From Pseudomonadota bacterium (lineage in GTDB: Bacteria > Pseudomonadota > Alphaproteobacteria > RF32 > CAG-239), in the NCBI GenBank assembly GCA_918234285.1, contig CAKJXZ020000028.1, positions 1-64,000 on the forward strand: a DNA stretch of 64,000 nt, given 5' to 3'. The notes under the pieces are model-generated. The model did no database searches and was not told the DNA's origin. It worked only from the letters and a program-made list of their open reading frames with translations. Shown piece by piece: positions 1-64,000 of this stretch. Positions within the stretch are counted from its first letter, which is position 1. Every line of letters begins with the position of its first letter. The translations under genes and the position numbers were made by a program.

Positions 1-86
1 GCACAACAATAACCTGTCATCCCTCGAAGTGCACAAAAATAACCTGTCATCCCTCGAAGTGCACAAAAATAACCTGTCATCCCTCG
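1..86. repeat. 30-bp head-to-tail tandem repeat (GCACAAMAATAACCTGTCATCCCTCGAAGT x ~2.9), truncated by the window start
   Basis: Units at 1-30, 31-60 and 61-86. A partial unit recurs at 1205-1246. No spacers. Confidence 0.95.
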
Positions 87-243
87 ACCTGTGCTGTGCA
101 TCAGGTCGTCAAGGGATCTTATCTTTGCGAAGCGCAGATTATATATGTGAATCGGAAGCAATGCTGTCGCATTGAAAGGTTAGATCGCTGGACGGTCTGA
201 CGCACCGCGCAGACCGAGAGATGACAATAATATCCACGGTCTT
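61..243. repeat. REP/REPIN-like element, copy 1 (two inverted 44-bp GTCAT-tagged palindromes at 76-119 and 182-225)
   Basis: Near-identical direct repeat of 1220-1400, with GTCAT...ATGAC ends and internal hairpins. Confidence 0.85.
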
Positions 244-283
244 ATCTCCCTCTATATCTAAAGTAATATATCCATTTTCGGGC

Positions 284-312
284 TTGAAAAATAAAAAAAA
301 GCAATGCATAAT
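284..312 (+). promoter_or_regulatory. sigma70-like promoter of the pilin gene
   Basis: TTGAAA-17bp-CATAAT; SD TAAGGAG at 361-367. Confidence 0.55.
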
Positions 313-374
313 AAGCCTAGAATGCCACAGTGGCAGACTACTCAAAATACGTATTTTTTATAAGGAGAAAAACT

Positions 375-1058
375 ATGAAAATAAACGAAAAAGGTCGTTC
401 CATGATTGAAATGCTCGGCGTGTTGGCGATTATCGGCGTTTTGTCGGTAGGCGGTATTGCCGGTTATTCAAAAGCCATGGCCAAGTTTAGAGCAAATAAG
501 ACCATCGACCAAATTTCCCACATTGTGGCAAACGTCCGCATCTTGTTCGGTTCGCAAAGAAATTATAATGACTTGGGTGCTACACCGGGTAAGTCATTGA
601 TGATTTATAATGCCCACCTGTTTCCTGAAGAAATGTTGGGCGGTCCTGTTCCTACTGACGACACCAAGATGGCTTCCTTTAATAACCCGTATGCCGGTGC
701 AGTAAGATTGTATGCTGCTTCACGTTTCAGTGGGGAAGATTGTACTGCTACCGAGGGAAACGTAGCTAACACGGCATGTAAAGCATTCGTAATCGAATAT
801 GATAATATTCCGGTTGATGCGTGTGTTGATTTGGCTTCGCAAAACTGGGATGCTTCTTCCGGCTCCGGTCTGATTGCGTTTGGTATTGACGGAACAGGTA
901 CCGGCGGTACGGTTGATGCCGTAACCTACGATGGTTGCGGAACCACCAATATGGGCGATAACTACAACTGCTTTAACAGTATGCCGATGTCGGTTGCCAA
1001 AGCCGTTACATTGTGCACCAGTGCAACACAAAATACATTATCGTTTAAGTTCTTTTAA
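375..1058 (+). CDS. Type IV (PilS/type IVb-like) major pilin
   Basis: Class III signal MKINEKG|RSMIEMLGVLAIIGVLSVGG with E+5; PilS-like NNPYAGAV...FVIEYDNIPVDACVDLA; C-terminal Cys pairs; SD before ATG 375. Confidence 0.85.
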   Translation: MKINEKGRSMIEMLGVLAIIGVLSVGGIAGYSKAMAKFRANKTIDQISHIVANVRILFGSQRNYNDLGATPGKSLMIYNAHLFPEEMLGGPVPTDDTKMASFNNPYAGAVRLYAASRFSGEDCTATEGNVANTACKAFVIEYDNIPVDACVDLASQNWDASSGSGLIAFGIDGTGTGGTVDAVTYDGCGTTNMGDNYNCFNSMPMSVAKAVTLCTSATQNTLSFKFF

Positions 1059-1082
1059 TATTACTTGAACGGTGGATACTTT

Positions 1083-1111
1083 AAGGAGCTCTTTGCGGAG
1101 CTCCTTTTTTT
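1083..1111 (+). terminator. Intrinsic terminator of the pilin gene
   Basis: AAGGAGCTC-tttgcg-GAGCTCCTT followed by a T-tract. Confidence 0.9.
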
Positions 1112-1144
1112 GTGCCGACCGAGGTACGACAATAAAAACAACCT

Positions 1145-1188
1145 GTCATCCTGAACGAATGGATACTTCGGCTCCGCCTCAGTATGAC
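1145..1188. repeat. Short GTCAT...ATGAC REP-like element (second copy at 1404-1447)
   Basis: GTCATCCTGAACGAATGGATACTTCGGCTYCGCCT..ATGAC occurs at both positions. Confidence 0.8.
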
Positions 1189-1219
1189 GGGGCAGGGTTT
1201 TGTCGTCATCCCTCGAAGT

Positions 1220-1400
1220 GCACAACAATAACCTGTCATCCCTCGACCTGTGCTGTGCATCAGGTCGTCAAGGGATCTTATCTTTGCGAAGCGCAAATTG
1301 TATGTGATTCGGAAGCAATGCTGACGCATTGAAAGGTCAGATCGCTGGACGGCCTGACGCACCGCGCAGACCGAGCGATGACAATAATATATATGGTCTT
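1220..1400. repeat. REP/REPIN-like element, copy 2 (palindromes at 1235-1278 and 1339-1382)
   Basis: Direct repeat of 61-243 with few substitutions and a 2-bp indel. Confidence 0.85.
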
Positions 1401-1538
1401 CTCGTCATCCTGAACGAATGGATACTTCGGCTTCGCCTTAAAATGACGCGTCAGACACACATATAATATATAAGTATATCCGTCTCAGTAATATTTTCTC
1501 CATTTGTCAAAATTTTTGCAAAAGTATGCATTTTTTTG

Positions 1539-1567
1539 TTGCAAAGCCGGAAAAAACGTGCTACATT
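1539..1567 (+). promoter_or_regulatory. sigma70-like promoter of the lipoprotein/OMP pair
   Basis: TTGCAA-17bp-TACATT with extended -10 TG. Confidence 0.55.
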
Positions 1568-1573
1568 TATAGT

Positions 1574-1861
1574 GCTTATGAATTATCAATGTTTTATCAT
1601 TCTTCCTACAATTATACTGAGAACGTGTGATCACTTATATACGTTTTCATTGGATTTTATTGTTTGAGAGATTGATAGAACAGTCTATATACGCTTCGCC
1701 ATTTATGATGACGGAGTCCTGTGTTATGCAGTATGGTTTTCAGCTGCAACGCACGTAAAAAATTCTCCGTCATAGCGATGACAAAGGAATTTCTCACGAG
1801 TTGAGTGTTCCTTCAGCGAGATGAACCGTTCAAAAAAATACAAACAAAAAAATTACATCAT
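1574..1861 (+). promoter_or_regulatory. Long structured 5' leader (multi-hairpin, no SD)
   Basis: Stems TATCAAT 1584-1590/ATTGATA 1671-1677, TGAGAACGTGTG 1618-1629/TATACGTTTTCA 1638-1649 (G.U pairs) and ATGACGGAG 1708-1716/CTCCGTCAT 1765-1773, then an A-rich run to the ATG. Confidence 0.6.
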
Positions 1862-4147
1862 ATGAAGGGAAAAGTAAAAAGAAACCTCGCAAGTCTTTTT
1901 GTGCTTGCTCTGGTAATGTCTATGTTTTCTGCGTGTGAGTACTTCAATGAAGATCTCTCCACGCAGGAAGACAAGGAGGGTCCGGTAAAGCCGGATGAGC
2001 CCGTAGAGCCCGATGCACCGATTTTCTCGTTTGTTCATAACGAGACCCCAATCCCCAATGGTGTCCTTATCGACTGGACTGCTTCAGTGACTAACTATCA
2101 GTTGTCTGAAAGTGGTCAGGCTAGGATCGTGGTTTCTCACGAGAATGACAAGTATGCCGGCCCCGCGTCGGTATATGTGGAGTACTCACAAGAGAGAACC
2201 CACCATGGTGCGATAAAGACCACGGCGAAGGCATCTTCTAGCGACCGCAAGGTCAATGAGGATGCAGCCCGTACTTCCGCAGACGTAGAAGATGGCAACA
2301 TCGTCTATGCCGACCGTTCGATGGAGCGTATCACTCGCACCATCAATGGTAAGGAGTATGAGCTCCCCTATATCGAAATCGGACAGCCTTATCTTGAGGC
2401 TATTAACCAACTCCCCGGGACTACCAAGTACGGCACCCGTGGTGATAAGGTTATTACCGATTCCGTGTGCCGCGGATTCGTATGGAAGGCTATTTGCACC
2501 GTCAAGAACTTCGGTAATGAGACATTCCCCGTGACTCTGGGCGACACCATCAGAGTATACCAACTCTCCGATAACGAAATCGTCAGTGGCAAGATTGTTC
2601 GCGTCGATCGTACTCCGATCGATGAGACAACCGAGCGCTGCGACGTTGTCGTCGAGTGGACCTCTCTCGATGGCTCTAAGCACGAGCAGACCTATAGCAA
2701 GATTCTCAATCGTCGTATCACTGTGATTGACGAGTATGAGAAGGTTGTGACCTCTTTTGGTTACAGCTGGTTGTCAGACAACCCCTTGTCAGTAGGTCAG
2801 TCTTCTGTAATCTCTGATGATGGCACTTGGACTGTGTCGGGTCGTACCGATACTTTCTCAGGTTTACTCTCTAACGGTGTCTCTCCAATTAACACTTCAT
2901 ACGGTTTGTATCATGAGAAAGCTGAATTTGCTAATACCAGGTTCGGCCTCAAGCATACCTTTGATTATGAGAATTGGAACCCCCGTGAGAGAAATACTTA
3001 CGAGGAAGACATCAACAGCCCCCGTGGCGGATATGATGCTAAGAGACTTCACAATTCGATTTCCACCAGCTACCTCGGCTACGCCCAGGATGCTTCAGAG
3101 TCGGTTGTGCTGCTCCTCGAAAAAGCACATATCATCCATCAGGATTGGGATGAAGAGCATTGCACCGAGACTGTACACGATGGTCGCGTGGACTGGCACC
3201 TGGAATTTGTCACCGACTACTCGGATGGCAAGCAGGACCGTCTTACGTTCGATTTTTCGGATGTCCGTCTGCTCAACTGCGATTCCGACTGGTCTTCAGA
3301 AGAGGCGAATAATACTTACAGCACGTCTAACGTAACTGTAACTACCGCCAAAACTGAACCCCATGAGGAAACACAAAATGGCGCAAAAGCAAGCTGGGTA
3401 CGCGAGTACTACGACTTGCAGTCCTTGGTAACATTGTTAGGTTCAATTCAGAAAAATCATTGGACTTCTCGTGAGGCCAATAGTTTCAAGATTGTCTACA
3501 ACAATATCCCCTTCTCATTCGAGTCTAAGACTCTTGGCGCATCGAATTCAGACAATCTGTCTGCCGGTGTGGAGAAGGATGGACACACTGTATATTCTTA
3601 CTCCGACGTACTTCGCTACGTATGGGGTTCCAATATAAAGAACAGCACAGCACCCGGCACCCTCAAGGTGAAGATTGTTGTGCCTGAGGATGAGCGATTC
3701 TTCCCACCAGCTTGGGGAGACCTTCTTGAGGTTAAACAGACTGTTAGTAACAACGCTAAACACGACGGGTTCGTGTACGTGTTGAGCCACCACTTCGAAA
3801 AAGGCGTTCTGCCAGTTGTGGTACCTTCCGGTTCTGTTAGACCAGAGTGGCACTTCGAATATTTTGAGTATACTTCGGTTCATACGTATAATTCAGGTAC
3901 CTACATTGATGGTGTCTGGATTAATACTGTAGCTTCCGATCAGTTTAATCAAATGGTTTGGAGCCGCGATAACAAGGAGAAGGCCAAAAAGGACTATGTG
4001 ATTGCCAAATCCCAGAACTGGGATGAGGGTCGTTTAGTAGATGGTCATTGTTCCACCCAAACTTCTCGCTACGATATCAAGGTTGAGAATGGTCGCGTGA
4101 CCATTACCGATACTTACACCGGTAAGTATATGGGTAGCTGGAGATAA
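1862..4147 (+). CDS. Large Bacteroidota-style lipoprotein, beta-rich, unknown function
   Basis: Basic N-terminus, hydrophobic stretch, lipobox MFSA|C, then an acidic and Pro-rich linker (EDLSTQEDKEGPVKPDEPVEPD). GAG/AAG/CTC/TAC-rich codons unlike neighbouring genes. Confidence 0.75.
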   Translation: MKGKVKRNLASLFVLALVMSMFSACEYFNEDLSTQEDKEGPVKPDEPVEPDAPIFSFVHNETPIPNGVLIDWTASVTNYQLSESGQARIVVSHENDKYAGPASVYVEYSQERTHHGAIKTTAKASSSDRKVNEDAARTSADVEDGNIVYADRSMERITRTINGKEYELPYIEIGQPYLEAINQLPGTTKYGTRGDKVITDSVCRGFVWKAICTVKNFGNETFPVTLGDTIRVYQLSDNEIVSGKIVRVDRTPIDETTERCDVVVEWTSLDGSKHEQTYSKILNRRITVIDEYEKVVTSFGYSWLSDNPLSVGQSSVISDDGTWTVSGRTDTFSGLLSNGVSPINTSYGLYHEKAEFANTRFGLKHTFDYENWNPRERNTYEEDINSPRGGYDAKRLHNSISTSYLGYAQDASESVVLLLEKAHIIHQDWDEEHCTETVHDGRVDWHLEFVTDYSDGKQDRLTFDFSDVRLLNCDSDWSSEEANNTYSTSNVTVTTAKTEPHEETQNGAKASWVREYYDLQSLVTLLGSIQKNHWTSREANSFKIVYNNIPFSFESKTLGASNSDNLSAGVEKDGHTVYSYSDVLRYVWGSNIKNSTAPGTLKVKIVVPEDERFFPPAWGDLLEVKQTVSNNAKHDGFVYVLSHHFEKGVLPVVVPSGSVRPEWHFEYFEYTSVHTYNSGTYIDGVWINTVASDQFNQMVWSRDNKEKAKKDYVIAKSQNWDEGRLVDGHCSTQTSRYDIKVENGRVTITDTYTGKYMGSWR

Positions 4148-4160
4148 CCCTTCTTCCCCG

Positions 4161-4359
4161 CAATGGGGTCGAAGCGCGCGGACGGGTTCCGTGCTTATTT
4201 CCTCCCCATTGATATGTAATTTTTTAAAGTGTTTGATGCTCGAGGTTCGCCTTCTTGCAATAGTCATAATTATTTTCCGAGTGTGCCGGTCGGTATATAA
4301 GGAGATAGAGCGGCTATGCCGTATGACTTTGCGAGTTGGCGGTCTCGAGAGAACAACAC
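4161..4359 (+). promoter_or_regulatory. Structured intercistronic RNA (two hairpins)
   Basis: CAATGGGG 4161-4168/CCCCATTG 4204-4211; long rod 4229-4359 (CTCGAGG/TCTCGAG, TCGCC/GGCGG, CTTGCAA/TTGCGAG, AGTCATA/TATGACT). Confidence 0.65.
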
Positions 4360-4390
4360 AAAATTATTCATTTCAAAAACAATTACCACA

Positions 4391-5296
4391 ATGAAAAAGT
4401 ATATTTTTGCAGCCGCTCTGTGCTGCGCCATGAACGTTAGTGCACAAGTATGGGATGAGTCTAACTTCGGAGGCCTCACCCCCGAAATGAGCTCAAATTC
4501 AAATCCCGAGTTCGCCAACCGTAGCACGGTAACCGTCCTGAATGACCGTGACGCAACGCGCTACAAGGGCAACCATCAGGACGAGATTAAGGTCCTGGTT
4601 GGTAACAACCAGGAGCCCTTGATTCTCTGCTCTGAGGACAATCACGGTTACGACATCAATATATTCGCAGTTGGTGGCTGGTTCGCCGACCATAAAGTCT
4701 TGGGCGGAGGTGCCGGCGCAGGATGGGAAGCCCGTCGTGGCGGTATCGATGGTCGTTTTATCTTCCAGAGAGCACGCCCCGATGTTGCAAGCGATGACAT
4801 GAGTGTATTTCTCCAGGAGCGCGCGGAATTCCGTGCCTATTGGAAGCCGTTTACGTTCTGGAATAATCACGGAGCCGGTAAGGTTGGTGTGGCAGGAACA
4901 TTCCAGCTGTCCCAATTCTTAGATACCGAGACCTACGAGTGGTCTGGTAAGTCATTGAATCCCGATGGGACGACAACGACACATACCTCGACCCGTAGCG
5001 ATTTAGATATCCGCGAGTTTACTTCTGGCTGCTATGTGTTTGCCGAAGTATACTGGCACAAGGCGTTCTCGCCCTGGGGTCTGTTTGCTGGCGTATCTTA
5101 TGGTATTCAGCAGAACATTCTGCTGAATACGAACAAGTTCTACCAGGAGGTTAAGCTCTATGCAGGAGTTAGCTTCCGCTTTAACAAGCACAGGAAGTTC
5201 AACCATCCGGGCATGAAGTTCGCAGGCTATAATACCGAGTCTGAGGTCTGGAATCTCAGGCACGATATGAAACCCTACCAGACTCCGAATAAGTGA
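4391..5296 (+). CDS. Secreted protein, probable outer-membrane beta-barrel (Bacteroidota-style)
   Basis: Signal peptide MKKYIFAAALCCAMNVSA|Q with Gln at +1; amphipathic Gly/aromatic strands; last strand KLYAGVSFRF; no SD. Confidence 0.7.
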   Translation: MKKYIFAAALCCAMNVSAQVWDESNFGGLTPEMSSNSNPEFANRSTVTVLNDRDATRYKGNHQDEIKVLVGNNQEPLILCSEDNHGYDINIFAVGGWFADHKVLGGGAGAGWEARRGGIDGRFIFQRARPDVASDDMSVFLQERAEFRAYWKPFTFWNNHGAGKVGVAGTFQLSQFLDTETYEWSGKSLNPDGTTTTHTSTRSDLDIREFTSGCYVFAEVYWHKAFSPWGLFAGVSYGIQQNILLNTNKFYQEVKLYAGVSFRFNKHRKFNHPGMKFAGYNTESEVWNLRHDMKPYQTPNK

Positions 5297-5316
5297 TTCA
5301 CGACGTTCGCTATATA

Positions 5317-5361
5317 GAACAGCGCCTCTACCCTAACCGGAGAGACGCTGTTCGCTTTTTT
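5317..5361 (+). terminator. Intrinsic terminator
   Basis: GAACAGCG-CCTCT...AGAG-A-CGCTGTTC followed by a T-tract. Confidence 0.7.
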
Positions 5362-5382
5362 AAATATATGTGTTTTTTGCAT

Positions 5383-5426
5383 AAAAAAACGTTCGGTTTA
5401 TGAAATTCCTTTCATATACCGAACGT
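5383..5426 (-). terminator. Intrinsic terminator of the 69-aa gene
   Basis: ACGTTCGGT-T-TATGAAA/TTTCATA-T-ACCGAACGT with an A-run on its left. Confidence 0.75.
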
Positions 5427-5451
5427 CCGTAATTGCGAGAACCTCGAATGA

Positions 5452-5661
5452 TCATAAATCATCCCAGATTCCACACAGTAACAAAATGACAATACCACCT
5501 GCTGTGAGTAACCATCCGAAATGGACAACGCACCAAGTGGCAATGCCACCAAAAACAATAAGTTGAATAAGACCTTTTACAGTCTTGTCCTCCTTATGTT
5601 CCTTCCAAAGCCATTTGATTATACAAGCAATGGCGAGGATTACTACTATATATGTAAGCAT
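5452..5661 (-). CDS. Small membrane protein (69 aa, 2-3 TM)
   Basis: Hydrophobic helices; own promoter, leader and terminator; no SD. Confidence 0.7.
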   Translation of the reverse strand: MLTYIVVILAIACIIKWLWKEHKEDKTVKGLIQLIVFGGIATWCVVHFGWLLTAGGIVILLLCGIWDDL

Positions 5662-5667
5662 AATTTC

Positions 5668-5857
5668 TATAATTTAAGGGATTTATTTGCGCTTAACAAA
5701 CTACTCCCTCAAACGTATCGAAATTATCAACCAACCAAAACATAAAGTTCCGGAAGGCAGTAACAACAATAGCATTGAAAAGAATAATTTAATAATCGCA
5801 AATAAAATCCCTAATTTATAACACTTACATTATATATTTTTTTTGCAAATATGGCAA
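5668..5857 (-). promoter_or_regulatory. sigma70 promoter plus ~155-nt rod-like leader hairpin
   Basis: Minus strand TTGCCA(5857-5852)-17bp-TATAAT(5834-5829). Arms 5797-5820 and 5668-5691 are complementary and extend inward through a G.U-rich stem. Confidence 0.7.
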
Positions 5858-5918
5858 GAAAAAAACAAAGGCTTTCGATTTCCACAAAAGCCTTTGTCGG
5901 AGGAAAGTGTTTATAAAT

Positions 5919-6608
5919 CTATTTTGCCGGTTTTTTATACCATTTGACGGCATTGGCACATTGTTCTTCGGTTTTGCCTTTGACCCGGCAACGATTAACT
6001 TCAATCGTCGGATTTTTATCCATAGAGAAACAACCGTCGCCCAAAAGCATAACGTCGCGATAGGTTCTCACTCCCGGATTAACCTTTACCAGATTAATGG
6101 CGGTGGTGATTTCCGGCCATATCAATTTGATTCCGAAGTTATTGATGCGCTCGGTCATGTCGTTCAATACATAAATGCGCATCTTGCAACGAACCAGATT
6201 ATCCATGCCGCGGCTGACCGAGAAATCGTCGTATGAAACTAAGATTTTGCGCTCGTTATCGTGCACGATTTTGCCGTTGACAACCTTGAAACTGACAACT
6301 TTGCCTTCGCTGTTATCATATACCGGTTCTTCCGCTTTTTGCTCATTACCGCTGATGTTTACCACTACACCCGGTTTGGATGCAACATCATTGGATTCGG
6401 TATATGCCGGAATACCGATTATCGGTGCATCTTTCGGCTTTGCGGAACCTACCGCTTCCGAACCGGCTGCCGTACCTGCATCGGCCGCGGTATTTGCAAC
6501 TGCATTATCCGAACCGGCCGCAATACCCGAGCCGCTGGAAAAAGATTGCGCAGAGGCATTAAACACCGAGCAAGCGGCAACTAATACAAGATAACAAATC
6601 AAACGCAT
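5919..6608 (-). CDS. Secreted hypothetical protein, Cys-containing C-terminal domain
   Basis: Signal peptide; Ala/Ser/Gly linker; RCKMRIYVLND...WP...CF...VNRC pattern shared with the upstream gene. Confidence 0.75.
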   Translation of the reverse strand: MRLICYLVLVAACSVFNASAQSFSSGSGIAAGSDNAVANTAADAGTAAGSEAVGSAKPKDAPIIGIPAYTESNDVASKPGVVVNISGNEQKAEEPVYDNSEGKVVSFKVVNGKIVHDNERKILVSYDDFSVSRGMDNLVRCKMRIYVLNDMTERINNFGIKLIWPEITTAINLVKVNPGVRTYRDVMLLGDGCFSMDKNPTIEVNRCRVKGKTEEQCANAVKWYKKPAK

Positions 6609-6629
6609 TGTCAAACCTTTCAAAGCTGA

Positions 6630-7454
6630 TTATTTTTTATCTTCGGCTTTAGCCTCATCTTTGTTTTTATCTTTATCTTTGTCTTTATCTTTATCCTTAT
6701 CTTCACCTTCGGCTTTTTTATCATCTTCCGTTGTCGCGTCTCTCTTCATGATTTTATCCAGTTCGAGCGAAACTTCTTCCAAATCAGCCAAAGATTTCTT
6801 GTAAACTTCTTCTACACCGGCTAACTCGTGAGCCTTGGCTTCTTCGGCCTGTTGCTCTAACACGCTGTCCGGAGTATCCTTAAACTCTGAATAGTATTCC
6901 GGATTCTTCGAATTGATGTAGTTGAAACGGTCAAGACAGCTACCGCGGTTGGTTTGTTGGTTGTTCTTTATCGTGATTTTATCACCCTCGGCAATACAGT
7001 CATTTACTTTGTATTCCAACTGATCAAGCAACAAGAAGCACTTGTCGGTGGTAACAACTTCTTCAAAACTCTTTTGCTGATGAGGGAAAATATCTTCCAA
7101 TTCAACGTGTTTCATAATATAAGTGATTGCCTCTTTCGGATCAGCAACCGGTTCCACGCTGTCATCGACAATCTGATATTTTTTGGCGATGGCATCTTGC
7201 CAGCGGAAATCCATATTGATTTTCTCAACCTTTTTTTCCATACGGTTATAAACGGTTACCAAAAAAGAACATCTGTCGGTCAAGCCGGCTTCGTTGGTTA
7301 AAGGTTTAATATTTTCGATACGGAACAAAATGGCGTCAGCATCAGAAGTTTTTTCAAATTCTTTTTTTTGCGGTTCTTCGGCATAAGATGCTACCGCTAA
7401 GCACAAGGACATACCGAAAGTTAAACCGAATGTAATTTTTTTAATCAAACTCAT
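6630..7454 (-). CDS. Secreted hypothetical protein, paralogue of the downstream gene, DK-repeat tail
   Basis: Signal peptide ASYA|EE; RCSFLVTVYNR...WQ...CF...VNDC; tail DKDKDKDKDK. Confidence 0.75.
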   Translation of the reverse strand: MSLIKKITFGLTFGMSLCLAVASYAEEPQKKEFEKTSDADAILFRIENIKPLTNEAGLTDRCSFLVTVYNRMEKKVEKINMDFRWQDAIAKKYQIVDDSVEPVADPKEAITYIMKHVELEDIFPHQQKSFEEVVTTDKCFLLLDQLEYKVNDCIAEGDKITIKNNQQTNRGSCLDRFNYINSKNPEYYSEFKDTPDSVLEQQAEEAKAHELAGVEEVYKKSLADLEEVSLELDKIMKRDATTEDDKKAEGEDKDKDKDKDKDKNKDEAKAEDKK

Positions 7455-7531
7455 TTTTCTACTCCAAAGTATTAAATCTGACCATATCATACATAATTAT
7501 TCTTTAATTTTTCTTAAATTTTATGAAAAAT

Positions 7532-8329
7532 CTACAGTTCGCTCAATTTGTGCTTTAAGCGCAACAAATCAGCCCAAGATTTATTTTTCTGCGATGCTGT
7601 ACGCAGTAAATATGCCGGATGAAAACTCGAAAGAGTCGGAATAACCGTCCCCTGAGCCGAAGTGTAGTCGATAAAGTGTCCGCGCAAAGACGAAATGCTG
7701 TCGGCATTATCCAACAGAGCATTGGCTGCACTGCGTCCGAGTATAAAGATAATTTTCGGCTTTATCAACTCGATTTGCCGCTTTAAAAATGGCAAACAAA
7801 CCGCCACTTCTTCCGAGGTCGGTGTGCGGTTCCCCGGCGGTCGCCATGGTAAAATGTTGGTAATGTAACAATCTTCGCGTTTGAGTTCAATCGCGGCCAA
7901 CATTTTATCCAAAAGATGGCCACTGCGCCCGACAAACGGTTCACCCAAGCGGTCTTCATCTGCACCGGGTGCTTCGCCGATGAGCATAACTTCTGCCTGC
8001 GGATTGCCGTAGCCGAAAACGGTGGAATTGGCTGAAAATTTCAAAGAACAACCGTCGAAATCTTCCACCATGGCACGCAAATCATCGAGGGTTTGGGCTT
8101 TTTGGCAGATTTCCTCGGCATTTTTACAAGCAACAATATTTACTTGCGATAAATCGGAAACAGCCTGTCGGGCAACATTTGCTGTCGGAACGGCGGCAGA
8201 GTTGCTGCTAATATTGTTTTGCGGCGGGACGGACGATTTAAGGGCATTACACGGTGTATCGGCGCATATTTCATCAACGCCGGCGGTTAAATACCAATTC
8301 AATACTTGTTCGATATCGTCCATTTTCAC
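7532..8329 (-). CDS. udg: Uracil-DNA glycosylase family 4
   Basis: [21 protein letters not shown] and HPAYLLR motifs. Confidence 0.93.
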
Positions 8330-8485
8330 CCCACCGTTTCAATATATGCGTAAATATTTTTTTTTGCAATATAAAGAATGTCTTTTGCGGTATATATAAA
8401 CAGTTGTTAATAAATTTTTACTCATTGCTAATATTTAATATTTATATTATAGTGACTATAATTTTGTTTTTAAGGTAAAAAAGTT

Positions 8486-10372
8486 ATGATGAAAATATTG
8501 ATAAGAACCGTATGCATAATAGCAGTGATGTGTGCCGCAATATGGCCGTTCCGTCAGAATATTCTCGAGTTACCGGTGTGGCAGAAAGCGGATTCGTTAA
8601 TGAACATTGTTCCGGAATTTGATGCTGACGGATATTGGCAATATGAGGATTTTATCGCCAAGAAAAATTCCGATCAGACTATTTCTTTTTATGGCACAAA
8701 GTCACAATACGGTGCTTATTTGGCCGGCCGAGTGGCACACTTGCGGCAAGATTTTGAAAATGCCGCCGAATACTATAAAATTGCTATAGATAAAGACCAA
8801 GATAATGTGGCACTCAATCGTACGGTATATGTTATTTTGACTTCGCTGGGACAAATAGACAGGGCGGTTCCGTATGCTCGCAAAGAAATGGAGTCGGAAA
8901 AAAGAGAATTGTTGGCACCGATGGTGGTTGCCGTGAAAGAATTTGCCGACGGTAACTATGCTACCGCTCGTGATGTTATGGCGCAGATTGATGACAAACT
9001 CTATGTCGGTCTGATAAATCCGCTGTTTAATGCTTGGGCTTATGCCGGCGAACGTGACGAAGAAAAGGCAATCGCCGCCATCGACAGTATTGTCAACGAT
9101 CCGTCACTGAATGTTATGAGAATGTTCCATAAGGGGATGATTTATGATTATCTCGGTAACAAAGAAAAGGCTTCGGAATGCTATGCCTCTATCGTACAAA
9201 AATATCCTAAGGATGTAACTTATCGCATTTTGGAGGTAATCACCAACTTTTATGTGCGTTTGGGGAACAAAGAAGACGCTTTGCGGCTTTTGGGACACTA
9301 TAACGATGAAGGGTTGCTGTCGATGTTGCTCAAAGATATTGAGATGAAAATTGATAATGCAACCACAACGACCACACCGGTTATCGACACACCGCAGAAG
9401 GGTTTGGCCGAGGCATTGTTTAACATCGGTACCTTGTTCAGAACCGCACATAACGGCGGAGATATTGCCCAATTTTATATGGCGACCTCGTCGTATCTCA
9501 ATCCGGAATACGAGGTTTCCAAAATTGCTTTAGCCAATGTATTGGAAGAATCCGGTATGCTTAAAGAAGCAAATAAGTACTATGCGCAAATCGGTAAAGA
9601 TTCCGGTTCGTACTTTATTGCGCGACTGAAAATGATAGAAAATTATAATTCGATGGAAGAATATGATGCGGCGGAAAATCAGCTGAAAATTTTGTTGCAG
9701 AGCTATCCGGATAATACTCAACTTTTGAGCGACTTGGCCGGCATAAACAGCAATCAGCACAAGGATGCCGAAGCCGTAAAATTGTACCAACAGGCGCTGG
9801 CAAGTATGAAGCAAGAACAGCCGAGCAGCTGGCCGATTTATTATGCTATGGCCGTTTCGTACGACCGGATGAATCAAAAAGATAAATCCGAGGCTAATTT
9901 GCAAAAAGCGTTGGAACTCAGCAACCGTGATCCGAATGTGCTGAATTATCTCGGTTATTCTTGGCTGGTAGAAAATAAAAATCCCGATGATGCCGTGGCC
10001 ATGATTTTGGAAGCGTACCGGCAATATCCGTATGACGGACACATTATGGACAGTCTCGGTTGGGTTTATTTCAAGCTCGGACAATATGATAAAGCCATCA
10101 GCTTTTTGGAGCAGGCCTCGGATCTTAATTCCGGCAATGCCGCCATCAGCGAACATTTGGGCGATGCTTATTGGATGGGAGGGCGCAAAAACGAAGCGGT
10201 TTTCCAATGGCGTCATGCTCTGGTCTTTAAAGAAGATGCCGAAGCAATCGATAAAAATGTGATAGAGCAAAAAATTGAAAACGGCATAGAGCGTAATGAG
10301 TTGATTCAGCTCCAAGACAAAGAATTGCTGAAAGCGTTGGATGAATTGTCAGTAAAACGTAACGAGCATTAA
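8486..10372 (+). CDS. Tetratricopeptide repeat envelope protein (conserved alphaproteobacterial)
   Basis: YLAGR.A; C-terminal VLNYLGYSW...DSLGWVYFKLG...EHLGDAYW..GR..EA.FQW. Confidence 0.9.
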   Translation: MMKILIRTVCIIAVMCAAIWPFRQNILELPVWQKADSLMNIVPEFDADGYWQYEDFIAKKNSDQTISFYGTKSQYGAYLAGRVAHLRQDFENAAEYYKIAIDKDQDNVALNRTVYVILTSLGQIDRAVPYARKEMESEKRELLAPMVVAVKEFADGNYATARDVMAQIDDKLYVGLINPLFNAWAYAGERDEEKAIAAIDSIVNDPSLNVMRMFHKGMIYDYLGNKEKASECYASIVQKYPKDVTYRILEVITNFYVRLGNKEDALRLLGHYNDEGLLSMLLKDIEMKIDNATTTTTPVIDTPQKGLAEALFNIGTLFRTAHNGGDIAQFYMATSSYLNPEYEVSKIALANVLEESGMLKEANKYYAQIGKDSGSYFIARLKMIENYNSMEEYDAAENQLKILLQSYPDNTQLLSDLAGINSNQHKDAEAVKLYQQALASMKQEQPSSWPIYYAMAVSYDRMNQKDKSEANLQKALELSNRDPNVLNYLGYSWLVENKNPDDAVAMILEAYRQYPYDGHIMDSLGWVYFKLGQYDKAISFLEQASDLNSGNAAISEHLGDAYWMGGRKNEAVFQWRHALVFKEDAEAIDKNVIEQKIENGIERNELIQLQDKELLKALDELSVKRNEH

Positions 10373-10421
10373 AAAATAAGCTTGAGTAAAAAAATAAAAC
10401 GTCGGATTTTTCCGGCGTTTT

Positions 10422-10838
10422 TCAGTTAATCAAAAATCTGCTCGGCAACGGATTCGCCGTACTGAGTTGCATCAGCGGAATATCTATATGAAAAACGGTA
10501 CCGTCGTCTTTAGCGGCGATACAGCTGCCGTACAACACGGCGGCACGACCGTCAATAATCGCGGTATCTTCAAATTCGAAACATTCACCCGGCTCCAAAT
10601 CAGGTATTTCTCCGTCAAATCCTTCACCGAGGTCGTAGTGATTCTGCCCGAAACTGTCGGTAATGCAGAAATTGCGTCTTAATAAACGGATACGCTGATT
10701 GGAATTGTTTTCTATTCGGAGGCAATAGGCCCACAGCTCGCGTCTGTTATCGTCGCAATCAAGTTGCTCCGGATAAGCCGACACCATTACGTCGCCGGTT
10801 TGAACAACACTGAAGTCAAAATTATCGGTATCAGACAT
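10422..10838 (-). CDS. apaG: ApaG-domain protein
   Basis: WAYCLRIEN...RLLRR.F.ITD..G....GEG..G..P.LEPGE.FEF. Confidence 0.8.
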   Translation of the reverse strand: MSDTDNFDFSVVQTGDVMVSAYPEQLDCDDNRRELWAYCLRIENNSNQRIRLLRRNFCITDSFGQNHYDLGEGFDGEIPDLEPGECFEFEDTAIIDGRAAVLYGSCIAAKDDGTVFHIDIPLMQLSTANPLPSRFLIN

Positions 10839-10860
10839 ATAAAAATCCCCCAAAACTCGA

Positions 10861-10926
10861 TTAAGGATTCATTAACCTTTAAAAAAGTTCAAGGGGATTC
10901 TGCAGTTATGCATAAAGTTATGCACA
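10861..10926. promoter_or_regulatory. CtrA-like box with GANTC sites and DnaA-like boxes
   Basis: TTAA-GGATTCA-TTAAC at 10861-10876; second GATTC at 10896; TTATGCATA 10906-10914 and TTATGCACA 10918-10926. Confidence 0.5.
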
Positions 10927-10936
10927 GATAATAAGG

Positions 10937-11302
10937 CTAGCCGATACGACCGTATTTATCTTCTAAGCGCACGATGTCGTTTTCATCCAAATTTTCGCCG
11001 ACCTGTACTTCGATAAATTCCAGCGGTTGAGTTGTATTGTTTTGAATGCGATGTTTTGTTTCTACACCAATAAACACCGATTCGCCGGCCTTTTTCTCGA
11101 TTTGTTGCTCGCCGAGCGTAACAGTAGCGGTGCCGTTAACCATAATCCAATGTTCCGCCCGGTGATGGTGCAGTTGCAATGAGAGAATTCCGCCCGTATT
11201 AACCGTAATGTGCTTAACACAAAAGCCGTTGCCGCAATCGATAACTTCCCATGTTCCCCACGGACGGACATCATGTTGTCCGCGCGCATAATTATTCGCC
11301 AT
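10937..11302 (-). CDS. Stand-alone mannose-6-phosphate isomerase type II cupin domain
   Basis: RPWG, LSLQLHHHRAEHW and EVQVGENLDENDIVRLEDKYGR. Confidence 0.9.
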   Translation of the reverse strand: MANNYARGQHDVRPWGTWEVIDCGNGFCVKHITVNTGGILSLQLHHHRAEHWIMVNGTATVTLGEQQIEKKAGESVFIGVETKHRIQNNTTQPLEFIEVQVGENLDENDIVRLEDKYGRIG

Positions 11303-11388
11303 TTTTAACTCCTTTTTTAGTTTACATCAGTAAAAATCTAGTATAACAATAAAACAAATGTTGCAACAATAATTTGACGGGTATCCAG

Positions 11389-13608
11389 ATGCAAATATCG
11401 GCGGCAATCAGCGAGGCATTGGCAATTCAGCGCTTAATCAGTACCGAATTGCTTAAATCCAGAACCATGCCGGAAAAACTTAATAAAATACTTAAAGCCC
11501 TTGTCGATTCGACTAAGGCTGATTCGGCTTTATTATACGCTACCGTTGATGAAAATTATCTGGAATTGGTAGGCGAGTGGAAGGCACAAAATTACAAGTC
11601 AAATATTCGCTACAATGAAGATTGTATCGGCCGCAGCGCCGCCAGCAAACGCACTATACGCGAAACATTACCGGCACAGAACATAACGTTGCTCACTATT
11701 CCGGTAACCCGCATGAACCTGACTATAGGTGCTTTGGTGCTCACAAAGTCGGGAGCCGATGCTTTTGATGATGTCGAAGTGGAAAAAGCCGAGACTCTGG
11801 TGCTGGCTCTTCCGGATTTGTTCAGTCACAAAGAATTTTTGGAATTCCGCAATCAAATTATTCGCGAAAAAGGTATTGTGGTGCGTGATGCTTTACACGG
11901 CACAAGTCTCAACAAAGGCTACGGTGTCGGCAAGGCCGTGTTGCATCATCGTCATCGCGAGTTAATCAATATCTTTACCGACAACATCGAGCTGGAAAAA
12001 TCCAAGCTTGAGGAAGGGCGGCAGCGTATGGTTGATTATTTCAACGACAAAATCGACCAGGCCGGCAACTATATCGGCAATACCACCGAAATTATGGAAG
12101 CATACCGGATGTTTGCCATGGATAAAGGGTGGTATAAAAAAATCAGCACCGACATTGAAAAGGGATATACGGCCGAGGCGGCGGTGGAGCACGTTTATGA
12201 AGATATGTGGAATAAACTTTCTGCCACCAATGATCCGTATCTTAAAGAAAGACTTTATGATTTGCGCGATGTTTCCGACCGGTTACGGGCGTTTATTGCC
12301 GGTGATAATCCGTCTGCGGCACAGATAGCACCGGATGAGGATATTATAATTATCGCCCAAACCATGGGTCCGGCGGATTTGATGGATTATAAATATGAAA
12401 ATATCCGTGGTCTCATAATTGAGGATTGCACTCCGACTATGCACGTGGTGATTGTGGCAAAGGCACTTAATATTCCGGTTATTGCCAAGATTCACGGGAT
12501 TTTGAAAGAAATCAAAGTCGGTGAAGTTATCGCCGTTAACGGCAACGAGGCTATGGTATATACGCATCCGAGTGAAAGGCAGATTGCCGAATATCAAAAA
12601 AAATCGGTGCGTTTGCATAAAGTTTTTGCCGAACTGGAAAAGCTTAAGGATAAACCGACAGTGACGCTGGATAACGTCAAAATCAAATTGGCGATGAATT
12701 ACGGTTTGGATTTGGATTATGAATATCTCAAGCCGACCAACTGTGATGGCATCGGTTTATATCGTACCGAAATTACTTTTATGTCGGCCGACAAAATGCC
12801 GGATGTCGAAAGTCAGGAGAAACAATATAAAAAGCTGTTTGATGCTATGGGCAACAAAAAAATATTCTTTCGCAGTTTGGATGTCGGTTCGGATAAATTT
12901 TTGCCGTATTGGGGCGAAATGAAAGAAGAAAATCCGGCGCTCGGTTGGCGCTCGATTCGCATTACTTTGGACAGGCGTGCGCTGTTGCGTCAACAGATTC
13001 GCGCTATGCTCCGCGCTGCCGCCGGCAAAGAATTAAATGTTATGTTTCCGATGGTTTCTTCACTGCAGGAGTTTTTGGAAGCCAAGGAAACTCTGATGCT
13101 GGAATACGAGCGGGAGCAACAGCGCAAAAAACCGACGGCGCGCGAAGTTAAAGTCGGCATAATGATTGAGGTTCCGTCGGTGCTGTTCCAGCTTGACGAG
13201 TTGTTGCAAGAAGTGGATTTTATTTCGGTCGGTACCAATGATTTGTATCAATTTGTATTTGCTTGTGATCGCGGCAATCCGCGGCTGTCTAATCGTTATG
13301 ACGTGCTTTCGGCGCCGTTTTTGAAGTTAATGAAAAAAATCGTGGATAAAGCTATGCAATACCGAGTACATTGTTCGGTATGCGGTGAAATGGCCAGTAA
13401 TCCGCTTGAAGCAATGGCGCTTATCGGTTTGGGATATCGCAACTTATCGGTATCCGGTGCCCGTTTTGCTCAAATCAAGAATATGATACGCTCTATGAAT
13501 ACGGAAGATGTCGAGGATTACATCAAAACCCTGATGAAATCGCCGAAAACCAGTATTCGGCCGCAATTAACGGCATATGCCTATGATCATGCTATTGCAA
13601 TTGAATAA
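11389..13608 (+). CDS. ptsP: PEP-protein phosphotransferase EI-Ntr (GAF + PEP-utilising domains)
   Basis: N-terminal GAF; phospho-His region TPTMHVVIVAKAL; GIGLYRTE; ENPALGWRSIR; SVGTNDL. Confidence 0.93.
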   Translation: MQISAAISEALAIQRLISTELLKSRTMPEKLNKILKALVDSTKADSALLYATVDENYLELVGEWKAQNYKSNIRYNEDCIGRSAASKRTIRETLPAQNITLLTIPVTRMNLTIGALVLTKSGADAFDDVEVEKAETLVLALPDLFSHKEFLEFRNQIIREKGIVVRDALHGTSLNKGYGVGKAVLHHRHRELINIFTDNIELEKSKLEEGRQRMVDYFNDKIDQAGNYIGNTTEIMEAYRMFAMDKGWYKKISTDIEKGYTAEAAVEHVYEDMWNKLSATNDPYLKERLYDLRDVSDRLRAFIAGDNPSAAQIAPDEDIIIIAQTMGPADLMDYKYENIRGLIIEDCTPTMHVVIVAKALNIPVIAKIHGILKEIKVGEVIAVNGNEAMVYTHPSERQIAEYQKKSVRLHKVFAELEKLKDKPTVTLDNVKIKLAMNYGLDLDYEYLKPTNCDGIGLYRTEITFMSADKMPDVESQEKQYKKLFDAMGNKKIFFRSLDVGSDKFLPYWGEMKEENPALGWRSIRITLDRRALLRQQIRAMLRAAAGKELNVMFPMVSSLQEFLEAKETLMLEYEREQQRKKPTAREVKVGIMIEVPSVLFQLDELLQEVDFISVGTNDLYQFVFACDRGNPRLSNRYDVLSAPFLKLMKKIVDKAMQYRVHCSVCGEMASNPLEAMALIGLGYRNLSVSGARFAQIKNMIRSMNTEDVEDYIKTLMKSPKTSIRPQLTAYAYDHAIAIE

Positions 13609-13647
13609 TTTTTATGATATAAGCCGCACAACAACAGGAGAAAAAAC

Positions 13648-14595
13648 GTGATAAAAGAAACAGATCAACAACAGGAAGAAATTCAAACCGTGGGCGCGAT
13701 GTTGCGTGAGGCACGTTTGAAGGCAGGCAAAAGCGAGGATGATATTGCCGGAGAATTATGTATTCGCAAAGTTTATGTTACGGCCATTGAGGAAATGGAT
13801 TATGCCAACATTCCGCCGCGTCCGTTCGGAATAGGGTTTATTCGCGCTTATGCCGAGGCAGTCGGGTTAAACAGTGACCGTATAGTGTCTTCTTATCAAC
13901 AGTCTTTCCACGAAAGCAAAGAAGAAAAAATCAGTGAAAGAGTAGCCAATACATCTTCTTCCAAGCCGCGGTTTAAGCATATATTCTTCGGAATCTGCGG
14001 TTTAGCGGCATTGTTTGTGATATGGTCGGTTTTACCTTTGAGCGAGCCGGTTGAAGATTTTCAGGAAGATGTGGCCGATGTTATTCCGGAGCCGGTAATA
14101 GTGGCTGAGGAAACGGCAACAGATGAAAATGTAAATACAGAAGAATCGGTTGATGCAGAAGAACCGGATGAAATCGAAAATACGGAGGAAGTTATTGAAG
14201 TCGACGATGAGCAACCGGCGGAAACGCTGCAGGATATTGTTGCTGAAATAGATAATGATGAACCGGAAGCAGAAGTTGAGGAAACCGTGGCGGAAGTTGT
14301 TGAAGAGGCACCGGAAGAAGCAGAGGAAACGGCAACTCAGTTCCATAAAATGCGGATGGTTCTGAATGGCCCGTCATGGGTGGAAATCAAAAAAGGCGAT
14401 AAAACCGTGCTTCGCGGTTCGGTGTATAAAAGAGGTTTTAGCTACGATATTCCGCAGGAAGAAGGTTTGACTATTACCGTGGGCAGACCGCGCAGTGCAA
14501 CTTTTTATGTTGACGATAAGCCGGTTAAGGTTGTATCGGTGATGAACAGTAAACACGTCAGTTTGGACAGCTTTTTGATAAAAACAAATAACTAG
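13648..14595 (+). CDS. rodZ: RodZ-like cytoskeleton protein
   Basis: N-terminal HTH (G.MLREAR...GFIRAYA), TM helix, acidic linker, C-terminal SWVEIK domain; syntenic with hisS. Confidence 0.85.
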   Translation: MIKETDQQQEEIQTVGAMLREARLKAGKSEDDIAGELCIRKVYVTAIEEMDYANIPPRPFGIGFIRAYAEAVGLNSDRIVSSYQQSFHESKEEKISERVANTSSSKPRFKHIFFGICGLAALFVIWSVLPLSEPVEDFQEDVADVIPEPVIVAEETATDENVNTEESVDAEEPDEIENTEEVIEVDDEQPAETLQDIVAEIDNDEPEAEVEETVAEVVEEAPEEAEETATQFHKMRMVLNGPSWVEIKKGDKTVLRGSVYKRGFSYDIPQEEGLTITVGRPRSATFYVDDKPVKVVSVMNSKHVSLDSFLIKTNN

Positions 14596-14603
14596 AGGAT
14601 TAT

Positions 14604-15839
14604 ATGGAAAAGGTACAATGTGTGCGCGGCACTTATGACTTATATGGTGCCGCTAAGCGGAAAATGAAAAAAGTTGTGAGCGTCGGCTCAGAGGTGGTGG
14701 AAAAATACGGTTTTGAAGAAATCGAAACACCGATTTTCGAATTTACGGAAGTGTTTGCCCGCAATTTGGGCGATACTTCGGATATTGTCACCAAAGAAAT
14801 GTATTGCTTTGAAGATAAAGGCGGAGAAAGCCTTACTTTGCGTCCGGAAGGAACGGCCGGCGTAGTGCGTGCGTTTGTTTCTAACGGAATGCAGCAAAAT
14901 CTGCCGGTTAAGTTTTATTATACCGGTCCGATGTTTCGCTATGAACGTCCGCAAAAAGGTCGTCAGCGCCAGTTTACTCAATTCGGAGTTGAACTGCTCG
15001 GAGTGGAAACGCCGCAGGCCGATATTGAAGTTATAGCCATGGCTTATGAGTTTTTGGAAAAACTCGGCCTGAGCGGGCAGGTGACGGTGGAAATCAACTC
15101 CTTGGGCGATGCCGAAAGTCGCGCCGCATATCGCGAAAAATTGGTGGCGTATTTGCAAAAGCATTATAATGAGCTTTCCGAAGACAGTAAAAACCGTCTG
15201 GAAAAAAATCCGTTGCGGGTGCTCGATTCTAAAGAAGAATGCGATAAGGCGGTGGTGGAGAATGCGCCGCTGTATGCCGACAGCTTAAACGAAGCTTCAA
15301 AACAATTTTTTACCGATGTGCTGAAAGGGCTGGATATGCTCGGTATCAAATATCGCATTAACAACCGGTTGGTGCGCGGTTTGGATTATTATTCGCACAC
15401 GGTGTTTGAACTCACTACCGATAAACTCGGGGCGCAGGGTACGGTTTTGGCCGGCGGTCGCTATAACGGTCTGGTGGCGCAGATGGGCGGCGGCGAAGTT
15501 GCCGGAATCGGTTGGGCCGGCGGGATTGAGCGTTTGGCTATGTTGTTGGAAAAAGACGTATCTTTGCCGCGACCGATTGCAGTAATTCCGGTGGGAGAAG
15601 ACACTTTCGAAGCCGCACTCAAAATTGCTTATAAGCTGCGTTTAGCCGGTTTTTCGGTGGAACAGAGTTACAGCGGTAATATGAAAAAACGCATGATGAA
15701 AGCCAATAAAGTTAATGCTTGTAAGGCCGTGATTATCGGTTCGGACGAACTGGCGGATAAGACCGTAACCATTAAAGATTTGGACAGCGGCGACCAAAAG
15801 ACGGTAGCTTTGGCAAATTTGATTGAGGAATTGCAATAA
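14604..15839 (+). CDS. hisS: Histidine-tRNA ligase
   Basis: [29 protein letters not shown] and GGRY motifs. Confidence 0.98.
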
Positions 15840-16909
15840 TGAATTTAGATGAAAAACTGGCAAATGTGGTTAATCGTTTTGAAGAAGTGCAAGCTTTGCT
15901 CGCTTCTGACGTTTCGACCGAGGAATTGGTAAAGCTCAATAAGGAACTTTCAACCTTGGAGCCGGTGGTTGAGGTAATCCATAAATACCAGCATCATCAA
16001 CAAATGATGGCCGACGACAAGGCCATGATGGAAGATACGTCGCTCGATAAAGAAATGCGTGAAATGGCGGAAGCCGAATATTATGAAGCTAAAGAACAGT
16101 TGCCACAACTCGAAAAAGAAATCAAAGTAATGCTGTTGCCGAAAGACAGCGACGATGAGAAAAATGCCATTTTAGAAGTGCGGGCCGGCACCGGCGGTGA
16201 TGAAGCCGCGCTGTTTGCCGCGGTGCTGTTTGAAATGTATCAACGCTATGCGCAAAAACAGGGTTGGCAGTTTGAAATTCTCGATTCTAACGAAAACGGT
16301 ATCGGCGGCTATAAAGAGGCCTCGGCGCGGATTACCGGTAAAGACGTGTTTGCCAAGCTCAAGTTTGAATCGGGTGCGCACCGCGTGCAGCGCGTTCCGG
16401 TAACCGAGTCGCAGGGCAGGGTACACACTTCGGCGGCCACGGTGGCGGTTTTGCCGGAAATTGAAGAAGTGGATTTATATATCAATCCGGCGGATTTGAA
16501 AATCGATGTGTATCGCGCATCCGGCGCCGGCGGCCAGCACGTTAACCGTACCGAGTCGGCGGTGCGCATTACCCATATCCCGACCGGCGTGGTGGTACAA
16601 TGTCAGGACGACCGTTCGCAATTTAAGAATAAAGAAAAGGCGATGAATCACTTGCGTGCCAAACTTTATGACGAGCAGAAAGCCAAAATCGACGCCAACT
16701 ATTCGGAAAAACGCAAGTTGCAAGTCGGCAGCGGCGATCGCAGCGAGCGCATTCGCACTTATAACTATCCGCAGGGCCGCGTTACCGACCACCGGATAAA
16801 TCTGACTCTGTATAAGCTGGAGGAAGTGGTTTCGGGCGAGGCGCTAAATGAAATCATCGACGCGCTGATTGCCGAAGACCAAGCCGCCCGACTTGCCGAG
16901 ATGGATTAA
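15839..16909 (+). CDS. prfA: Peptide chain release factor 1
   Basis: GGQ motif, PVT anticodon, [16 protein letters not shown]. Confidence 0.98.
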
Positions 16910-16928
16910 GATTACAGCGAAACAAAGT

Positions 16929-16958
16929 AAAAACGGCCGGCTCAAAACCGGTCGTTTT
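16929..16958. terminator. Bidirectional terminator
   Basis: AAAACGGCCGG-ctcaaaa-CCGGTCGTTTT between convergent genes. Confidence 0.75.
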
Positions 16959-16989
16959 GTTGTTTGCTGAAATTATCGCGTATGTAATT

Positions 16990-18120
16990 TCAGTCTTCGC
17001 GCACCTTAAACAGCGTGATGAAGTTAAACAGCTTAAAACTCTTAGCCTGCTTGCGATAAGTGATTTTATAAAGCGGAATAAACCCAAACAGATATACACG
17101 GCGCGAGCACCTTTTCGCGGCCGGTTTTAGAGCAGGTTTAGGAGCAGGTGCCGGTGTCGGTTTTGCTGGCTCGACTTTTTTCTCAACCTGTTTTGCAGCC
17201 GGTTTAGGTGCAGGTGTCGGCGCCGGTTTCGGTGCATCGCCGTAAGCCCCTAAATCCCACATATAAACGTAGTCGTAGGTTTCAAAACCTTTGGTCATTA
17301 TATAAGCAGCCAAAGCCCCATTGGCACGACCGCCGATAAGATAGCGACATTTTGAAAGCAAATACACCGAAAGCAAATACTCTTTGGCCAGGTTATAGAA
17401 GTGGTCTTTGCGGTCAACCTTTGCCTGATATATCAATTTGCCATTGACCGTATCGTATTTATAAGAATTGTTGTCAATAACCAATTCACCTAAAGCGGCC
17501 TTTATTTCCTTATAAATATTGGCATCTTCGGTAGCCAGATATATTTTTTTGAAGGTAAGTGTTTTTTTGAGCTCTTTTACCTTTTCGATTATCATCGGCG
17601 CCGTCGGTTGAATAGCGTGTCCTTTCGGTTTGGTTTCCACAAAATCTGTACCGCGCACGATAATTCCGAGAACATCCTTTTCATCACCGAAGATGTTGCG
17701 TAAGCCCTTATTCAAATATTTCTGTATATCGGGAGAAAAACGCATGTATTTTATGTATTCGGCCAAATAAGGATGTCTTGCTCTGGGGTCATCTTTAGAC
17801 AGTGGCAAATGTTGATTCCAAAGTTGGTATTTTCTTTTATCCGGTCCTTCCGCGGCAATGATAATATTGCTGTTTTGCGGAACATCTTCCGGCTTAATAT
17901 CATTCGGTTGCTTAAAGAAATAACACCACGGATTATCTTTGTATGCTTGCCCGTCCTTAAAATATTGGTTATAAGAATAGCGCATATCAACTACCGGAAT
18001 ATAACCCTGTTCTTTGGCATATATAACGTGGGCAATAGTATGTTTATACATAGAAAACAGACCGTCTTCCTTATATTGATTTCCAATAAAGTAGTAAGTT
18101 GCGGATGAATTATTTTTCAT
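16990..18120 (-). CDS. Putative glycosyltransferase (fucosyltransferase-like GT-B) with Pro/Ala/Lys linker
   Basis: VLGIIVRGTD and IYLATED motifs; LLSKCRYLIG; PKPAPTPAPKP repeats; C-terminal YLFGFIPLYKI hairpins. Confidence 0.65.
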   Translation of the reverse strand: MKNNSSATYYFIGNQYKEDGLFSMYKHTIAHVIYAKEQGYIPVVDMRYSYNQYFKDGQAYKDNPWCYFFKQPNDIKPEDVPQNSNIIIAAEGPDKRKYQLWNQHLPLSKDDPRARHPYLAEYIKYMRFSPDIQKYLNKGLRNIFGDEKDVLGIIVRGTDFVETKPKGHAIQPTAPMIIEKVKELKKTLTFKKIYLATEDANIYKEIKAALGELVIDNNSYKYDTVNGKLIYQAKVDRKDHFYNLAKEYLLSVYLLSKCRYLIGGRANGALAAYIMTKGFETYDYVYMWDLGAYGDAPKPAPTPAPKPAAKQVEKKVEPAKPTPAPAPKPALKPAAKRCSRRVYLFGFIPLYKITYRKQAKSFKLFNFITLFKVRED

Positions 18121-20335
18121 CTGGATTCTCCAATTTTTCAATCAACTGTTCACAGATATTTTCTTTGGTATAGAAGAACGAGTCGTATATTTTGCGAGTA
18201 ATCTCATCGGTTTTGAAATTGTTTTCGCAATATTCGATAACCCGCTCGACGGCAGCATCTTCGTCAAAAAATACATCAGGCAATACATATTGTTTGTAGT
18301 CAAATCTGCTTAAATCTTTGCTATCATAACGTCCCAACATCGGGTCGCCTTTATCCAACATATAAAACACCACCGGCTTATATTGAAACATAAAATCAAA
18401 AGCCACCGAAGAAAAATCGGTTATCAAACAAGAGCATTGTCGGATATATTGTGAAATACTATCGCTTTCTACAATCTTGATGTTGTTTTCGTCTGATAAA
18501 TCAAAATCAATATGCATATTTACCCAAAGCGCATGATGAGGTGCATAATATAATGTAATATTGTTTTTCTTGAGATATTTCGCTAATTTTTGATTATGCA
18601 GTAATTTCAACAAATTATACTTATACAATGACTGCTCGAAAGTTAAGGCATTAAGTTGTCTGAAGGTAAACATTAAAAGAATACTTTTTTCTTGCGGTTT
18701 CGGCAGGTCTTTCAACAAATCCCAACGCGGCAAACCGACCTTTATAAACTTCTCCGGCGGAAAATCATATTTAAGCCAAAGATTTTCTTCGCGGTCGGAA
18801 CATACCAAGAACTTATCGAATTTATTTGGAAATAAATAACCTTTATACAGCACACTTTCTTTCATGTAAGTTGGTCCGTGCTGTAAGAAGATATACTGCC
18901 AAGACGGATGACGACGGAAGAACATTTCCGTAGTACCGGAATTTTCACCAAACGAGGATAAAATATATTTGGTACGCAGCAAAACCTCATAAATCTTCTG
19001 CATAAATTCATTCGGGTGTGTTTGTGTGGAGAAATTCAAAACAATTACGTTTTCCAACTTATCCTCGGCCGCCAATTTTTGATAAAGTGCAGTTTGTTTG
19101 CGTACCACATAATAGGCTCGCAGACCCTTTTCTCTCATCTTTGCAAACAAAGTATATGCATCGATTGCTTCCGCCTTTTCATCATGCAAGCAATCAAACA
19201 AAAGATAGGTATCTTTCGGGTATTTCTTATAGTTTTTGCGCACCAGATTAATGTAATGCTGTTCGACAGCTAAGCGTCCGCAACGGCGTTTTATTTTGAA
19301 AGTAATGTTGAATATTTTGATTACGTTATGTCGCGGTGCTTTGGAAATCTTGATGTATTTTCCGAAAATATTCTTCAACTTATCTTTAAACCTAATTTTA
19401 CATTGCTTTTTCATTTCGTAAAATTCTTTGGCGGTCAAAAATTTACGCGCCGATTTTAAAAACGGTATTCTTTCGGAAGCCGGAACATTGCCGTATGTCC
19501 AAGCCATATTCATAGTTTTGAAATAATGCAGGTTCAGAGCCATCCGGTCGCGAAGATTTTGTTCGGTAAGAATCTGCTCGAGTTTTTCGGTAATTTCAAA
19601 AAAGTCCAGATATTTTTTGGTATAGCTGCGGACAATGGATTGCTTGCGTAAAATGTAATTATAGCCGGCATAGTCCAAAAAAGAAACGTTCTTTGCCAAT
19701 ATATGACTTTGCAAAATAAACGGACAATCTTCATAGCACATATTGTCAGTAAACCGGATATTATTTTTTTGCAAAAGCGAACGGCGATAAATTCTGTTCC
19801 AAGAATAACACGGAGAAATCAAAAGCGTATCCAACAAAGTTTCACGGTCGATGTTTTTACCCGACTCAACCTCTACCGGTTCGGCTTTGATATATTTAAC
19901 GGCTTTTTCAAAAAAATTATGCTCGAGTATGCGGTTGGTCCAAGATTGATAGCGCACATAATCGCAGATAACAATATCCGAATTCAGTTTTTTTGCCTGG
20001 TTATACAATTTTTCATACATATCTTCTTTGACCCAATCATCAGGGTCAATAAATCCGATATATTCACCGGTAGCTGCTTGTATACCGTTGTTGCGCGCCA
20101 CTCCCGGTCCGCCGTTTTCTTGATTAATAATTTTAATCCGCTTATCTTTGCGGGCAAAGCATTCCAAAATAGCCAAAGAATCATCGGTGGAAGCGTCGTT
20201 GACGCAGATAATCTCTATATCTTTGAGAGTCTGATCAATTAAAGATTTCAAACATCTAGGCAGATAACCTTGAACATTATACACCGGCAAAATAATCGAA
20301 ACCTTCGGCTTAGAAACGACTATATCTTTTTTCAT
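18110..20335 (-). CDS. GT2 glycosyltransferase fused to a TagF-like CDP-glycerol/ribitol phosphotransferase
   Basis: SIILPVYNV, NDASTD, ARNNG, FIDPDD; C-terminal FLQHG, GLPRWD, LLMFTFR, LITDFSSVAFDF. Confidence 0.88.
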   Translation of the reverse strand: MKKDIVVSKPKVSIILPVYNVQGYLPRCLKSLIDQTLKDIEIICVNDASTDDSLAILECFARKDKRIKIINQENGGPGVARNNGIQAATGEYIGFIDPDDWVKEDMYEKLYNQAKKLNSDIVICDYVRYQSWTNRILEHNFFEKAVKYIKAEPVEVESGKNIDRETLLDTLLISPCYSWNRIYRRSLLQKNNIRFTDNMCYEDCPFILQSHILAKNVSFLDYAGYNYILRKQSIVRSYTKKYLDFFEITEKLEQILTEQNLRDRMALNLHYFKTMNMAWTYGNVPASERIPFLKSARKFLTAKEFYEMKKQCKIRFKDKLKNIFGKYIKISKAPRHNVIKIFNITFKIKRRCGRLAVEQHYINLVRKNYKKYPKDTYLLFDCLHDEKAEAIDAYTLFAKMREKGLRAYYVVRKQTALYQKLAAEDKLENVIVLNFSTQTHPNEFMQKIYEVLLRTKYILSSFGENSGTTEMFFRRHPSWQYIFLQHGPTYMKESVLYKGYLFPNKFDKFLVCSDREENLWLKYDFPPEKFIKVGLPRWDLLKDLPKPQEKSILLMFTFRQLNALTFEQSLYKYNLLKLLHNQKLAKYLKKNNITLYYAPHHALWVNMHIDFDLSDENNIKIVESDSISQYIRQCSCLITDFSSVAFDFMFQYKPVVFYMLDKGDPMLGRYDSKDLSRFDYKQYVLPDVFFDEDAAVERVIEYCENNFKTDEITRKIYDSFFYTKENICEQLIEKLENPDEK

Positions 20336-20495
20336 TATAACTTCCTTCGGCAGATACTTTGTAAAAATATGATTCACTATATTAAAGTATATTTTGTTGT
20401 CAAGGTGTTTTATGCCAAATCCCCGAAGATGCGCGGTAATAAAAAACACGTTATGCGGTCAGGCATAACGTGTTTTTCTAAAGATTACATCTTCC

Positions 20496-20771
20496 CTAAA
20501 TAATGTTTATCAGGTGCAACAGCCAAAGTCCCGTCAACGGAAACCATAATTTGGCGCACAACATCCACGTTGATTCGAGCCATTTCGGCATTTTGGTTTC
20601 GTCAATCCAGAACGGTGTGACGAAAAGCAATAATTCCGCTATTGCCAGGGTAATGGCATAGGGATCTCCCTTAAACGCGTTGCCCAGCAAAACGACGGCA
20701 AACGCTCCCAAGGCTGCCGATATCAAAAAAGCGGCACAACCTTTGGCTCTTTTCTTCAAACTGGTACTCAT
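20496..20771 (-). CDS. Small membrane protein (91 aa, 3 TM)
   Basis: Three hydrophobic helices; minus-strand TTGACA-16bp-TATACT at 20834-20807; hairpin leader with no SD. Confidence 0.65.
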   Translation of the reverse strand: MSTSLKKRAKGCAAFLISAALGAFAVVLLGNAFKGDPYAITLAIAELLLFVTPFWIDETKMPKWLESTWMLCAKLWFPLTGLWLLHLINII

Positions 20772-20925
20772 AGGGCAAATAATATCTAAATATTCGAATT
20801 TGCTTCAGTATAACAGATATGTAAATTTTGTCAAGTTTTTTATCGAAGATATTTTTTTCTTGACAGCGGCAGGCAGATTGTCGATAAAAAATACAATGTC
20901 GAAGCAGTGGAAAAGGAGTTGTTGC

Positions 20926-21576
20926 ATGACGAACATGGAAGATATTATGAACGAATTGGCGCGATTGCCGCGGACCTCGTTCGGTGTATCGGTGCCGGCA
21001 CTGCGACAAACAGCACGGCGTATTGCGCGTGACGATTATCGGATTTTACTTGATAACTCTCGGCTCGAAACTTTCGAACTACGGTTGTTGAATGCGTTGG
21101 TGTTGGGTTATGCTCGTGATGATTTACCGCGTCTGCTCGATTGTTTTGCCCGTTTTGTACCATATGTCGACGATTGGGCAGTGTGCGATGCACTGTGCCA
21201 GGGATTTACGGTGGCACGACGTTATCCCGAACCGATGTGGGATTTTGTTATGCAATACCGTAATTCGCGGCAAGAATTTGAAGCGCGAATTGTGGCGGTG
21301 GTGTTGTTAAGTCATTATTTGAATGATGACTATATCACCAGAGTGATAGCGGTTTTGGACTCGCTTTATACCGAAAAATATTATGCGCAAATGGGTGTTG
21401 CCTGGGCTTTGGCGACGATTTGTGCCAAGTATCCCGAAAAGTGCCTGCAATATTTACGCGCGCCGAATAATTTAGATGCAACCACTTTCAGAATGGCAAT
21501 TCGCAAAATTAACGAATCATTCCGCGTGGAGTCGGAAGTTAAACGGCAAGCGCTCCGTTTGCGCGGCTTAAAATAA
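20926..21576 (+). CDS. DNA alkylation repair enzyme (AlkD-like HEAT repeat)
   Basis: GVSVPALR, VDDWAVCD and YYAQMGVAWAL; SD AAGGAG. Confidence 0.85.
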   Translation: MTNMEDIMNELARLPRTSFGVSVPALRQTARRIARDDYRILLDNSRLETFELRLLNALVLGYARDDLPRLLDCFARFVPYVDDWAVCDALCQGFTVARRYPEPMWDFVMQYRNSRQEFEARIVAVVLLSHYLNDDYITRVIAVLDSLYTEKYYAQMGVAWALATICAKYPEKCLQYLRAPNNLDATTFRMAIRKINESFRVESEVKRQALRLRGLK

Positions 21577-21993
21577 CTCGTGTAAAAACATACTGTGCGG
21601 GAAAATCACGATATGCACAAACAGCCAGACTACCGAAAACACGCGGGCAAACCATACAATGCGGTCTTTTTGCTGATAAATCCACCAGCCGCTGATAACC
21701 ATGAGATTATCACAAAACAGTCGGTTGCTCCAATGTTCTACCCCTTGCAACCAATATTCGACGGCATGACCGGCCAGGCCTTCCTCGAGATAATGCTCCA
21801 GCGTTTCCCACATATAGGCTACCAACAGAGTAATGACAAAGCTGATTTTCAGTCGCAAGCCATCGGAAATTTTTTCATCTTTGATGAGTTTGTTCGCCGC
21901 CCACGTTGAAAAACAACCGACCGTAACCCCCATAATCAGATGTTCGATTGACCAAACATCAAATGCCGCTTCGGTTTTCAGTCCCCAAATCAT
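21568..21993 (-). CDS. Conserved membrane protein
   Basis: 4 TM; D.WS.EH...G, WE..E and GVEHWSNR motifs. Confidence 0.75.
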   Translation of the reverse strand: MIWGLKTEAAFDVWSIEHLIMGVTVGCFSTWAANKLIKDEKISDGLRLKISFVITLLVAYMWETLEHYLEEGLAGHAVEYWLQGVEHWSNRLFCDNLMVISGWWIYQQKDRIVWFARVFSVVWLFVHIVIFPHSMFLHELF

Positions 21994-21996
21994 CGG

Positions 21997-23994
21997 TTAA
22001 ATATCCAGATTGTCAACGAATTTGGCGCGCTCGATAATAAAACGGAAACGCGGCTCCGGATCTTTACCCATCAGGCGCTCAACCTGTCGGCGCGTTTCAA
22101 AATCTTCGGCGCGGCCTTCTTCGGTATCGGTGCTCGGAATCATCACTCTGAGCAGCACGCGGTTATTTTTATCCATGGTGGTTTCTTTGAGCTGTGCCGG
22201 GCTCATTTCGCCCAAACCTTTGAAGCGGCTGATATCCGGCTTGATATTGCCTTTGACAACCTTTTTCAAAATCTTGTCTTTTTCCTCATCATCAAGCGCA
22301 TAATAGTTCTTGCCGCCGGCCACGATTTTATACAGCGGCGGGGTGGCAATAAACAAATGCCCGTTTTCAATCAACTTCGGCATGTGCTGATAGAAAAACG
22401 TCATCAACAGCGAAGTGATGTGCGCTCCGTCAACATCGGCATCGGTCATGATGATGATTTTCTCATAGCGCAGATTATCCTCGTTATAGTTGTCTTTAAC
22501 TCCGCAACCGAGCGCCTCAATCATATCCTTGATTTCTTGATTTTGTGCGATTCGCTCAACCGAAGCACTGGCCACGTTTAAAATTTTACCGCGAAGCGGC
22601 AAAATAGCCTGCGTAACTCTGTCTCGTCCTTGTTTGGCCGAACCGCCGGCGGAATCACCCTCAACGATAAAAATCTCTGTATTTTCCGCGGCTGCTTGTG
22701 AGCAATCGGCAAGTTTGCCCGGCAGACGCAATTTTTTGGTCGGAGCTTTACGGGCCTGTGCTTTTTCTTCTTTCTTTTTGCGGCGGGCTTCGGCGCGTTC
22801 CAAAACATATTCTATCAGCGCCTTGGCATTTTCCACATCGGAAGAAAGCCAGTGATCAAACGAATCTTTAACCGCCGTTTCCACCAAATGAATGGCCTTG
22901 GTTGAAGTCAGTTTATCTTTGGTTTGGCCCTGAAATTGCGGGTCGGTGATAAACACCGAAAGCATCAGACAGGCATCGCTCAACAAATCATCGGCGGTCA
23001 TGGCGGAAATTTTCTTATAATTCGCCATTTCGCCGTATTCTTTCAACCCGCGGGTCAAGGCCGAGCGGAAGCCGGTTTCGTGAGTGCCGCCGTCCGGAGT
23101 GATAACCGTGTTGCAATAGGAATACGAAAAGCCTTTTTCATCAAGCGGCCACGTAATGGCCCATTCAACCCGCCCTTCGTTGTTGGCCAGTTCCGATTCG
23201 CCGGTGAATGCAGTGCGATTGATGGTGGCACGTTCTCCGATTTGAATATTTAAAAAGTCGGATAAACCGTTGGGATAATGCAATTCTGCGTTAAGTGGCG
23301 TGGTATCACCTTCGGTAATCAGTTCCGGTGCGCACTTCCAATTAATCAAAACACCCTTAAACAAAAAAGCCTTGGAGCGAGCCATTCGATAAACCCGGTT
23401 GGCGATAAATTGATTATTACCCTCAAAGATTTCGGCATCGGGCTTGAAGGTTATCGAAGTACCGCGCCGATTCGGGCAATTACCGACCAACTCAAGCGGC
23501 GTCAGCGGTTTGCCGCGAGAATATTCTTGTCGCCAGAGTTTTTTGTCACGAGCCACTTCCACAATCAGTGTTTCCGCCAACGCATTAACCACCGATAAAC
23601 CGACACCGTGCAAACCGCCGGAAACTTTATAAGCGCCGCCGCCGAATTTGCCGCCGGAGTGCAAAGTTGTTAAAATAACTTCGAGTGCCGATACACCTGG
23701 ATATTTCGGGTGTTCATCAACCGGAATGCCGCGCCCGTTATCGGTGATGGTAACCGTGCCGTCGGCATTCATCGTTACATCAATATGATTGGCAAAACCG
23801 GCAACCGCTTCATCCATGGAATTATCCAAAATCTCGGCCACCAAATGGTGCATCGCCTGAATGTCGGTACCGCCGATATACATCCCCGGGCGATGGCGTA
23901 CCGGCTCCAAACCCTCCAACACTTCAATATCGGTGGCAGTATATTCGGCTTTGCTTTGCGTTGATGATGCATTCGTTTCAAATAAATCGGACAT
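21997..23994 (-). CDS. parE: DNA topoisomerase IV subunit B
   Basis: EILDNSMDEA, LHSGGKF, VEGDSAGGS, PLRGKILN, MTDADVDG; lacks the proteobacterial GyrB insertion. Confidence 0.93.
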   Translation of the reverse strand: MSDLFETNASSTQSKAEYTATDIEVLEGLEPVRHRPGMYIGGTDIQAMHHLVAEILDNSMDEAVAGFANHIDVTMNADGTVTITDNGRGIPVDEHPKYPGVSALEVILTTLHSGGKFGGGAYKVSGGLHGVGLSVVNALAETLIVEVARDKKLWRQEYSRGKPLTPLELVGNCPNRRGTSITFKPDAEIFEGNNQFIANRVYRMARSKAFLFKGVLINWKCAPELITEGDTTPLNAELHYPNGLSDFLNIQIGERATINRTAFTGESELANNEGRVEWAITWPLDEKGFSYSYCNTVITPDGGTHETGFRSALTRGLKEYGEMANYKKISAMTADDLLSDACLMLSVFITDPQFQGQTKDKLTSTKAIHLVETAVKDSFDHWLSSDVENAKALIEYVLERAEARRKKKEEKAQARKAPTKKLRLPGKLADCSQAAAENTEIFIVEGDSAGGSAKQGRDRVTQAILPLRGKILNVASASVERIAQNQEIKDMIEALGCGVKDNYNEDNLRYEKIIIMTDADVDGAHITSLLMTFFYQHMPKLIENGHLFIATPPLYKIVAGGKNYYALDDEEKDKILKKVVKGNIKPDISRFKGLGEMSPAQLKETTMDKNNRVLLRVMIPSTDTEEGRAEDFETRRQVERLMGKDPEPRFRFIIERAKFVDNLDI

Positions 23995-24100
23995 TTTTTC
24001 CCTCAAAAAAACTCTCAAATTGTCGCCAAAATAGCCGATAAACGCGAAAAATACAAGCAAAAACCCAAATTCATAAACAAAAATGTAACAATAATACATG

Positions 24101-24129
24101 TTGACAAAAAAATCAAAATGCGTTATAAT
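24101..24129 (+). promoter_or_regulatory. Consensus sigma70 promoter
   Basis: TTGACA-17bp-TATAAT, exact consensus. Confidence 0.75.
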
Positions 24130-24170
24130 ACAGCTATAATTTGGCGGATATGACAACGGGAGAAATCAAA

Positions 24171-24851
24171 ATGGTAAAGCCGAACAAAGAATACTTGGTT
24201 GAAGCTGAAAATAACGGCGCGCGCATACGCAAATTGCGGGCAAAAATTGCCGGTGGCGTGGTGGTTGCCGGCGCAACGGTTGCCACAGTGATGGGTTTAG
24301 GCAGTATGAATTCGGCCAGTGGTGAGGAGAAAGACAATTCGCAAAAGAATTCGACGGAAGTTCCGGCACCGAGTGCTACTCCCGTTAATGACGGTAAAAC
24401 CGCATACCCCTTCGGCTACAGCGATCCGAATGAAAATCCGGAAACGCCGGAACAAAGAAACGAGCGTGAGGCTGAAGAAGAATTTGAAAGAATCCGAGCC
24501 GGCGAATATACACACGGTGATGCCGGAACCGACCGTGCTCTGCGGGGTGTGCAGATGGGCGAACGGCAGGGAACACTCAAAGAAGGCGATATTCCGCAAT
24601 ATACCCTGACCGGTGCTTCTCCGCAATATGATGATGAGCCGGGAGTCGTACATGACGGTTTTGCCATTGACGGCAGCGAAATCCCGTCGGAAAGTAAAGG
24701 TATCAGAACCTGGCAAAACGAGGACGAAGATGTATCGCAAATGATACGGAATCGTATGAATTCGCGTTTTGACATATCAACAAGGGCGCAAAAGGAAATG
24801 GCTTTGCAGTTGATGAAACATATTAAAAGTAACCATTCGGATTATGATTAA
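24171..24851 (+). CDS. Orphan protein with one TM helix and an acidic, disordered body
   Basis: SD GGGAG; TM IAGGVVVAGATVATVMGLG; terminator at 24859-24893. Confidence 0.75.
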   Translation: MVKPNKEYLVEAENNGARIRKLRAKIAGGVVVAGATVATVMGLGSMNSASGEEKDNSQKNSTEVPAPSATPVNDGKTAYPFGYSDPNENPETPEQRNEREAEEEFERIRAGEYTHGDAGTDRALRGVQMGERQGTLKEGDIPQYTLTGASPQYDDEPGVVHDGFAIDGSEIPSESKGIRTWQNEDEDVSQMIRNRMNSRFDISTRAQKEMALQLMKHIKSNHSDYD

Positions 24852-24992
24852 ATGCCCGAAATCTCTCGTATAAAAATGCGAGAGATTTTTTTTGCGCGAT
24901 TCCAAATATTGCACAGTATCATAAAAATGTTGCACACCGTAACAAAGTGATTATAATAACCGATATTGTTAATTTTTATCGGAGTATGGATT

Positions 24993-26525
24993 ATGAAAAA
25001 AGTTTTGTTGACGTTGGCAATTTCCTTTATTTACGGCACAACATCGTTTGCCGCCGCACCGGTGGCCGAACAAATGGCAGAAATCTTGACATCCTCTTAC
25101 GGGGCTGAGGTAAAAGTAGAGGCCGATGAGGGGAAATGTTCGGTAAATTATCCGGCAACAACGGTCAAAGAAGATGCAATGGATTTTTCCAAGTTGGCCA
25201 TGCCGGGTTTGGGAGCAGCCGCACCTGCTCCGGCAACCGACAAAACCTCCGAATATACCATACCTGCAACCGCGGCCGACTGTAAAAGAATTGAGGATTT
25301 CAAGTCTTATGCGCAATACGAGGTTTCCGTAAACTCTTTGCATAAATTTCTGGCGCAGATTTACAATAACTTCAATTTTGCATTTGTAAAAGATTTGACC
25401 GCCGGCTCTTATAAAGAAAAAATAAAAATGGTGCCGGAAATCGGTGTGGTCAGTTACAGCGAGTTGCATGTCAACGATTTGTCGTATACCAAAAAAGACG
25501 AAACCACCGGCCTCAAGAGTGAAATCGGTAATCTCGCCGCTCTTGATACGCACCAACAATTCACCGAAGAAAATAATCTGGTAAAAAACAGCGCCGAAGT
25601 GTCTATGGATTCGCTTAATTTGGCGTTTCCGATATTTTCGTTGCACATCAAAAGCGAAAAACATCGTTCGGAAGTTACTTATGAAATGCCGACCGATACC
25701 GCCTTTAACTATCAGCAATTAGTTGACAATATTCCGTTTTTATCCGCGATAAAATCTTCCGCGCTGATCGACGATGTCAAAATCGGAGTTGATATGTTCG
25801 GTTTTAATTTGGGCTTTGATGCCGAGATTAAAAACACCATACAACGCGAGAACGACGAATATTTTTATATTCTGGGACAAACGGCATTCAACGATATCAA
25901 AATCGACGGCGGATTTCTCGACAATTTCATAAATCCGAGCATTCAGCCTAAGCAGATAGCGTTGAAATATTCCATCAAAAATATTGCGGCCGCCGATGCT
26001 ATTGCTTTGAGCAAAATTCCGGACCAAGACGATTTAACGGATGCGGAAAAAGAAAAAAATGAGGAACTTGCCGCCGAAATCATCGATAAAATTGCGCAAA
26101 AAGTTAAACTGACGGCAAATGCCGAGGTTAAATTTGCCGCCGGCAATATCAGCGGAATTTGGGTATTGGAAGACAAAAACGGTTATCTGTACGGCGCGGG
26201 AAAAATCAAAGTCAGCAATTTATTCGGTATTTTTCCGGAGCAGAAACAATGCGTGAATAATCCGCAGGCCGCTAAGATTCCGGATTGCAACAATGTGATT
26301 TTAGCGGAATTGAAAGACGTAATCGACATTACCAAAAACGATTCGGAAACCGTTTATAAATATACCGAGCAGGGAGTGTTTAAGAACAATGTCAGAATTG
26401 CCGACCCGGTAAAGTTGGACTTCAAAAAAATGTATTTGGAAAAACAGCGGGAAGACCGGGAAAAACAGGCTAAAATCGAAGAAATGATGAACAACCTGCA
26501 AAACGGCAACGATTTGCAACCGTAA
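24993..26525 (+). CDS. Secreted hypothetical protein
   Basis: Signal peptide MKKVLLTLAISFIYGTTSFA|A; 510-aa ORF with native codon usage. Confidence 0.8.
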   Translation: MKKVLLTLAISFIYGTTSFAAAPVAEQMAEILTSSYGAEVKVEADEGKCSVNYPATTVKEDAMDFSKLAMPGLGAAAPAPATDKTSEYTIPATAADCKRIEDFKSYAQYEVSVNSLHKFLAQIYNNFNFAFVKDLTAGSYKEKIKMVPEIGVVSYSELHVNDLSYTKKDETTGLKSEIGNLAALDTHQQFTEENNLVKNSAEVSMDSLNLAFPIFSLHIKSEKHRSEVTYEMPTDTAFNYQQLVDNIPFLSAIKSSALIDDVKIGVDMFGFNLGFDAEIKNTIQRENDEYFYILGQTAFNDIKIDGGFLDNFINPSIQPKQIALKYSIKNIAAADAIALSKIPDQDDLTDAEKEKNEELAAEIIDKIAQKVKLTANAEVKFAAGNISGIWVLEDKNGYLYGAGKIKVSNLFGIFPEQKQCVNNPQAAKIPDCNNVILAELKDVIDITKNDSETVYKYTEQGVFKNNVRIADPVKLDFKKMYLEKQREDREKQAKIEEMMNNLQNGNDLQP

Positions 26526-26675
26526 CCTCAATATATTCGAGAGGTTTTCCGGGCTTGGATTCTAAAATATCCGTCTGACGAATATTTTTTATCCAAGTCT
26601 TTAAAAAAACACTTGAAAAATCAAAAAAATGTGGTAGAAATAGCCCGAAGTCGCAATGGTGCGGCTTTATAACAA

Positions 26676-26760
26676 TACACACGCAGACAGGCGTCAGGGC
26701 TAAAGTCCTCGTCGCTCCGGTGCTGTAAAAAGCCAAGAGTCTGCGGAGGTTTAACCGGAA
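26676..26760 (+). promoter_or_regulatory. rpsB (S2) autoregulatory leader
   Basis: ACACACGCAGAC...GTCTGCGGAGG..AACC stem directly upstream of rpsB, typical of proteobacterial S2 leaders. Confidence 0.7.
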
Positions 26761-26776
26761 AAAGGATATATATAAA

Positions 26777-27586
26777 ATGACAATTCCTACATTTACATTA
26801 CGTCAGATGGTTGAAGCTGGCGTACACTTCGGACACCACGCTCGTCGTTGGAATCCGCAAATGGCACCGTATATTTACGGCAAAAAAGATAATGTTCACA
26901 TTATCGACTTGCAAAAATCTTATCCGATGCTTTACAACGCATTGAATGCAACCCGCGATGTGGCTGCTCAGGGCGGTAAGGTTTTGTTTGTGGCTACCAA
27001 AAGACAAGCGCAGGAAATCGTTAAGGAAAGCGCTGAAAGATGCGGACAATATTATGTTAACTATCGCTGGCTCGGCGGTATGCTGACTAACTGGAAGACC
27101 GTTTATAAATCAATTACGCGTCTGAACAAGCTTAACGAAATGGAAGAAAAGAACGCTTATGAAGGCTACACCAAAAAAGAAATCTTGAACCTGAAAAAAG
27201 AACGCGAAAAATTAGCGGTTGTTTTGAACGGTATCAAAGATATGGGCGGTCAGCCGGATTTGCTGTTCGTAATCGATACGCCGAAAGAAGCTTTGGCGGT
27301 TAAAGAAGCTAAAAAACTGGGTATCCCGGTTGTCGGCATTGTAGATACGAATGCTAACCCGAATGAAGTTGACTATCCGGTGCCGGGTAACGACGATGCA
27401 TTGAGAGCAATTCAATTTTATTGCGACTTAATCTCCGGCGCTATTTTGGATGGTGTTTCGGCCGAAATCGCCGCCAAAGGTTTGGATGTGGAAAACGCTG
27501 AAGTAGCAGAAGAAAAAGCTGCTCCGAAAAAGCGTGCACCGCGCAAAACCAAGGCTGCCGCAAGCGCCGAAGCTTCTGCCGAATAA
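26777..27586 (+). CDS. rpsB: 30S ribosomal protein S2
   Basis: AGVHFGH, RWLGGMLTNW and PGNDDA. Confidence 0.99.
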   Translation: MTIPTFTLRQMVEAGVHFGHHARRWNPQMAPYIYGKKDNVHIIDLQKSYPMLYNALNATRDVAAQGGKVLFVATKRQAQEIVKESAERCGQYYVNYRWLGGMLTNWKTVYKSITRLNKLNEMEEKNAYEGYTKKEILNLKKEREKLAVVLNGIKDMGGQPDLLFVIDTPKEALAVKEAKKLGIPVVGIVDTNANPNEVDYPVPGNDDALRAIQFYCDLISGAILDGVSAEIAAKGLDVENAEVAEEKAAPKKRAPRKTKAAASAEASAE

Positions 27587-27686
27587 GCATTAAGCCGATT
27601 TGGTATGGATTGAATGGCGCGGCGGTTAATCCGATTGCCGCGCCGTATTTGAAAAGTTGAAATTTTGAATATAAGGAATTAAAATA

Positions 27687-28610
27687 ATGGCAGATATTAC
27701 AGCCGCTATGGTAAAAGAATTGAGAGAAACAACCGGCGCCGGAATGCTTGATTGCAAAAAGGCTTTGGTTGAAGCAAACGGAAATATGGAAACGGCCGTT
27801 GATTGGTTGCGTAAAAAAGGTTTGGCCTCGGCCGCTAAAAAATCCAGCCGCATTGCCGCCGAAGGTTTGGTTGCGGTTTATGTTGAAGGTAATAAAGGTG
27901 CGGCGGTTGAAGTTAACTCCGAAACCGACTTCGTTGCCAAAAACGATATCTTTCAGGCTTATGTTGAAGATGCCGCTAAAGTTGCCTTGGCTAACAACGG
28001 CGATGTTGAAGCAATGAAAAATGCCGCCGATGCCAGCGGTAAAACTTTTGGCGAGCGTTTAACCGATATGGTTGCACGCATTGGCGAAAATATGAATTTG
28101 CGCCGCGCTAAAGTTGTCAGCGTTAACAACGGTTTGGTATGTTCTTACATTCACAATGCGGCACGCGCCGGTTTGGGTAAAATCGGTGTATTGGTTGCGT
28201 TGGAATCTACGGCGGATAAAGCACAGTTGGCTGATTTGGGTAAGCATATCGCAATGCACGTTGCCGCTGCTCAGCCGATTGCTTTGAATGTGGCTAGTGT
28301 TGATCCGGCTGCGGTAGAACATGAGAAATCTATTTTTGCCGAGCAGGCTGCTGCTTCCGGCAAACCGGCCGCTATCGTCGAAAAAATGGTGGAAGGCCGC
28401 ATCCGCAAGTTCTATGAAGAAGTTGTTTTGGAAGAACAAAACTATATTATGGATCCGGATAAAAAAGTTAAAGACGTTATTGCCGAAAAGGCTAAAGAAT
28501 GCGGTGCCGACATCAAATTGACGGACTATGTGTTCTTTAAACTCGGCGACGGCTTGCAGAAAAAAGAAGAAGATTTTGCCGCAGAAGTTCAAGCTCAATT
28601 GGCAAAATAA
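27687..28610 (+). CDS. tsf: Elongation factor Ts
   Basis: [19 protein letters not shown] and [10 protein letters not shown]. Confidence 0.99.
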
Positions 28611-28666
28611 TTTTGAAATGACGGTGCTTTCCGGCAACGGGAGGCACCGTACTGATTTTAGCAGGT

Positions 28667-29245
28667 ATGACTCAGATGGAAAACACAACTGAAATTAAAG
28701 AGCAAAATAAAACAACGTCGATGTCGCAAAATCGTATCTTATCTCGTTGGAACAATGCGATTATGCAAATGCTGGTATTGAAAGGGCGAACTTCGCGCTA
28801 CGATTTCTGGGCTTTTCAGTCTGTCAGTCTGATCATATTTTTGTTATTGATTTTATGCGGTCGTTTCTTTGGTGAAGCTAAAATCGTCATCGGCATTTTT
28901 GCACTGTATTTCTTATTGCCGGCAACTACCATAACCGTGCGTCGCTTGCACGATATATCACTATCCGGATGGTGGTGTTTACCGGCGACGGCACTGGCGT
29001 TGCTTGTGTTAGGATTGTGGGGATTCGGCTATACGGCAGGATTACTTTATTTATTAGCTGCCGCAATGATTTATTGTTCGTTTTTATGCTGGATTTTATG
29101 CGGTCGCGGTGTTATCGGGGCCAATAAATACGGCGAAGTTGTCGATGAAGCGGCAGAAAGCAATTTAGACAGCCGTGCGTTTATGTGCTTTATGTTCGCC
29201 TTTTGGTGCGGCATGTGGGCCATCTTTTTGTTGCATATTTGGTAA
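28667..29245 (+). CDS. DUF805 (YhaH-like) membrane protein
   Basis: GRTSRYDFW, VRRLHD and G.NKYG. Confidence 0.88.
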   Translation: MTQMENTTEIKEQNKTTSMSQNRILSRWNNAIMQMLVLKGRTSRYDFWAFQSVSLIIFLLLILCGRFFGEAKIVIGIFALYFLLPATTITVRRLHDISLSGWWCLPATALALLVLGLWGFGYTAGLLYLLAAAMIYCSFLCWILCGRGVIGANKYGEVVDEAAESNLDSRAFMCFMFAFWCGMWAIFLLHIW

Positions 29246-29249
29246 TAAA

Positions 29250-30083
29250 TTAAATCAATTCTGCTAATTTGAGATATTGCTGCGGCGATAAATTTTCGGC
29301 GCGCGCGGTCGGGTCTATATTTACCTGTTCGCAAATTTGTTGCAGATTTGCTACGGATTTCAGACTCTGCCGTAGCATTTTGCGCCGCTGATTAAAGGCC
29401 GCTTCAGTCAGTTTTTCCACTTTTTGCAATATATCTGTCGGAGGAATGGTCTTCAGCGGTTCAAATAAAAGTACGGTTGACCATATTTTCGGCGCTGGTA
29501 CAAAACAGTTAGGATTAAGATTAAACAAAGTCTTTATTTTGCAAGTAAGCTGCGCCATCACCGATATCCGTCCGTAGGTTTTATTGTTCGGTTCGGCCGT
29601 AATGCGCTCGGCAACTTCCTTTTGAAACATCAGGGTTAAACTGGCAAAACTTTGCATATTTTTCAGCCAATTCAGCAACAGCGGCACGGAAATATTATAA
29701 GGCAGATTGCTTATAATATTTTTAACAGCCGCTTTGTCTGTGGTAAAATCATATTTCAGTGCGTCTCCTTCCACAATTTGCAGCTGATTGCCGACAATTT
29801 TTTGAATTTCATGCATAATTTCAATACAACGACTATCCATTTCGATAACCGTCAGTTTTTGCGGATTTGCCTTCAGAATGGCGCGAGTGAGACCACCCGG
29901 TCCCGGACCGATTTCGTAAACGGTTTCGTCTTTAAAATCAGTCTTTCCTTGTGCTTCCAAAGAACAACGAATAATTTTATCGGTTATATTCATGTCCAGC
30001 AAAAAGTTTTGGCCGAGAGACTTTTTGGCCATTAAACCGTATTGCTCGACAGTATCGCGCAGACTTGGCAGTTCGTTTATCAT
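29250..30083 (-). CDS. rsmA: 16S rRNA dimethyladenosine transferase
   Basis: KKSLGQNFL, EIGPGPG, NLPYNI and FNQRRKML. Confidence 0.97.
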   Translation of the reverse strand: MINELPSLRDTVEQYGLMAKKSLGQNFLLDMNITDKIIRCSLEAQGKTDFKDETVYEIGPGPGGLTRAILKANPQKLTVIEMDSRCIEIMHEIQKIVGNQLQIVEGDALKYDFTTDKAAVKNIISNLPYNISVPLLLNWLKNMQSFASLTLMFQKEVAERITAEPNNKTYGRISVMAQLTCKIKTLFNLNPNCFVPAPKIWSTVLLFEPLKTIPPTDILQKVEKLTEAAFNQRRKMLRQSLKSVANLQQICEQVNIDPTARAENLSPQQYLKLAELI

Positions 30084-31279
30084 ATTTTCTTTTCAATCAG
30101 AGCTTTGTTGCGCAAATCACGCATATATTTTATGGAAAATTCTTCCAATTTTTTGTTCTGCAGATAAGCGCGAATTTCCTTTTTGCTCGGGAAAGACTTG
30201 GCATCGCGTTGCGGATCGAAAATTTTATCGAGTTTCAGAATATAATAATCGTTACCGTAAGCTATCGGGTTGGAGACCTCGCCTTCCTTCATTTTATCCA
30301 ATGCTTTTTCAAAAACAGCCGGCAATTTCCCCTTGGTAACCCAGCCCAAACGTCCGCCGTTGGCCGCACTCGGGCTCTGCGAAAATTGTGAAGCATAAAG
30401 TTCAAAACGCGGATCTTGGCGCAACGTTGCCACCAGAGAATTGATTTCTTTGGCATCTTTCTTACTGATAACGATTTCCGAAACCATCTTTTTGTGTTGC
30501 GACATATCCTTTTTAACATCGTCAATGGTGCGATTTATTTCGGATTCGCTGACGGAAATATAACTGTATGCCTTACTGTTAATGAGTTTTTTCCAGGCAA
30601 TATCTGCTTCTATTTGCGTTGCCCACACTTTCATACTGACATTGGCCTCGGCTAAGATTTTACGCAGTTCTCCGGCCGGCAGTCCGTTGCCTTGTTCAAA
30701 AGCTTCAACCGCTTTATTTATTTCGTGTGAGGTCACGCGAATTTTATTCTTTTTAGCCTCCTGCAACTTGAGCTTTTCATCAATCGCTCCTTGCAAAACA
30801 CGGTCGGTTATCATTTTTTTTGTTTGCGCATTATACGGAATACCGGTAGTCAGAATAAACGCATTGATACGGCTTTGCATATCACTGCTCGAAATAACTT
30901 CACCGTTTACCAATGCAAATATTTTGAGCTTGTTGCCGTACAAGGTAATCGGCCGCAGAGCCTGCTGACGGCGACGTTCCGCTTCTTCCGCCGCACGCAT
31001 TTGTGCTTCGTATTGCGCTTGGCGTCGTGCCATTTCTTCTTGTTGTTTGGCGTATTCTTCGGTACGCTTGCGCATAATTTCGCGTTGCTTAGCAACTTCT
31101 TCTTTTTGCTCATCGGTCAGCATATTATATTGCTCGGCATTACGACGGAACATAATGGAATTGGTGCTCGGCTGAGATGCACGCGATTCCGTATCGATTT
31201 CTTTTAAATTGACATCTTCTGCTTTCACTGCGGAAATACAGGTAAAAAATACTGCAAAAAAGATTATTGTTTTTTTCAT
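30080..31279 (-). CDS. surA: SurA-like peptidyl-prolyl isomerase
   Basis: ALVNGEVIS; rotamase F...A.QFSQ.PSA.NGG.LGW; lies between lptD and rsmA. Confidence 0.85.
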   Translation of the reverse strand: MKKTIIFFAVFFTCISAVKAEDVNLKEIDTESRASQPSTNSIMFRRNAEQYNMLTDEQKEEVAKQREIMRKRTEEYAKQQEEMARRQAQYEAQMRAAEEAERRRQQALRPITLYGNKLKIFALVNGEVISSSDMQSRINAFILTTGIPYNAQTKKMITDRVLQGAIDEKLKLQEAKKNKIRVTSHEINKAVEAFEQGNGLPAGELRKILAEANVSMKVWATQIEADIAWKKLINSKAYSYISVSESEINRTIDDVKKDMSQHKKMVSEIVISKKDAKEINSLVATLRQDPRFELYASQFSQSPSAANGGRLGWVTKGKLPAVFEKALDKMKEGEVSNPIAYGNDYYILKLDKIFDPQRDAKSFPSKKEIRAYLQNKKLEEFSIKYMRDLRNKALIEKKI

Positions 31280-31293
31280 TTTCTCTCCTATTT

Positions 31294-33597
31294 TTATGAA
31301 CCGAAACCGCCTACGGTTTTCAAATAAAATGTCATGCCGAACTCATAATCGTTATCTAAGTTCGGGTTACTGGTGTTATATTTTTTGAAGATCAAATTCC
31401 AGGTGAAGCACTCATCATCATAAGTAACCGTTCCACCATGTTCCAGACGCCCGCGCCGTCTCTTGGTTAAATCTTCCAGATTATAAATGGATACTTTCCA
31501 ACTTTCCGTAATCTCGGAGCTGAGCGAGGTATAGAGCTCTTTACGTTCCGAATATCTGTCAATGTAATGCGTATTACCTTGTAAAAAGATATAAGAAACA
31601 TTCAATTTTAACAGCGCCGGTCCGACATTTGCCCCCAACTCACTGTATTTAGCGTTTAAATTATTTTTATCAAGACGAAAACGATAGTTAAAGTCCAAAT
31701 ATTTGTTCGGAGCAGCATTGATGCGTCCGACCAAATCGCTGAAATGCGTGGCATCCTGATTATCCAGTCCCTGAATAAAACTGGCATGTCGGTTGCGTTC
31801 AAAACTCTGTGCAACAAAGGCAGATGTTCGACCGAAGAAGTTGCCGTAAGAACTCCAACGCAAACCATAACTGACGCGGCTGCCAGTATCGTTACGATCG
31901 TATCCGGCATAGCGATCCAAATCCAAAACGTTGGTGTCATCCAAATAAACGTCTTCACTGTCTTCATTTGGAATTTTTTCAACTTTGTTGCCGCCGTCCG
32001 GAGAAACCACACCGACGACTACCGGCTCGACTATTTGTCGCGAAGTCGAAGTTGCTCTGACAAAAGGCAGATGCCATTCCACACCGGCTTGCGGAAAGAA
32101 CCGTGCCGTGGTGCCGGTATAACTTTGCGGATTGCTGTATTGGTAGCGATTGATATAATATACATCCGACTTAAGGGAAGTAACAAAGCGATATTTATCG
32201 CCAAAGGCGGTGGTAAGCGGCAGTTCCCATGCGTTGATGGAGGTCACTCGTTGGGTTTGCGAACCGTTTTGATGATAAACCGAGGCGGTGCTGAAGTCAT
32301 TTTTCAAATATGAACCCCATTGCAGCGGATCCGAATAAAATTCCGCTTCAATCAACGGTGCCACAATCGGTTTGCGCTTATTTAACGCGTCAAATTGACG
32401 CACGTTGCGTTGGTGCAGATTATAGCTGAGAATTTTGTAGTAATATGCCTCTATCGAAGCATAATCACGGCCCGAAAATCGTTCGAATTTAACATCAGAA
32501 ACAAGCCAAGCATCATCCTGATACGGCAAATCCATATCCTTCAGGTAGACGTAATCGGAGACGTATTTCAGATTATACAATAAACGCCAATTATCGTTGA
32601 TATCGGTTAAACCGTCGGCAAAAACATTTCCGCGGTGCTTCGGGCGACGCTTGGAAGTGTTGCTGTTTTTATCCGGTTTATCTTCTAAATAAGAACCGCT
32701 GACGTTTATGTACGAGTTATAAAAATAATGCGAAAAACTGCCGGCCCACACCATGTCCTTTTCGGTGGAATAAATCGGTGAGAACAAAATGTTGGTATGA
32801 TCATCTACCGCCCAGAAAAAACGCGGTTGAAAATAAGCATCCAAATAGTTGGAACTTCCGATAGTCGGCGCCAACAAACCGGTGCGTCGCTTTACCGTAG
32901 GGTCCGGGTGCGTCATAAACGGCGTGTAGAAGAACGGAAGATATTTAAAATAAACCAAGGCATGGTTATAATAAACGTTTTTATCATCTTCCTGGTGTTG
33001 CACTTTTTTGGCACTGATATGCCACAACGGGCTTTTACCTTCGCAGATATCGCAAGCGGTGTAAGTAGCATTACGCATAACTTTGGTATGATTGTTCTTT
33101 TTTACGAAATATTCGGCCGTAACGTGCGATTTATCTTTCATCAAAACCTTAACATTATTCATGGCGCCGACCGACATATTATCCGATAGAGAAACGAGGT
33201 CGCTGTCGATTACGGCACCATCGGCCGTATACATTTTTACGTTGCCGATTGCCGTCAGAGTATCTGCATTTTGGTCGTAGACAATTTTATCGGTAGTCAT
33301 ACGCATACCGTTATATAAAACTTCGACGTTGCCGCGAGCGGTGATAATTTGTGCCTCGTCATCATTAATCATTTCGTCGGCGGAGAAATCTATGGCATCA
33401 TCGCCTTCGTCAGACGAAGCATCGTCGGAGGCAACGGTACCGATGTTTGTAATATTGTTTGTAACATATAAAGTAGCACCGGGGGTCTTCTTTTCCTGGC
33501 GCATAATTTCTCCCGCCTCGGTTACTGCCAACGCCGGCAAACCCGCAAGCATCAAAACGGATAAAATAATCATAAAGTTACGTTTATTTATCTGCAT
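31294..33597 (-). CDS. lptD: LPS assembly protein LptD
   Basis: OstA-like N-terminus, YTACD.C...P.W, HPDPTVKR.TGLL.P, C-terminal YDDECF...LKTVG. Confidence 0.93.
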   Translation of the reverse strand: MQINKRNFMIILSVLMLAGLPALAVTEAGEIMRQEKKTPGATLYVTNNITNIGTVASDDASSDEGDDAIDFSADEMINDDEAQIITARGNVEVLYNGMRMTTDKIVYDQNADTLTAIGNVKMYTADGAVIDSDLVSLSDNMSVGAMNNVKVLMKDKSHVTAEYFVKKNNHTKVMRNATYTACDICEGKSPLWHISAKKVQHQEDDKNVYYNHALVYFKYLPFFYTPFMTHPDPTVKRRTGLLAPTIGSSNYLDAYFQPRFFWAVDDHTNILFSPIYSTEKDMVWAGSFSHYFYNSYINVSGSYLEDKPDKNSNTSKRRPKHRGNVFADGLTDINDNWRLLYNLKYVSDYVYLKDMDLPYQDDAWLVSDVKFERFSGRDYASIEAYYYKILSYNLHQRNVRQFDALNKRKPIVAPLIEAEFYSDPLQWGSYLKNDFSTASVYHQNGSQTQRVTSINAWELPLTTAFGDKYRFVTSLKSDVYYINRYQYSNPQSYTGTTARFFPQAGVEWHLPFVRATSTSRQIVEPVVVGVVSPDGGNKVEKIPNEDSEDVYLDDTNVLDLDRYAGYDRNDTGSRVSYGLRWSSYGNFFGRTSAFVAQSFERNRHASFIQGLDNQDATHFSDLVGRINAAPNKYLDFNYRFRLDKNNLNAKYSELGANVGPALLKLNVSYIFLQGNTHYIDRYSERKELYTSLSSEITESWKVSIYNLEDLTKRRRGRLEHGGTVTYDDECFTWNLIFKKYNTSNPNLDNDYEFGMTFYLKTVGGFGS

Positions 33598-34717
33598 ATT
33601 TCAAATCCTTAACAGTGCCGCGGCGATAGAAATAGAAAGGGTTGTAAAACAACAACAGATAAAGACAAATCAAAAACGGCAGAATACAGTTGGCATAAAG
33701 TATCGGCACAAAATAGAGCGAGCGACCGGCCAGATTGGTCAGAGCCAAATCATTACCGACAACCAAAATCATGCAAACAATTTCAACGGCGATAACTTTG
33801 GTCTGGCCGCGGCGGTTGAAGTTGCTGATTAAAAGGCCGGTACAGGCAATCAGCGCTAAAACCATATTGAAAAACGGATACAAAACCCGACGATGTCCTT
33901 CAACCACGAATTTACGCACATCTTGCGGTGACAAAGTTTTATCGTCGGCAGCATTTATCAATTCGGAGAAACTTTTTTCACGCACGGTTTGTGCTTTGCG
34001 CTTGGCTCCGCTGCCGCTGTTGAAATCCGCTGAATAACGTGAGAATGATAACACGTTGAATTTAAATGTTTTTTTGTTCATTTCCTGACGGATACCGTTG
34101 ATAAATAAAATCCGCGGCCCCTTGTCGGTTTGAATCATTCGGCCTTTTTCTGCCGTCAACGTAACTTTTACATCCGGCTTGCTTTCATCACTGACGAAAA
34201 TACCGGTAACCGAACCGTCGTTTTCGTGCTTATCAATAAAAACCGTAATTCCGTTGCTCAACGAGGTAAACTCGCCCTCGCGGAACACTGCCTGCGTCAG
34301 ATTGTTTTTAACTTGCCACTCCAATTCGCGGAATTTTTGCTCGGCTTGCGGGATACCGAAATTCATCACGTAGATACCGAATAACGACAACATAAAGCCG
34401 ACCACGAGCGAGGCCTGTGCGTTTTTCCACGGGCTTATGCCGGATGACTGCATAACTACCAATTCGCGATCGGCAATCATACGGTTATATACAAACAAAA
34501 CGGCGACAAACAGTGCAATCGGTGACAATACGTTGAAAATGCGCGGCATTAAAAGCGAGGTCATCTGTACAAACAAATAAACCGGAAGCCCTTGACGCGT
34601 AACCATTTCTACAAAACGAAGCGACTGCGTCAACCACAACATGGCCAAAAGCGACAGGGCAATCAACAAAAAGCCGACAACGATTTGTTTGGCAATATAT
34701 CTGTTCAATATTCTCAT
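33584..34717 (-). CDS. lptF: LPS export permease LptF
   Basis: ILNRYI, WLTQSLRF, DRELVVMQSSG.SP and EGEF. Confidence 0.88.
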   Translation of the reverse strand: MRILNRYIAKQIVVGFLLIALSLLAMLWLTQSLRFVEMVTRQGLPVYLFVQMTSLLMPRIFNVLSPIALFVAVLFVYNRMIADRELVVMQSSGISPWKNAQASLVVGFMLSLFGIYVMNFGIPQAEQKFRELEWQVKNNLTQAVFREGEFTSLSNGITVFIDKHENDGSVTGIFVSDESKPDVKVTLTAEKGRMIQTDKGPRILFINGIRQEMNKKTFKFNVLSFSRYSADFNSGSGAKRKAQTVREKSFSELINAADDKTLSPQDVRKFVVEGHRRVLYPFFNMVLALIACTGLLISNFNRRGQTKVIAVEIVCMILVVGNDLALTNLAGRSLYFVPILYANCILPFLICLYLLLFYNPFYFYRRGTVKDLKYADK

Positions 34718-34826
34718 ACGCGGGATTATAGCGGCATATTTTGCAGAATAAAATAAATATTTGCAAGATATACCACGTAAAATGAGCGCAAAAATCGCCA
34801 TATTTTATGGAAGAAACGGTTCAAAA

Positions 34827-35405
34827 TTATTTTTTGCCGCCTTTGGTGACGATAACCATGGCCTCGCGCAGAATACGGTCATTTATCAAATATCCGGATT
34901 GCAACTCGGCAATAACCGTTCCCGCCGGCTTGGAAGGGTCTTCGACTTCCTGTACAACCTGCTCAAAGTTAGGGTCAAAAACTTTATCTAAACTTTCGAT
35001 TTTTTTGATTCCGAACTTGGCAAAAACTTTGGAAAGTTCGTTTTGCGTCATTTCCACACCTTCCAACAGAGAACGGCACTGTTCTTTTTGTTCATCATTT
35101 ACGGAAGTGATCGCACGATGCAGATTATCGGCCACGGTCAACAAATCTTTGGCAAAGGCAGACAGGGCGAATTTGGCATTTTTCTCGATTTCCTGCTGAC
35201 AGCGTTTTTTCACGTTTTCGGATTCGGCGCAAGCGCGTAAATAGGCATCTTTAAGCTTGGCATTTTCCTCAGCCAAAACGGCCAGTTCATCTTCAGGTTG
35301 TTCGGTATCTTCAGTATTTTCAGTATCTTCCTCAGCCTGATTTAGCTCGATTTCCGGCTCCTCGTCTCCAATCTCCGGCTTTCTGAATTTTTTATCTTTA
35401 GTCAT
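34827..35405 (-). CDS. grpE: Nucleotide exchange factor GrpE
   Basis: LRA.AE.EN..KR, FAKDLL.VADNL, FDPN and GYLINDRILR.AMV.V. Confidence 0.97.
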   Translation of the reverse strand: MTKDKKFRKPEIGDEEPEIELNQAEEDTENTEDTEQPEDELAVLAEENAKLKDAYLRACAESENVKKRCQQEIEKNAKFALSAFAKDLLTVADNLHRAITSVNDEQKEQCRSLLEGVEMTQNELSKVFAKFGIKKIESLDKVFDPNFEQVVQEVEDPSKPAGTVIAELQSGYLINDRILREAMVIVTKGGKK

Positions 35406-35558
35406 AATTTTCCTCTGTAAAAAAACAACATATCGTATATCATAAAACTTAGTGGTTAATATTTCATAAGTCAAGAGCCGTTTTTTTTGTTGAAGGTTAT
35501 AAAGAAAAGGTATATATTGATTCGCAATAACATAATTTGGGATGTGGAAAGGCAGAAT

Positions 35559-37592
35559 ATGTGTGCAGTTGTTATCGGTTCGGGACGGAAAGTTTTTGAA
35601 TATTTACCGACGAATTTTAATAAGAAAAAATATATAATAAATTACGGTGTCCCGAAAAATGACATTCTTGCAGAAATTCAGAGTATGGCCAAAAAACAGT
35701 GTCTGAACAATACCGAGTGGCCGCAGATAGATAAAATCAACGCCTGGATGATAAGTGCCGAAACCGCAACGTTTATGAAATGCGGCGGGTTAGGGATGGT
35801 GGCTTCCGAACTGCCGGAAAATTTCAATACCGTGTTCGGTAAAGAAGGTCATTCCGTCAGCATTATTACTCCGATGTATTTGGGCGATACCGGCAAGAAA
35901 AAAGCCGAGTTGATTGACGGCGTGTATTACGGTGCCGAGGGCAGATCGGTGCCGGTTAAGTTGATTAAAAATATAAAAATGTTGTTTGCCGGCAAATATA
36001 AATTGCGCAGTTTTGATATTGAAATATATGAAGGTAAATTTAACGGCGTAACTTATTACTTTGTGCGCAACGACAGATTTTTCGGGATTAATCCGGCTCC
36101 GGAAAATCCTTCGGGACAAACCGGATGCTATGTATTGAACGCGGATAACGTCGACGAGGTTGAGCGTTTTGCCTTCTTTTCTAAGGTGGTATATACCATG
36201 TTGGAAACAGCTTTGTCTGCCAAAAACAAAGAATGGGTTTTGCCTAACATCTTAATAGCCAACGATTGGCACAGCGGCGCACTTTCCGGCTTAACCAAAT
36301 ATCTGACTCTGGCCAAAGTGTTTATCGGTAAAATGACACGCGAAAATGCCGATAAAATCAAAAACATCCCGATTATTCACATTGCTCACCACATGGGGTA
36401 TCAGGGCTGGGACTATAACAATACCTCGCGCATACTTAATTCGCTGTATGAAGATTTGGCAACTTTGGTTTTGAAAAATGCCAAGGCAGTCAAAAACAGC
36501 AATGCACGCACGCAAAACACGTTGATTGTCAGTGATACCTATAATCAGGCTTCGGGCAATATGCATCTGGCCGACCGTATCATTACAGTTTCCAAAAATT
36601 ATATGGAAGAAGTTTCCAACGAAAAAAGTTTCGGTTTCGATTTTCGCGATATTTTGAAGATTCGCAAAAACTATCGTACGTTTTTCGGGATTGTCAACGG
36701 TTATGAAAAACGCCTGATTTCGCCAAACAAACAAAAAATCAGCGAAATAAACGACTTTTTCAAAATTACGGACTTTAAGTTTTATGATGAAAAAAGTCTG
36801 AACGTTAAATTACACAATAAGCGTGAATGTATGAAGCTGCTTTCGCGTTTGGCTACCGATGCCGAATACAAAGATAAAACCATTCCGTTGGTTGACTTGT
36901 ATAAGTTTGACGATATTGCTTCGCTAATCGGCGAAGTGGATAGAATCCCGATTATCTGTATGACCAGCCGTATGGTGGAGCAAAAGGGTTACGATATGGC
37001 TATTCACGCGATTTTGCATATTATCGACCGTTATAAAAATTCGCCGGATAATTTCCCGATTTTCATCTTAGGCGGCGCCGGCAATAAAGATTTGTACAGC
37101 GACTTGATGATGCTCAAAGATAATGCCAAGCAAATGTTCCGCGATTTTGCCAAACGTATTTTTGTGTTCCGCGGCTATAAAGACGAGTTCGCCTATTCGG
37201 TGCAACTGGCGGCCGATTTTTATATGATGCCGTCGTATTTTGAACCATGCGGATTGACACAGATGGAGGCGATGGCCAAAGGTACCTTGCCGATTGCCAC
37301 TTCTACCGGCGGTTTGGTTGATACCATAAATGACGGGGTTGACGGTTTTCGTACGGAAGCATTTTTTGCCGGCAAAGAAAAAATTTACGGCAGTAATGCG
37401 GCGGCGCAACATCTGCAAAACAACTTAAATGCATATGAGGCGGTGTTGGATAAGGCGATTCGCTGTTATTATACGGCGCCGGAAATTATGCATAAAATGC
37501 AACAGCAAGCCATGCGTGACGATTTCAGCTGGTCCTGTGACGGCGGCTCCGTATACAAATATTATAATCTGTTTAAAACCGGTATGATTTAG
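35559..37592 (+). CDS. glgA: Glycogen/starch synthase (GT5), enlarged
   Basis: SAE...MKCGGLG, ANDWHS, GIVNG, SRMVEQKG, MMPSYFEPCGLTQMEAM and TGGLVDT. Confidence 0.85.
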   Translation: MCAVVIGSGRKVFEYLPTNFNKKKYIINYGVPKNDILAEIQSMAKKQCLNNTEWPQIDKINAWMISAETATFMKCGGLGMVASELPENFNTVFGKEGHSVSIITPMYLGDTGKKKAELIDGVYYGAEGRSVPVKLIKNIKMLFAGKYKLRSFDIEIYEGKFNGVTYYFVRNDRFFGINPAPENPSGQTGCYVLNADNVDEVERFAFFSKVVYTMLETALSAKNKEWVLPNILIANDWHSGALSGLTKYLTLAKVFIGKMTRENADKIKNIPIIHIAHHMGYQGWDYNNTSRILNSLYEDLATLVLKNAKAVKNSNARTQNTLIVSDTYNQASGNMHLADRIITVSKNYMEEVSNEKSFGFDFRDILKIRKNYRTFFGIVNGYEKRLISPNKQKISEINDFFKITDFKFYDEKSLNVKLHNKRECMKLLSRLATDAEYKDKTIPLVDLYKFDDIASLIGEVDRIPIICMTSRMVEQKGYDMAIHAILHIIDRYKNSPDNFPIFILGGAGNKDLYSDLMMLKDNAKQMFRDFAKRIFVFRGYKDEFAYSVQLAADFYMMPSYFEPCGLTQMEAMAKGTLPIATSTGGLVDTINDGVDGFRTEAFFAGKEKIYGSNAAAQHLQNNLNAYEAVLDKAIRCYYTAPEIMHKMQQQAMRDDFSWSCDGGSVYKYYNLFKTGMI

Positions 37593-38113
37593 AATTTAAC
37601 CAGCGAATAAACATCGGCAAAAGGCAACAGCTTATCCCGCCCTTTGAGTGCGACCAATTCAATCGCAAAAGCAAAAGAAACGATGTCGGCACCGAGACGC
37701 TCGACCAATTTGGCCGCAGCTTCGGCCGTGCCGCCGATGGCAACCAAATCATCGACAATTATTACACGGTCTCCTTCTTTCAACGCGTCTTTATGAATTT
37801 CGAGTTTATCCGTGCCGTATTCCAAAGCATACTCCTCGGCGATTGTATCCGCCGGCAGCTTTCCCGGTTTGCGCACCGGTATAAATCCGCAGCCGAGTTG
37901 ATACGCCAATACCGCGCCGAAGATAAATCCGCGAGCATCAATCCCAACCACATAATCGATTTTTTTATTACTGAAATGCACCGTCATCATGTCGATGATT
38001 TCCTTAAAAATCTGCGGATTTTTCATTGCGGTGGTAATATCTTTGAATTGCACTCCCGGTTTTGGATAATCCGGAATGTTGCGAATGGATTTTTCTATAT
38101 CGGTCAAACTCAT
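37589..38113 (-). CDS. apt: Adenine phosphoribosyltransferase
   Basis: PDYPKPGVQFKDIT, RKPGKLP, YALEYG and VDDLVAIGGT. Confidence 0.97.
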   Translation of the reverse strand: MSLTDIEKSIRNIPDYPKPGVQFKDITTAMKNPQIFKEIIDMMTVHFSNKKIDYVVGIDARGFIFGAVLAYQLGCGFIPVRKPGKLPADTIAEEYALEYGTDKLEIHKDALKEGDRVIIVDDLVAIGGTAEAAAKLVERLGADIVSFAFAIELVALKGRDKLLPFADVYSLVKF

Positions 38114-38262
38114 TTTTTACTTTCTCCGCTGCAGGTAAACACATATTGTTTATAGAACATTTGCAAAAAAATTCAAGCGGATATTTTTTAATATAATCAC
38201 TTTATAAAACGCTTGCATTTTGTGTTACAATATGTTATCTTGACAAAAAAGGAGGAAACGGA

Positions 38263-39483
38263 GTGAATTCGGGATATAAAGCATTTATAGCAATAACTTT
38301 AGCTACTGTTGCCATAATCAAAACCAAGGCGCAGACGGATTCTTTTGAGAATTCTAAAGACAGTATTTGTCTGACTTCGGCACTTGTGAAGCATCCGGAT
38401 ATTGAGAATGCAGCACAAGATACGACGGTTACGATTGAGGCTGAGGATTTTGCAAAATTCCTGATGAATAAAGACAATGGAAAGGAAAATGAAGAAGAAG
38501 CCGAAACTCCGTGGAAAGATACTCCGAGGGGAAAAGAGATTATCACCACTTGGGAACGCATAAGCAAACAAGATGGTAATTACAGCGAAATTACCGAAGA
38601 CGATATCACAAATTTGCAGGAAATCGACAATACCAGCCATTTTGCAATAGCATTGGCCGAAGGTCTCAAAAACTATATTATGGACGGCGAAGATATGCTG
38701 CGCTCAAATACAGATAGTTTAGGTCTGGAATTGGAGAGATCTGCTAAAATGGAAGCTAACGGACCGGGAAACAGGTGTTACAGATGGATTAAGCATATTT
38801 TGTCGGGTACAAATCCGATTGCTTGGCTTGACGGAGATTCTGCTTACGAGGCGGAGAAATACTTAGATGAAAGCCCGAATGTGGTAAAAACCAAAACGAT
38901 ATTTAAAAATATGGATAAACTTATCCCCGGCGGTATAGCCGTTTTTGGCAGAGGCCCCGGTGCAATTAACGGGCATATTTTGATTGGTGGCAAAGGCCCG
39001 TTGAAACAGATTGAGAGCTACATAACCGATTGGGGCAGAGAATATTTATATAATCCGGCGCGCGACATTTCCGATGTTAATCGCAATGCCAACACTTCCG
39101 GTACTCGTAACAGAGGACGCGGACACTATAATCCGGAGCCGAGGATTTACTATACGGCAAATTCCACACTTTCCGGTGTAACGATTCTGAAAATCGGCTA
39201 TCAGTACGCCAAAGAAAAAATGTCAAGGCTGTTTGTTTCAACTCAAGACGTATTTGACGCCGTTATGCAAATAAATCAAAAATCTGCCGAATTGTGGGCT
39301 CATAAAGTTCTGAAAGAAAAAGAAAAAATTGACGGTTTTAACCAATTTAAAGGACAAACCGCGTATTACGAATATCCGGCTACCCGTCCTGCCAATCCGC
39401 GCGGTGTCAGATATACTAAAGCCAAAACTCCGACTACTTTGCCGCTGATTAATCGTGCTCGTGGCGGCAATCGCAGAATGTAA
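38263..39483 (+). CDS. Orphan protein with a putative CHAP/NlpC-P60-like Cys-His amidase domain
   Basis: N-terminal hydrophobic segment; GNRCYRWIK...SAY...PGGIAVF...NGHILIG; Arg-rich tail. Confidence 0.6.
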   Translation: MNSGYKAFIAITLATVAIIKTKAQTDSFENSKDSICLTSALVKHPDIENAAQDTTVTIEAEDFAKFLMNKDNGKENEEEAETPWKDTPRGKEIITTWERISKQDGNYSEITEDDITNLQEIDNTSHFAIALAEGLKNYIMDGEDMLRSNTDSLGLELERSAKMEANGPGNRCYRWIKHILSGTNPIAWLDGDSAYEAEKYLDESPNVVKTKTIFKNMDKLIPGGIAVFGRGPGAINGHILIGGKGPLKQIESYITDWGREYLYNPARDISDVNRNANTSGTRNRGRGHYNPEPRIYYTANSTLSGVTILKIGYQYAKEKMSRLFVSTQDVFDAVMQINQKSAELWAHKVLKEKEKIDGFNQFKGQTAYYEYPATRPANPRGVRYTKAKTPTTLPLINRARGGNRRM

Positions 39484-39565
39484 ACAAAATAATCATATTC
39501 GCATCTTGTCAATCATAAAACAAAAACTATATCTTTGTTAGAGTAATTTAACAAGGGGAGTTGTT

Positions 39566-39781
39566 ATGAAAAGAGCGTATGTAAATCCTGATTTGTGTAT
39601 CGGTTGCGGACTTTGTGTCAGTACGGTGCCGGAAGTTTTTCGGATTAATGCCGACGGAATCTCCGAAGCTTATGCCGAAACGCCGGACGATATGCAAGAA
39701 GATGTGAAAGAGGCGGTTCATTCTTGCCCCGTCGGTGCCATTTCGATTATCGATGAAAATATGCCGGCTGATAATATATAA
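39566..39781 (+). CDS. Single-cluster ferredoxin
   Basis: CIGCGLC...PEVF...CPVGAI. Confidence 0.93.
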   Translation: MKRAYVNPDLCIGCGLCVSTVPEVFRINADGISEAYAETPDDMQEDVKEAVHSCPVGAISIIDENMPADNI

Positions 39782-39790
39782 TCCGTCGTA

Positions 39791-40297
39791 TTACGCGGCT
39801 GTCCGGCGGTGGCGAATAATTTGCAATGTCGTCCAGACACTTAACACCACATCGGTAATCGCCGAAGGGTAAGCCTGAACATAGAAATCGTGCACGAACC
39901 ACAGCGCCAAATTAGAAATCAGCGCATAACGCATTTGTTGCTCATTGCGGGTGGTGTGCATCAAAACCGTATAACTGGCCGAAGCAATAATCGGAAATAG
40001 CCCGATTATGCCGCGGTTGTTGGCCCACAGTCCGGCGACAATGCACATGAGTATCAAGACAAATGTCAGCTTTTCGGTCAGCTTGTTTTTATAGGCTAAA
40101 ATGTTGCGAACAAGCGCTACACTGTTGGTGGTTAAGGCGGCGTAAGTATATAGAGCGATGTTGGATAAAATGCAAAAAATCACATCCAATATCTGCCACC
40201 AAATTAAATCGTTTTTATTTTTTTTGATGACCGATATGGCAATACAAACAGCAGATAACAAAGAGAAAATATTGCCGATGATAAGATAAGCAGGCAT
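39791..40297 (-). CDS. YgjV-family inner membrane protein
   Basis: Multi-TM; RNIL and R..L..N..LW.VHD patterns. Confidence 0.75.
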   Translation of the reverse strand: MPAYLIIGNIFSLLSAVCIAISVIKKNKNDLIWWQILDVIFCILSNIALYTYAALTTNSVALVRNILAYKNKLTEKLTFVLILMCIVAGLWANNRGIIGLFPIIASASYTVLMHTTRNEQQMRYALISNLALWFVHDFYVQAYPSAITDVVLSVWTTLQIIRHRRTAA

Positions 40298-40302
40298 CAG
40301 AC

Positions 40303-40728
40303 TTATTCCCAAAATTGTGTGGCAAAAGCAAATTTATCACGGCCGTTGATGTTTTCTATCGCATCATTTTGCAAAATCAACGGCAGTTCAACCGCAACAA
40401 AAGTGCTGCGCTTATCAGCATTGTCAACAAACGCGGTAACGTTGCCCGAAGCCGCGAAAATAAAGCGACGAGAAGCGGTTGCCCAAATTTTCAGCAATTC
40501 GGGGTCAGGGTTATCGTTGCCGGTTTCCAAACCCAGCGCCATCAATTTTTGGCCGCAAGGCGTGTCGTCTAAAGTGCAAAAACCGGAGTGGTCAGCTAAA
40601 AAACGCAAAGCTCTGCGCTTGTTTTCATCGGTCGGTTGATAGCTGATACTGTATAACACCACGCTGTTCGGCGGAGTAGAGACATCTTCGTTTTCGGCGA
40701 TTTGTCGGGCCAAAGCCAACTTATCCAT
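40303..40728 (-). CDS. Stand-alone CD38/ADP-ribosyl cyclase-like NAD+ glycohydrolase domain
   Basis: Colinear matches to recalled CD38 motifs: VVLYS, TLDDT..G, W.T.SRRF..AA and DK.STF..VE. Confidence 0.7.
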   Translation of the reverse strand: MDKLALARQIAENEDVSTPPNSVVLYSISYQPTDENKRRALRFLADHSGFCTLDDTPCGQKLMALGLETGNDNPDPELLKIWATASRRFIFAASGNVTAFVDNADKRSTFVAVELPLILQNDAIENINGRDKFAFATQFWE

Positions 40729-40759
40729 GCATTTTACCCTTTATGAGTACATAAGATAT

Positions 40760-41314
40760 TTATTCATCGGCAGTTTTTGTAAGAACTTTCGATTTGCGCG
40801 TATAATGACGACGCTGCGGTTTAGCCTCGGCCTCGGTTTCGGAAGAATTTGTTTCGGTAACCGATTCGGCAGAATTACTGGCATCGATGACAGTAAAGGC
40901 ACGAGTACGACGCGGTTTACGCACCGGCTCGGTTGATTGTGCCGGAGTCTCGTTTGCCGCAGGTGCCGGTTCGGCACTTTGCGTTTCTACCAAGCCGTTG
41001 TTTACCGATTCGCCGGAATTATTTTCGGTCGCAGACGTTTCCGCACCGTTGTTACCATTTTGATTATCGCGCGCTTGATATTTGCGCTCGTTGATTTCGG
41101 TTACGATTTTGCGATAATGTTCGGCATATTGGCGAAATACTTCCATACCGACATAATCGCCGTTGTTTTGGGCTTCTTTAGCCAATTCGTTATAGCGTTT
41201 AATTAAATCAAGTGCCGTACCGCTGCACTTGCCGGCCGGGCTGACACTGTCAAATTTATAATTCAAAGAATATACGGCATTGCCGCGAAACTTATTGTTG
41301 TTGATTTTTTTCAT
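40760..41314 (-). CDS. DUF4167 protein
   Basis: FDS..P..K..G.A.....RY..LA.EA...GD.V..E...QYAEHY; follows prmC as in other alphaproteobacteria. Confidence 0.88.
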   Translation of the reverse strand: MKKINNNKFRGNAVYSLNYKFDSVSPAGKCSGTALDLIKRYNELAKEAQNNGDYVGMEVFRQYAEHYRKIVTEINERKYQARDNQNGNNGAETSATENNSGESVNNGLVETQSAEPAPAANETPAQSTEPVRKPRRTRAFTVIDASNSAESVTETNSSETEAEAKPQRRHYTRKSKVLTKTADE

Positions 41315-41467
41315 GTAAATCCATTCAATTTTTTGCTAATTTTTCTTTTTACCGGGCGACCAAAAATGCCCTAGGTCAATTATATACTTGCTTTTTTTGC
41401 TTTTGGCAACTGCTTTTTATAAAATATCGGCGAATTGTGAAAACTAAACTTTTTCCTTAATATGTGC

Positions 41468-42313
41468 TTATTTGCTTTTTTGCAAAACGACACAACGGTC
41501 GATGCCGCTCAAATCGGCGATGGTGCGGATATGTTTCAGCCCCTGTCGCGTAAATATATCGGCGATTTCGTCAGCTTGACCGATTCCGGCTTCAAGCAAG
41601 ATATAGCCGCCGTCTTGCAATAAATTCGGCGCGATTGCGGCGATTCGCTTATAGCTGTCGAACCCGTCTTTACCACCGTCGAGTGCAGCTCTAGGGTCAT
41701 AATTTTTTACTTCCGGTTCAAGCGTAAAAATGTCGGCTGTCGGAATGTACGGCGGGTTACTGACAATCATACCAAATTTCTCACCGATTCGCTCGCAAAA
41801 GTCAGCGGCAAACCAGTCGGCTTGAATAAATCGCAGACGCTTATTTATTCCTAAATTTTCGGCATTTTTACGGGCAATATTCAAACTTTTTTCCGATATA
41901 TCAACCGCAATACCGTCTGCAGAAAGTCTCTCCGCCAGAATTGATTCGATAATACATCCGCTTCCGGTTCCCAAATCTAAAACGGTGCTTTTGTCGTCCG
42001 GTAACAATTTTAAGGCTTCTTCCACCAAAATTTCGGTATCTGCCCGCGGCGACAACACGTTTTCATCAACCGCAAAATCAAATTTATAAAACTCGCGGTG
42101 TCCCAAAATTTTATCAAGAGGCTTATGCCGCAATCTTTGTTTAAGTAAAGCATTAAGTTTTGCAAGTTGTGCGTCATTCAGTGTTGTGTCGGCAAACACC
42201 AGCGTCGGCGCTTTTTTGAGCACGGAGGCAATCAGCAAACGGGCTTCCAGACGCGGACCTGAAATGCCGGCGGCGGCTAATTCGGCAACAATCTGTTCGA
42301 AGATGGTGCTCAT
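41468..42313 (-). CDS. prmC: Release factor glutamine methyltransferase
   Basis: LSPRADTE, LDLGTGSG and SNPPYI. Confidence 0.96.
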   Translation of the reverse strand: MSTIFEQIVAELAAAGISGPRLEARLLIASVLKKAPTLVFADTTLNDAQLAKLNALLKQRLRHKPLDKILGHREFYKFDFAVDENVLSPRADTEILVEEALKLLPDDKSTVLDLGTGSGCIIESILAERLSADGIAVDISEKSLNIARKNAENLGINKRLRFIQADWFAADFCERIGEKFGMIVSNPPYIPTADIFTLEPEVKNYDPRAALDGGKDGFDSYKRIAAIAPNLLQDGGYILLEAGIGQADEIADIFTRQGLKHIRTIADLSGIDRCVVLQKSK

Positions 42314-43215
42314 TCCGCTGCAGCCATAGTTTGTTTAACTTCATCCGAAAGTTTTTCAAAGGCGCGTTTTTCGATTTGGCGCACTCTCTCGCGGCTGATT
42401 TGGAATTTTTCGCCGATTTCATCCAAAGTTTCCGGGGTTTCGGTCAGCATGCGGTTCTTGACGATATATTGCTCGCGGTCGTTGAGTTTGGAAATTGCCT
42501 GCAACAAAATACGGCGCTTTAATTCAGCCTCTTCCCGACGCGCGTAACTACCCTCAATATTTTGCGTTTTATCGGCCAACAAGTCGATGGCTTCAACTGC
42601 GTCATCATCGTGCCCGACCGCAACATTGAGTGAACTGTCTCCGCCGATACGGCGATTCATTTCCACCACGTCTCTTTCATCAACCACCAACTCGTTGGCA
42701 ATTTGTTTGACCTCGCTCGGAGCTAATTCTTTATTATCGTAAAGACCAAGACGTGCTTTGATTCTGCTTAGATTATAAAAAAGTTTTTTCTGCGCCGCCA
42801 CCGTGCCGATTTTAACAAGCGACCACGAACGCAAAACAAAATCGTTGAGCGCGGCCTTAATCCACAACATGGCATAAGTGGAGAGGCGAACATTTTTGTT
42901 GATGTCGAATTTTTTAACCGCCTGCATCAAACCGATGTTGGCTTCGGAAATCAAATCCGCCGTCGGTAAACCGTAGCGGCGATAAGTGAGCGCGATTTTA
43001 ACCGCCAGCCGCAAATGCGACGTAATAAGTTTTTGCGCCGCCTGCAAATCGCCTTTTTCCTTGAACTGGCGCACCAAATCAATTTCTTCTTCCGGGCTCA
43101 GTACCGGAAACTGTTTGATTTGTTGCAAATAGCGATGTAAGCCGTCATCATCGATAACGACCGGCAAATTGGATTTATTTTCGTATACAACAAGATCCGT
43201 GCGGTTGCTCATCAA
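42310..43215 (-). CDS. rpoH: RNA polymerase sigma-32 factor
   Basis: LRSWSLVKIGT..AQKKLFYNL (RpoH box) and SRERVRQIE. Confidence 0.93.
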   Translation of the reverse strand: MMSNRTDLVVYENKSNLPVVIDDDGLHRYLQQIKQFPVLSPEEEIDLVRQFKEKGDLQAAQKLITSHLRLAVKIALTYRRYGLPTADLISEANIGLMQAVKKFDINKNVRLSTYAMLWIKAALNDFVLRSWSLVKIGTVAAQKKLFYNLSRIKARLGLYDNKELAPSEVKQIANELVVDERDVVEMNRRIGGDSSLNVAVGHDDDAVEAIDLLADKTQNIEGSYARREEAELKRRILLQAISKLNDREQYIVKNRMLTETPETLDEIGEKFQISRERVRQIEKRAFEKLSDEVKQTMAAAE

Positions 43216-43218
43216 AAC

Positions 43219-43860
43219 CTACCGATTAAAAATAAAAGTTGCATCATCCATTTTTTCCGGCAACAATATTATGTTGGTAACAACAACCTTGTAGCGGTCA
43301 AGATACGGATAAATAATGATATAAATATCCTTAAACTTTTTGGATTTATTATTATAACTGGCGCAAATACGATGGATTTCCCGATTTTCGTTGATTCGGA
43401 GATTAGCCAAAGCGGCCGATGCTTCAAAATTTCCGCGTAGGGCATCCTTGGTTACCTCTTCAAACTGATGCAGGTTGTTGACGAGCAAAATACGCGAACG
43501 CTTTTCGTGTACGGAATTTGTCGGCTTAATCTGCTCGGAAGTAAAGATAAAATCTTTTACCTGCTTAAACAAATCTTTGTCATCGCACAACAAATCCGGC
43601 CGCGGTGTTTCGTTGGCAATATAGTTCAAATCGGAATTTTCTTCCTGCATTTTTTCGGATTCGGACAAGTGCGTTTCAAGCGGTTTAACGGACGTATCGT
43701 CAGTCAATTCATCCGCTTGCGGCTCGCTGTTTTCCGCCGGCACATTTTCTATAACTTCTGGTTTTAGAGCGTTTTCGGCATCTTCAGTCGTTTCTTGCGC
43801 AGTTGCCGCAAAAATTAAAGAGCCGAAACAGAAAATAAATGCCGTCAGAAATTTTTTCAT
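43219..43860 (-). CDS. Secreted hypothetical protein
   Basis: Signal peptide, acidic linker, Cys pair; overlaps/abuts asnS and rpoH in one operon. Confidence 0.75.
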   Translation of the reverse strand: MKKFLTAFIFCFGSLIFAATAQETTEDAENALKPEVIENVPAENSEPQADELTDDTSVKPLETHLSESEKMQEENSDLNYIANETPRPDLLCDDKDLFKQVKDFIFTSEQIKPTNSVHEKRSRILLVNNLHQFEEVTKDALRGNFEASAALANLRINENREIHRICASYNNKSKKFKDIYIIIYPYLDRYKVVVTNIILLPEKMDDATFIFNR

Positions 43861-43869
43861 CGTTTATCC

Positions 43870-45258
43870 TTAAAATGCCACCGACTTCGGAGTACGCGGG
43901 AATGGGATGGTGTCGCGAATGTTGGTAATACCGGTAACCAGCATCATCATGCGCTCAAAGCCCAAACCGAAACCGGCGTGCGGCACCGTGCCGTATTTAC
44001 GCGAGTCGAGATACCATTCGTAATTTTTGATGTCCATACCCAAATCCTTGATTTTTTTAACCAAAACATCATAGCGGTCTTCACGTTGCGAACCGCCGAT
44101 AAGCTCGCCGATTCTCGGTACCAAAACGTCCATTGCCGCCACGGTTTTACCGTCTTCGTTGAGGCGCATATAAAACGCTTTGATTTCTTGCGGATAATCG
44201 CGCACAATTACCGGACGCTTAAAGTGTTCTTCCGCCAGAAAACGCTCGTGTTCCGTTTGCAAATCAATCCCGTATTCCGGCGTATATTCAAATTTTTTGC
44301 CGGATTTTTTCATAATTTCGATAGCTTCGGTATATGTAATGCGGGCAAAGCCGTTTTCCACGATATTGCTCAAAGTTTGTTTCAGCGTCGGATCGATGAA
44401 TTTTTCAAACAAATCCAAATCATCGGCGCAGTTTTCCATAATATCCTTAACCAGATAGCGCACCATATCCTCGGCCAAATCCATATCGTCATTAAGATCG
44501 GCAAACGCCATTTCCGGCTCAATCATCCAAAATTCGGCAGCGTGGCGCGGCGTGTTGGAATTTTCGGCACGGAAAGTCGGTCCGAAAGTATAAATATCGC
44601 CCAAAGCGCAGGCATACATTTCGCCGTTGAGCTGGCCGGAAACGGTCAAACTCGATTTTTTGCCGAAGAAATCTTTGCCGTAATCAACTTCGCCGTTCGG
44701 CAACAGCGGCGGATTCTTCAAATCAAGCGTCGTAACCTGAAACATTTCGCCGGCACCCTCGCAGTCGGAAGCCGTAATCAGCGGAGTGTGAACATACACA
44801 AAGCCGCGGTTTTGGAAAAACTGGTGAATGGCATACGAAAGCCGCGAGCGTACACGAAAAGCCGCACCATATTTATTGGTACGCGGACGTAAGTGGGCAA
44901 TCGAACGCAAAAATTCGTCGCTCATACCCTTTTTTTGCAACGGATAATCGTCCGGTGCAATACCGTAAATTTCGATATTTTCGGCCTTAATTTCGTATTT
45001 TTGTTTGCCGCCGGCGGATTCGATAAGCGCGCCCTTAACCGCAATCGACGAGCCGGTGGTCAGCTTTTTAATCTCATCATAATTATTGAGGGTATTATTG
45101 GCGATAACCTGAATATTTTTCAAACACGAACCGTCGTTCACTTCAATAAACGAAAAATCCTTGGAGTCGCGTTTTGTTTTAACCCAACCTTTTACCAACA
45201 CTTCGGCAATAGTCTGCTCGGAAGCCAATAATTTTTTAATTTTAGTTCTTTTTAACAT
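43870..45258 (-). CDS. asnS: Asparagine-tRNA ligase
   Basis: [42 protein letters not shown] and GFGLGFER. Confidence 0.97.
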
Positions 45259-45388
45259 TTTTCCCTCTGATAAGTTTTAAAAATCAAAATTTTATGCACT
45301 ATATAACATTGATATTTAATTGTCTAGTCTTGACAACAAAAAAAGTTATGGATAATTATGTATATAGTTAATATTTAGGAGATACGCA

Positions 45389-45844
45389 ATGAAAAAAGCA
45401 ATATTATTCGCCGTTCCGGTTATTTTGGCTGTTGCCGCCTGCACCCCGCGCATCGGCAGTAACGATTATGATTATGACTCGGTTCGCCAGGCCAGCAACG
45501 GTTTTCCGTGCACGGTTATGTCGGTACGCCAGGTAAATGTCAGCAGTAGTGATAACTCTACCGGCGGTGTACTCGGCGGTGTTGCCGGCGGTGTGGCCGG
45601 TTCAACCATCGGTCACGGCAGCAGCGCTCATACATTAGGTGCTATCGGCGGTGCTTTGGCCGGTATGGCGGTAGGTGCTTTGGCCCAAGATCAGATTATG
45701 AGCCAGGGCGGCTACGAATATGTGGTTCGTACCGACAGCGGTCAGATTTACAGCGTAACCCAAGGTACGGATACGTTGTTGTCGGCCGGTCAGAGATGTA
45801 TGCTGATTAACGGCGCAACTTCAAGAATTATTCCGTATTACTGA
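45389..45844 (+). CDS. SlyB-like glycine-zipper outer-membrane lipoprotein
   Basis: Lipobox VAA|C; GGVLGGVAGGVAGSTIG zipper. Confidence 0.88.
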   Translation: MKKAILFAVPVILAVAACTPRIGSNDYDYDSVRQASNGFPCTVMSVRQVNVSSSDNSTGGVLGGVAGGVAGSTIGHGSSAHTLGAIGGALAGMAVGALAQDQIMSQGGYEYVVRTDSGQIYSVTQGTDTLLSAGQRCMLINGATSRIIPYY

Positions 45845-45995
45845 TAATTTCGGAATAATATTTCGGGAAAGAAAAACCGCTGAGTTATGGTGCTCGGCGG
45901 TTTTTGGTTTGACGCATGGTGCATAAAAATACGCACAGGTGCAAAAAAAGCTTGCGAAAATAAAAATATCGGTTTATACAGGTGTAGATTTGAAT

Positions 45996-46086
45996 GGATA
46001 GATGGCCGAGTGGTCGAAGGCGCACGATTGGAAATCGTGTGTACCTCCAAAGGGTACCGTGAGTTCGAATCTCACTCTATCCGCCA
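45996..46086 (+). tRNA. tRNA-Ser(GGA)
   Basis: Acceptor GGATAGA/TCTATCC; anticodon arm CACGA-TTGGAAA-TCGTG; long variable arm; GTTCGAAT; CCA end. Confidence 0.97.
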
Positions 46087-46087
46087 T

Positions 46088-46130
46088 TAAAAATAAAAGG
46101 GTACCAAAGACGGTACCCTTTTTATTTTTA
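46088..46130 (+). terminator. Terminator after tRNA-Ser
   Basis: AAAATAAAAGGGTACC/GGTACCCTTTTTATTTT. Confidence 0.85.
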
Positions 46131-46145
46131 ACCGTACAGAGTCGA

Positions 46146-46265
46146 ATTCGAACTCACGGGGTAGAGGTTCGACGACGAATGAGAGGCGGACGGGAGTACG
46201 CCGGTGAGCGACAGCGAACGAATGAGGAGAACGAAGCGTAGCGAAGTAATCTCACTCTATCCGCC
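46146..46265. repeat. tRNA-linked repeat: inverted T-arm copy plus duplicated tRNA 3' end
   Basis: ATTCGAACTCACGG 46146-46159 is the reverse complement of the T-arm; AATCTCACTCTATCCGCC 46248-46265 repeats the 3' end. Confidence 0.85.
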
Positions 46266-46270
46266 GTTCT

Positions 46271-46400
46271 GATTTGCGCTCCGCAAAGATAAGATCCCTG
46301 GATGCGGTGATGCGCCGCACACCGCAAGGGATGACTATAAATACTGAGGACGCAAAGCGATGTATTGAGATTACCACGTCGCTATGTTCCTTGTAATGAC
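46271..46400 (-). repeat. REP-like half element (variant of the pilin-flanking repeat) plus a second REP half
   Basis: Reverse complement of 46271-46335 is GTCATCCCTTGCGGTG...AGGGATCTTATCTTTGCGGAGCGCAAATC; 46366-46400 GAGATTACCACGTCGC...GTAATGAC. Confidence 0.75.
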
Positions 46401-46428
46401 GAGTCCTGTTTTCGGAGATGTTTCTATT

Positions 46429-47496
46429 TTACAGTTCGCCCTTCAGCAGTCGGATGGCTTGGTCGATATCTTCTTCTTTGTCGACGCGTTTTTCGCCGTA
46501 ACAACCTTCGCTTGTTTTACCACTCAGGCAAACATCCGGCTCAATGCCTTTTTTATGAATTACCTTGCCGCTCGGGGTGAAAAATTGCTCGGTCGTCAAC
46601 ACCAAACGCCCGCCGTTACTCATTTGCGTAACGCTTTGAATCGTACCTTTGCCGAAACTGTGAGTACCGATAAGTTTGGCGCGTGATTGTTCCTGCAATC
46701 CGCCGGACAGAACCTCTGCCGCCGAGGCCGTGTCGCCGTCAATCATAATCACCAACGGACCGGTATACAGCGGATTCTCTTTGGAAGTGTAATAGTGAAT
46801 ATTTTCGTTATTGCGGCCGGCGGTGTAGGTAATTATTTCGTTATCGCAAAACAAATTGGCAACCTTCAGCGCCTCGTTGAACATACCGCCGCTGTTGCCG
46901 CGCAAATCGAGCACCACTCCTTTAACGTCGCGATTATTTTCTAACGCCTGCTGTACCAATTTGCCGGTTTGCTTGTTGAAAGTGCGGACTTTTAAGTATA
47001 AAACATCGTCGATTAAACGGTCTTTGAAAAGCGTGTAAACCTCGTTTTTGTGCGCATCTTCGTCATAATCGTATTCCGAATAATAATGCGAATATTCATC
47101 AAGTCTTTCCGTCATTTTTTTCATTACGCGGTCCGGCAATTCAAAGTCTTTGACGTCGGCAATCTCAGAAATTTCGGTGGTGGCATTGAGCAACTTAGAA
47201 AGCGTTTCAATCCACGCATAAACGTCGTCGCCGTTTTTCGGAAAAGGCACGGCGCGATTGATGACGCGGTTGTAATAAATATAAAAACGGTCGCGCCCTT
47301 TGGAAAAAGTGAATTTGTTATCCAAATCGGTCACGGCTTGCAGACCGGCCAAAATCAGTTCGGCATTATCAACCGGCTCATAATATTGGCGATTGACGGT
47401 AGTCAGCATTTCGTTGACCAGATGGGTGTCGATATTGTTTTTGGCGGCGGCGGAAAACGGTAACAATAAAAGCAGAGCGGTCAGCAGTCGATACAT
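46429..47496 (-). CDS. S41 (Ctp-like) peptidase lacking a PDZ domain
   Basis: LDEYSHY, LDLRGNSGG, TASAAE, FGKGTIQ and TPSG. Confidence 0.88.
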   Translation of the reverse strand: MYRLLTALLLLLPFSAAAKNNIDTHLVNEMLTTVNRQYYEPVDNAELILAGLQAVTDLDNKFTFSKGRDRFYIYYNRVINRAVPFPKNGDDVYAWIETLSKLLNATTEISEIADVKDFELPDRVMKKMTERLDEYSHYYSEYDYDEDAHKNEVYTLFKDRLIDDVLYLKVRTFNKQTGKLVQQALENNRDVKGVVLDLRGNSGGMFNEALKVANLFCDNEIITYTAGRNNENIHYYTSKENPLYTGPLVIMIDGDTASAAEVLSGGLQEQSRAKLIGTHSFGKGTIQSVTQMSNGGRLVLTTEQFFTPSGKVIHKKGIEPDVCLSGKTSEGCYGEKRVDKEEDIDQAIRLLKGEL

Positions 47497-47498
47497 TT

Positions 47499-48293
47499 TT
47501 AATCCTCAAATTCAGCGGTTAAAACAGTGTGGTCGGAGGCTTTTTCTTTGGCGCGGAAATCGCGGTCAACGGTGCACGAAAGCAGACTGTCGGTAAGTGC
47601 CGGCGAACTCAAAATATAGTCAATGCGCAACCCCAAATCATTTTGTAGCGAACCGGCATTATAGTCCCAGAAAGTGTAGCCGTTCGGCTCCGGATACAGT
47701 GTGCGATAAGTGTCGCACCAGCCGGAACGTAGCAGCAGTTTCAGGCGGTTACGCACTTCAGGCCGATATAGCGCGTCGCCGGCAAACAGCTCGGGATTAT
47801 ACACGTCGTGCGGCGTCAAAATTACATTAAAATCGCCGCCGAGAATAACGTTTTTATACATTTGTAACAGCTTATCCGCATGACTTTGCAACGCATCCAT
47901 CCAACGCAGTTTATACGCAAATTTTGAATTGTCGGCCGGGTTGTTATACGGCGGATTGCCGTTGGGCAAATAGAGCGAAGCGATAACATATTTTTGGTTA
48001 TTGATAACAGTTTCGCACTCCAGATAGCGGGCGTTTTCTTCGGCATAATTCGGCAGATTTTCCGTACGAACGGTCAGAGGATGACGGCTTAAAATCGCGA
48101 CGCCGTTATAGCTTTTCTGCCCCAAAATTTTAGCCTCGTAACCTTGCATTTGCAAATCAAAAAACGGAAAATTGTTAAACTCGGTTTTGATTTCTTGTAA
48201 CAATAAAACATCGGGCTGATTTCGGCCGAGCCAATCGCACAAATTGGCGATTCTGGCATTAACGGAATTGACGTTGAGCGTGGCAATTTTCAT
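47499..48293 (-). CDS. xth: Exodeoxyribonuclease III
   Basis: NVNS, LQEIK, YNGVA, YLPNG, GDFN, RIDY and SDH. Confidence 0.96.
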   Translation of the reverse strand: MKIATLNVNSVNARIANLCDWLGRNQPDVLLLQEIKTEFNNFPFFDLQMQGYEAKILGQKSYNGVAILSRHPLTVRTENLPNYAEENARYLECETVINNQKYVIASLYLPNGNPPYNNPADNSKFAYKLRWMDALQSHADKLLQMYKNVILGGDFNVILTPHDVYNPELFAGDALYRPEVRNRLKLLLRSGWCDTYRTLYPEPNGYTFWDYNAGSLQNDLGLRIDYILSSPALTDSLLSCTVDRDFRAKEKASDHTVLTAEFED

Positions 48294-48420
48294 AAATTTT
48301 CCCCTCCGACAAAATATTACTATCGTTTTGCGCGCAATGTAAAGAAATTTTTTATTCTGTTAAGTGATTTTAAACCATAAATCGGTATAACAAATTAAGA
48401 ATAAAAAAAAGGGGTTTACC

Positions 48421-49443
48421 ATGTATCAGGATTTTTACAATAAGAACGACGATTACGTTAATCAATTCAAACAAAAAGTGGCGGAACAGAAAATCGCCAC
48501 TATTGAAGAACGCCGACACGAACTGGCACGTTCGCGCAACAATTTTTTGGGCACTCTGGCCGGAATTATTTTGGCCGGTGTGGTGGCCTGGTTTGTTTTG
48601 GCACCGCAATATAAGCAGGCGCATAAAGATGTACCGACCATTCATCGTCCGGAAACGGCGGTGAAGATTAAGCCGGAAAATCCGGGCGGAATGGATATTC
48701 CGAACCAGGATAAAGATATCTACAATTTGGTGGAAAAGAAGAATGTAGATAACACGGTGGTTGAAAATCTGTTGCCGACGCCTGAACAGCCGAAGTTGCC
48801 GGATATCGTACCGGAAGTAACCGACGTTAATGCCACCAATATTGATGAAATAGTCGATGTAGTGGCCGAAGAAAATTCGGATACGGTTGCCGCTGAAGAT
48901 AAAACCGTTCCGAGCAAGCCGCATGACTTACTTGAGGATGGCAATACCTTAATTAAAGATGTGGTGCAAAAAACCGGAGAAATCGCTAAAAATACGGTAG
49001 ATTCCGCCGAACAGACCGTAGCCACAATCAGCGAGAAAGTTGAATCGGCCGTTACCGAAACCAAAGACAATGCCAAAGAAACCACTAAGGAAACGGTAAA
49101 AGAAGCCGCTAAAGAACCGGTTAAAGAGGCCGAAAAATCCGCAGAAAAGGTAGCCGAAAAGGTTGCGGAAAAACCGGCGATTGTCGCCAACGGCAAATGG
49201 CAGGTTCAATTGGTTGCTTCCAGCAATAAGGCGGCGGTTGAAAAGGTTTGGACCGATTCTTCATCTAAGTATGCCGAAGTTCTGAAGGGCTTGCCGCACG
49301 AAATTCAAAATGTAGATTTGGGCGCCAAAGGCACCATGTACAGACTTCGCGCCGGTAGCTTTGCCGCTAAAGAAGATGCACAGAAAGTATGTAATGCACT
49401 TAAAGCTAAAGGCATGAACGATTGTATCGTTAAAGAGCGCTAA
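48421..49443 (+). CDS. SPOR-domain cell division protein (FtsN-like)
   Basis: TM; K.KPENPGGMDIPNQDK.IY; C-terminal WQVQL...YRLRAG.F...A..VC..LK. Confidence 0.88.
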   Translation: MYQDFYNKNDDYVNQFKQKVAEQKIATIEERRHELARSRNNFLGTLAGIILAGVVAWFVLAPQYKQAHKDVPTIHRPETAVKIKPENPGGMDIPNQDKDIYNLVEKKNVDNTVVENLLPTPEQPKLPDIVPEVTDVNATNIDEIVDVVAEENSDTVAAEDKTVPSKPHDLLEDGNTLIKDVVQKTGEIAKNTVDSAEQTVATISEKVESAVTETKDNAKETTKETVKEAAKEPVKEAEKSAEKVAEKVAEKPAIVANGKWQVQLVASSNKAAVEKVWTDSSSKYAEVLKGLPHEIQNVDLGAKGTMYRLRAGSFAAKEDAQKVCNALKAKGMNDCIVKER

Positions 49444-49446
49444 AAT

Positions 49447-50493
49447 ATGAAAAAGATTTTACCTGCTTTTTTATCTTGTCAGGGCACACGCCTGAGTGAT
49501 GATGAAAAACGTTTGTTTGAACGTTATAATCCGCTTGGCGTATGCCTTTTTGCTAAGTTTTGCGCTAATATTGAAAATGCCACGCAGGTAAAGTCGTTGG
49601 TTGAAGATGTACAAAATGCGACGGGGCGAGATGATGTTTTGATTGCCGTTGATCAAGAAGGTGGCCGGGTGCGTCGTTTAACCGAGCCGGAATTTACATC
49701 GGTGGCTTCGCAACAGGATATCAAAACGCCGCAAGTTGCCAAGCAGCATGCTTATTTAATCAGTCACGATTTGAAAAATTGCGGCATCAACGTCAATTTT
49801 GCTCCGGTGTTGGATACTTTGTATGAGAATACGTCGAATGCGCTTAAAGGTCGCTGTTTTGAAAACAATATCGCCGAACTTGCCAAAGCCATGGTTGATG
49901 AATATATTGCTCAGGGCATATGCCCGTGTATCAAGCATTTGCCGGGGCATGGGCGCGGTGCGGCTGATCCGCATTTGGAGCTACCGGTAATCAACGAGGG
50001 GTTGGCGGAGCTGGAAACGGATTTTGCTCCGTTTATTGCCCTCAATGACACGCCAATGGGAATGGTGGCACATATTGTGTTAAAGGCAGTGGATAAGGAA
50101 TATGCCGCCAGCGTTTCGCCCAAGGTTATTAAGGAAATTATTCGCGGTAAAATCGGCTTTGACGGATTATTGGTTTCTGACGCTGTGATGATGCAGGCTC
50201 TGCACGGCACCATAGCCGAACGTTCTTGTGCCGTGATGGCGGCCGGATGCGATGTGGTTTGTTTGGGTAATGCCGATTTTGCGGCCAATGTCGAAGTTTG
50301 CGAAAGCGGTATCGAAATGAGTGCAAAGGCAATGCAACGATTGGAAAAAATCAGAGAGATAGTCAGAAAAAACGGAGATTTTGCGCAATATGAACATGTT
50401 AAAAATAAATATTGTACTGCGCTAAAAAATATTATATCATACAACTACAATTATGACGCGACGGAGGTTTTAAACCGTCTGCGTAAGGTGTAA
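49447..50493 (+). CDS. nagZ: Beta-N-acetylhexosaminidase (GH3)
   Basis: DQEGGRVRRL, KHLPGHG and D.H.ELP; follows the SPOR gene. Confidence 0.92.
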   Translation: MKKILPAFLSCQGTRLSDDEKRLFERYNPLGVCLFAKFCANIENATQVKSLVEDVQNATGRDDVLIAVDQEGGRVRRLTEPEFTSVASQQDIKTPQVAKQHAYLISHDLKNCGINVNFAPVLDTLYENTSNALKGRCFENNIAELAKAMVDEYIAQGICPCIKHLPGHGRGAADPHLELPVINEGLAELETDFAPFIALNDTPMGMVAHIVLKAVDKEYAASVSPKVIKEIIRGKIGFDGLLVSDAVMMQALHGTIAERSCAVMAAGCDVVCLGNADFAANVEVCESGIEMSAKAMQRLEKIREIVRKNGDFAQYEHVKNKYCTALKNIISYNYNYDATEVLNRLRKV

Positions 50494-50505
50494 AGGAGAA
50501 AAATT

Positions 50506-50925
50506 ATGGGCGGATTTTTTGGTTGGTTTGTGGTTATTGTCGGAGTATTGGCAATCTTTAATGCCGAGAAATTACCTGAATTGCGAGCACTGTTGGAAGA
50601 AAAATTTAAGAACAGCGTAGACGTGGCAAAAGAGGGTTCAAAACTCGCAAAAGACCGGATTAAGCAAGTAAAAACCGAAATGGAAAACAAAAAAAATACC
50701 GAAGAAAAGAAGGAAGCCGAAGATAATACACCGGAAGAAATCGAGGAATCCTTAAAGTTTATGGGTAGCTTTATTAATAAAAATCAAAAAGTCAAAGAAG
50801 CACCGGCCGCTGCGCAACCGGCAGTAAAACCGGCGGTCGCACAAAAGGTTGCGGCAAAAGTCGAAACCAAGGCTCCGGCAACTGTTAAAGAAGACAAGCC
50901 GGTCGATTTAGAAAATCGCTATTAA
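50506..50925 (+). CDS. TatA/TatB-like protein (divergent)
   Basis: N-terminal TM, IFNAEKLPEL hinge, amphipathic helix; located downstream of nagZ, where tat genes often lie. Confidence 0.55.
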   Translation: MGGFFGWFVVIVGVLAIFNAEKLPELRALLEEKFKNSVDVAKEGSKLAKDRIKQVKTEMENKKNTEEKKEAEDNTPEEIEESLKFMGSFINKNQKVKEAPAAAQPAVKPAVAQKVAAKVETKAPATVKEDKPVDLENRY

Positions 50926-51082
50926 TAAAAAAAACAATAAAAAATATCGGGCGAGGCCGTAAAGGCTTCGCTTTTTTGTTGTCGTCAAACAAAATTAAGG
51001 GGATAGATGCAATTCATCATTTGTTTATCCCGAATAAAAATTGTATAAGACTTCTATGTTGAACGAAAACGGAGTATAAAAT

Positions 51083-52390
51083 ATGAAAATAGGTATTATC
51101 GGAACCGGATATGTCGGACTGCCGACCGGTGTCGGCTTGGCGGAGTTGGGTAACGAAGTTGTTTGTGTTGATAAAATTAAAGAAAAAATCGATGATTTAA
51201 AGGCCGGAAAACTTACCATTTACGAAGACGGTTTAGAAGAGCTTTTCAAAAAAAACATCGCGGAAGGGCGCTTGAGTTTCACCACTTCCATGCGTAAAGC
51301 AGTCGAGGGTGCCGATGTAGTTTTGATTGCCGTCGGTACGCCGCCGCACCCGATTACGCACGAAGCCGACATGAAATATATTTATGCCGCCGCCACCGAG
51401 CTTTCCGAACATCTGACCGATTATACCGTTATTGCCACCAAATCGACGGTTCCGGTCGGCACGGGCGACAACATAGAGCAAATTATTCGTTCCAAAAACC
51501 CGACGGCGCGGTTTGATGTGATATCGTTGCCGGAATTTTTGCGCGAAGGTTTTGCCATTCATGACTTCTTTAATCCGGACCGCATTGTTGTCGGTTCCAA
51601 TTCGGAAAAAGCAACCGCGCTGATAAAGGAATTATATGCGCCGTTTGCGGACAAGACCAATATGCTGTTCGTATCGCGTCGCTCCAGCGAAACCATTAAG
51701 TATGCCTCTAACGCTTTTTTGGCGATGAAAATTCACTACATCAACGAAATCGCCAATTTCTGCGAAAAATCCGGTGCCGATATTGCCGAGGTTGCTAAAG
51801 GTATGGGATTGGACAATCGTATCGGCAACCGCTTTTTGAATGCCGGTCTGGGCTTTGGCGGCAGTTGTTTTCCGAAGGACACTATGGCAATGGCCTTTAT
51901 GGGACGTGCCGTCGGTACGCCGATTGAATTGATTGAAACCACCATTGCCGGTAATAAAAAGCGCAAGGAAGATATGGCCGAGCGTGTTCTGGCGGCCGTC
52001 AAACAAATTCCGCATGCCAAGATAGCGATTTGGGGATTGGCGTTCAAAGACGGCACTGACGATTGTCGGCAAAGTCCGGCCATGGACGTGATTGCTGCGC
52101 TGTTGCAGTATAAGACCGACATAACCGCGTATGACCCGAAAGCGATGGGCACGGCATGTCAGCTTTTGGGTGATAAAATTGCCTATGCCGACGATATGTA
52201 CGCGGCGGTAAAAGATGCCGATGTCTTGGTTATTCTAACCGAATGGAAGCAGTTTGCGGCGGCAGATTTAGATGGTTTGGCGCAACTGATGCGCAACAAA
52301 AAAATTTTGGACTTTCGCAATATGCTGAAGCCGGAGGAGGCAATTAAGCGCGGCTTTGAATATCAATGCATCGGTCGCAAGTTTGATTAA
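51083..52390 (+). CDS. ugd: UDP-glucose 6-dehydrogenase
   Basis: GTGYVG, KSTVPVGT, PEFLREG, GFGGSCFPKD and GLAFK..TDD.R.SP. Confidence 0.95.
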   Translation: MKIGIIGTGYVGLPTGVGLAELGNEVVCVDKIKEKIDDLKAGKLTIYEDGLEELFKKNIAEGRLSFTTSMRKAVEGADVVLIAVGTPPHPITHEADMKYIYAAATELSEHLTDYTVIATKSTVPVGTGDNIEQIIRSKNPTARFDVISLPEFLREGFAIHDFFNPDRIVVGSNSEKATALIKELYAPFADKTNMLFVSRRSSETIKYASNAFLAMKIHYINEIANFCEKSGADIAEVAKGMGLDNRIGNRFLNAGLGFGGSCFPKDTMAMAFMGRAVGTPIELIETTIAGNKKRKEDMAERVLAAVKQIPHAKIAIWGLAFKDGTDDCRQSPAMDVIAALLQYKTDITAYDPKAMGTACQLLGDKIAYADDMYAAVKDADVLVILTEWKQFAAADLDGLAQLMRNKKILDFRNMLKPEEAIKRGFEYQCIGRKFD

Positions 52391-52865
52391 TGTTGTCAGC
52401 CGTCGGTTATGCCGGCGGTTTTTTGTAAGTTTTAAGCGTTTTTCACTTGACATGAGCGACTATTTAACTTAATAACTTTTAGAAGCTAATTAAAATAAAT
52501 ACACCTAAAAGTATAATATATTATATGCAAGGGCAGGGCTATGACTAAGAAAATGCGGACAAGATGTCGGTTGCAACCGGTGGGGATTGCGCAAAGTGCG
52601 GACTTTGGCGGAGATTACGTGCCGAGAATACAAACGCATGAGGTACGTTGGTAGCGCTTCGGGGGAACTTATTGGAAACTCTCGCCGTAATAAAAGCGTG
52701 TTGCTTTCGATTCGTGCAAAACAAGCGCGGATTGCTTTTTAATAGCATTCCCAATGTCAACACCGTGATTAAGTAAAAGAAACAAACTGTAACTTTTTGT
52801 GTGTTGCATAAGCTGGGTATTTCTTTTAAGCTGTGGTTATAATAACATTATGAAAGGATACGACC

Positions 52866-53663
52866 ATGGCTAAAATTCATCCTACCGCGATTATCGAAGA
52901 CGGCGCACAAATCGCCCCGACCGCGGAAATCGGCCCGCTTTGTTGGGTAAGTTCGCAGGCAAAAATCGGCGAAAACGTTAAACTTTTGGGGCAGGTAACC
53001 GTTTACGGCAACACCACCATCGGCGAGGGAACAATCGTGTTTCCGGGCGCGCGCTTGGGTTGCGGACCGCAGGACCACGGAAACGAATTTCAGCCGGAAG
53101 CTCGCTTGATTATCGGCAAAAACAATATTATTCGCGAAAACGTTACCATGCATTCCGGCACTCCGAAGGAGCATTTTACCACGGTTGTCGGTGATAACGG
53201 AATGTTTATGATTAACTCGCATATTGCTCACGATTGTGTGGTCGGCAACAATGTAATTATGACCAACAATGCGGTTATCGGCGGCCATGTGCATTTGGGC
53301 GACGGCGTGATTTTGGGCGGCAACTGCGCCGTGCACCAGTTTGTGCACATCGGGCGCAAGGCCATGGTCGGCGGGGTTTCCGGTGTAGCGCGTGATGTCA
53401 TTCCGTTCGGTATCGCCAACGGTATGCCGGCGGCTTTGCGCGGCCTCAACGTAATCGGCATGAGCCGCAGCGGTATTGATGAGGCCACGATCAAGGCTTG
53501 CACCCGCGCCTTTATGTATATTTTCAAGGGCAAGGACGGCACTTTTACCGAGCGTGTGGAAGCAGCGTTTGAAAAGTATAAAGATAACCCGATGGTCATG
53601 GAGCAGCTTGAATTTATTAAAGAATCTCTGGCCGGAAAACGTAATATTACCATTGCCGACTAA
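52866..53663 (+). CDS. lpxA: Acyl-ACP--UDP-N-acetylglucosamine O-acyltransferase
   Basis: IHPTAII, hexapeptide repeats, PQD, HIAHDC, HQF and GLNVIG. Confidence 0.95.
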   Translation: MAKIHPTAIIEDGAQIAPTAEIGPLCWVSSQAKIGENVKLLGQVTVYGNTTIGEGTIVFPGARLGCGPQDHGNEFQPEARLIIGKNNIIRENVTMHSGTPKEHFTTVVGDNGMFMINSHIAHDCVVGNNVIMTNNAVIGGHVHLGDGVILGGNCAVHQFVHIGRKAMVGGVSGVARDVIPFGIANGMPAALRGLNVIGMSRSGIDEATIKACTRAFMYIFKGKDGTFTERVEAAFEKYKDNPMVMEQLEFIKESLAGKRNITIAD

Positions 53664-53674
53664 TAACGGATCAA

Positions 53675-53708
53675 TAAAAGGAGAGGGGGCAAAATGCCCC
53701 CTTTTTTT
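53675..53708. terminator. Bidirectional terminator
   Basis: GAGAGGGGGCA-aaa-TGCCCCCTTTT between convergent genes. Confidence 0.8.
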
Positions 53709-53725
53709 GCGTAAACATGAAATGC

Positions 53726-54463
53726 TTAATAATGTTTGCACTTGAGTTCTTTCTTTAATTCTTTGGTTTGAATGTCTTTGAATGTGTCGTGCCAGACCTG
53801 TTGCTCAGTTTTAAGATATTCTTTATCACCGCGGCGCTCGGCCAAATCTTTGGTTTTATAAAAAGAATCGTAAGAAAAGGAGTGAGTTGTTATTTTTTTG
53901 TTGCGCTTGCCCATATAGCCGACGGAAACGTTCAGACGCGTGTATCCGTCATGATTATCCTGATACAACCCGGCACGCAAAAACGGCCCTACTTGCCGCC
54001 CTTTGGCGTTTTTTACGGCAATACTTACATTGGCGGAAGTGCCGTCGGCAGGGCTGATAACCAGCTGATAATCGGTGTTTTGCACACTTTTCAAAAAGCG
54101 TTTGAGATTGTTGGCAAAATCATTGAGCGCTATATTCAAATACTTCATCAACTGTTTTAATTCTTCGTCTTTGTTAAAGCAATCGTTGATGATTTTCTGT
54201 TCGGCTTTGGGTTGAATAAATTGCGAGTTCAGATGGTATTTGGCTTTGGTGTTATATTTTTTGAAATTATCGCGAATATTCTGAAAACAATACGCCAGCT
54301 TAACCTCCAGCGGATCCGGAGCCGGCACGGTCGGTTGCAACACAATATGTACTGCACCGTCGGCGGCTATATGCGTCTGCGGTGATGACGCGGACACACG
54401 TTTTTTGGCGGCGGTAATTTTATCTGCCACCATGGTAGCCGTTTCTAAATCAGGTTGTACCAT
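53726..54463 (-). CDS. Orphan basic protein
   Basis: 245-aa ORF with SD GGGAG; Lys-rich; no recognised family. Confidence 0.7.
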   Translation of the reverse strand: MVQPDLETATMVADKITAAKKRVSASSPQTHIAADGAVHIVLQPTVPAPDPLEVKLAYCFQNIRDNFKKYNTKAKYHLNSQFIQPKAEQKIINDCFNKDEELKQLMKYLNIALNDFANNLKRFLKSVQNTDYQLVISPADGTSANVSIAVKNAKGRQVGPFLRAGLYQDNHDGYTRLNVSVGYMGKRNKKITTHSFSYDSFYKTKDLAERRGDKEYLKTEQQVWHDTFKDIQTKELKKELKCKHY

Positions 54464-54543
54464 TGCCTTACTCCCATCAATGTTATTGTAGCTTATTTTG
54501 CCGAGTTTGGCAAGTATTTTAAACACAGAAAAAGCACCTGCAT

Positions 54544-55101
54544 TTAAGCACGTGCTTTTTCTGCTTCGTAGAAACGGTCGATGTTGTTGTCTGCCCTATA
54601 TTTGCGGATAGCTCGTTCGTAGATGTCGGCATAATGGGGAGCCCTGTCTTCATCCTTGTCCCGTTCATCAAGTCTTCTCAGTACCAGAGGTAAATCCGAA
54701 TAGTATATGCGGCAACAGGTACAGACGGTCTCGATAAGCTGTCGATACGTACCGGCACCGGCGGCCAGAGCCTTGCGACAAATTTTCATCGCCTGTTCTT
54801 CGGTGTAGGAGTAGCGAGTAAATTCCGCAACCAGAGCCTTTTCGGCAATCTCTGACTGTAGATTTTCAATCAGCATATTCACAGCAGGCTTGCTGAGAAT
54901 GTAATGCTTGCGATACTCAGCCATCCACATCAGCCATTCGTTGGGGTTCTCATCTGAGAGCAGACGTCTTACCAATTCGATTTCCTCTTCCGGAGAGAAC
55001 GCATAAGCATAGGTGTCGGTTGAGCCGCTGAGGGTCTGACCGAATACGGCGGCGGAAAGTTCAACCACACGACCGCTTCTGATAATATTGATAATTTCCA
55101 T
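54544..55101 (-). CDS. Orphan alpha-helical protein
   Basis: Minus-strand TTGACA-17bp-TATGAT promoter at about 55163-55135; A/T-rich SD-less start; inverted repeat 54526-54563 over the stop codon. Confidence 0.7.
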   Translation of the reverse strand: MEIINIIRSGRVVELSAAVFGQTLSGSTDTYAYAFSPEEEIELVRRLLSDENPNEWLMWMAEYRKHYILSKPAVNMLIENLQSEIAEKALVAEFTRYSYTEEQAMKICRKALAAGAGTYRQLIETVCTCCRIYYSDLPLVLRRLDERDKDEDRAPHYADIYERAIRKYRADNNIDRFYEAEKARA

Positions 55102-55191
55102 ATGTAATTTGATAATAATTCCAAAACTCCCCGCATCATAACGCAATATACGGTTTTTGTCAATATGGAAAAATGAAAACGCGGTGTTTTT

Positions 55192-55881
55192 TTACAGACG
55201 ACGATTAATAATTTCGCAAATTCGGATAATTTCTTCTTCGCTCATATGGTGGGTAAGGTCGGCATACGTTTCGATTTTCAGCGGAATATTATGCATTTTC
55301 AGCCATTTTTCGCTCTCTTCCAGGGTTTTGTATTGCACCTTCATATCGTCCCGACCGTGAAACATATAAAGCGACGGCCGCGAGTGAATCTTATATGCTA
55401 ATAAATCGGTGCCGGCCACCAAACCGGACAAGGCAAAGGCGGCTCCCAGTTCGGAACTTCGCGTCAGTGCAGTATAAATTGTCAGCATCGCACCTTGCGA
55501 AAATCCGCATAAAAAGGTGTGCGCATTGTCAATATGGTATTGCTGTTGCATAGTGTCGATAAAATTATTTATCATTTTGGCGCAAGCGTCGATTTCGGTG
55601 GCGGCGGCATTATAAATCGCAAAAATTTCCGCGGTGCTCGTTTCCGGTTGCCTGCGTCGATTCGCCGCATCATATTTCAGCATGCCGTACCATTGGAAGC
55701 GTTGCGGGTCCTTATCACTGATTTCCGGCGCGTGCGGTACAACCAGTACGGTGTCGTGCAAATATTGTTTGAACCAGTCGAGAGCGTATTGATGGTCGGC
55801 CACGGTTCCGTTGTAGCCGTGCAGAAAAATCAGCATTTTTTTCGGGCTTTCGCCGATTATATGAGCATCAAAATCAAGCAT
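55192..55881 (-). CDS. Phospholipase/carboxylesterase (alpha/beta hydrolase)
   Basis: LHGY, GFSQG, HG.DD and C-terminal His. Confidence 0.92.
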   Translation of the reverse strand: MLDFDAHIIGESPKKMLIFLHGYNGTVADHQYALDWFKQYLHDTVLVVPHAPEISDKDPQRFQWYGMLKYDAANRRRQPETSTAEIFAIYNAAATEIDACAKMINNFIDTMQQQYHIDNAHTFLCGFSQGAMLTIYTALTRSSELGAAFALSGLVAGTDLLAYKIHSRPSLYMFHGRDDMKVQYKTLEESEKWLKMHNIPLKIETYADLTHHMSEEEIIRICEIINRRL

Positions 55882-55933
55882 TCTTACCTCATCGCCGCGT
55901 ATTATACACGTTGAGAGTTAAAAAAAAGTTCAT

Positions 55934-55964
55934 AAAAAAACTCCCGAGCGATTAAACTCGGGAG
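55934..55964 (-). terminator. Intrinsic terminator
   Basis: CTCCCGAG/CTCGGGAG with an A-run on its left. Confidence 0.8.
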
Positions 55965-55998
55965 GGGAATAGTTAGTTTAACTGTTCAGTTAGAGCCT

Positions 55999-56124
55999 TC
56001 ACAGGCTATCGTCCAGGTCTTCCTCGCGTTTGCGAGGCAGGCGGCCGTTTTCGAGGGGCCGTTTTTCTGAAGCTGCCCGGCGCGAAGGATTCTTGCCGAG
56101 CAAATCATCTGCTTTTTGATTCAT
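55999..56124 (-). CDS. Putative 41-aa charged peptide (not in the ORF track)
   Basis: Translated by hand: MNQKADDLLGKNPSRRAASEKRPLENGRLPRKREEDLDDSL; A-rich SD-less start; lies between a hairpin and the terminator. Confidence 0.45.
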   Translation of the reverse strand: MNQKADDLLGKNPSRRAASEKRPLENGRLPRKREEDLDDSL

Positions 56125-56184
56125 ACTTTTCTTTTTTTAGTGGCCGCGGACATCGTCATTAAAGACCGATGCCCGCGCCTGATG

Positions 56185-56862
56185 TTAGAGTTTCCAGTTT
56201 ACCTTCAAAACGGCGATTGCGTCGTCACACTTCAATGCCTTGACTTGCTTATCCAGAGTCTTGGAGTTAGTGTCATAACGCTGACCGTTTGATACGCCAT
56301 CGGCATCGAACATCTGCCAGCCCTTAGCATCCTTTACCAGAACGGCCATGTGCGGGTCGTTCTTGACGATAAGGACACGTTCGAACTTGCGCGGAGCCAG
56401 ACCGCGGAGATCAATGGTGGCAGCGCCCCACTTTCCTTCCTGGCACATAAACACGATGTCATCGATCAGTTTGATATCCTCAAACGGACCAAACGTCGAT
56501 GACGTGCCGATCTTCCAGAGCATTTTCTTGCCATCCGCCTTGATGTATGCATACTCAGTATTGCCTACAACGGGTTCGACTGCCTCGATGTTGATACCGC
56601 TGGCAATAACCGAACTGTTCACGACGATTGAAGTCAGGTCACCGGTCTTGGCAAACACGGCCTTGTTGACGGTGTCTTCGACAATCTCATCGAACTCGGG
56701 CGCCAACACGACACTTCCTCCTTCGCTCTTCAATCCATACTTGCCATTGGCTTCAGTCAACTCATAGTCGCCGACTTTCTTCACCTCTTTGTTCGAGCAC
56801 GATGTAAAACTGACTGCTGCCACAGCTATCGCTGCTGCAACAAAAAATAATACTTTCTTCAT
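56185..56862 (-). CDS. Bacteroidota-style lipoprotein with WG-repeat-like units
   Basis: MKKVLFFVAAAIAVAAVSFTS|C; NGKYGL...G.VVL.P.FD.I and EGKWGA; promoter TTGACA-17bp-TAGATT at 56965-56937; no SD. Confidence 0.8.
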   Translation of the reverse strand: MKKVLFFVAAAIAVAAVSFTSCSNKEVKKVGDYELTEANGKYGLKSEGGSVVLAPEFDEIVEDTVNKAVFAKTGDLTSIVVNSSVIASGINIEAVEPVVGNTEYAYIKADGKKMLWKIGTSSTFGPFEDIKLIDDIVFMCQEGKWGAATIDLRGLAPRKFERVLIVKNDPHMAVLVKDAKGWQMFDADGVSNGQRYDTNSKTLDKQVKALKCDDAIAVLKVNWKL

Positions 56863-57058
56863 TTGCTTTGATTTTTGAAAATAAAACAATATTTGAAAAC
56901 TAACACTAATATTCACAATAGTTGTAAAACATACTCAATCTAACGTATTTTGTAAATTTTGTCAAGCTAAAAATAAAAATTTGTGTAAAAATTTTGCTTT
57001 GCGGCAAAAAAAACTTGATTTATCCAAAATATTATAATAGTTATATGTTGTTTTGAAT

Positions 57059-57144
57059 GCGGCCATGGCGGAATTGGTAGACGCGTAACGTTGAGGTCGT
57101 TATGAGCTAAGCTCGTGGAAGTTCAAGTCTTCTTGGCCGCACCA
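57059..57144 (+). tRNA. tRNA-Leu(GAG)
   Basis: Acceptor GCGGCCA/TGGCCGC; anticodon arm TAACG-TTGAGGT-CGTTA; variable arm; GTTCAAGT; ACCA end. Confidence 0.97.
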
Positions 57145-57191
57145 ATTCAAAACTGACTTTGAAAATTTGTGCATCAAAGGAGAGCTTAATA

Positions 57192-58145
57192 ATGCTGCGT
57201 ATTTATAAAACGGAAGACGGCGGAAAACTTGTTAAGCTCAAAAGATTCGGTAAAGTTACCCAAGCCTGGTTCAGTTTGACCAATCCTACCGCCAGCGAAA
57301 TCAGTAAAGTTTCGTCGCTGCTCGCGGTCGATTCGGATATTTTGCGCAACTCTTTGGATGCCGATGAACGTTCGCGAGTTGAATTAGACGAAGGGGTATT
57401 CTCCACCATCGTGAACTTGCCGTTGTTGGATGAAGACGGTAACTTTGATACGTTGCCGTGCGGCTTGGTGTTCAGCGGCGAAAACTTTTTGACGATTTGT
57501 TCCAAAGATAATCGTATTTTAAGCTCCTTTAACAAAAACACAGCCAAGAGTTTTGATACGCGTGAGCGCACCAAGTTTATGCTTTCGATTCTTTATAAAA
57601 TCACGCAGTTTTATTTGCGCTACTTGGCGATAATTAATCGCAAAACCGAGCATATTGAAGATTCGCTCAAACAAACCACGCACAACGAGGAACTTTTCCA
57701 GCTGATGGAAATTCAGAAATCTCTGGTGTACTTCACTACCGCTTTGCGCGATAACCAACTGGTTTTGGAAAAGATTCTGCGTATGACCAAATCGCCGGCC
57801 AGCTCAAAATATTTAGCCTTTACCGAAGATGACACCGATTTGTTGGAAGACGTTATCGTGGAAAATAAACAGGCTATCGAAATGGTGGATATGCACCGCT
57901 CGATTTTGGAAGGCATGATGGATGGTTTTGCCTCGATTATCAACAATAACTTAAACCAGATTATGAAGTTTTTGGCCGCCATTACGATTGTGCTTTCGAT
58001 TCCGACTATGCTCGGCACTTTTTGGGGAATGAACGTCGGCGTGCCGTTTTTGAATGAAACCGTCGGTTTTGGTGTGGTGATAGCGCTGTCGTTGCTGGCA
58101 ACTTTGGTGGTGATTTTATATTTCCGCAAAAAGGGAATGTTTTAG
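57192..58145 (+). CDS. corA: CorA-family magnesium transporter
   Basis: LD.DERSR, KSLVYF, NNNLNQIMK and WGMNV. Confidence 0.93.
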   Translation: MLRIYKTEDGGKLVKLKRFGKVTQAWFSLTNPTASEISKVSSLLAVDSDILRNSLDADERSRVELDEGVFSTIVNLPLLDEDGNFDTLPCGLVFSGENFLTICSKDNRILSSFNKNTAKSFDTRERTKFMLSILYKITQFYLRYLAIINRKTEHIEDSLKQTTHNEELFQLMEIQKSLVYFTTALRDNQLVLEKILRMTKSPASSKYLAFTEDDTDLLEDVIVENKQAIEMVDMHRSILEGMMDGFASIINNNLNQIMKFLAAITIVLSIPTMLGTFWGMNVGVPFLNETVGFGVVIALSLLATLVVILYFRKKGMF

Positions 58146-58153
58146 AAAAATAC

Positions 58154-58398
58154 TTGACAAAATCCACAATAAGCCATATACTGACCTTACTTATTTAAGT
58201 ATTAGGGATGATTTTATGTTTATTTTTGGGTCGTTTTTGAAATTTCTTTCAAATTCCGGTTTATGAATGAATGTGAAAGATTCTTTATTGCTGAAGATGA
58301 GCGTTGTTTCGGATGAGCGTAAAGCTCTGTTTCCGCGGAACGACAAACCTTTTATTCATATCCCGATTGGAAACTAGGGTGCCAAAATTTTTACAACT
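58154..58398 (+). promoter_or_regulatory. sigma70 promoter plus ~210-nt structured SD-less leader
   Basis: TTGACA-17bp-TATACT at 58154-58182; nested stems TTTTGG/CCAAAA, TATGAATGAA/TTTATTCATA, GTTGTTTC/GGAACGAC and GAGC/GCTC. Confidence 0.7.
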
Positions 58399-59556
58399 AT
58401 GGCAAAGAATTTCAAAAACAATGGAGTTATGGGCACTGTAAAGGAACTCGGTGCCAGAGTGTGGGCAATTGGCAAGTTGATGGTCGGTGTGCTTCTCGGT
58501 ATAGGAGCCGCTATTCTGTGGACGGCAGTTTGCCTGGTAGGGTTTATTATCAGCCCGCTGTGGTTTCCCGTGTGCTGCATTAAGGCGCCGGAAAGTACGG
58601 CATTGAGCTTGAATTGCTCTCTCTCCAAGCATAAGGGAGAGGGGTTGTTCAACTACTTCTACCTTGTACTTACGGTGCTGTTCCGCATCTGCGGTTGGCT
58701 CTATGCTCCGCTGATTAAGGTACTGCCGATGAAGTACCGTGCGGAGTTTATCCGCAACGGCAAAAAGAGGGTGTGTGAATATCCGACCAAAGTTCAGGTA
58801 GCCTACTATAAGTCGCACTGCGACGAAAGTAAGCAATCGCTTCTTGGAAGCGGCGTATTCACTCCGGAGGCACGGGCAACCATTTGGCAGGACAAAAGTG
58901 AGTGGGAGAATTGGATTTTATCAGGTCTGACCCTTACCAAAAGTCAAGTCATTGACATGATTAAGGCTGGTGCAACCAACCTGCTGTGGTCGTACTTCAA
59001 GAACAACACCCCGAGCAAGGAAATGTTGGTTATCTTGTGCGACCACGCCGGTCAGGGACATGGTTCTGCCCAAGAGATCTTAGTGAAACTGGTTCGCCAG
59101 CAGCGACCGAGCAAAGAATTGCTCGCTCGCATCCACGGAACCTGTCAGACTCGTTTCATTGAGCGCGTCAATGAGATTCTTGATTCCTACGCCGACATGG
59201 ACGCGGTAAACTTCAGTATTTCTGAGGTTTATGGTGAACTCTCGGACGAAGAGAAGCAGAAAATTGTGGACGAACGGTGGGCGAATTTCTGTAAGGTGAA
59301 GAAGAGTATTTCTTTATCCGCACAGAAAAAGATGAACCACGCACAGTTCAAAGCGTTTATCGCTTCAGGTCACCGCTTAGAGTACTATGCTCTTTTGCAT
59401 TTGCTCCTCAACATAAACAATGAGGAGTATCTCAAGGAGGTGATTTCGACCGAGCTGGAACACATCCAGGATAACAGGATCCTGTCCGCTCTTAAGGCCG
59501 ATTACTGGCGTTACAGTTGCTACAATGCGGTGGTCAGCGAGAAGAACGCCGCATAA
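58399..59556 (+). CDS. Orphan protein with two N-terminal TM segments and a helical body
   Basis: 385-aa ORF; GAG/AAG/CAG-rich codons; own promoter and terminator. Confidence 0.8.
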   Translation: MAKNFKNNGVMGTVKELGARVWAIGKLMVGVLLGIGAAILWTAVCLVGFIISPLWFPVCCIKAPESTALSLNCSLSKHKGEGLFNYFYLVLTVLFRICGWLYAPLIKVLPMKYRAEFIRNGKKRVCEYPTKVQVAYYKSHCDESKQSLLGSGVFTPEARATIWQDKSEWENWILSGLTLTKSQVIDMIKAGATNLLWSYFKNNTPSKEMLVILCDHAGQGHGSAQEILVKLVRQQRPSKELLARIHGTCQTRFIERVNEILDSYADMDAVNFSISEVYGELSDEEKQKIVDERWANFCKVKKSISLSAQKKMNHAQFKAFIASGHRLEYYALLHLLLNINNEEYLKEVISTELEHIQDNRILSALKADYWRYSCYNAVVSEKNAA

Positions 59557-59568
59557 AACTCCGTAAAT

Positions 59569-59606
59569 AAAAACACCCTTTACCGAGACGGTAAGGGGTG
59601 TTTTTT
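59569..59606. terminator. Bidirectional terminator
   Basis: AAAAACACCCTTTACCG-aga-CGGTAAGGGGTGTTTTT. Confidence 0.88.
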
Positions 59607-59625
59607 GTTTTAAAAATCGTTTTTT

Positions 59626-60102
59626 TTATGGTCGATATGCGGCAATCAAAGGAGTAAATTCCGCTCGCGCTTTTTCGTAGGCTTCTTTTTTAAAATCCAC
59701 AATCAAATCGCAAGCGGTAGCAAAATCGTTCCATTGATAATCGCAAAATTCCGGCTCGGCGGTTTGCAAATCAATCTCCGCATCATCGCCGTCAAAAAAT
59801 ACCAGCGACCAATAAATATCCTGCCCGATATTCTTAAAGCCGCGCTGTTGCATTTTGGCGATAATCTGCGGCGGAAAAGTGTAGCGCGCCGGTGTTTCCA
59901 ACGATTTTACCAACACCACGTCGGTTAGCGAAGTTTCCTCTTTCAGCTCGCGCAGAGCAGCCTGAGCCACCGATTCGCCAGCCTCAATACCGCCTTGCGG
60001 AAATTGCCAGGAATCAGCCACGTCGTTGCGCTTGCATAAAAGCACCTGCTCGCGGCGATTAAACACGACAATACCGGCATTGCGGCGATATAATTCCGCC
60101 AT
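59626..60102 (-). CDS. rppH: RNA pyrophosphohydrolase
   Basis: YRRNAG, WQFPQGG, Nudix box ALRELKEET, and IVDFKK..Y. Confidence 0.92.
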   Translation of the reverse strand: MAELYRRNAGIVVFNRREQVLLCKRNDVADSWQFPQGGIEAGESVAQAALRELKEETSLTDVVLVKSLETPARYTFPPQIIAKMQQRGFKNIGQDIYWSLVFFDGDDAEIDLQTAEPEFCDYQWNDFATACDLIVDFKKEAYEKARAEFTPLIAAYRP

Positions 60103-61442
60103 TAATTTTCACCCTCGGCTTTTTTGTTTTCATCAGCCGATTTGGCCGCAACCACGTTGTTATCGTTCTGGCCGTAAATGTAGAGCGCCTTTACCAAATC
60201 GAGAGCGCGTACCAACTGATAATCTTTTTTATCTGCCTCTCTCTTTTCTCTGGCTTCCTTATCTTCGCCGTTATCATTGGCCTGTTCGTTTTTCAATGCG
60301 CCCTTCAAATCGGCTTCGCTCAAATTATAGGCGGTGGATTCGATTTCTTCTACTCTGGCCTGTTTAACTCTGACATCCGGTTCAATGCCTTTAGCTTGAA
60401 TCGAACGTCCCGACGGCGTATAATAGCGTGCGGTCGTAATGCGCATGGCAGCATTGTTGCGGAGCGGAATAACAGTCTGCACCGAGCCTTTACCGAACGA
60501 TTTTTCACCCAAAATTACCGCGCGATGGTGGTCTTGCAATGCACCGGATAAAATTTCCGCCGCCGAAGCGGAACCTTCGTTAATCATTACCACAATCGGC
60601 AACCCTTGCGCAATATCGCCGGCGGTGGCGGAATATTTAATCGTATCTTCTTCGTTGCGAGAACGGGTAGAAACGATTTCGCCCTGTTCCAAGAATAAAT
60701 CCGATACTTTTACCGCCTGGTCAAGCAAGCCGCCCGGATTGTTGCGCACATCGATAACAATTCCGGAGAGCTTGTTTTTCAGGTCTTTCTGTGCCTTTTC
60801 CAAAGCCTTGGTAATATCTTTATCGATGTCTTCGTTGAAAGCGGAAATACGGATGTATAAAATATCATTATCCTTCAACTCGCTTTTTACCGATTGAATT
60901 TTGATTTCATCACGTTTCAAGGTTACGGTAAACGGCTTAGTATTAACGCGGCGAATGGCAATTTTAACTTTGGTACCGACCTTGCCGCGCAACTTGCTTA
61001 CAACTTCATTCAGAGTCAGACCGACTACTGTTTCGTCATCAATATCCGTGATGTAATCGCCGGCCAATAATCCGGCTTTTGCCGCCGGTGTATCATCTAT
61101 CGGCGAAATGATTTTAACAATGCCGTTTTCCATGGTGATTTCAATGCCTAAACCGCCGAACTTGCCGCTGGTTTGTTCGTTCATATATTTATAATCCTGC
61201 TCGTTCAAATAGCTGGAGTGCGGGTCGAGCGAAGTCAACATACCGTTTAAGGCGGCCTCAATCAGCTTTTTATCCGTAACATCTTCAACATACGAGCCTT
61301 TGGTGCGTTCCATCACTTCGCCGAAGATATTCAGCAGCTCATAGGTGCTGATTTGGTCATCTTTGGTTTCGGTTTTAGCCAAGACCGCACCGGAAAATAA
61401 ACAACCGGCAAGTGCATAAATTATAAGCGATTTCTTTAGCAT
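60102..61442 (-). CDS. ctpA: Carboxy-terminal processing protease (S41, with PDZ)
   Basis: LDPHS, FGGLGIE, D.RNNPGGLL, SASAAEI and FGKGSVQ. Confidence 0.95.
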   Translation of the reverse strand: MLKKSLIIYALAGCLFSGAVLAKTETKDDQISTYELLNIFGEVMERTKGSYVEDVTDKKLIEAALNGMLTSLDPHSSYLNEQDYKYMNEQTSGKFGGLGIEITMENGIVKIISPIDDTPAAKAGLLAGDYITDIDDETVVGLTLNEVVSKLRGKVGTKVKIAIRRVNTKPFTVTLKRDEIKIQSVKSELKDNDILYIRISAFNEDIDKDITKALEKAQKDLKNKLSGIVIDVRNNPGGLLDQAVKVSDLFLEQGEIVSTRSRNEEDTIKYSATAGDIAQGLPIVVMINEGSASAAEILSGALQDHHRAVILGEKSFGKGSVQTVIPLRNNAAMRITTARYYTPSGRSIQAKGIEPDVRVKQARVEEIESTAYNLSEADLKGALKNEQANDNGEDKEAREKREADKKDYQLVRALDLVKALYIYGQNDNNVVAAKSADENKKAEGEN

Positions 61443-61454
61443 AGTCTTATTCCT

Positions 61455-62669
61455 TTAGTTAGTAGAGAGCCAATCGGCCGGATTGACCGGATGATTGTTT
61501 TTTCTGATTTCCATGTGTAATTTTATATTGCCGGAGGTTGGCATCGTACCCACCGGTTCTCCGGCCAAAAGTGTTTGTCCGACTTCGGCATCGGTATCGC
61601 CCATACCGCTCAGGAGAGAAGTATAACCGTCGCCGTGGTCAATGATAACCAGGTTGGCAAAATTCTTAAACGGTCCGGCAAAGATAACGGTGCCGTCATA
61701 CGGTGCGGTAACCTGCGCGTGCGAAGCGGTCTTAATATCAATACCGTTAGACTTCACACCTTTGGAAAGTTCCTGCATAAATGACGTAACAATCGGTCCG
61801 CGCGCCGGACGGGAGAGCTTGCCCTTAGCCGAAGCAAAATTGGTCGAACCCTGCGGTTTGTAAGCATCGCGACGCTCCTCACGCAAGTCGTCGGCCGCGC
61901 GCTGTTTGGCCAAACGCTCTTTTTCCGCCATTTGTTTGCGCTGTAATTCTTTTTGTTTTTCGAGTTTATCCAACAAATCGCGCAAGCCGCTGGCCTGACT
62001 CGCTAATTTTTCGGCGCGTTGCTTGGCTTCTTTGCTTTGCGACGAAATTTGGCTGTACATCTCGCTCTTTTGTTTGGAGAGTTTTTTCATTTCGTCGTGT
62101 TGTTCCGCCAACTGCTGGTTTTCAACTTCCAAATCTTGCAGGCGCTTGGCAATTTCGGCTTTTTGCGCATTAATATCCTCAATTCCCTGACGGATTCTCT
62201 CGGCGCGGTCCTTTAAAGCATGAACGCTGCTGCGGAGCAAAATACTGCTGCGCATAACCTCAACCGGTGACAGCGGCTGGGCCAAAATGGCCTCGGAAGG
62301 GCGTAACGCCAGATTTTGCAAGGCCGATAACGTTTCAATCAAAATACCGTGGTCAACGCTGAACGCGGCTTCCGATTCGCTCAAATGTTGTTGCAAAACT
62401 TCCAAATCTTCCTGTTTTTTGCGTACCTCGTCTTCGCCGTTTTGAATTTTTTTGGCGGCGGCAATCATCTTTTGATTAACACTGCCGAGTTCGGTTTTAA
62501 TTTTTTGCGCTTTGGCTTCCAATGCGGCACGCTCTTGTGACGCTTTTTTGGCCGCGGCCTCGGCCTTTGCCACTTCGGCAGCGGATACCGAGTCGGTCGG
62601 TGCGGCCGAAACTTCGGTGGCAAGCGGCAAAGCCAAAATCAATAAAAGCGGCAGAGTTCTGTAATTCAT
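61455..62669 (-). CDS. envC: Murein hydrolase activator EnvC (coiled coil + degenerate M23)
   Basis: Long coiled coil; NGIDI, V.APYDG.V.FAG, IIDHG and L.MEIRK; located between gpmI and ctpA. Confidence 0.88.
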   Translation of the reverse strand: MNYRTLPLLLILALPLATEVSAAPTDSVSAAEVAKAEAAAKKASQERAALEAKAQKIKTELGSVNQKMIAAAKKIQNGEDEVRKKQEDLEVLQQHLSESEAAFSVDHGILIETLSALQNLALRPSEAILAQPLSPVEVMRSSILLRSSVHALKDRAERIRQGIEDINAQKAEIAKRLQDLEVENQQLAEQHDEMKKLSKQKSEMYSQISSQSKEAKQRAEKLASQASGLRDLLDKLEKQKELQRKQMAEKERLAKQRAADDLREERRDAYKPQGSTNFASAKGKLSRPARGPIVTSFMQELSKGVKSNGIDIKTASHAQVTAPYDGTVIFAGPFKNFANLVIIDHGDGYTSLLSGMGDTDAEVGQTLLAGEPVGTMPTSGNIKLHMEIRKNNHPVNPADWLSTN

Positions 62670-62677
62670 CGCGTTTC

Positions 62678-64000
62678 CTATTTTTCCAAAAGCGAATGTC
62701 CGGTCATTTCCGGTGCTTTTTCAATACCGAGCAAATCCAAGAGTGTCGGGGCAATATCGGCCAAACGACCGTTGCTCATACCTTTTATGTCGCTCGGAGC
62801 GTTGTATAAAACAGCCTGTACTTTGCCGACGGTGTGCGCCGTGTATGGCTGACCGGTAGTTTCATCCACCATTTTTTCAACATTACCGTGATCGGCGGTA
62901 ACCAGCAAAATGCCGTCGACTTTTTTAATGGCGCGCATAACTCTTTCCAGCGATTCGTCAACAGCGGCAACCGCTTTTAAGGCAGCACTCATCACGCCGG
63001 TGTGTCCAACCATATCACCGTTGGCAAAATTGCAAATTATGGTATCATATTTTTGGCTTTCGATAGCTTCAACCAGTTTGTCCGTAACCTCAAAAAGGCT
63101 CATTTCCGGTTTTAAATCATAAGTCGCAACTTTCGGGCTGTTTATCAAAATACGGTCTTCGCCTTCAAACATACGCTCTTCACCGCCGTTAAAGAAAAAC
63201 GTGACGTGCGCATATTTTTCGGTTTCGGCAATACGCAATTGCTTCATGCCGTGATTGGAGATAATTTCGCCGTAAATGTTTTTCAGTGCTTCCGGTGCAA
63301 AAATCGTCTTCATAAAGCGATTGTGATCAACCGAATATTCGGTCATACCGACGCTCATTGCAAATTTAACGATTTTGGCACGGGCAAACCCTTCAAACTT
63401 TTCATCGGAGAGTGCGTACAAAATTTCACGAGCACGGTCGGCACGGAAGTTTGCCATCAAAACGGCATCTCCGTCATTTGCTCCCTGATAATCACCGATA
63501 ACGCACGGTACCACAAATTCGTCGGTTACATCAGCGGCATAAGAGGCATCCATGGCTTCATCGGCTGTGGCATAACGCTTGCCCTCGGCCGAAATAATGT
63601 TGTTATAGGCTAATTCCACTCTGTCCCAACGCTTGTCGCGATCCATAGCATAAAAGCGGCCGGAAAGCGTAGCCAGTTTAACGTGTTCCATATTTTTAAC
63701 CGCTTCCGTAAATTCATGCAGAAAGCCCTTAGCAGAAGTCGGCGGAGTGTCGCGCCCGTCCAAAAAAGCATGAACGGCAACATTTACACCGTTTTTATTC
63801 AAAATTTCGCACAATGCGACGATATGTTCTTGGTGCGAATGCACACCGCCCGGCGACATCAACCCCATCAAATGGCAGGTTTTACCGCTTTGTTTAAGTG
63901 TGTTTATCAGTTCAACCACTACCAGATTTTGCTCCAATGTATGATTTTTGATTGCCTGATCAATTTTCGGTAAATCTTGCATTACGACGCGGCCTGCACC
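62678..64000 (-). CDS. gpmI: 2,3-bisphosphoglycerate-independent phosphoglycerate mutase (5' end outside the window)
   Basis: GGVHSH, DGRDT, AMDRD.RW, AETEKYAHVTFF, DMVGHTG and TADHGN. Confidence 0.97.
   Translation of the reverse strand, partial: GAGRVVMQDLPKIDQAIKNHTLEQNLVVVELINTLKQSGKTCHLMGLMSPGGVHSHQEHIVALCEILNKNGVNVAVHAFLDGRDTPPTSAKGFLHEFTEAVKNMEHVKLATLSGRFYAMDRDKRWDRVELAYNNIISAEGKRYATADEAMDASYAADVTDEFVVPCVIGDYQGANDGDAVLMANFRADRAREILYALSDEKFEGFARAKIVKFAMSVGMTEYSVDHNRFMKTIFAPEALKNIYGEIISNHGMKQLRIAETEKYAHVTFFFNGGEERMFEGEDRILINSPKVATYDLKPEMSLFEVTDKLVEAIESQKYDTIICNFANGDMVGHTGVMSAALKAVAAVDESLERVMRAIKKVDGILLVTADHGNVEKMVDETTGQPYTAHTVGKVQAVLYNAPSDIKGMSNGRLADIAPTLLDLLGIEKAPEMTGHSLLEK

Follow-up and report, generated by a model that had tools for sequence, protein, structure and literature searches.

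The locus raises two questions: why genes of an alphaproteobacterium, transcribed from promoters of its own type, should be formatted like Bacteroidota mRNAs, and in which cell they are used. The window, i.e., the whole stretch of 64,000 nucleotides that was analysed, holds eight such genes, for which the earlier note had proposed mRNA export and translation in a Bacteroidota host or prey. The reading retained here, with a probability of about 0.55, is that they are accessory envelope genes of the organism's own cell, translated without a Shine-Dalgarno sequence (SD) and written in a foreign or convergent format.

An SD-less gene class with atypical codons

The rumen alphaproteobacterial MAG has 2.0 Mb in 71 contigs and is rated 100% complete with 2.58% contamination. 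Our own gene finder gave 1789 genes, the starts being predictions of its own model. With SD defined as a duplex dG <= -4.5 kcal/mol with ACCUCCUUA, 71% of the 1789 called genes have an SD versus 16% of internal start codons. Sixty-four of the 1789 genes are codon-atypical. SD-less starts are far from equally common in the rest of the genome: 51/64 codon-atypical genes versus 462/1725 others (odds ratio 10.7, p = 9e-18), which puts the SD-less share of native genes at about 27%, and 45/54 versus 282/968 when at least 60 nt of upstream space is available. The 51 SD-less atypical genes are spread over 24 contigs; most of them form a promoter-gene-terminator unit on their own. G-ending codons for E/K/Q exceed 0.55 in 37 of the 1383 genes of at least 150 aa, and 81% of these 37 are SD-less; native SD-less genes have no such codon offset. 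Internal SD-like motifs are less avoided in the class than in native genes (observed/expected 0.79 versus 0.58). Among 27 scanned class proteins, 25 have no Pfam family above cut-off; HD_3 and Peptidase_C26, ordinary cytoplasmic enzyme families, occur within the class. The class is real and accessory, comprises about 50 mostly single-gene units and belongs to an uncultured alphaproteobacterial genus found in rumen and gut; the core observation of the earlier note extends genome-wide.

Class start regions are characterized by A (0.49-0.64 at -15 to -12), by U at -1 (0.82) and by little G (2-9% at most positions between -17 and -6). Of the 51 class genes, 27% have ATTATT between -50 and -15, versus 6% of 968. 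TTGACAAA stands upstream of 19/45 class genes versus 48/968 others (p = 2e-12), and TTGACA-N16-18-TANNNT upstream of 17/45 versus 84/968. Since TTGACAAA also precedes these 48 genes of native codon use, the majority of which have an SD, the promoter is of the host's own type, as had been claimed. The Bacteroidota-type promoter TTTG-N17-23-TAnnTTTG precedes 1/45 class genes versus 8/968 others. Sorting genes by codon use and SD, much as formerly suggested, thus gives an SD-less class that shares a sigma-70 promoter.

Units of the window

The features are as follows (promoter scores from a scan for TTGACA-N16-18-TATAAT, threshold 9/12).

1539-1567, +: promoter-like site of the 761-aa gene (TTGCAA-17-TACATT, 8/12, below the scan threshold)
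1575-1861, +: structured 5' leader, about 290 nt, with A-rich SD-less 3' end (MFE -71.4 kcal/mol, z = -3.39, 0/200 shuffles as stable)
1862-4147, +: 761-aa lipoprotein, lipobox FSA/C then EYFNED, predicted tandem all-beta domains (sequence, AF2 model)
4391-5296, +: 301-aa predicted outer-membrane beta-barrel protein, signal peptide ...NVSA/Q (Foldseek, predicted structure)
5318-5361, +: terminator-like hairpin and T-run behind the 301-aa gene (by eye, 11/12 stem pairs, 11-nt loop; unlisted by the scan tool)
5452-5661, -: 69-aa membrane protein, SD-less (ORF and upstream sequence; assigned to the class on promoter and leader format alone)
5829-5857, -: promoter of the 69-aa gene (TTGCCA-17-TATAAT, 11/12)
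20496-20771, -: 91-aa membrane protein, SD-less, upstream ...ATTATTTGCCCT-ATG (ORF and upstream sequence)
20807-20834, -: promoter of the 91-aa gene, TTGACAAAAT... (TTGACA), 16 nt spacer, TATACT (by eye; format of the genome-wide class promoter)
54544-55101, -: 185-aa protein of no known family, SD-less, atypical codons (SD score, codon use, Pfam scan)
55135-55163, -: promoter of the 185-aa gene (TTGACA-17-TATGAT, 11/12)
55941-55964, -: intrinsic-terminator-like hairpin ending the 56862 unit (terminator scan)
55999-56124, -: 41-aa ORF 3' of the lipoprotein gene, second ORF of the 56862 unit (read from sequence)
56185-56862, -: 225-aa lipoprotein, FTS/C SNKE..., SD-less, atypical codons (ORF, SD score, codon use)
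56937-56965, -: promoter of the 225-aa gene, TTGACAAAAT..., 17 nt, TAGATT (10/12)
58154-58182, +: promoter of the 385-aa gene, TTGACAAAAT..., 17 nt, TATACT (11/12)
58190-58398, +: leader, about 210 nt, 3' end CAAAATTTTTACAACT-AUG (fold z = -2.26, 4/200 shuffles as stable)
58399-59556, +: 385-aa membrane-anchored protein of a lineage-restricted family (paralogues on C12, C32, C24)
59569-59605, +: strong terminator-like hairpin, 17 pairs, behind the 385-aa gene (terminator scan)

The lack of SD and the A/U-rich start are true of all eight genes, with two caveats: (i) for the 4391 gene, an upstream ATG at 4316, with AAGGAG 11 nt before it, was chosen by the start model; (ii) the database call of the 58399 gene begins at M11, behind GGAG. 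The codon bias holds for the five larger genes (1862, 4391, 54544-55101, 56185-56862 and 58399), all in the genome-wide tail; it was not detected in the three small ORFs (5452-5661, 20496-20771 and 55999-56124). A promoter for each unit is only partly borne out: the score is at least 10/12 for 58399, 55101(-), 56862(-) and 5661(-), and 20771(-) was accepted by eye, but the 1862 site reaches only 8/12 and the scan gave none of at least 9/12 for 4391. The 1862 site is nevertheless retained in orthologues (loci L004 and L009). Both 58399 and the 56862/56124 unit are followed by a clear terminator; the one behind 4391 was read by eye.

Of the long-hairpin leaders formerly described, 1575-1864 (z = -3.4) and 58190-58401 (z = -2.3) are structured, though the former consists of several hairpins and not of one rod. 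The sequence of this first leader is kept across 5-6 species, with compensatory change at 9/36 predicted pairs; it has no Rfam match. The second opens with a single long G.U-rich hairpin made by its first 112 nt, and the paralogue leaders of the 385-aa family (244-255 nt) have the same promoter and 3' motif. In the leader of the 69-aa gene, about 165 nt long, ATTATT repeats lie close to the 5' end.

The 761-aa gene (SD dG +2.2, G-ending E/K/Q 0.71) has homologues in 21/24 genomes of the genus and in 0/16 other families. Its product has no Pfam family; the AF2 model is all-beta (pLDDT 67.7) and has no fold match in the PDB. It is probably a surface-type lipoprotein with tandem beta-sandwich domains. 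The 301-aa protein (G-ending E/K/Q 0.75) models as a small OmpA/OmpW-type outer-membrane barrel, with Foldseek matches to OmpA/OmpW/NspA-type barrels (E 1e-5, TMt up to 0.72); it has only 6 relatives among 5.8e9 proteins, and Q19 is retained in at least 90% of 11 homologues. The 69-aa and 385-aa proteins have no Pfam family either. The 385-aa protein has 22 relatives among 5.8e9 proteins, the single organism-named one being labelled Alphaproteobacteria. Contigs from one metatranscriptome, where DNA carry-over is possible, cover 56026-56207 (41-aa ORF region) and 58598-58892 and 59247-59571 (385-aa gene).

Selection, turnover and the lasting codon offset

Between genomes G000 and G448, 17 class genes have a median dN/dS of 0.096 and 99 native genes one of 0.047; class genes are real and under purifying selection. 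Their median identity to G448 is 86% versus 96%, and their presence in G448, G446 and G447 is 95, 63 and 74% versus 93, 92 and 83% for native genes. The 185-aa gene is syntenic in all three (63-67% identity, dS about 3), and the 225-aa lipoprotein has 82-85% identity in G446 and G448. The two-gene unit C63:1570-4376 is missing from G446 and G447, with conserved flanks on both sides. The class is thus accessory and fast-evolving, gained and lost between close relatives.

Such presence and absence could come from recurrent import from an unsampled foreign pool (Bacteroidota-like cells, plasmids, phages), with copies still young and not yet ameliorated. In the same direction go dS >1.8 in 4/17 class genes and the 4-fold identity of the 761-aa and 301-aa genes (0.28-0.34 versus 0.64-0.67 for native flanks) in a genome with a 99%-identical EF-Ts, as well as one IMG/VR contig having the C-terminal motif of the 761-aa protein. 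However, the ORF on the viral contig is preceded by an SD and uses AT-rich codons, and most units are syntenic, their dS being similar to or above that of native neighbours and not below it. Examination of one junction showed neither an integrase nor border repeats, and few relatives exist among 5.8e9 proteins, the one with an organism name being alphaproteobacterial. Class codon use moreover tracks the GC of the recipient genome, and recurrent import is considered unlikely.

The four genomes G000, G448, G446 and G447 all show a codon offset: G-ending E/K/Q is 0.50-0.63 in the class and 0.25-0.33 among native genes. At 8/9 further loci of the 761-aa/301-aa pair, class orthologues have 0.59-0.91 and native neighbours 0.15-0.44 (an unattributed ORF, L003:3903-4781, scores 0.39); at the ninth, in a low-GC genome, the values are 0.30-0.41 versus mostly 0.04-0.30, up to 0.37, for other ORFs. 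The third-position offset is retained in five species despite synonymous-site turnover, and it moves with the GC of each host genome; on a logit scale its size changes little from genome to genome. Class and native genes do not differ in GC1 or GC2, and intergenic GC is 0.377; the offset is therefore not neutral drift. Polarised third-site changes differ between class and native genes at E/K/Q (z = 2.72, p = 0.0065) and only there (Y-ending codons: p = 0.33); the native control shows that the test has a parsimony bias. It must be added that the raw class counts (G>A 45 versus A>G 28) are compatible with a slowly decaying offset as well. The best reading is that a class-specific force, rather than recent arrival, maintains the Bacteroidota-like marks.

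The fragmentation and contamination of the MAG would leave room for Bacteroidota fragments fused into alphaproteobacterial contigs by binning or assembly. The same units occur, however, at syntenic positions in MAGs of several different projects (at least 5 others), hence no assembly artefact; single atypical genes lie between native genes on long contigs, behind promoters of host type, and the searches of 401 Bacteroidales genomes for each of three families found no credible homologues. The probability of an artefact is practically negligible.

Origin, place of use and likeness to Bacteroidota

Relatives of class proteins were detected only within this lineage. In 401 Bacteroidales genomes, the 761-aa profile gave no credible match (4 marginal at E 0.002-0.009), a 571-aa class protein none either (1 marginal), and the 225-aa lipoprotein only remote repeat-type matches of 22-30%, in 6 genomes. 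Outside the lineage, the Peptidase_C26 member comes closest to proteins of Chloroflexota and Firmicutes (25-31%). At sequence level, a Bacteroidota origin thus finds no homology support. Plain recent transfer, already doubted in the earlier note, does not fit, as orthologues in other species keep the format and no credible Bacteroidales homologues turned up in the 401 genomes. The conservative alternative given there (old transfer, S1-type SD-less translation, regulatory leaders) is closer to the evidence, except that its transfer part has no homology support.

The genome encodes tRNAs Lys-CUU, Glu-CUC and Gln-CUG (two copies) which, with the 27% of native genes that are SD-less, represent an own-cell capacity for this format.

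Secreted class members have Gln first after the signal peptide, and lipoproteins have acidic residues after the lipobox Cys, both genome-wide; one carries CQKADDE, resembling the QKDDE consensus. In the MAG, rated 100% complete, the search for a glutaminyl cyclase gave no PF05096 and PF04389 only below cut-off. As Gln at +1 is conserved all the same, a purely own-cell role fails to explain it. Use in another cell, i.e., transcripts or precursor proteins delivered to attached Bacteroidota and handled there by SD-blind ribosomes, signal peptidase, glutaminyl cyclase and lipoprotein export machinery, would explain at once the missing cyclase and all traits of format (A-run without SD, codon direction, Gln +1, acidic post-Cys residues including CQKADDE). 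The weaker avoidance of internal SD-like motifs agrees with it, and the lasting codon offset demands some selective force. Nevertheless, the units are dispersed and unclustered, the Bacteroidota-type promoter is almost absent, cytoplasmic enzymes belong to the class, the offset follows host GC and not a fixed partner optimum, Prevotellaceae are not specifically matched in codons, and the host itself is able to read these mRNAs. To our knowledge, no exported bacterial mRNA translated in another phylum is on record, which also counts against it. Delivery to Bacteroidota is very improbable, and the export proposal is not supported: SD-less native genes, tRNAs, enzyme members, GC-tracking offset and non-specific codon likeness fit own-cell use. 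The genes most likely work in the alphaproteobacterium itself.

For the preferred reading, own-cell use, the following scheme can be proposed: (i) each unit would be transcribed from the host's ordinary sigma-70-type promoter; (ii) initiation would be SD-independent, possibly of bS1 type, on the unstructured A/U-rich start region; (iii) the long conserved structured leader of some units probably regulates or stabilises the mRNA; (iv) the products are lineage-restricted, fast-evolving and under purifying selection, many of them probably envelope proteins (a surface-type lipoprotein, a small outer-membrane barrel, small membrane proteins) and a few enzymes; (v) the Bacteroidota-like marks either were inherited through an old transfer, with a donor of Bacteroidota-like type, or arose by convergence.

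In a fully home-grown regulon, arisen or diversified within the lineage, with strong promoter, SD-less leader and C34-tRNA codons (AAG, GAG, CAG) co-regulated, the likeness would stem from a common way of initiating translation and from comparable demands on the envelope, without shared ancestry. This reading agrees with the restriction of all detected relatives to this lineage, the lack of credible homologues in 401 Bacteroidales genomes searched per family, the scarcity of Pfam families, the dedicated tRNAs and the logit-constant offset. The codons go the same way: the class direction correlates with Prevotellaceae (r = 0.85-0.90), but a Lachnospiraceae genome (rmsd to class 0.104) is about as close as Prevotellaceae (0.090-0.113), so the resemblance stands without being Prevotellaceae-specific. 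Against it, four independent Bacteroidota-type traits coincide (SD-less start with A-run, Gln +1, acidic post-Cys residues, codon direction), native SD-less genes lack the codon offset and three small members lack the codon bias. Convergence alone is rather unlikely.

The resemblance to Bacteroidota in start region, codon use and secretion signals, including the lipoboxes and the Gln after the signal peptide, is confirmed genome-wide. Gln at +1 and acidic post-Cys residues are Bacteroidota hallmarks; the Q-rule is given as specific to Bacteroidetes in PMC5837995, which also argues against convergence. Likewise, the class A-run at -15 to -12 is like the A-run at -14 to -11 that PMC6847099 describes as characteristic of Bacteroidetes.

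Codon-atypical genes without Shine-Dalgarno sequences

The genome that contains the window as contig C28 (MAG G000) has 2.0 Mb in 71 contigs and a GC content of 43.4%. The close relatives of its EF-Ts (up to 99% identity) all come from uncultured Alphaproteobacteria of rumen or gut metagenomes, in many projects, thus the guess of a small-genome alphaproteobacterium living among rumen Bacteroidota was reasonable. More than 50 MAGs came up in this comparison. The MAG has no 16S gene and the anti-Shine-Dalgarno sequence was therefore assumed to be canonical. Genes were called by a gene finder written for this analysis (ORFs chosen by codon log-odds and starts by an iterative model), whose starts are predictions. 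A Shine-Dalgarno sequence (SD) was called when the dG of the SD-type duplex was <= -4.5 kcal/mol. Among the 1789 genes called, 71% have an SD vs. 16% of internal start codons. SD use is clearly established in this organism, yet about one quarter of its genes have none. The window genes that the earlier note had singled out as SD-less are:

1862-4147 (+), 761-aa lipoprotein gene
4391-5296 (+), 301-aa barrel gene
5452-5661 (-), small ORF
20496-20771 (-), small ORF
54544-55101 (-), 185-aa gene
55999-56124 (-), small ORF
56185-56862 (-), 225-aa lipoprotein gene
58399-59556 (+), 385-aa gene

For the index of G-ending Glu, Lys and Gln codons, the genome median is 0.32 and the upper tail is thin: the index exceeds 0.55 in 37 of the 1383 genes of at least 150 aa, and 81% of these 37 genes are SD-less. 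The tail includes all five larger genes of the list, in agreement with the codon bias attributed to them; the bias is absent from the three small ORFs.

A first definition by iterative codon clustering was abandoned, since the cluster shifted toward highly expressed genes, ribosomal ones among them. It was replaced by a three-class likelihood (atypical, typical, highly expressed), which gives 64 atypical genes. SD is lacking in 51 of these vs. 462 of the 1725 other genes (odds ratio 10.7, p = 9e-18; the start at 4316 having been moved to 4391 for this count). A class of SD-less and codon-atypical genes thus exists genome-wide, and the initial observation is largely right and stronger than stated. 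These 51 genes («class genes», as opposed to the remaining «native» genes) represent about 3% of the genes, are spread over 24 contigs and have a median length of 193 aa; free DNA extends for 60 nt or more upstream of 45 of them. Among the 13 atypical genes that have an SD are a prophage-like cluster on contig C27 and duplicated genes on C26 and C61; they look like foreign DNA of a different kind.

The codon use of the class is shifted from that of native genes toward three Prevotellaceae genomes (r = 0.85-0.90, rmsd 0.090-0.113). The rmsd is lowest for Prevotellaceae, but that of a rumen Lachnospiraceae genome is about equal (0.104, with r = 0.77), and r reaches 0.82 for a high-GC Caulobacterales genome. 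The resemblance expected with Prevotellaceae is thus found in direction and not in specificity: codon use appears compatible with this family but, because of these other genomes, not diagnostic.

GC1 and GC2 are equal in class and native genes, while GC3 is 0.57 vs. 0.47 and intergenic GC is 0.377. Neutral drift is rejected as the cause of the offset on account of these values (intergenic GC, equal GC1 and GC2). A signature of high expression is also rejected, since highly expressed genes prefer GAA (0.85), i.e., the opposite of the class. GC-biased gene conversion may be the cause: the two-fold codons fit, but the fall of CCG, GCG and TCG does not. Host tRNAs include the anticodons CUU, CUC, CUG (two copies) and GAG, with which the class codons can be read. 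The whole tRNA set of this 2-Mb genome comprises 45 genes, including two tRNA-Gln(CUG), two tRNA-Gly(CCC), tRNA-Lys(CUU) and tRNA-Glu(CUC); tRNA-Leu(GAG) is localized at 57059-57144, between two class units.

Promoters, start context and leaders

The dominant k-mers upstream of class genes are TTGACAAAAT. The motif TTGACAAA precedes 19 of 45 class genes vs. 48 of 968 others (p = 2e-12), and TTGACA-N16-18-TANNNT 17 of 45 vs. 84 of 968. When the units are aligned on the -35 box, the -10 box lies 16-17 nt downstream, ATTATT often about 15 nt beyond, and an A/U-rich tract of 20-25 nt then reaches the AUG. ATTATT is found at -50 to -15 in 27% of the 51 class genes vs. 6% of 968. The predicted sites thus bear out an enrichment of sigma-70-type promoters in the SD-less class, but they are shared with native genes: at equal distance, TTGACAAA also precedes 48 genes of native codon use, most with a strong SD. 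For this reason the class promoter is considered as the ordinary type of the host, and the foreign format as limited to leader and coding region. In these 48 native-codon genes (in the window, 24171-24851 and 38263-39483) the motif lies about 47-90 nt upstream of the ATG. Many of them look like orphan proteins, i.e., a second set of autonomous units in native format.

Near-consensus TTGACA/TATAAT promoters had been attributed to every unit of the window. The scan supports this for 58399, 55101(-), 56862(-) and 5661(-) (at least 10/12 matches) and the promoter of 20771(-) is readable by eye; 56124(-) is the 41-aa second ORF of the 56862 unit. On the contrary, the promoter of 1862 has only 8/12 matches, yet is conserved between species, and none was found in the window scan for 4391, which may be co-transcribed with 1862. 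The two-box promoter of Bacteroidota (TTTG ... TAnnTTTG) is not enriched upstream (1/45 class genes vs. 8/968). The lone -7 box TAnnTTTG is enriched (14/45 vs. 103/968, p = 0.0003), but is scattered from 11 to 178 nt from the ATG.

The start logo of the class has A at 0.49-0.64 from -15 to -12, almost no G across most of -17 to -6, A at only 0.40 at -3, and U at 0.56 and 0.82 at -2 and -1, the latter being the strongest position. In a sample of 70 unambiguous Prevotellaceae starts collected here, A is at 0.47-0.57 from -15 to -12 and U at 0.44 at -2 and -1. PMC6847099 reports an overrepresentation of A at -14 to -11, called characteristic of Bacteroidetes, with which the Prevotellaceae A-run agrees. 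The class thus has two features of a Bacteroidia-type SD-less mRNA, i.e., no SD and an A-run about 11-14 nt upstream. The start profile of the class correlates at 0.46 with Prevotellaceae and at 0.35 with native SD-less genes, with overlapping bootstrap ranges, and at about zero or negatively with SD-using sets. The likeness of start sites to Prevotellaceae therefore holds for the A-run and the U, but is not clearly above that to native SD-less genes. Class genes contain internal SD-like motifs at three times the density of native ones and, relative to synonymous shuffles, avoid them less (observed/expected 0.79 vs. 0.58).

None of 200 shuffles folds as well as the 290-nt leader of the 761-aa gene (z = -3.4). 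This leader is more conserved between species than the coding region, with several invariant blocks, and compensatory change is seen in 9 of 36 predicted pairs; a long-range stem, GAUGACGGAG + CUCCGUCAUC, co-varies by eye in two orthologous loci (L002 and L003). The first 112 nt of the 58399 leader are a G.U-rich hairpin, and the leader as a whole folds with z = -2.3 (equalled by 4 of 200 shuffles). The paralogues of this gene on C12, C32 and C24, with leaders of 244-255 nt, share its promoter and its CAAAAnTTTTAC..U-AUG ending; for the C24 paralogue the distance to the called ATG is 357 nt, a start thought to be miscalled. Rod-like leaders, as the earlier note described them, are thus exemplified by the 58399 hairpin, but the description fails for most leaders. 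The Rfam search of the window retrieved no leader of class genes at gathering score, but only two tRNAs and the rpsB leader (RF01815, 46.2 bits), which lies upstream of rpsB at 26678-26771. The long leaders are taken as putative new cis-acting elements.

The public gene call of 58399 (P0007) begins at Met11, with GGAG 4 nt upstream (58399-58431); the A/U-rich motif before the first AUG is conserved in the four paralogues. Start prediction is unreliable for class genes. Start-codon and horizontal-transfer predictors will mis-handle such SD-less, atypical genes, and two window starts are ambiguous for this reason.

Secretion signals, products and search for a donor

Signal peptides were identified by a crude rule and by reading of printed N-termini. 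The rule retains 16 class proteins with signal-like N-termini, five of them with a lipobox-like motif. Gln occupies position +1 in all six class proteins read as having a cleavable signal peptidase I site (three from the rule, three read from N-termini whose start was called too far downstream) vs. 25 of 271 native signal-like proteins; native secreted proteins do not follow the Q-rule. In the 301-aa protein, Q19 is kept in at least 90% of 11 homologues that are 19-86% identical. Acidic residues in the five positions after Cys average 1.8 in class lipoproteins (a mean based on only 5-6 proteins) vs. 0.56 in 41 native ones. The lipoboxes and the Gln after the signal peptide, claimed for three window genes, are thus borne out in the class as a whole.

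The lipoprotein export signal (LES) has the consensus QKDDE, K-(D/E)2, SDDDD or SDDFE in PMC5080379. With polar or Lys followed by at least two acidic residues at +2 to +6 as the test, acidic residues are enriched and one near-consensus motif (CQKADDE) occurs among five class lipoproteins; most do not fit the minimal motif exactly (CEYFNED, CSNKEVK, CEPDPLG, CVIEDGS). The Q-rule is described as specific to Bacteroidetes and tied to glutaminyl cyclase in PMC5837995 and PMC10653852. In G000, the cyclase profile PF05096 (Glu_cyclase_2) has no match and PF04389 (M28) reaches 17.9 bits, below its cut-off of 21.3 bits.

The model of the 301-aa protein, built from 11 homologues, is a beta-barrel (pLDDT 72) matching the OmpA, OmpW, NspA, OmpX and Ail barrels, with a best E of 1e-5 and a TMt of at most 0.72. 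That of the 761-aa lipoprotein is a chain of beta-sandwich-like domains (residues 55-604, pLDDT 67.7), for which the fold search gave no credible match (TM <= 0.13). A hypervariable and strongly expressed lipoprotein-barrel pair is what would be expected of the bacterium's own exposed surface. In one sheep-gut metatranscriptome (X1), contigs cover 56026-56207, 58598-58892 and 59247-59571, and also native genes; runs X2-X4 gave stray pieces only, and missing coverage of a part is not taken as evidence. These contigs, from a single study in which DNA carry-over is possible, are compatible with transcription. Elsewhere in the window, GC dips to 0.363 at 18001-20000 (vs. about 0.44) over a 741-aa gene, 18110-20335(-), which may be another, AT-rich kind of foreign gene.

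Of 24 genomes of the genus, 21 have the 761-aa family, frequently with more than one copy and including giant multi-repeat forms; the family is absent from 16 genomes belonging to other families of the Alphaproteobacteria. The genome-level donor search covered three families in the order Bacteroidales (401 genomes each). The seven-member profile of the 761-aa family gave only four marginal matches (E 0.002-0.009, in the signal-peptide region or stop-interrupted), the 571-aa protein one marginal match, and the 225-aa lipoprotein only remote repeat-type matches, in six genomes. Homologues, which might have occurred either in Bacteroidota or in the lineage only, were thus detected only in the lineage; plain recent transfer from Bacteroidota, for which the closest homologue should lie in the donor, was not supported on this point.

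Among 5.8 billion proteins, 6 relatives were found for the 301-aa protein and 22 for the 385-aa protein, and the single one with an organism name is alphaproteobacterial. In the ESM Atlas, nothing usable matched the 761-aa protein, and the 385-aa one had no more than a 0.79 lead. In a Pfam scan, 25 of 27 class proteins have no family above cut-off, the exceptions being an HD_3 phosphohydrolase and a Peptidase_C26 amidotransferase. The nearest relatives of the latter outside the lineage, in Chloroflexota and Firmicutes, are 25-31% identical, and this protein was discarded as a donor marker since none of them is close. Homology, as far as these sequence searches go, points to no donor.

The scan of viral contigs gave nothing for the barrel family and one short C-terminal match for the 761-aa family. 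It lies in a terminal ORF of an IMG/VR contig (IMGVR_UViG_3300029965_000286, 2695-3126; 44% identity over 41 aa), which adjoins a tail-fibre-like ORF and a leucine-rich-repeat-like ORF and has an SD and AT-rich codons. The shared C-terminal domain may be a module by which phages bind receptors, or one that phages target. Counts of DNA-uptake-sequence and USS motifs in G000 gave nothing. A limited literature search on RF32/CAG-239 rumen Alphaproteobacteria yielded nothing on this phenomenon, and unpublished status is not claimed.

Persistence within the genus and comparison with known systems

In six other species, orthologous loci keep the lipoprotein-barrel pair beside the same pilin-like gene, with A-rich SD-less starts and a G-ending index of 0.59-0.91 vs. 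0.15-0.44 for native neighbours (one unattributed 292-aa ORF in locus L003 being at 0.39). Four close genomes and one low-GC genome retain the offset, as do 8 of 9 further loci of the pair. In RUG13901, whose EF-Ts is 99% identical to that of the window, the pair is yet only 54% and 45% identical, and identity at 4-fold sites is 0.28-0.34, i.e., chance level, vs. 0.64-0.67 in native flanks. From these divergences, the 761-aa and 301-aa genes behave like hypervariable alleles. The pilin-like genes (window 375-1058; paralogues at C3:68333, L004, L009, L355 and L356) have a conserved N-terminus, GRSMIEMLGVLAIIGVLSVGGIAG, and bodies only 65% identical between near relatives; they adjoin class units in several genomes.

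Eight regions of 6-20 kb of G000 were compared with three close genomes (G446, G447, G448). Class genes are syntenic but more diverged, with a median identity to G448 of 86% vs. 96% for native genes, and are present in G448/G446/G447 at 95/63/74% vs. 93/92/83%. Their median dN/dS of 0.096 (n = 17; 0.047 in native genes, n = 99) indicates purifying selection, and their median dS is 0.71 vs. 0.52, four of them exceeding 1.8. Recent transfer is thus not supported here either: silent-site divergence is not lower and the offset is kept. A two-gene class unit with promoter and terminator is missing between conserved flanks in G446 and G447. Directly upstream of it in G000 lies a dispersed repeat of about 100-130 bp (L234:1464-1790, on contig C63), with dozens of partial copies in G446-G448, which may be a MITE-like element. 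G000 contains also a short repeat family, made of overlapping 12-mers around AAAATCTCCGCCGACTT and its complement, with about 20-24 occurrences each.

The G-ending index of class orthologues is 0.50-0.63 in all four genomes vs. 0.25-0.33 for native genes. In the low-GC member of the genus it is lowered with the genome but still offset (0.30-0.41 vs. mostly 0.04-0.30, up to 0.37, for other ORFs), and SD-less starts, Gln at +1 and acidic post-Cys residues are retained.

Parsimony was used to polarise third-site changes on the branches to G000 and G448. Since it inflates common-to-rare changes (native control: T>C 559 vs. C>T 201), only the contrast between class and native genes was considered. 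For Glu, Lys and Gln codons, class genes have 28 A>G and 45 G>A changes on 51 conserved A and 99 conserved G, native genes 403 and 128 on 1862 and 300. The polarised odds ratios are 2.4-fold apart (z = 2.72, p = 0.0065), and in class genes the parsimony bias works against this result. Y-ending codons give no significant difference between class and native genes (p = 0.33). The raw G>A excess of the class could reflect a slow decay of the offset. Taken together, the codon offset is old, tracks the mutation pressure of the host and is kept apart from native genes by a class-specific factor.

With a probability of roughly 55%, the class would consist of accessory envelope genes used by the cell itself and translated without SD. 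The main rivals are a home-grown regulon with a convergent format, possible but rather unlikely, and recurrent import from an unsampled pool of genes, which is improbable. Plain recent transfer is not supported (no donor homologues, dS not lower, persistent offset).

The earlier note had proposed that class mRNAs are exported and translated in Bacteroidota. More broadly, the Bacteroidota format would be kept because the products act in or on Bacteroidota partner cells: mRNAs or unprocessed precursors would be handed to attached Prevotella-like cells, where SD-blind ribosomes, signal peptidase I with glutaminyl cyclase, and LES export would translate or mature them and so remodel the envelope of the partner. 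This is very improbable, since no test supports mRNA export and several results argue against it: SD-less native genes exist, the host encodes the matching tRNAs, cytoplasmic enzymes occur among class members, the codon offset depends on the GC of each host and the codon similarity is not specific to Prevotellaceae.

Atypical codons and missing SDs are normally taken as the fading scar of a recent transfer. Here the scar is not fading: across the genus, a coherent set of envelope and orphan genes retains translation and secretion features that look foreign, under purifying selection, behind the host's own promoters and without detectable donors. Two features at the core of the finding lack an explanation and make it worth following: Gln at +1 is conserved although no cyclase was found, and the codon offset persists although no donor was. 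Should selection maintain the format, this would be a natural case of two mRNA dialects in one cell, through which SD-independent initiation and codon-tuned regulons could be studied in Alphaproteobacteria. Should the format reflect Bacteroidota partners, it would bear on the way of life of small-genome gut alphaproteobacteria among Prevotella.

Among known systems, the SD-independent initiation of Bacteroidia, in which the anti-SD is sequestered by bS21/bS18/bS6, resembles the class in the absence of SD, the A at about 12-15 nt before the AUG and the G-poor start; it differs in that only about 3% of genes are concerned here, in a genome with 71% SD. The class follows the Q-rule of Bacteroidetes (six of six), but its host has no cyclase found and native secreted proteins that do not follow it. 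Likeness to the LES of Bacteroidetes (C-X-K-(D/E)2, SDDDD, SDDFE) lies in the acidic post-Cys residues and the single CQKADDE, most class lipoproteins being off the exact minimal motif.

Horizontally acquired genes have an atypical composition that ameliorates over time. The class is similar to them in its atypical third positions, patchy presence, faster protein evolution and mostly absent known families, but differs by the lack of donor homologues and by an offset kept in five species, with dS 0.5-0.7 between the closest two. Phage morons are autonomous promoter-gene-terminator inserts. Class units are likewise single genes with their own strong promoter and terminator, inserted between unrelated genes and often coding for envelope proteins; on the contrary, they lie in a chromosomal housekeeping context on 24 contigs, with no flanking prophage genes in the window, and the prophage-like atypical genes of C27 have SDs, unlike the class. 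The T-DNA genes of Agrobacterium are bacterial genes formatted for expression in a recipient. The class shares with them the idea of coding and signal features tuned to the machinery of another organism, but has neither recipient-type promoters nor a clustered segment: no borders were seen, its promoters are of producer type and its genes are dispersed over 24 contigs.
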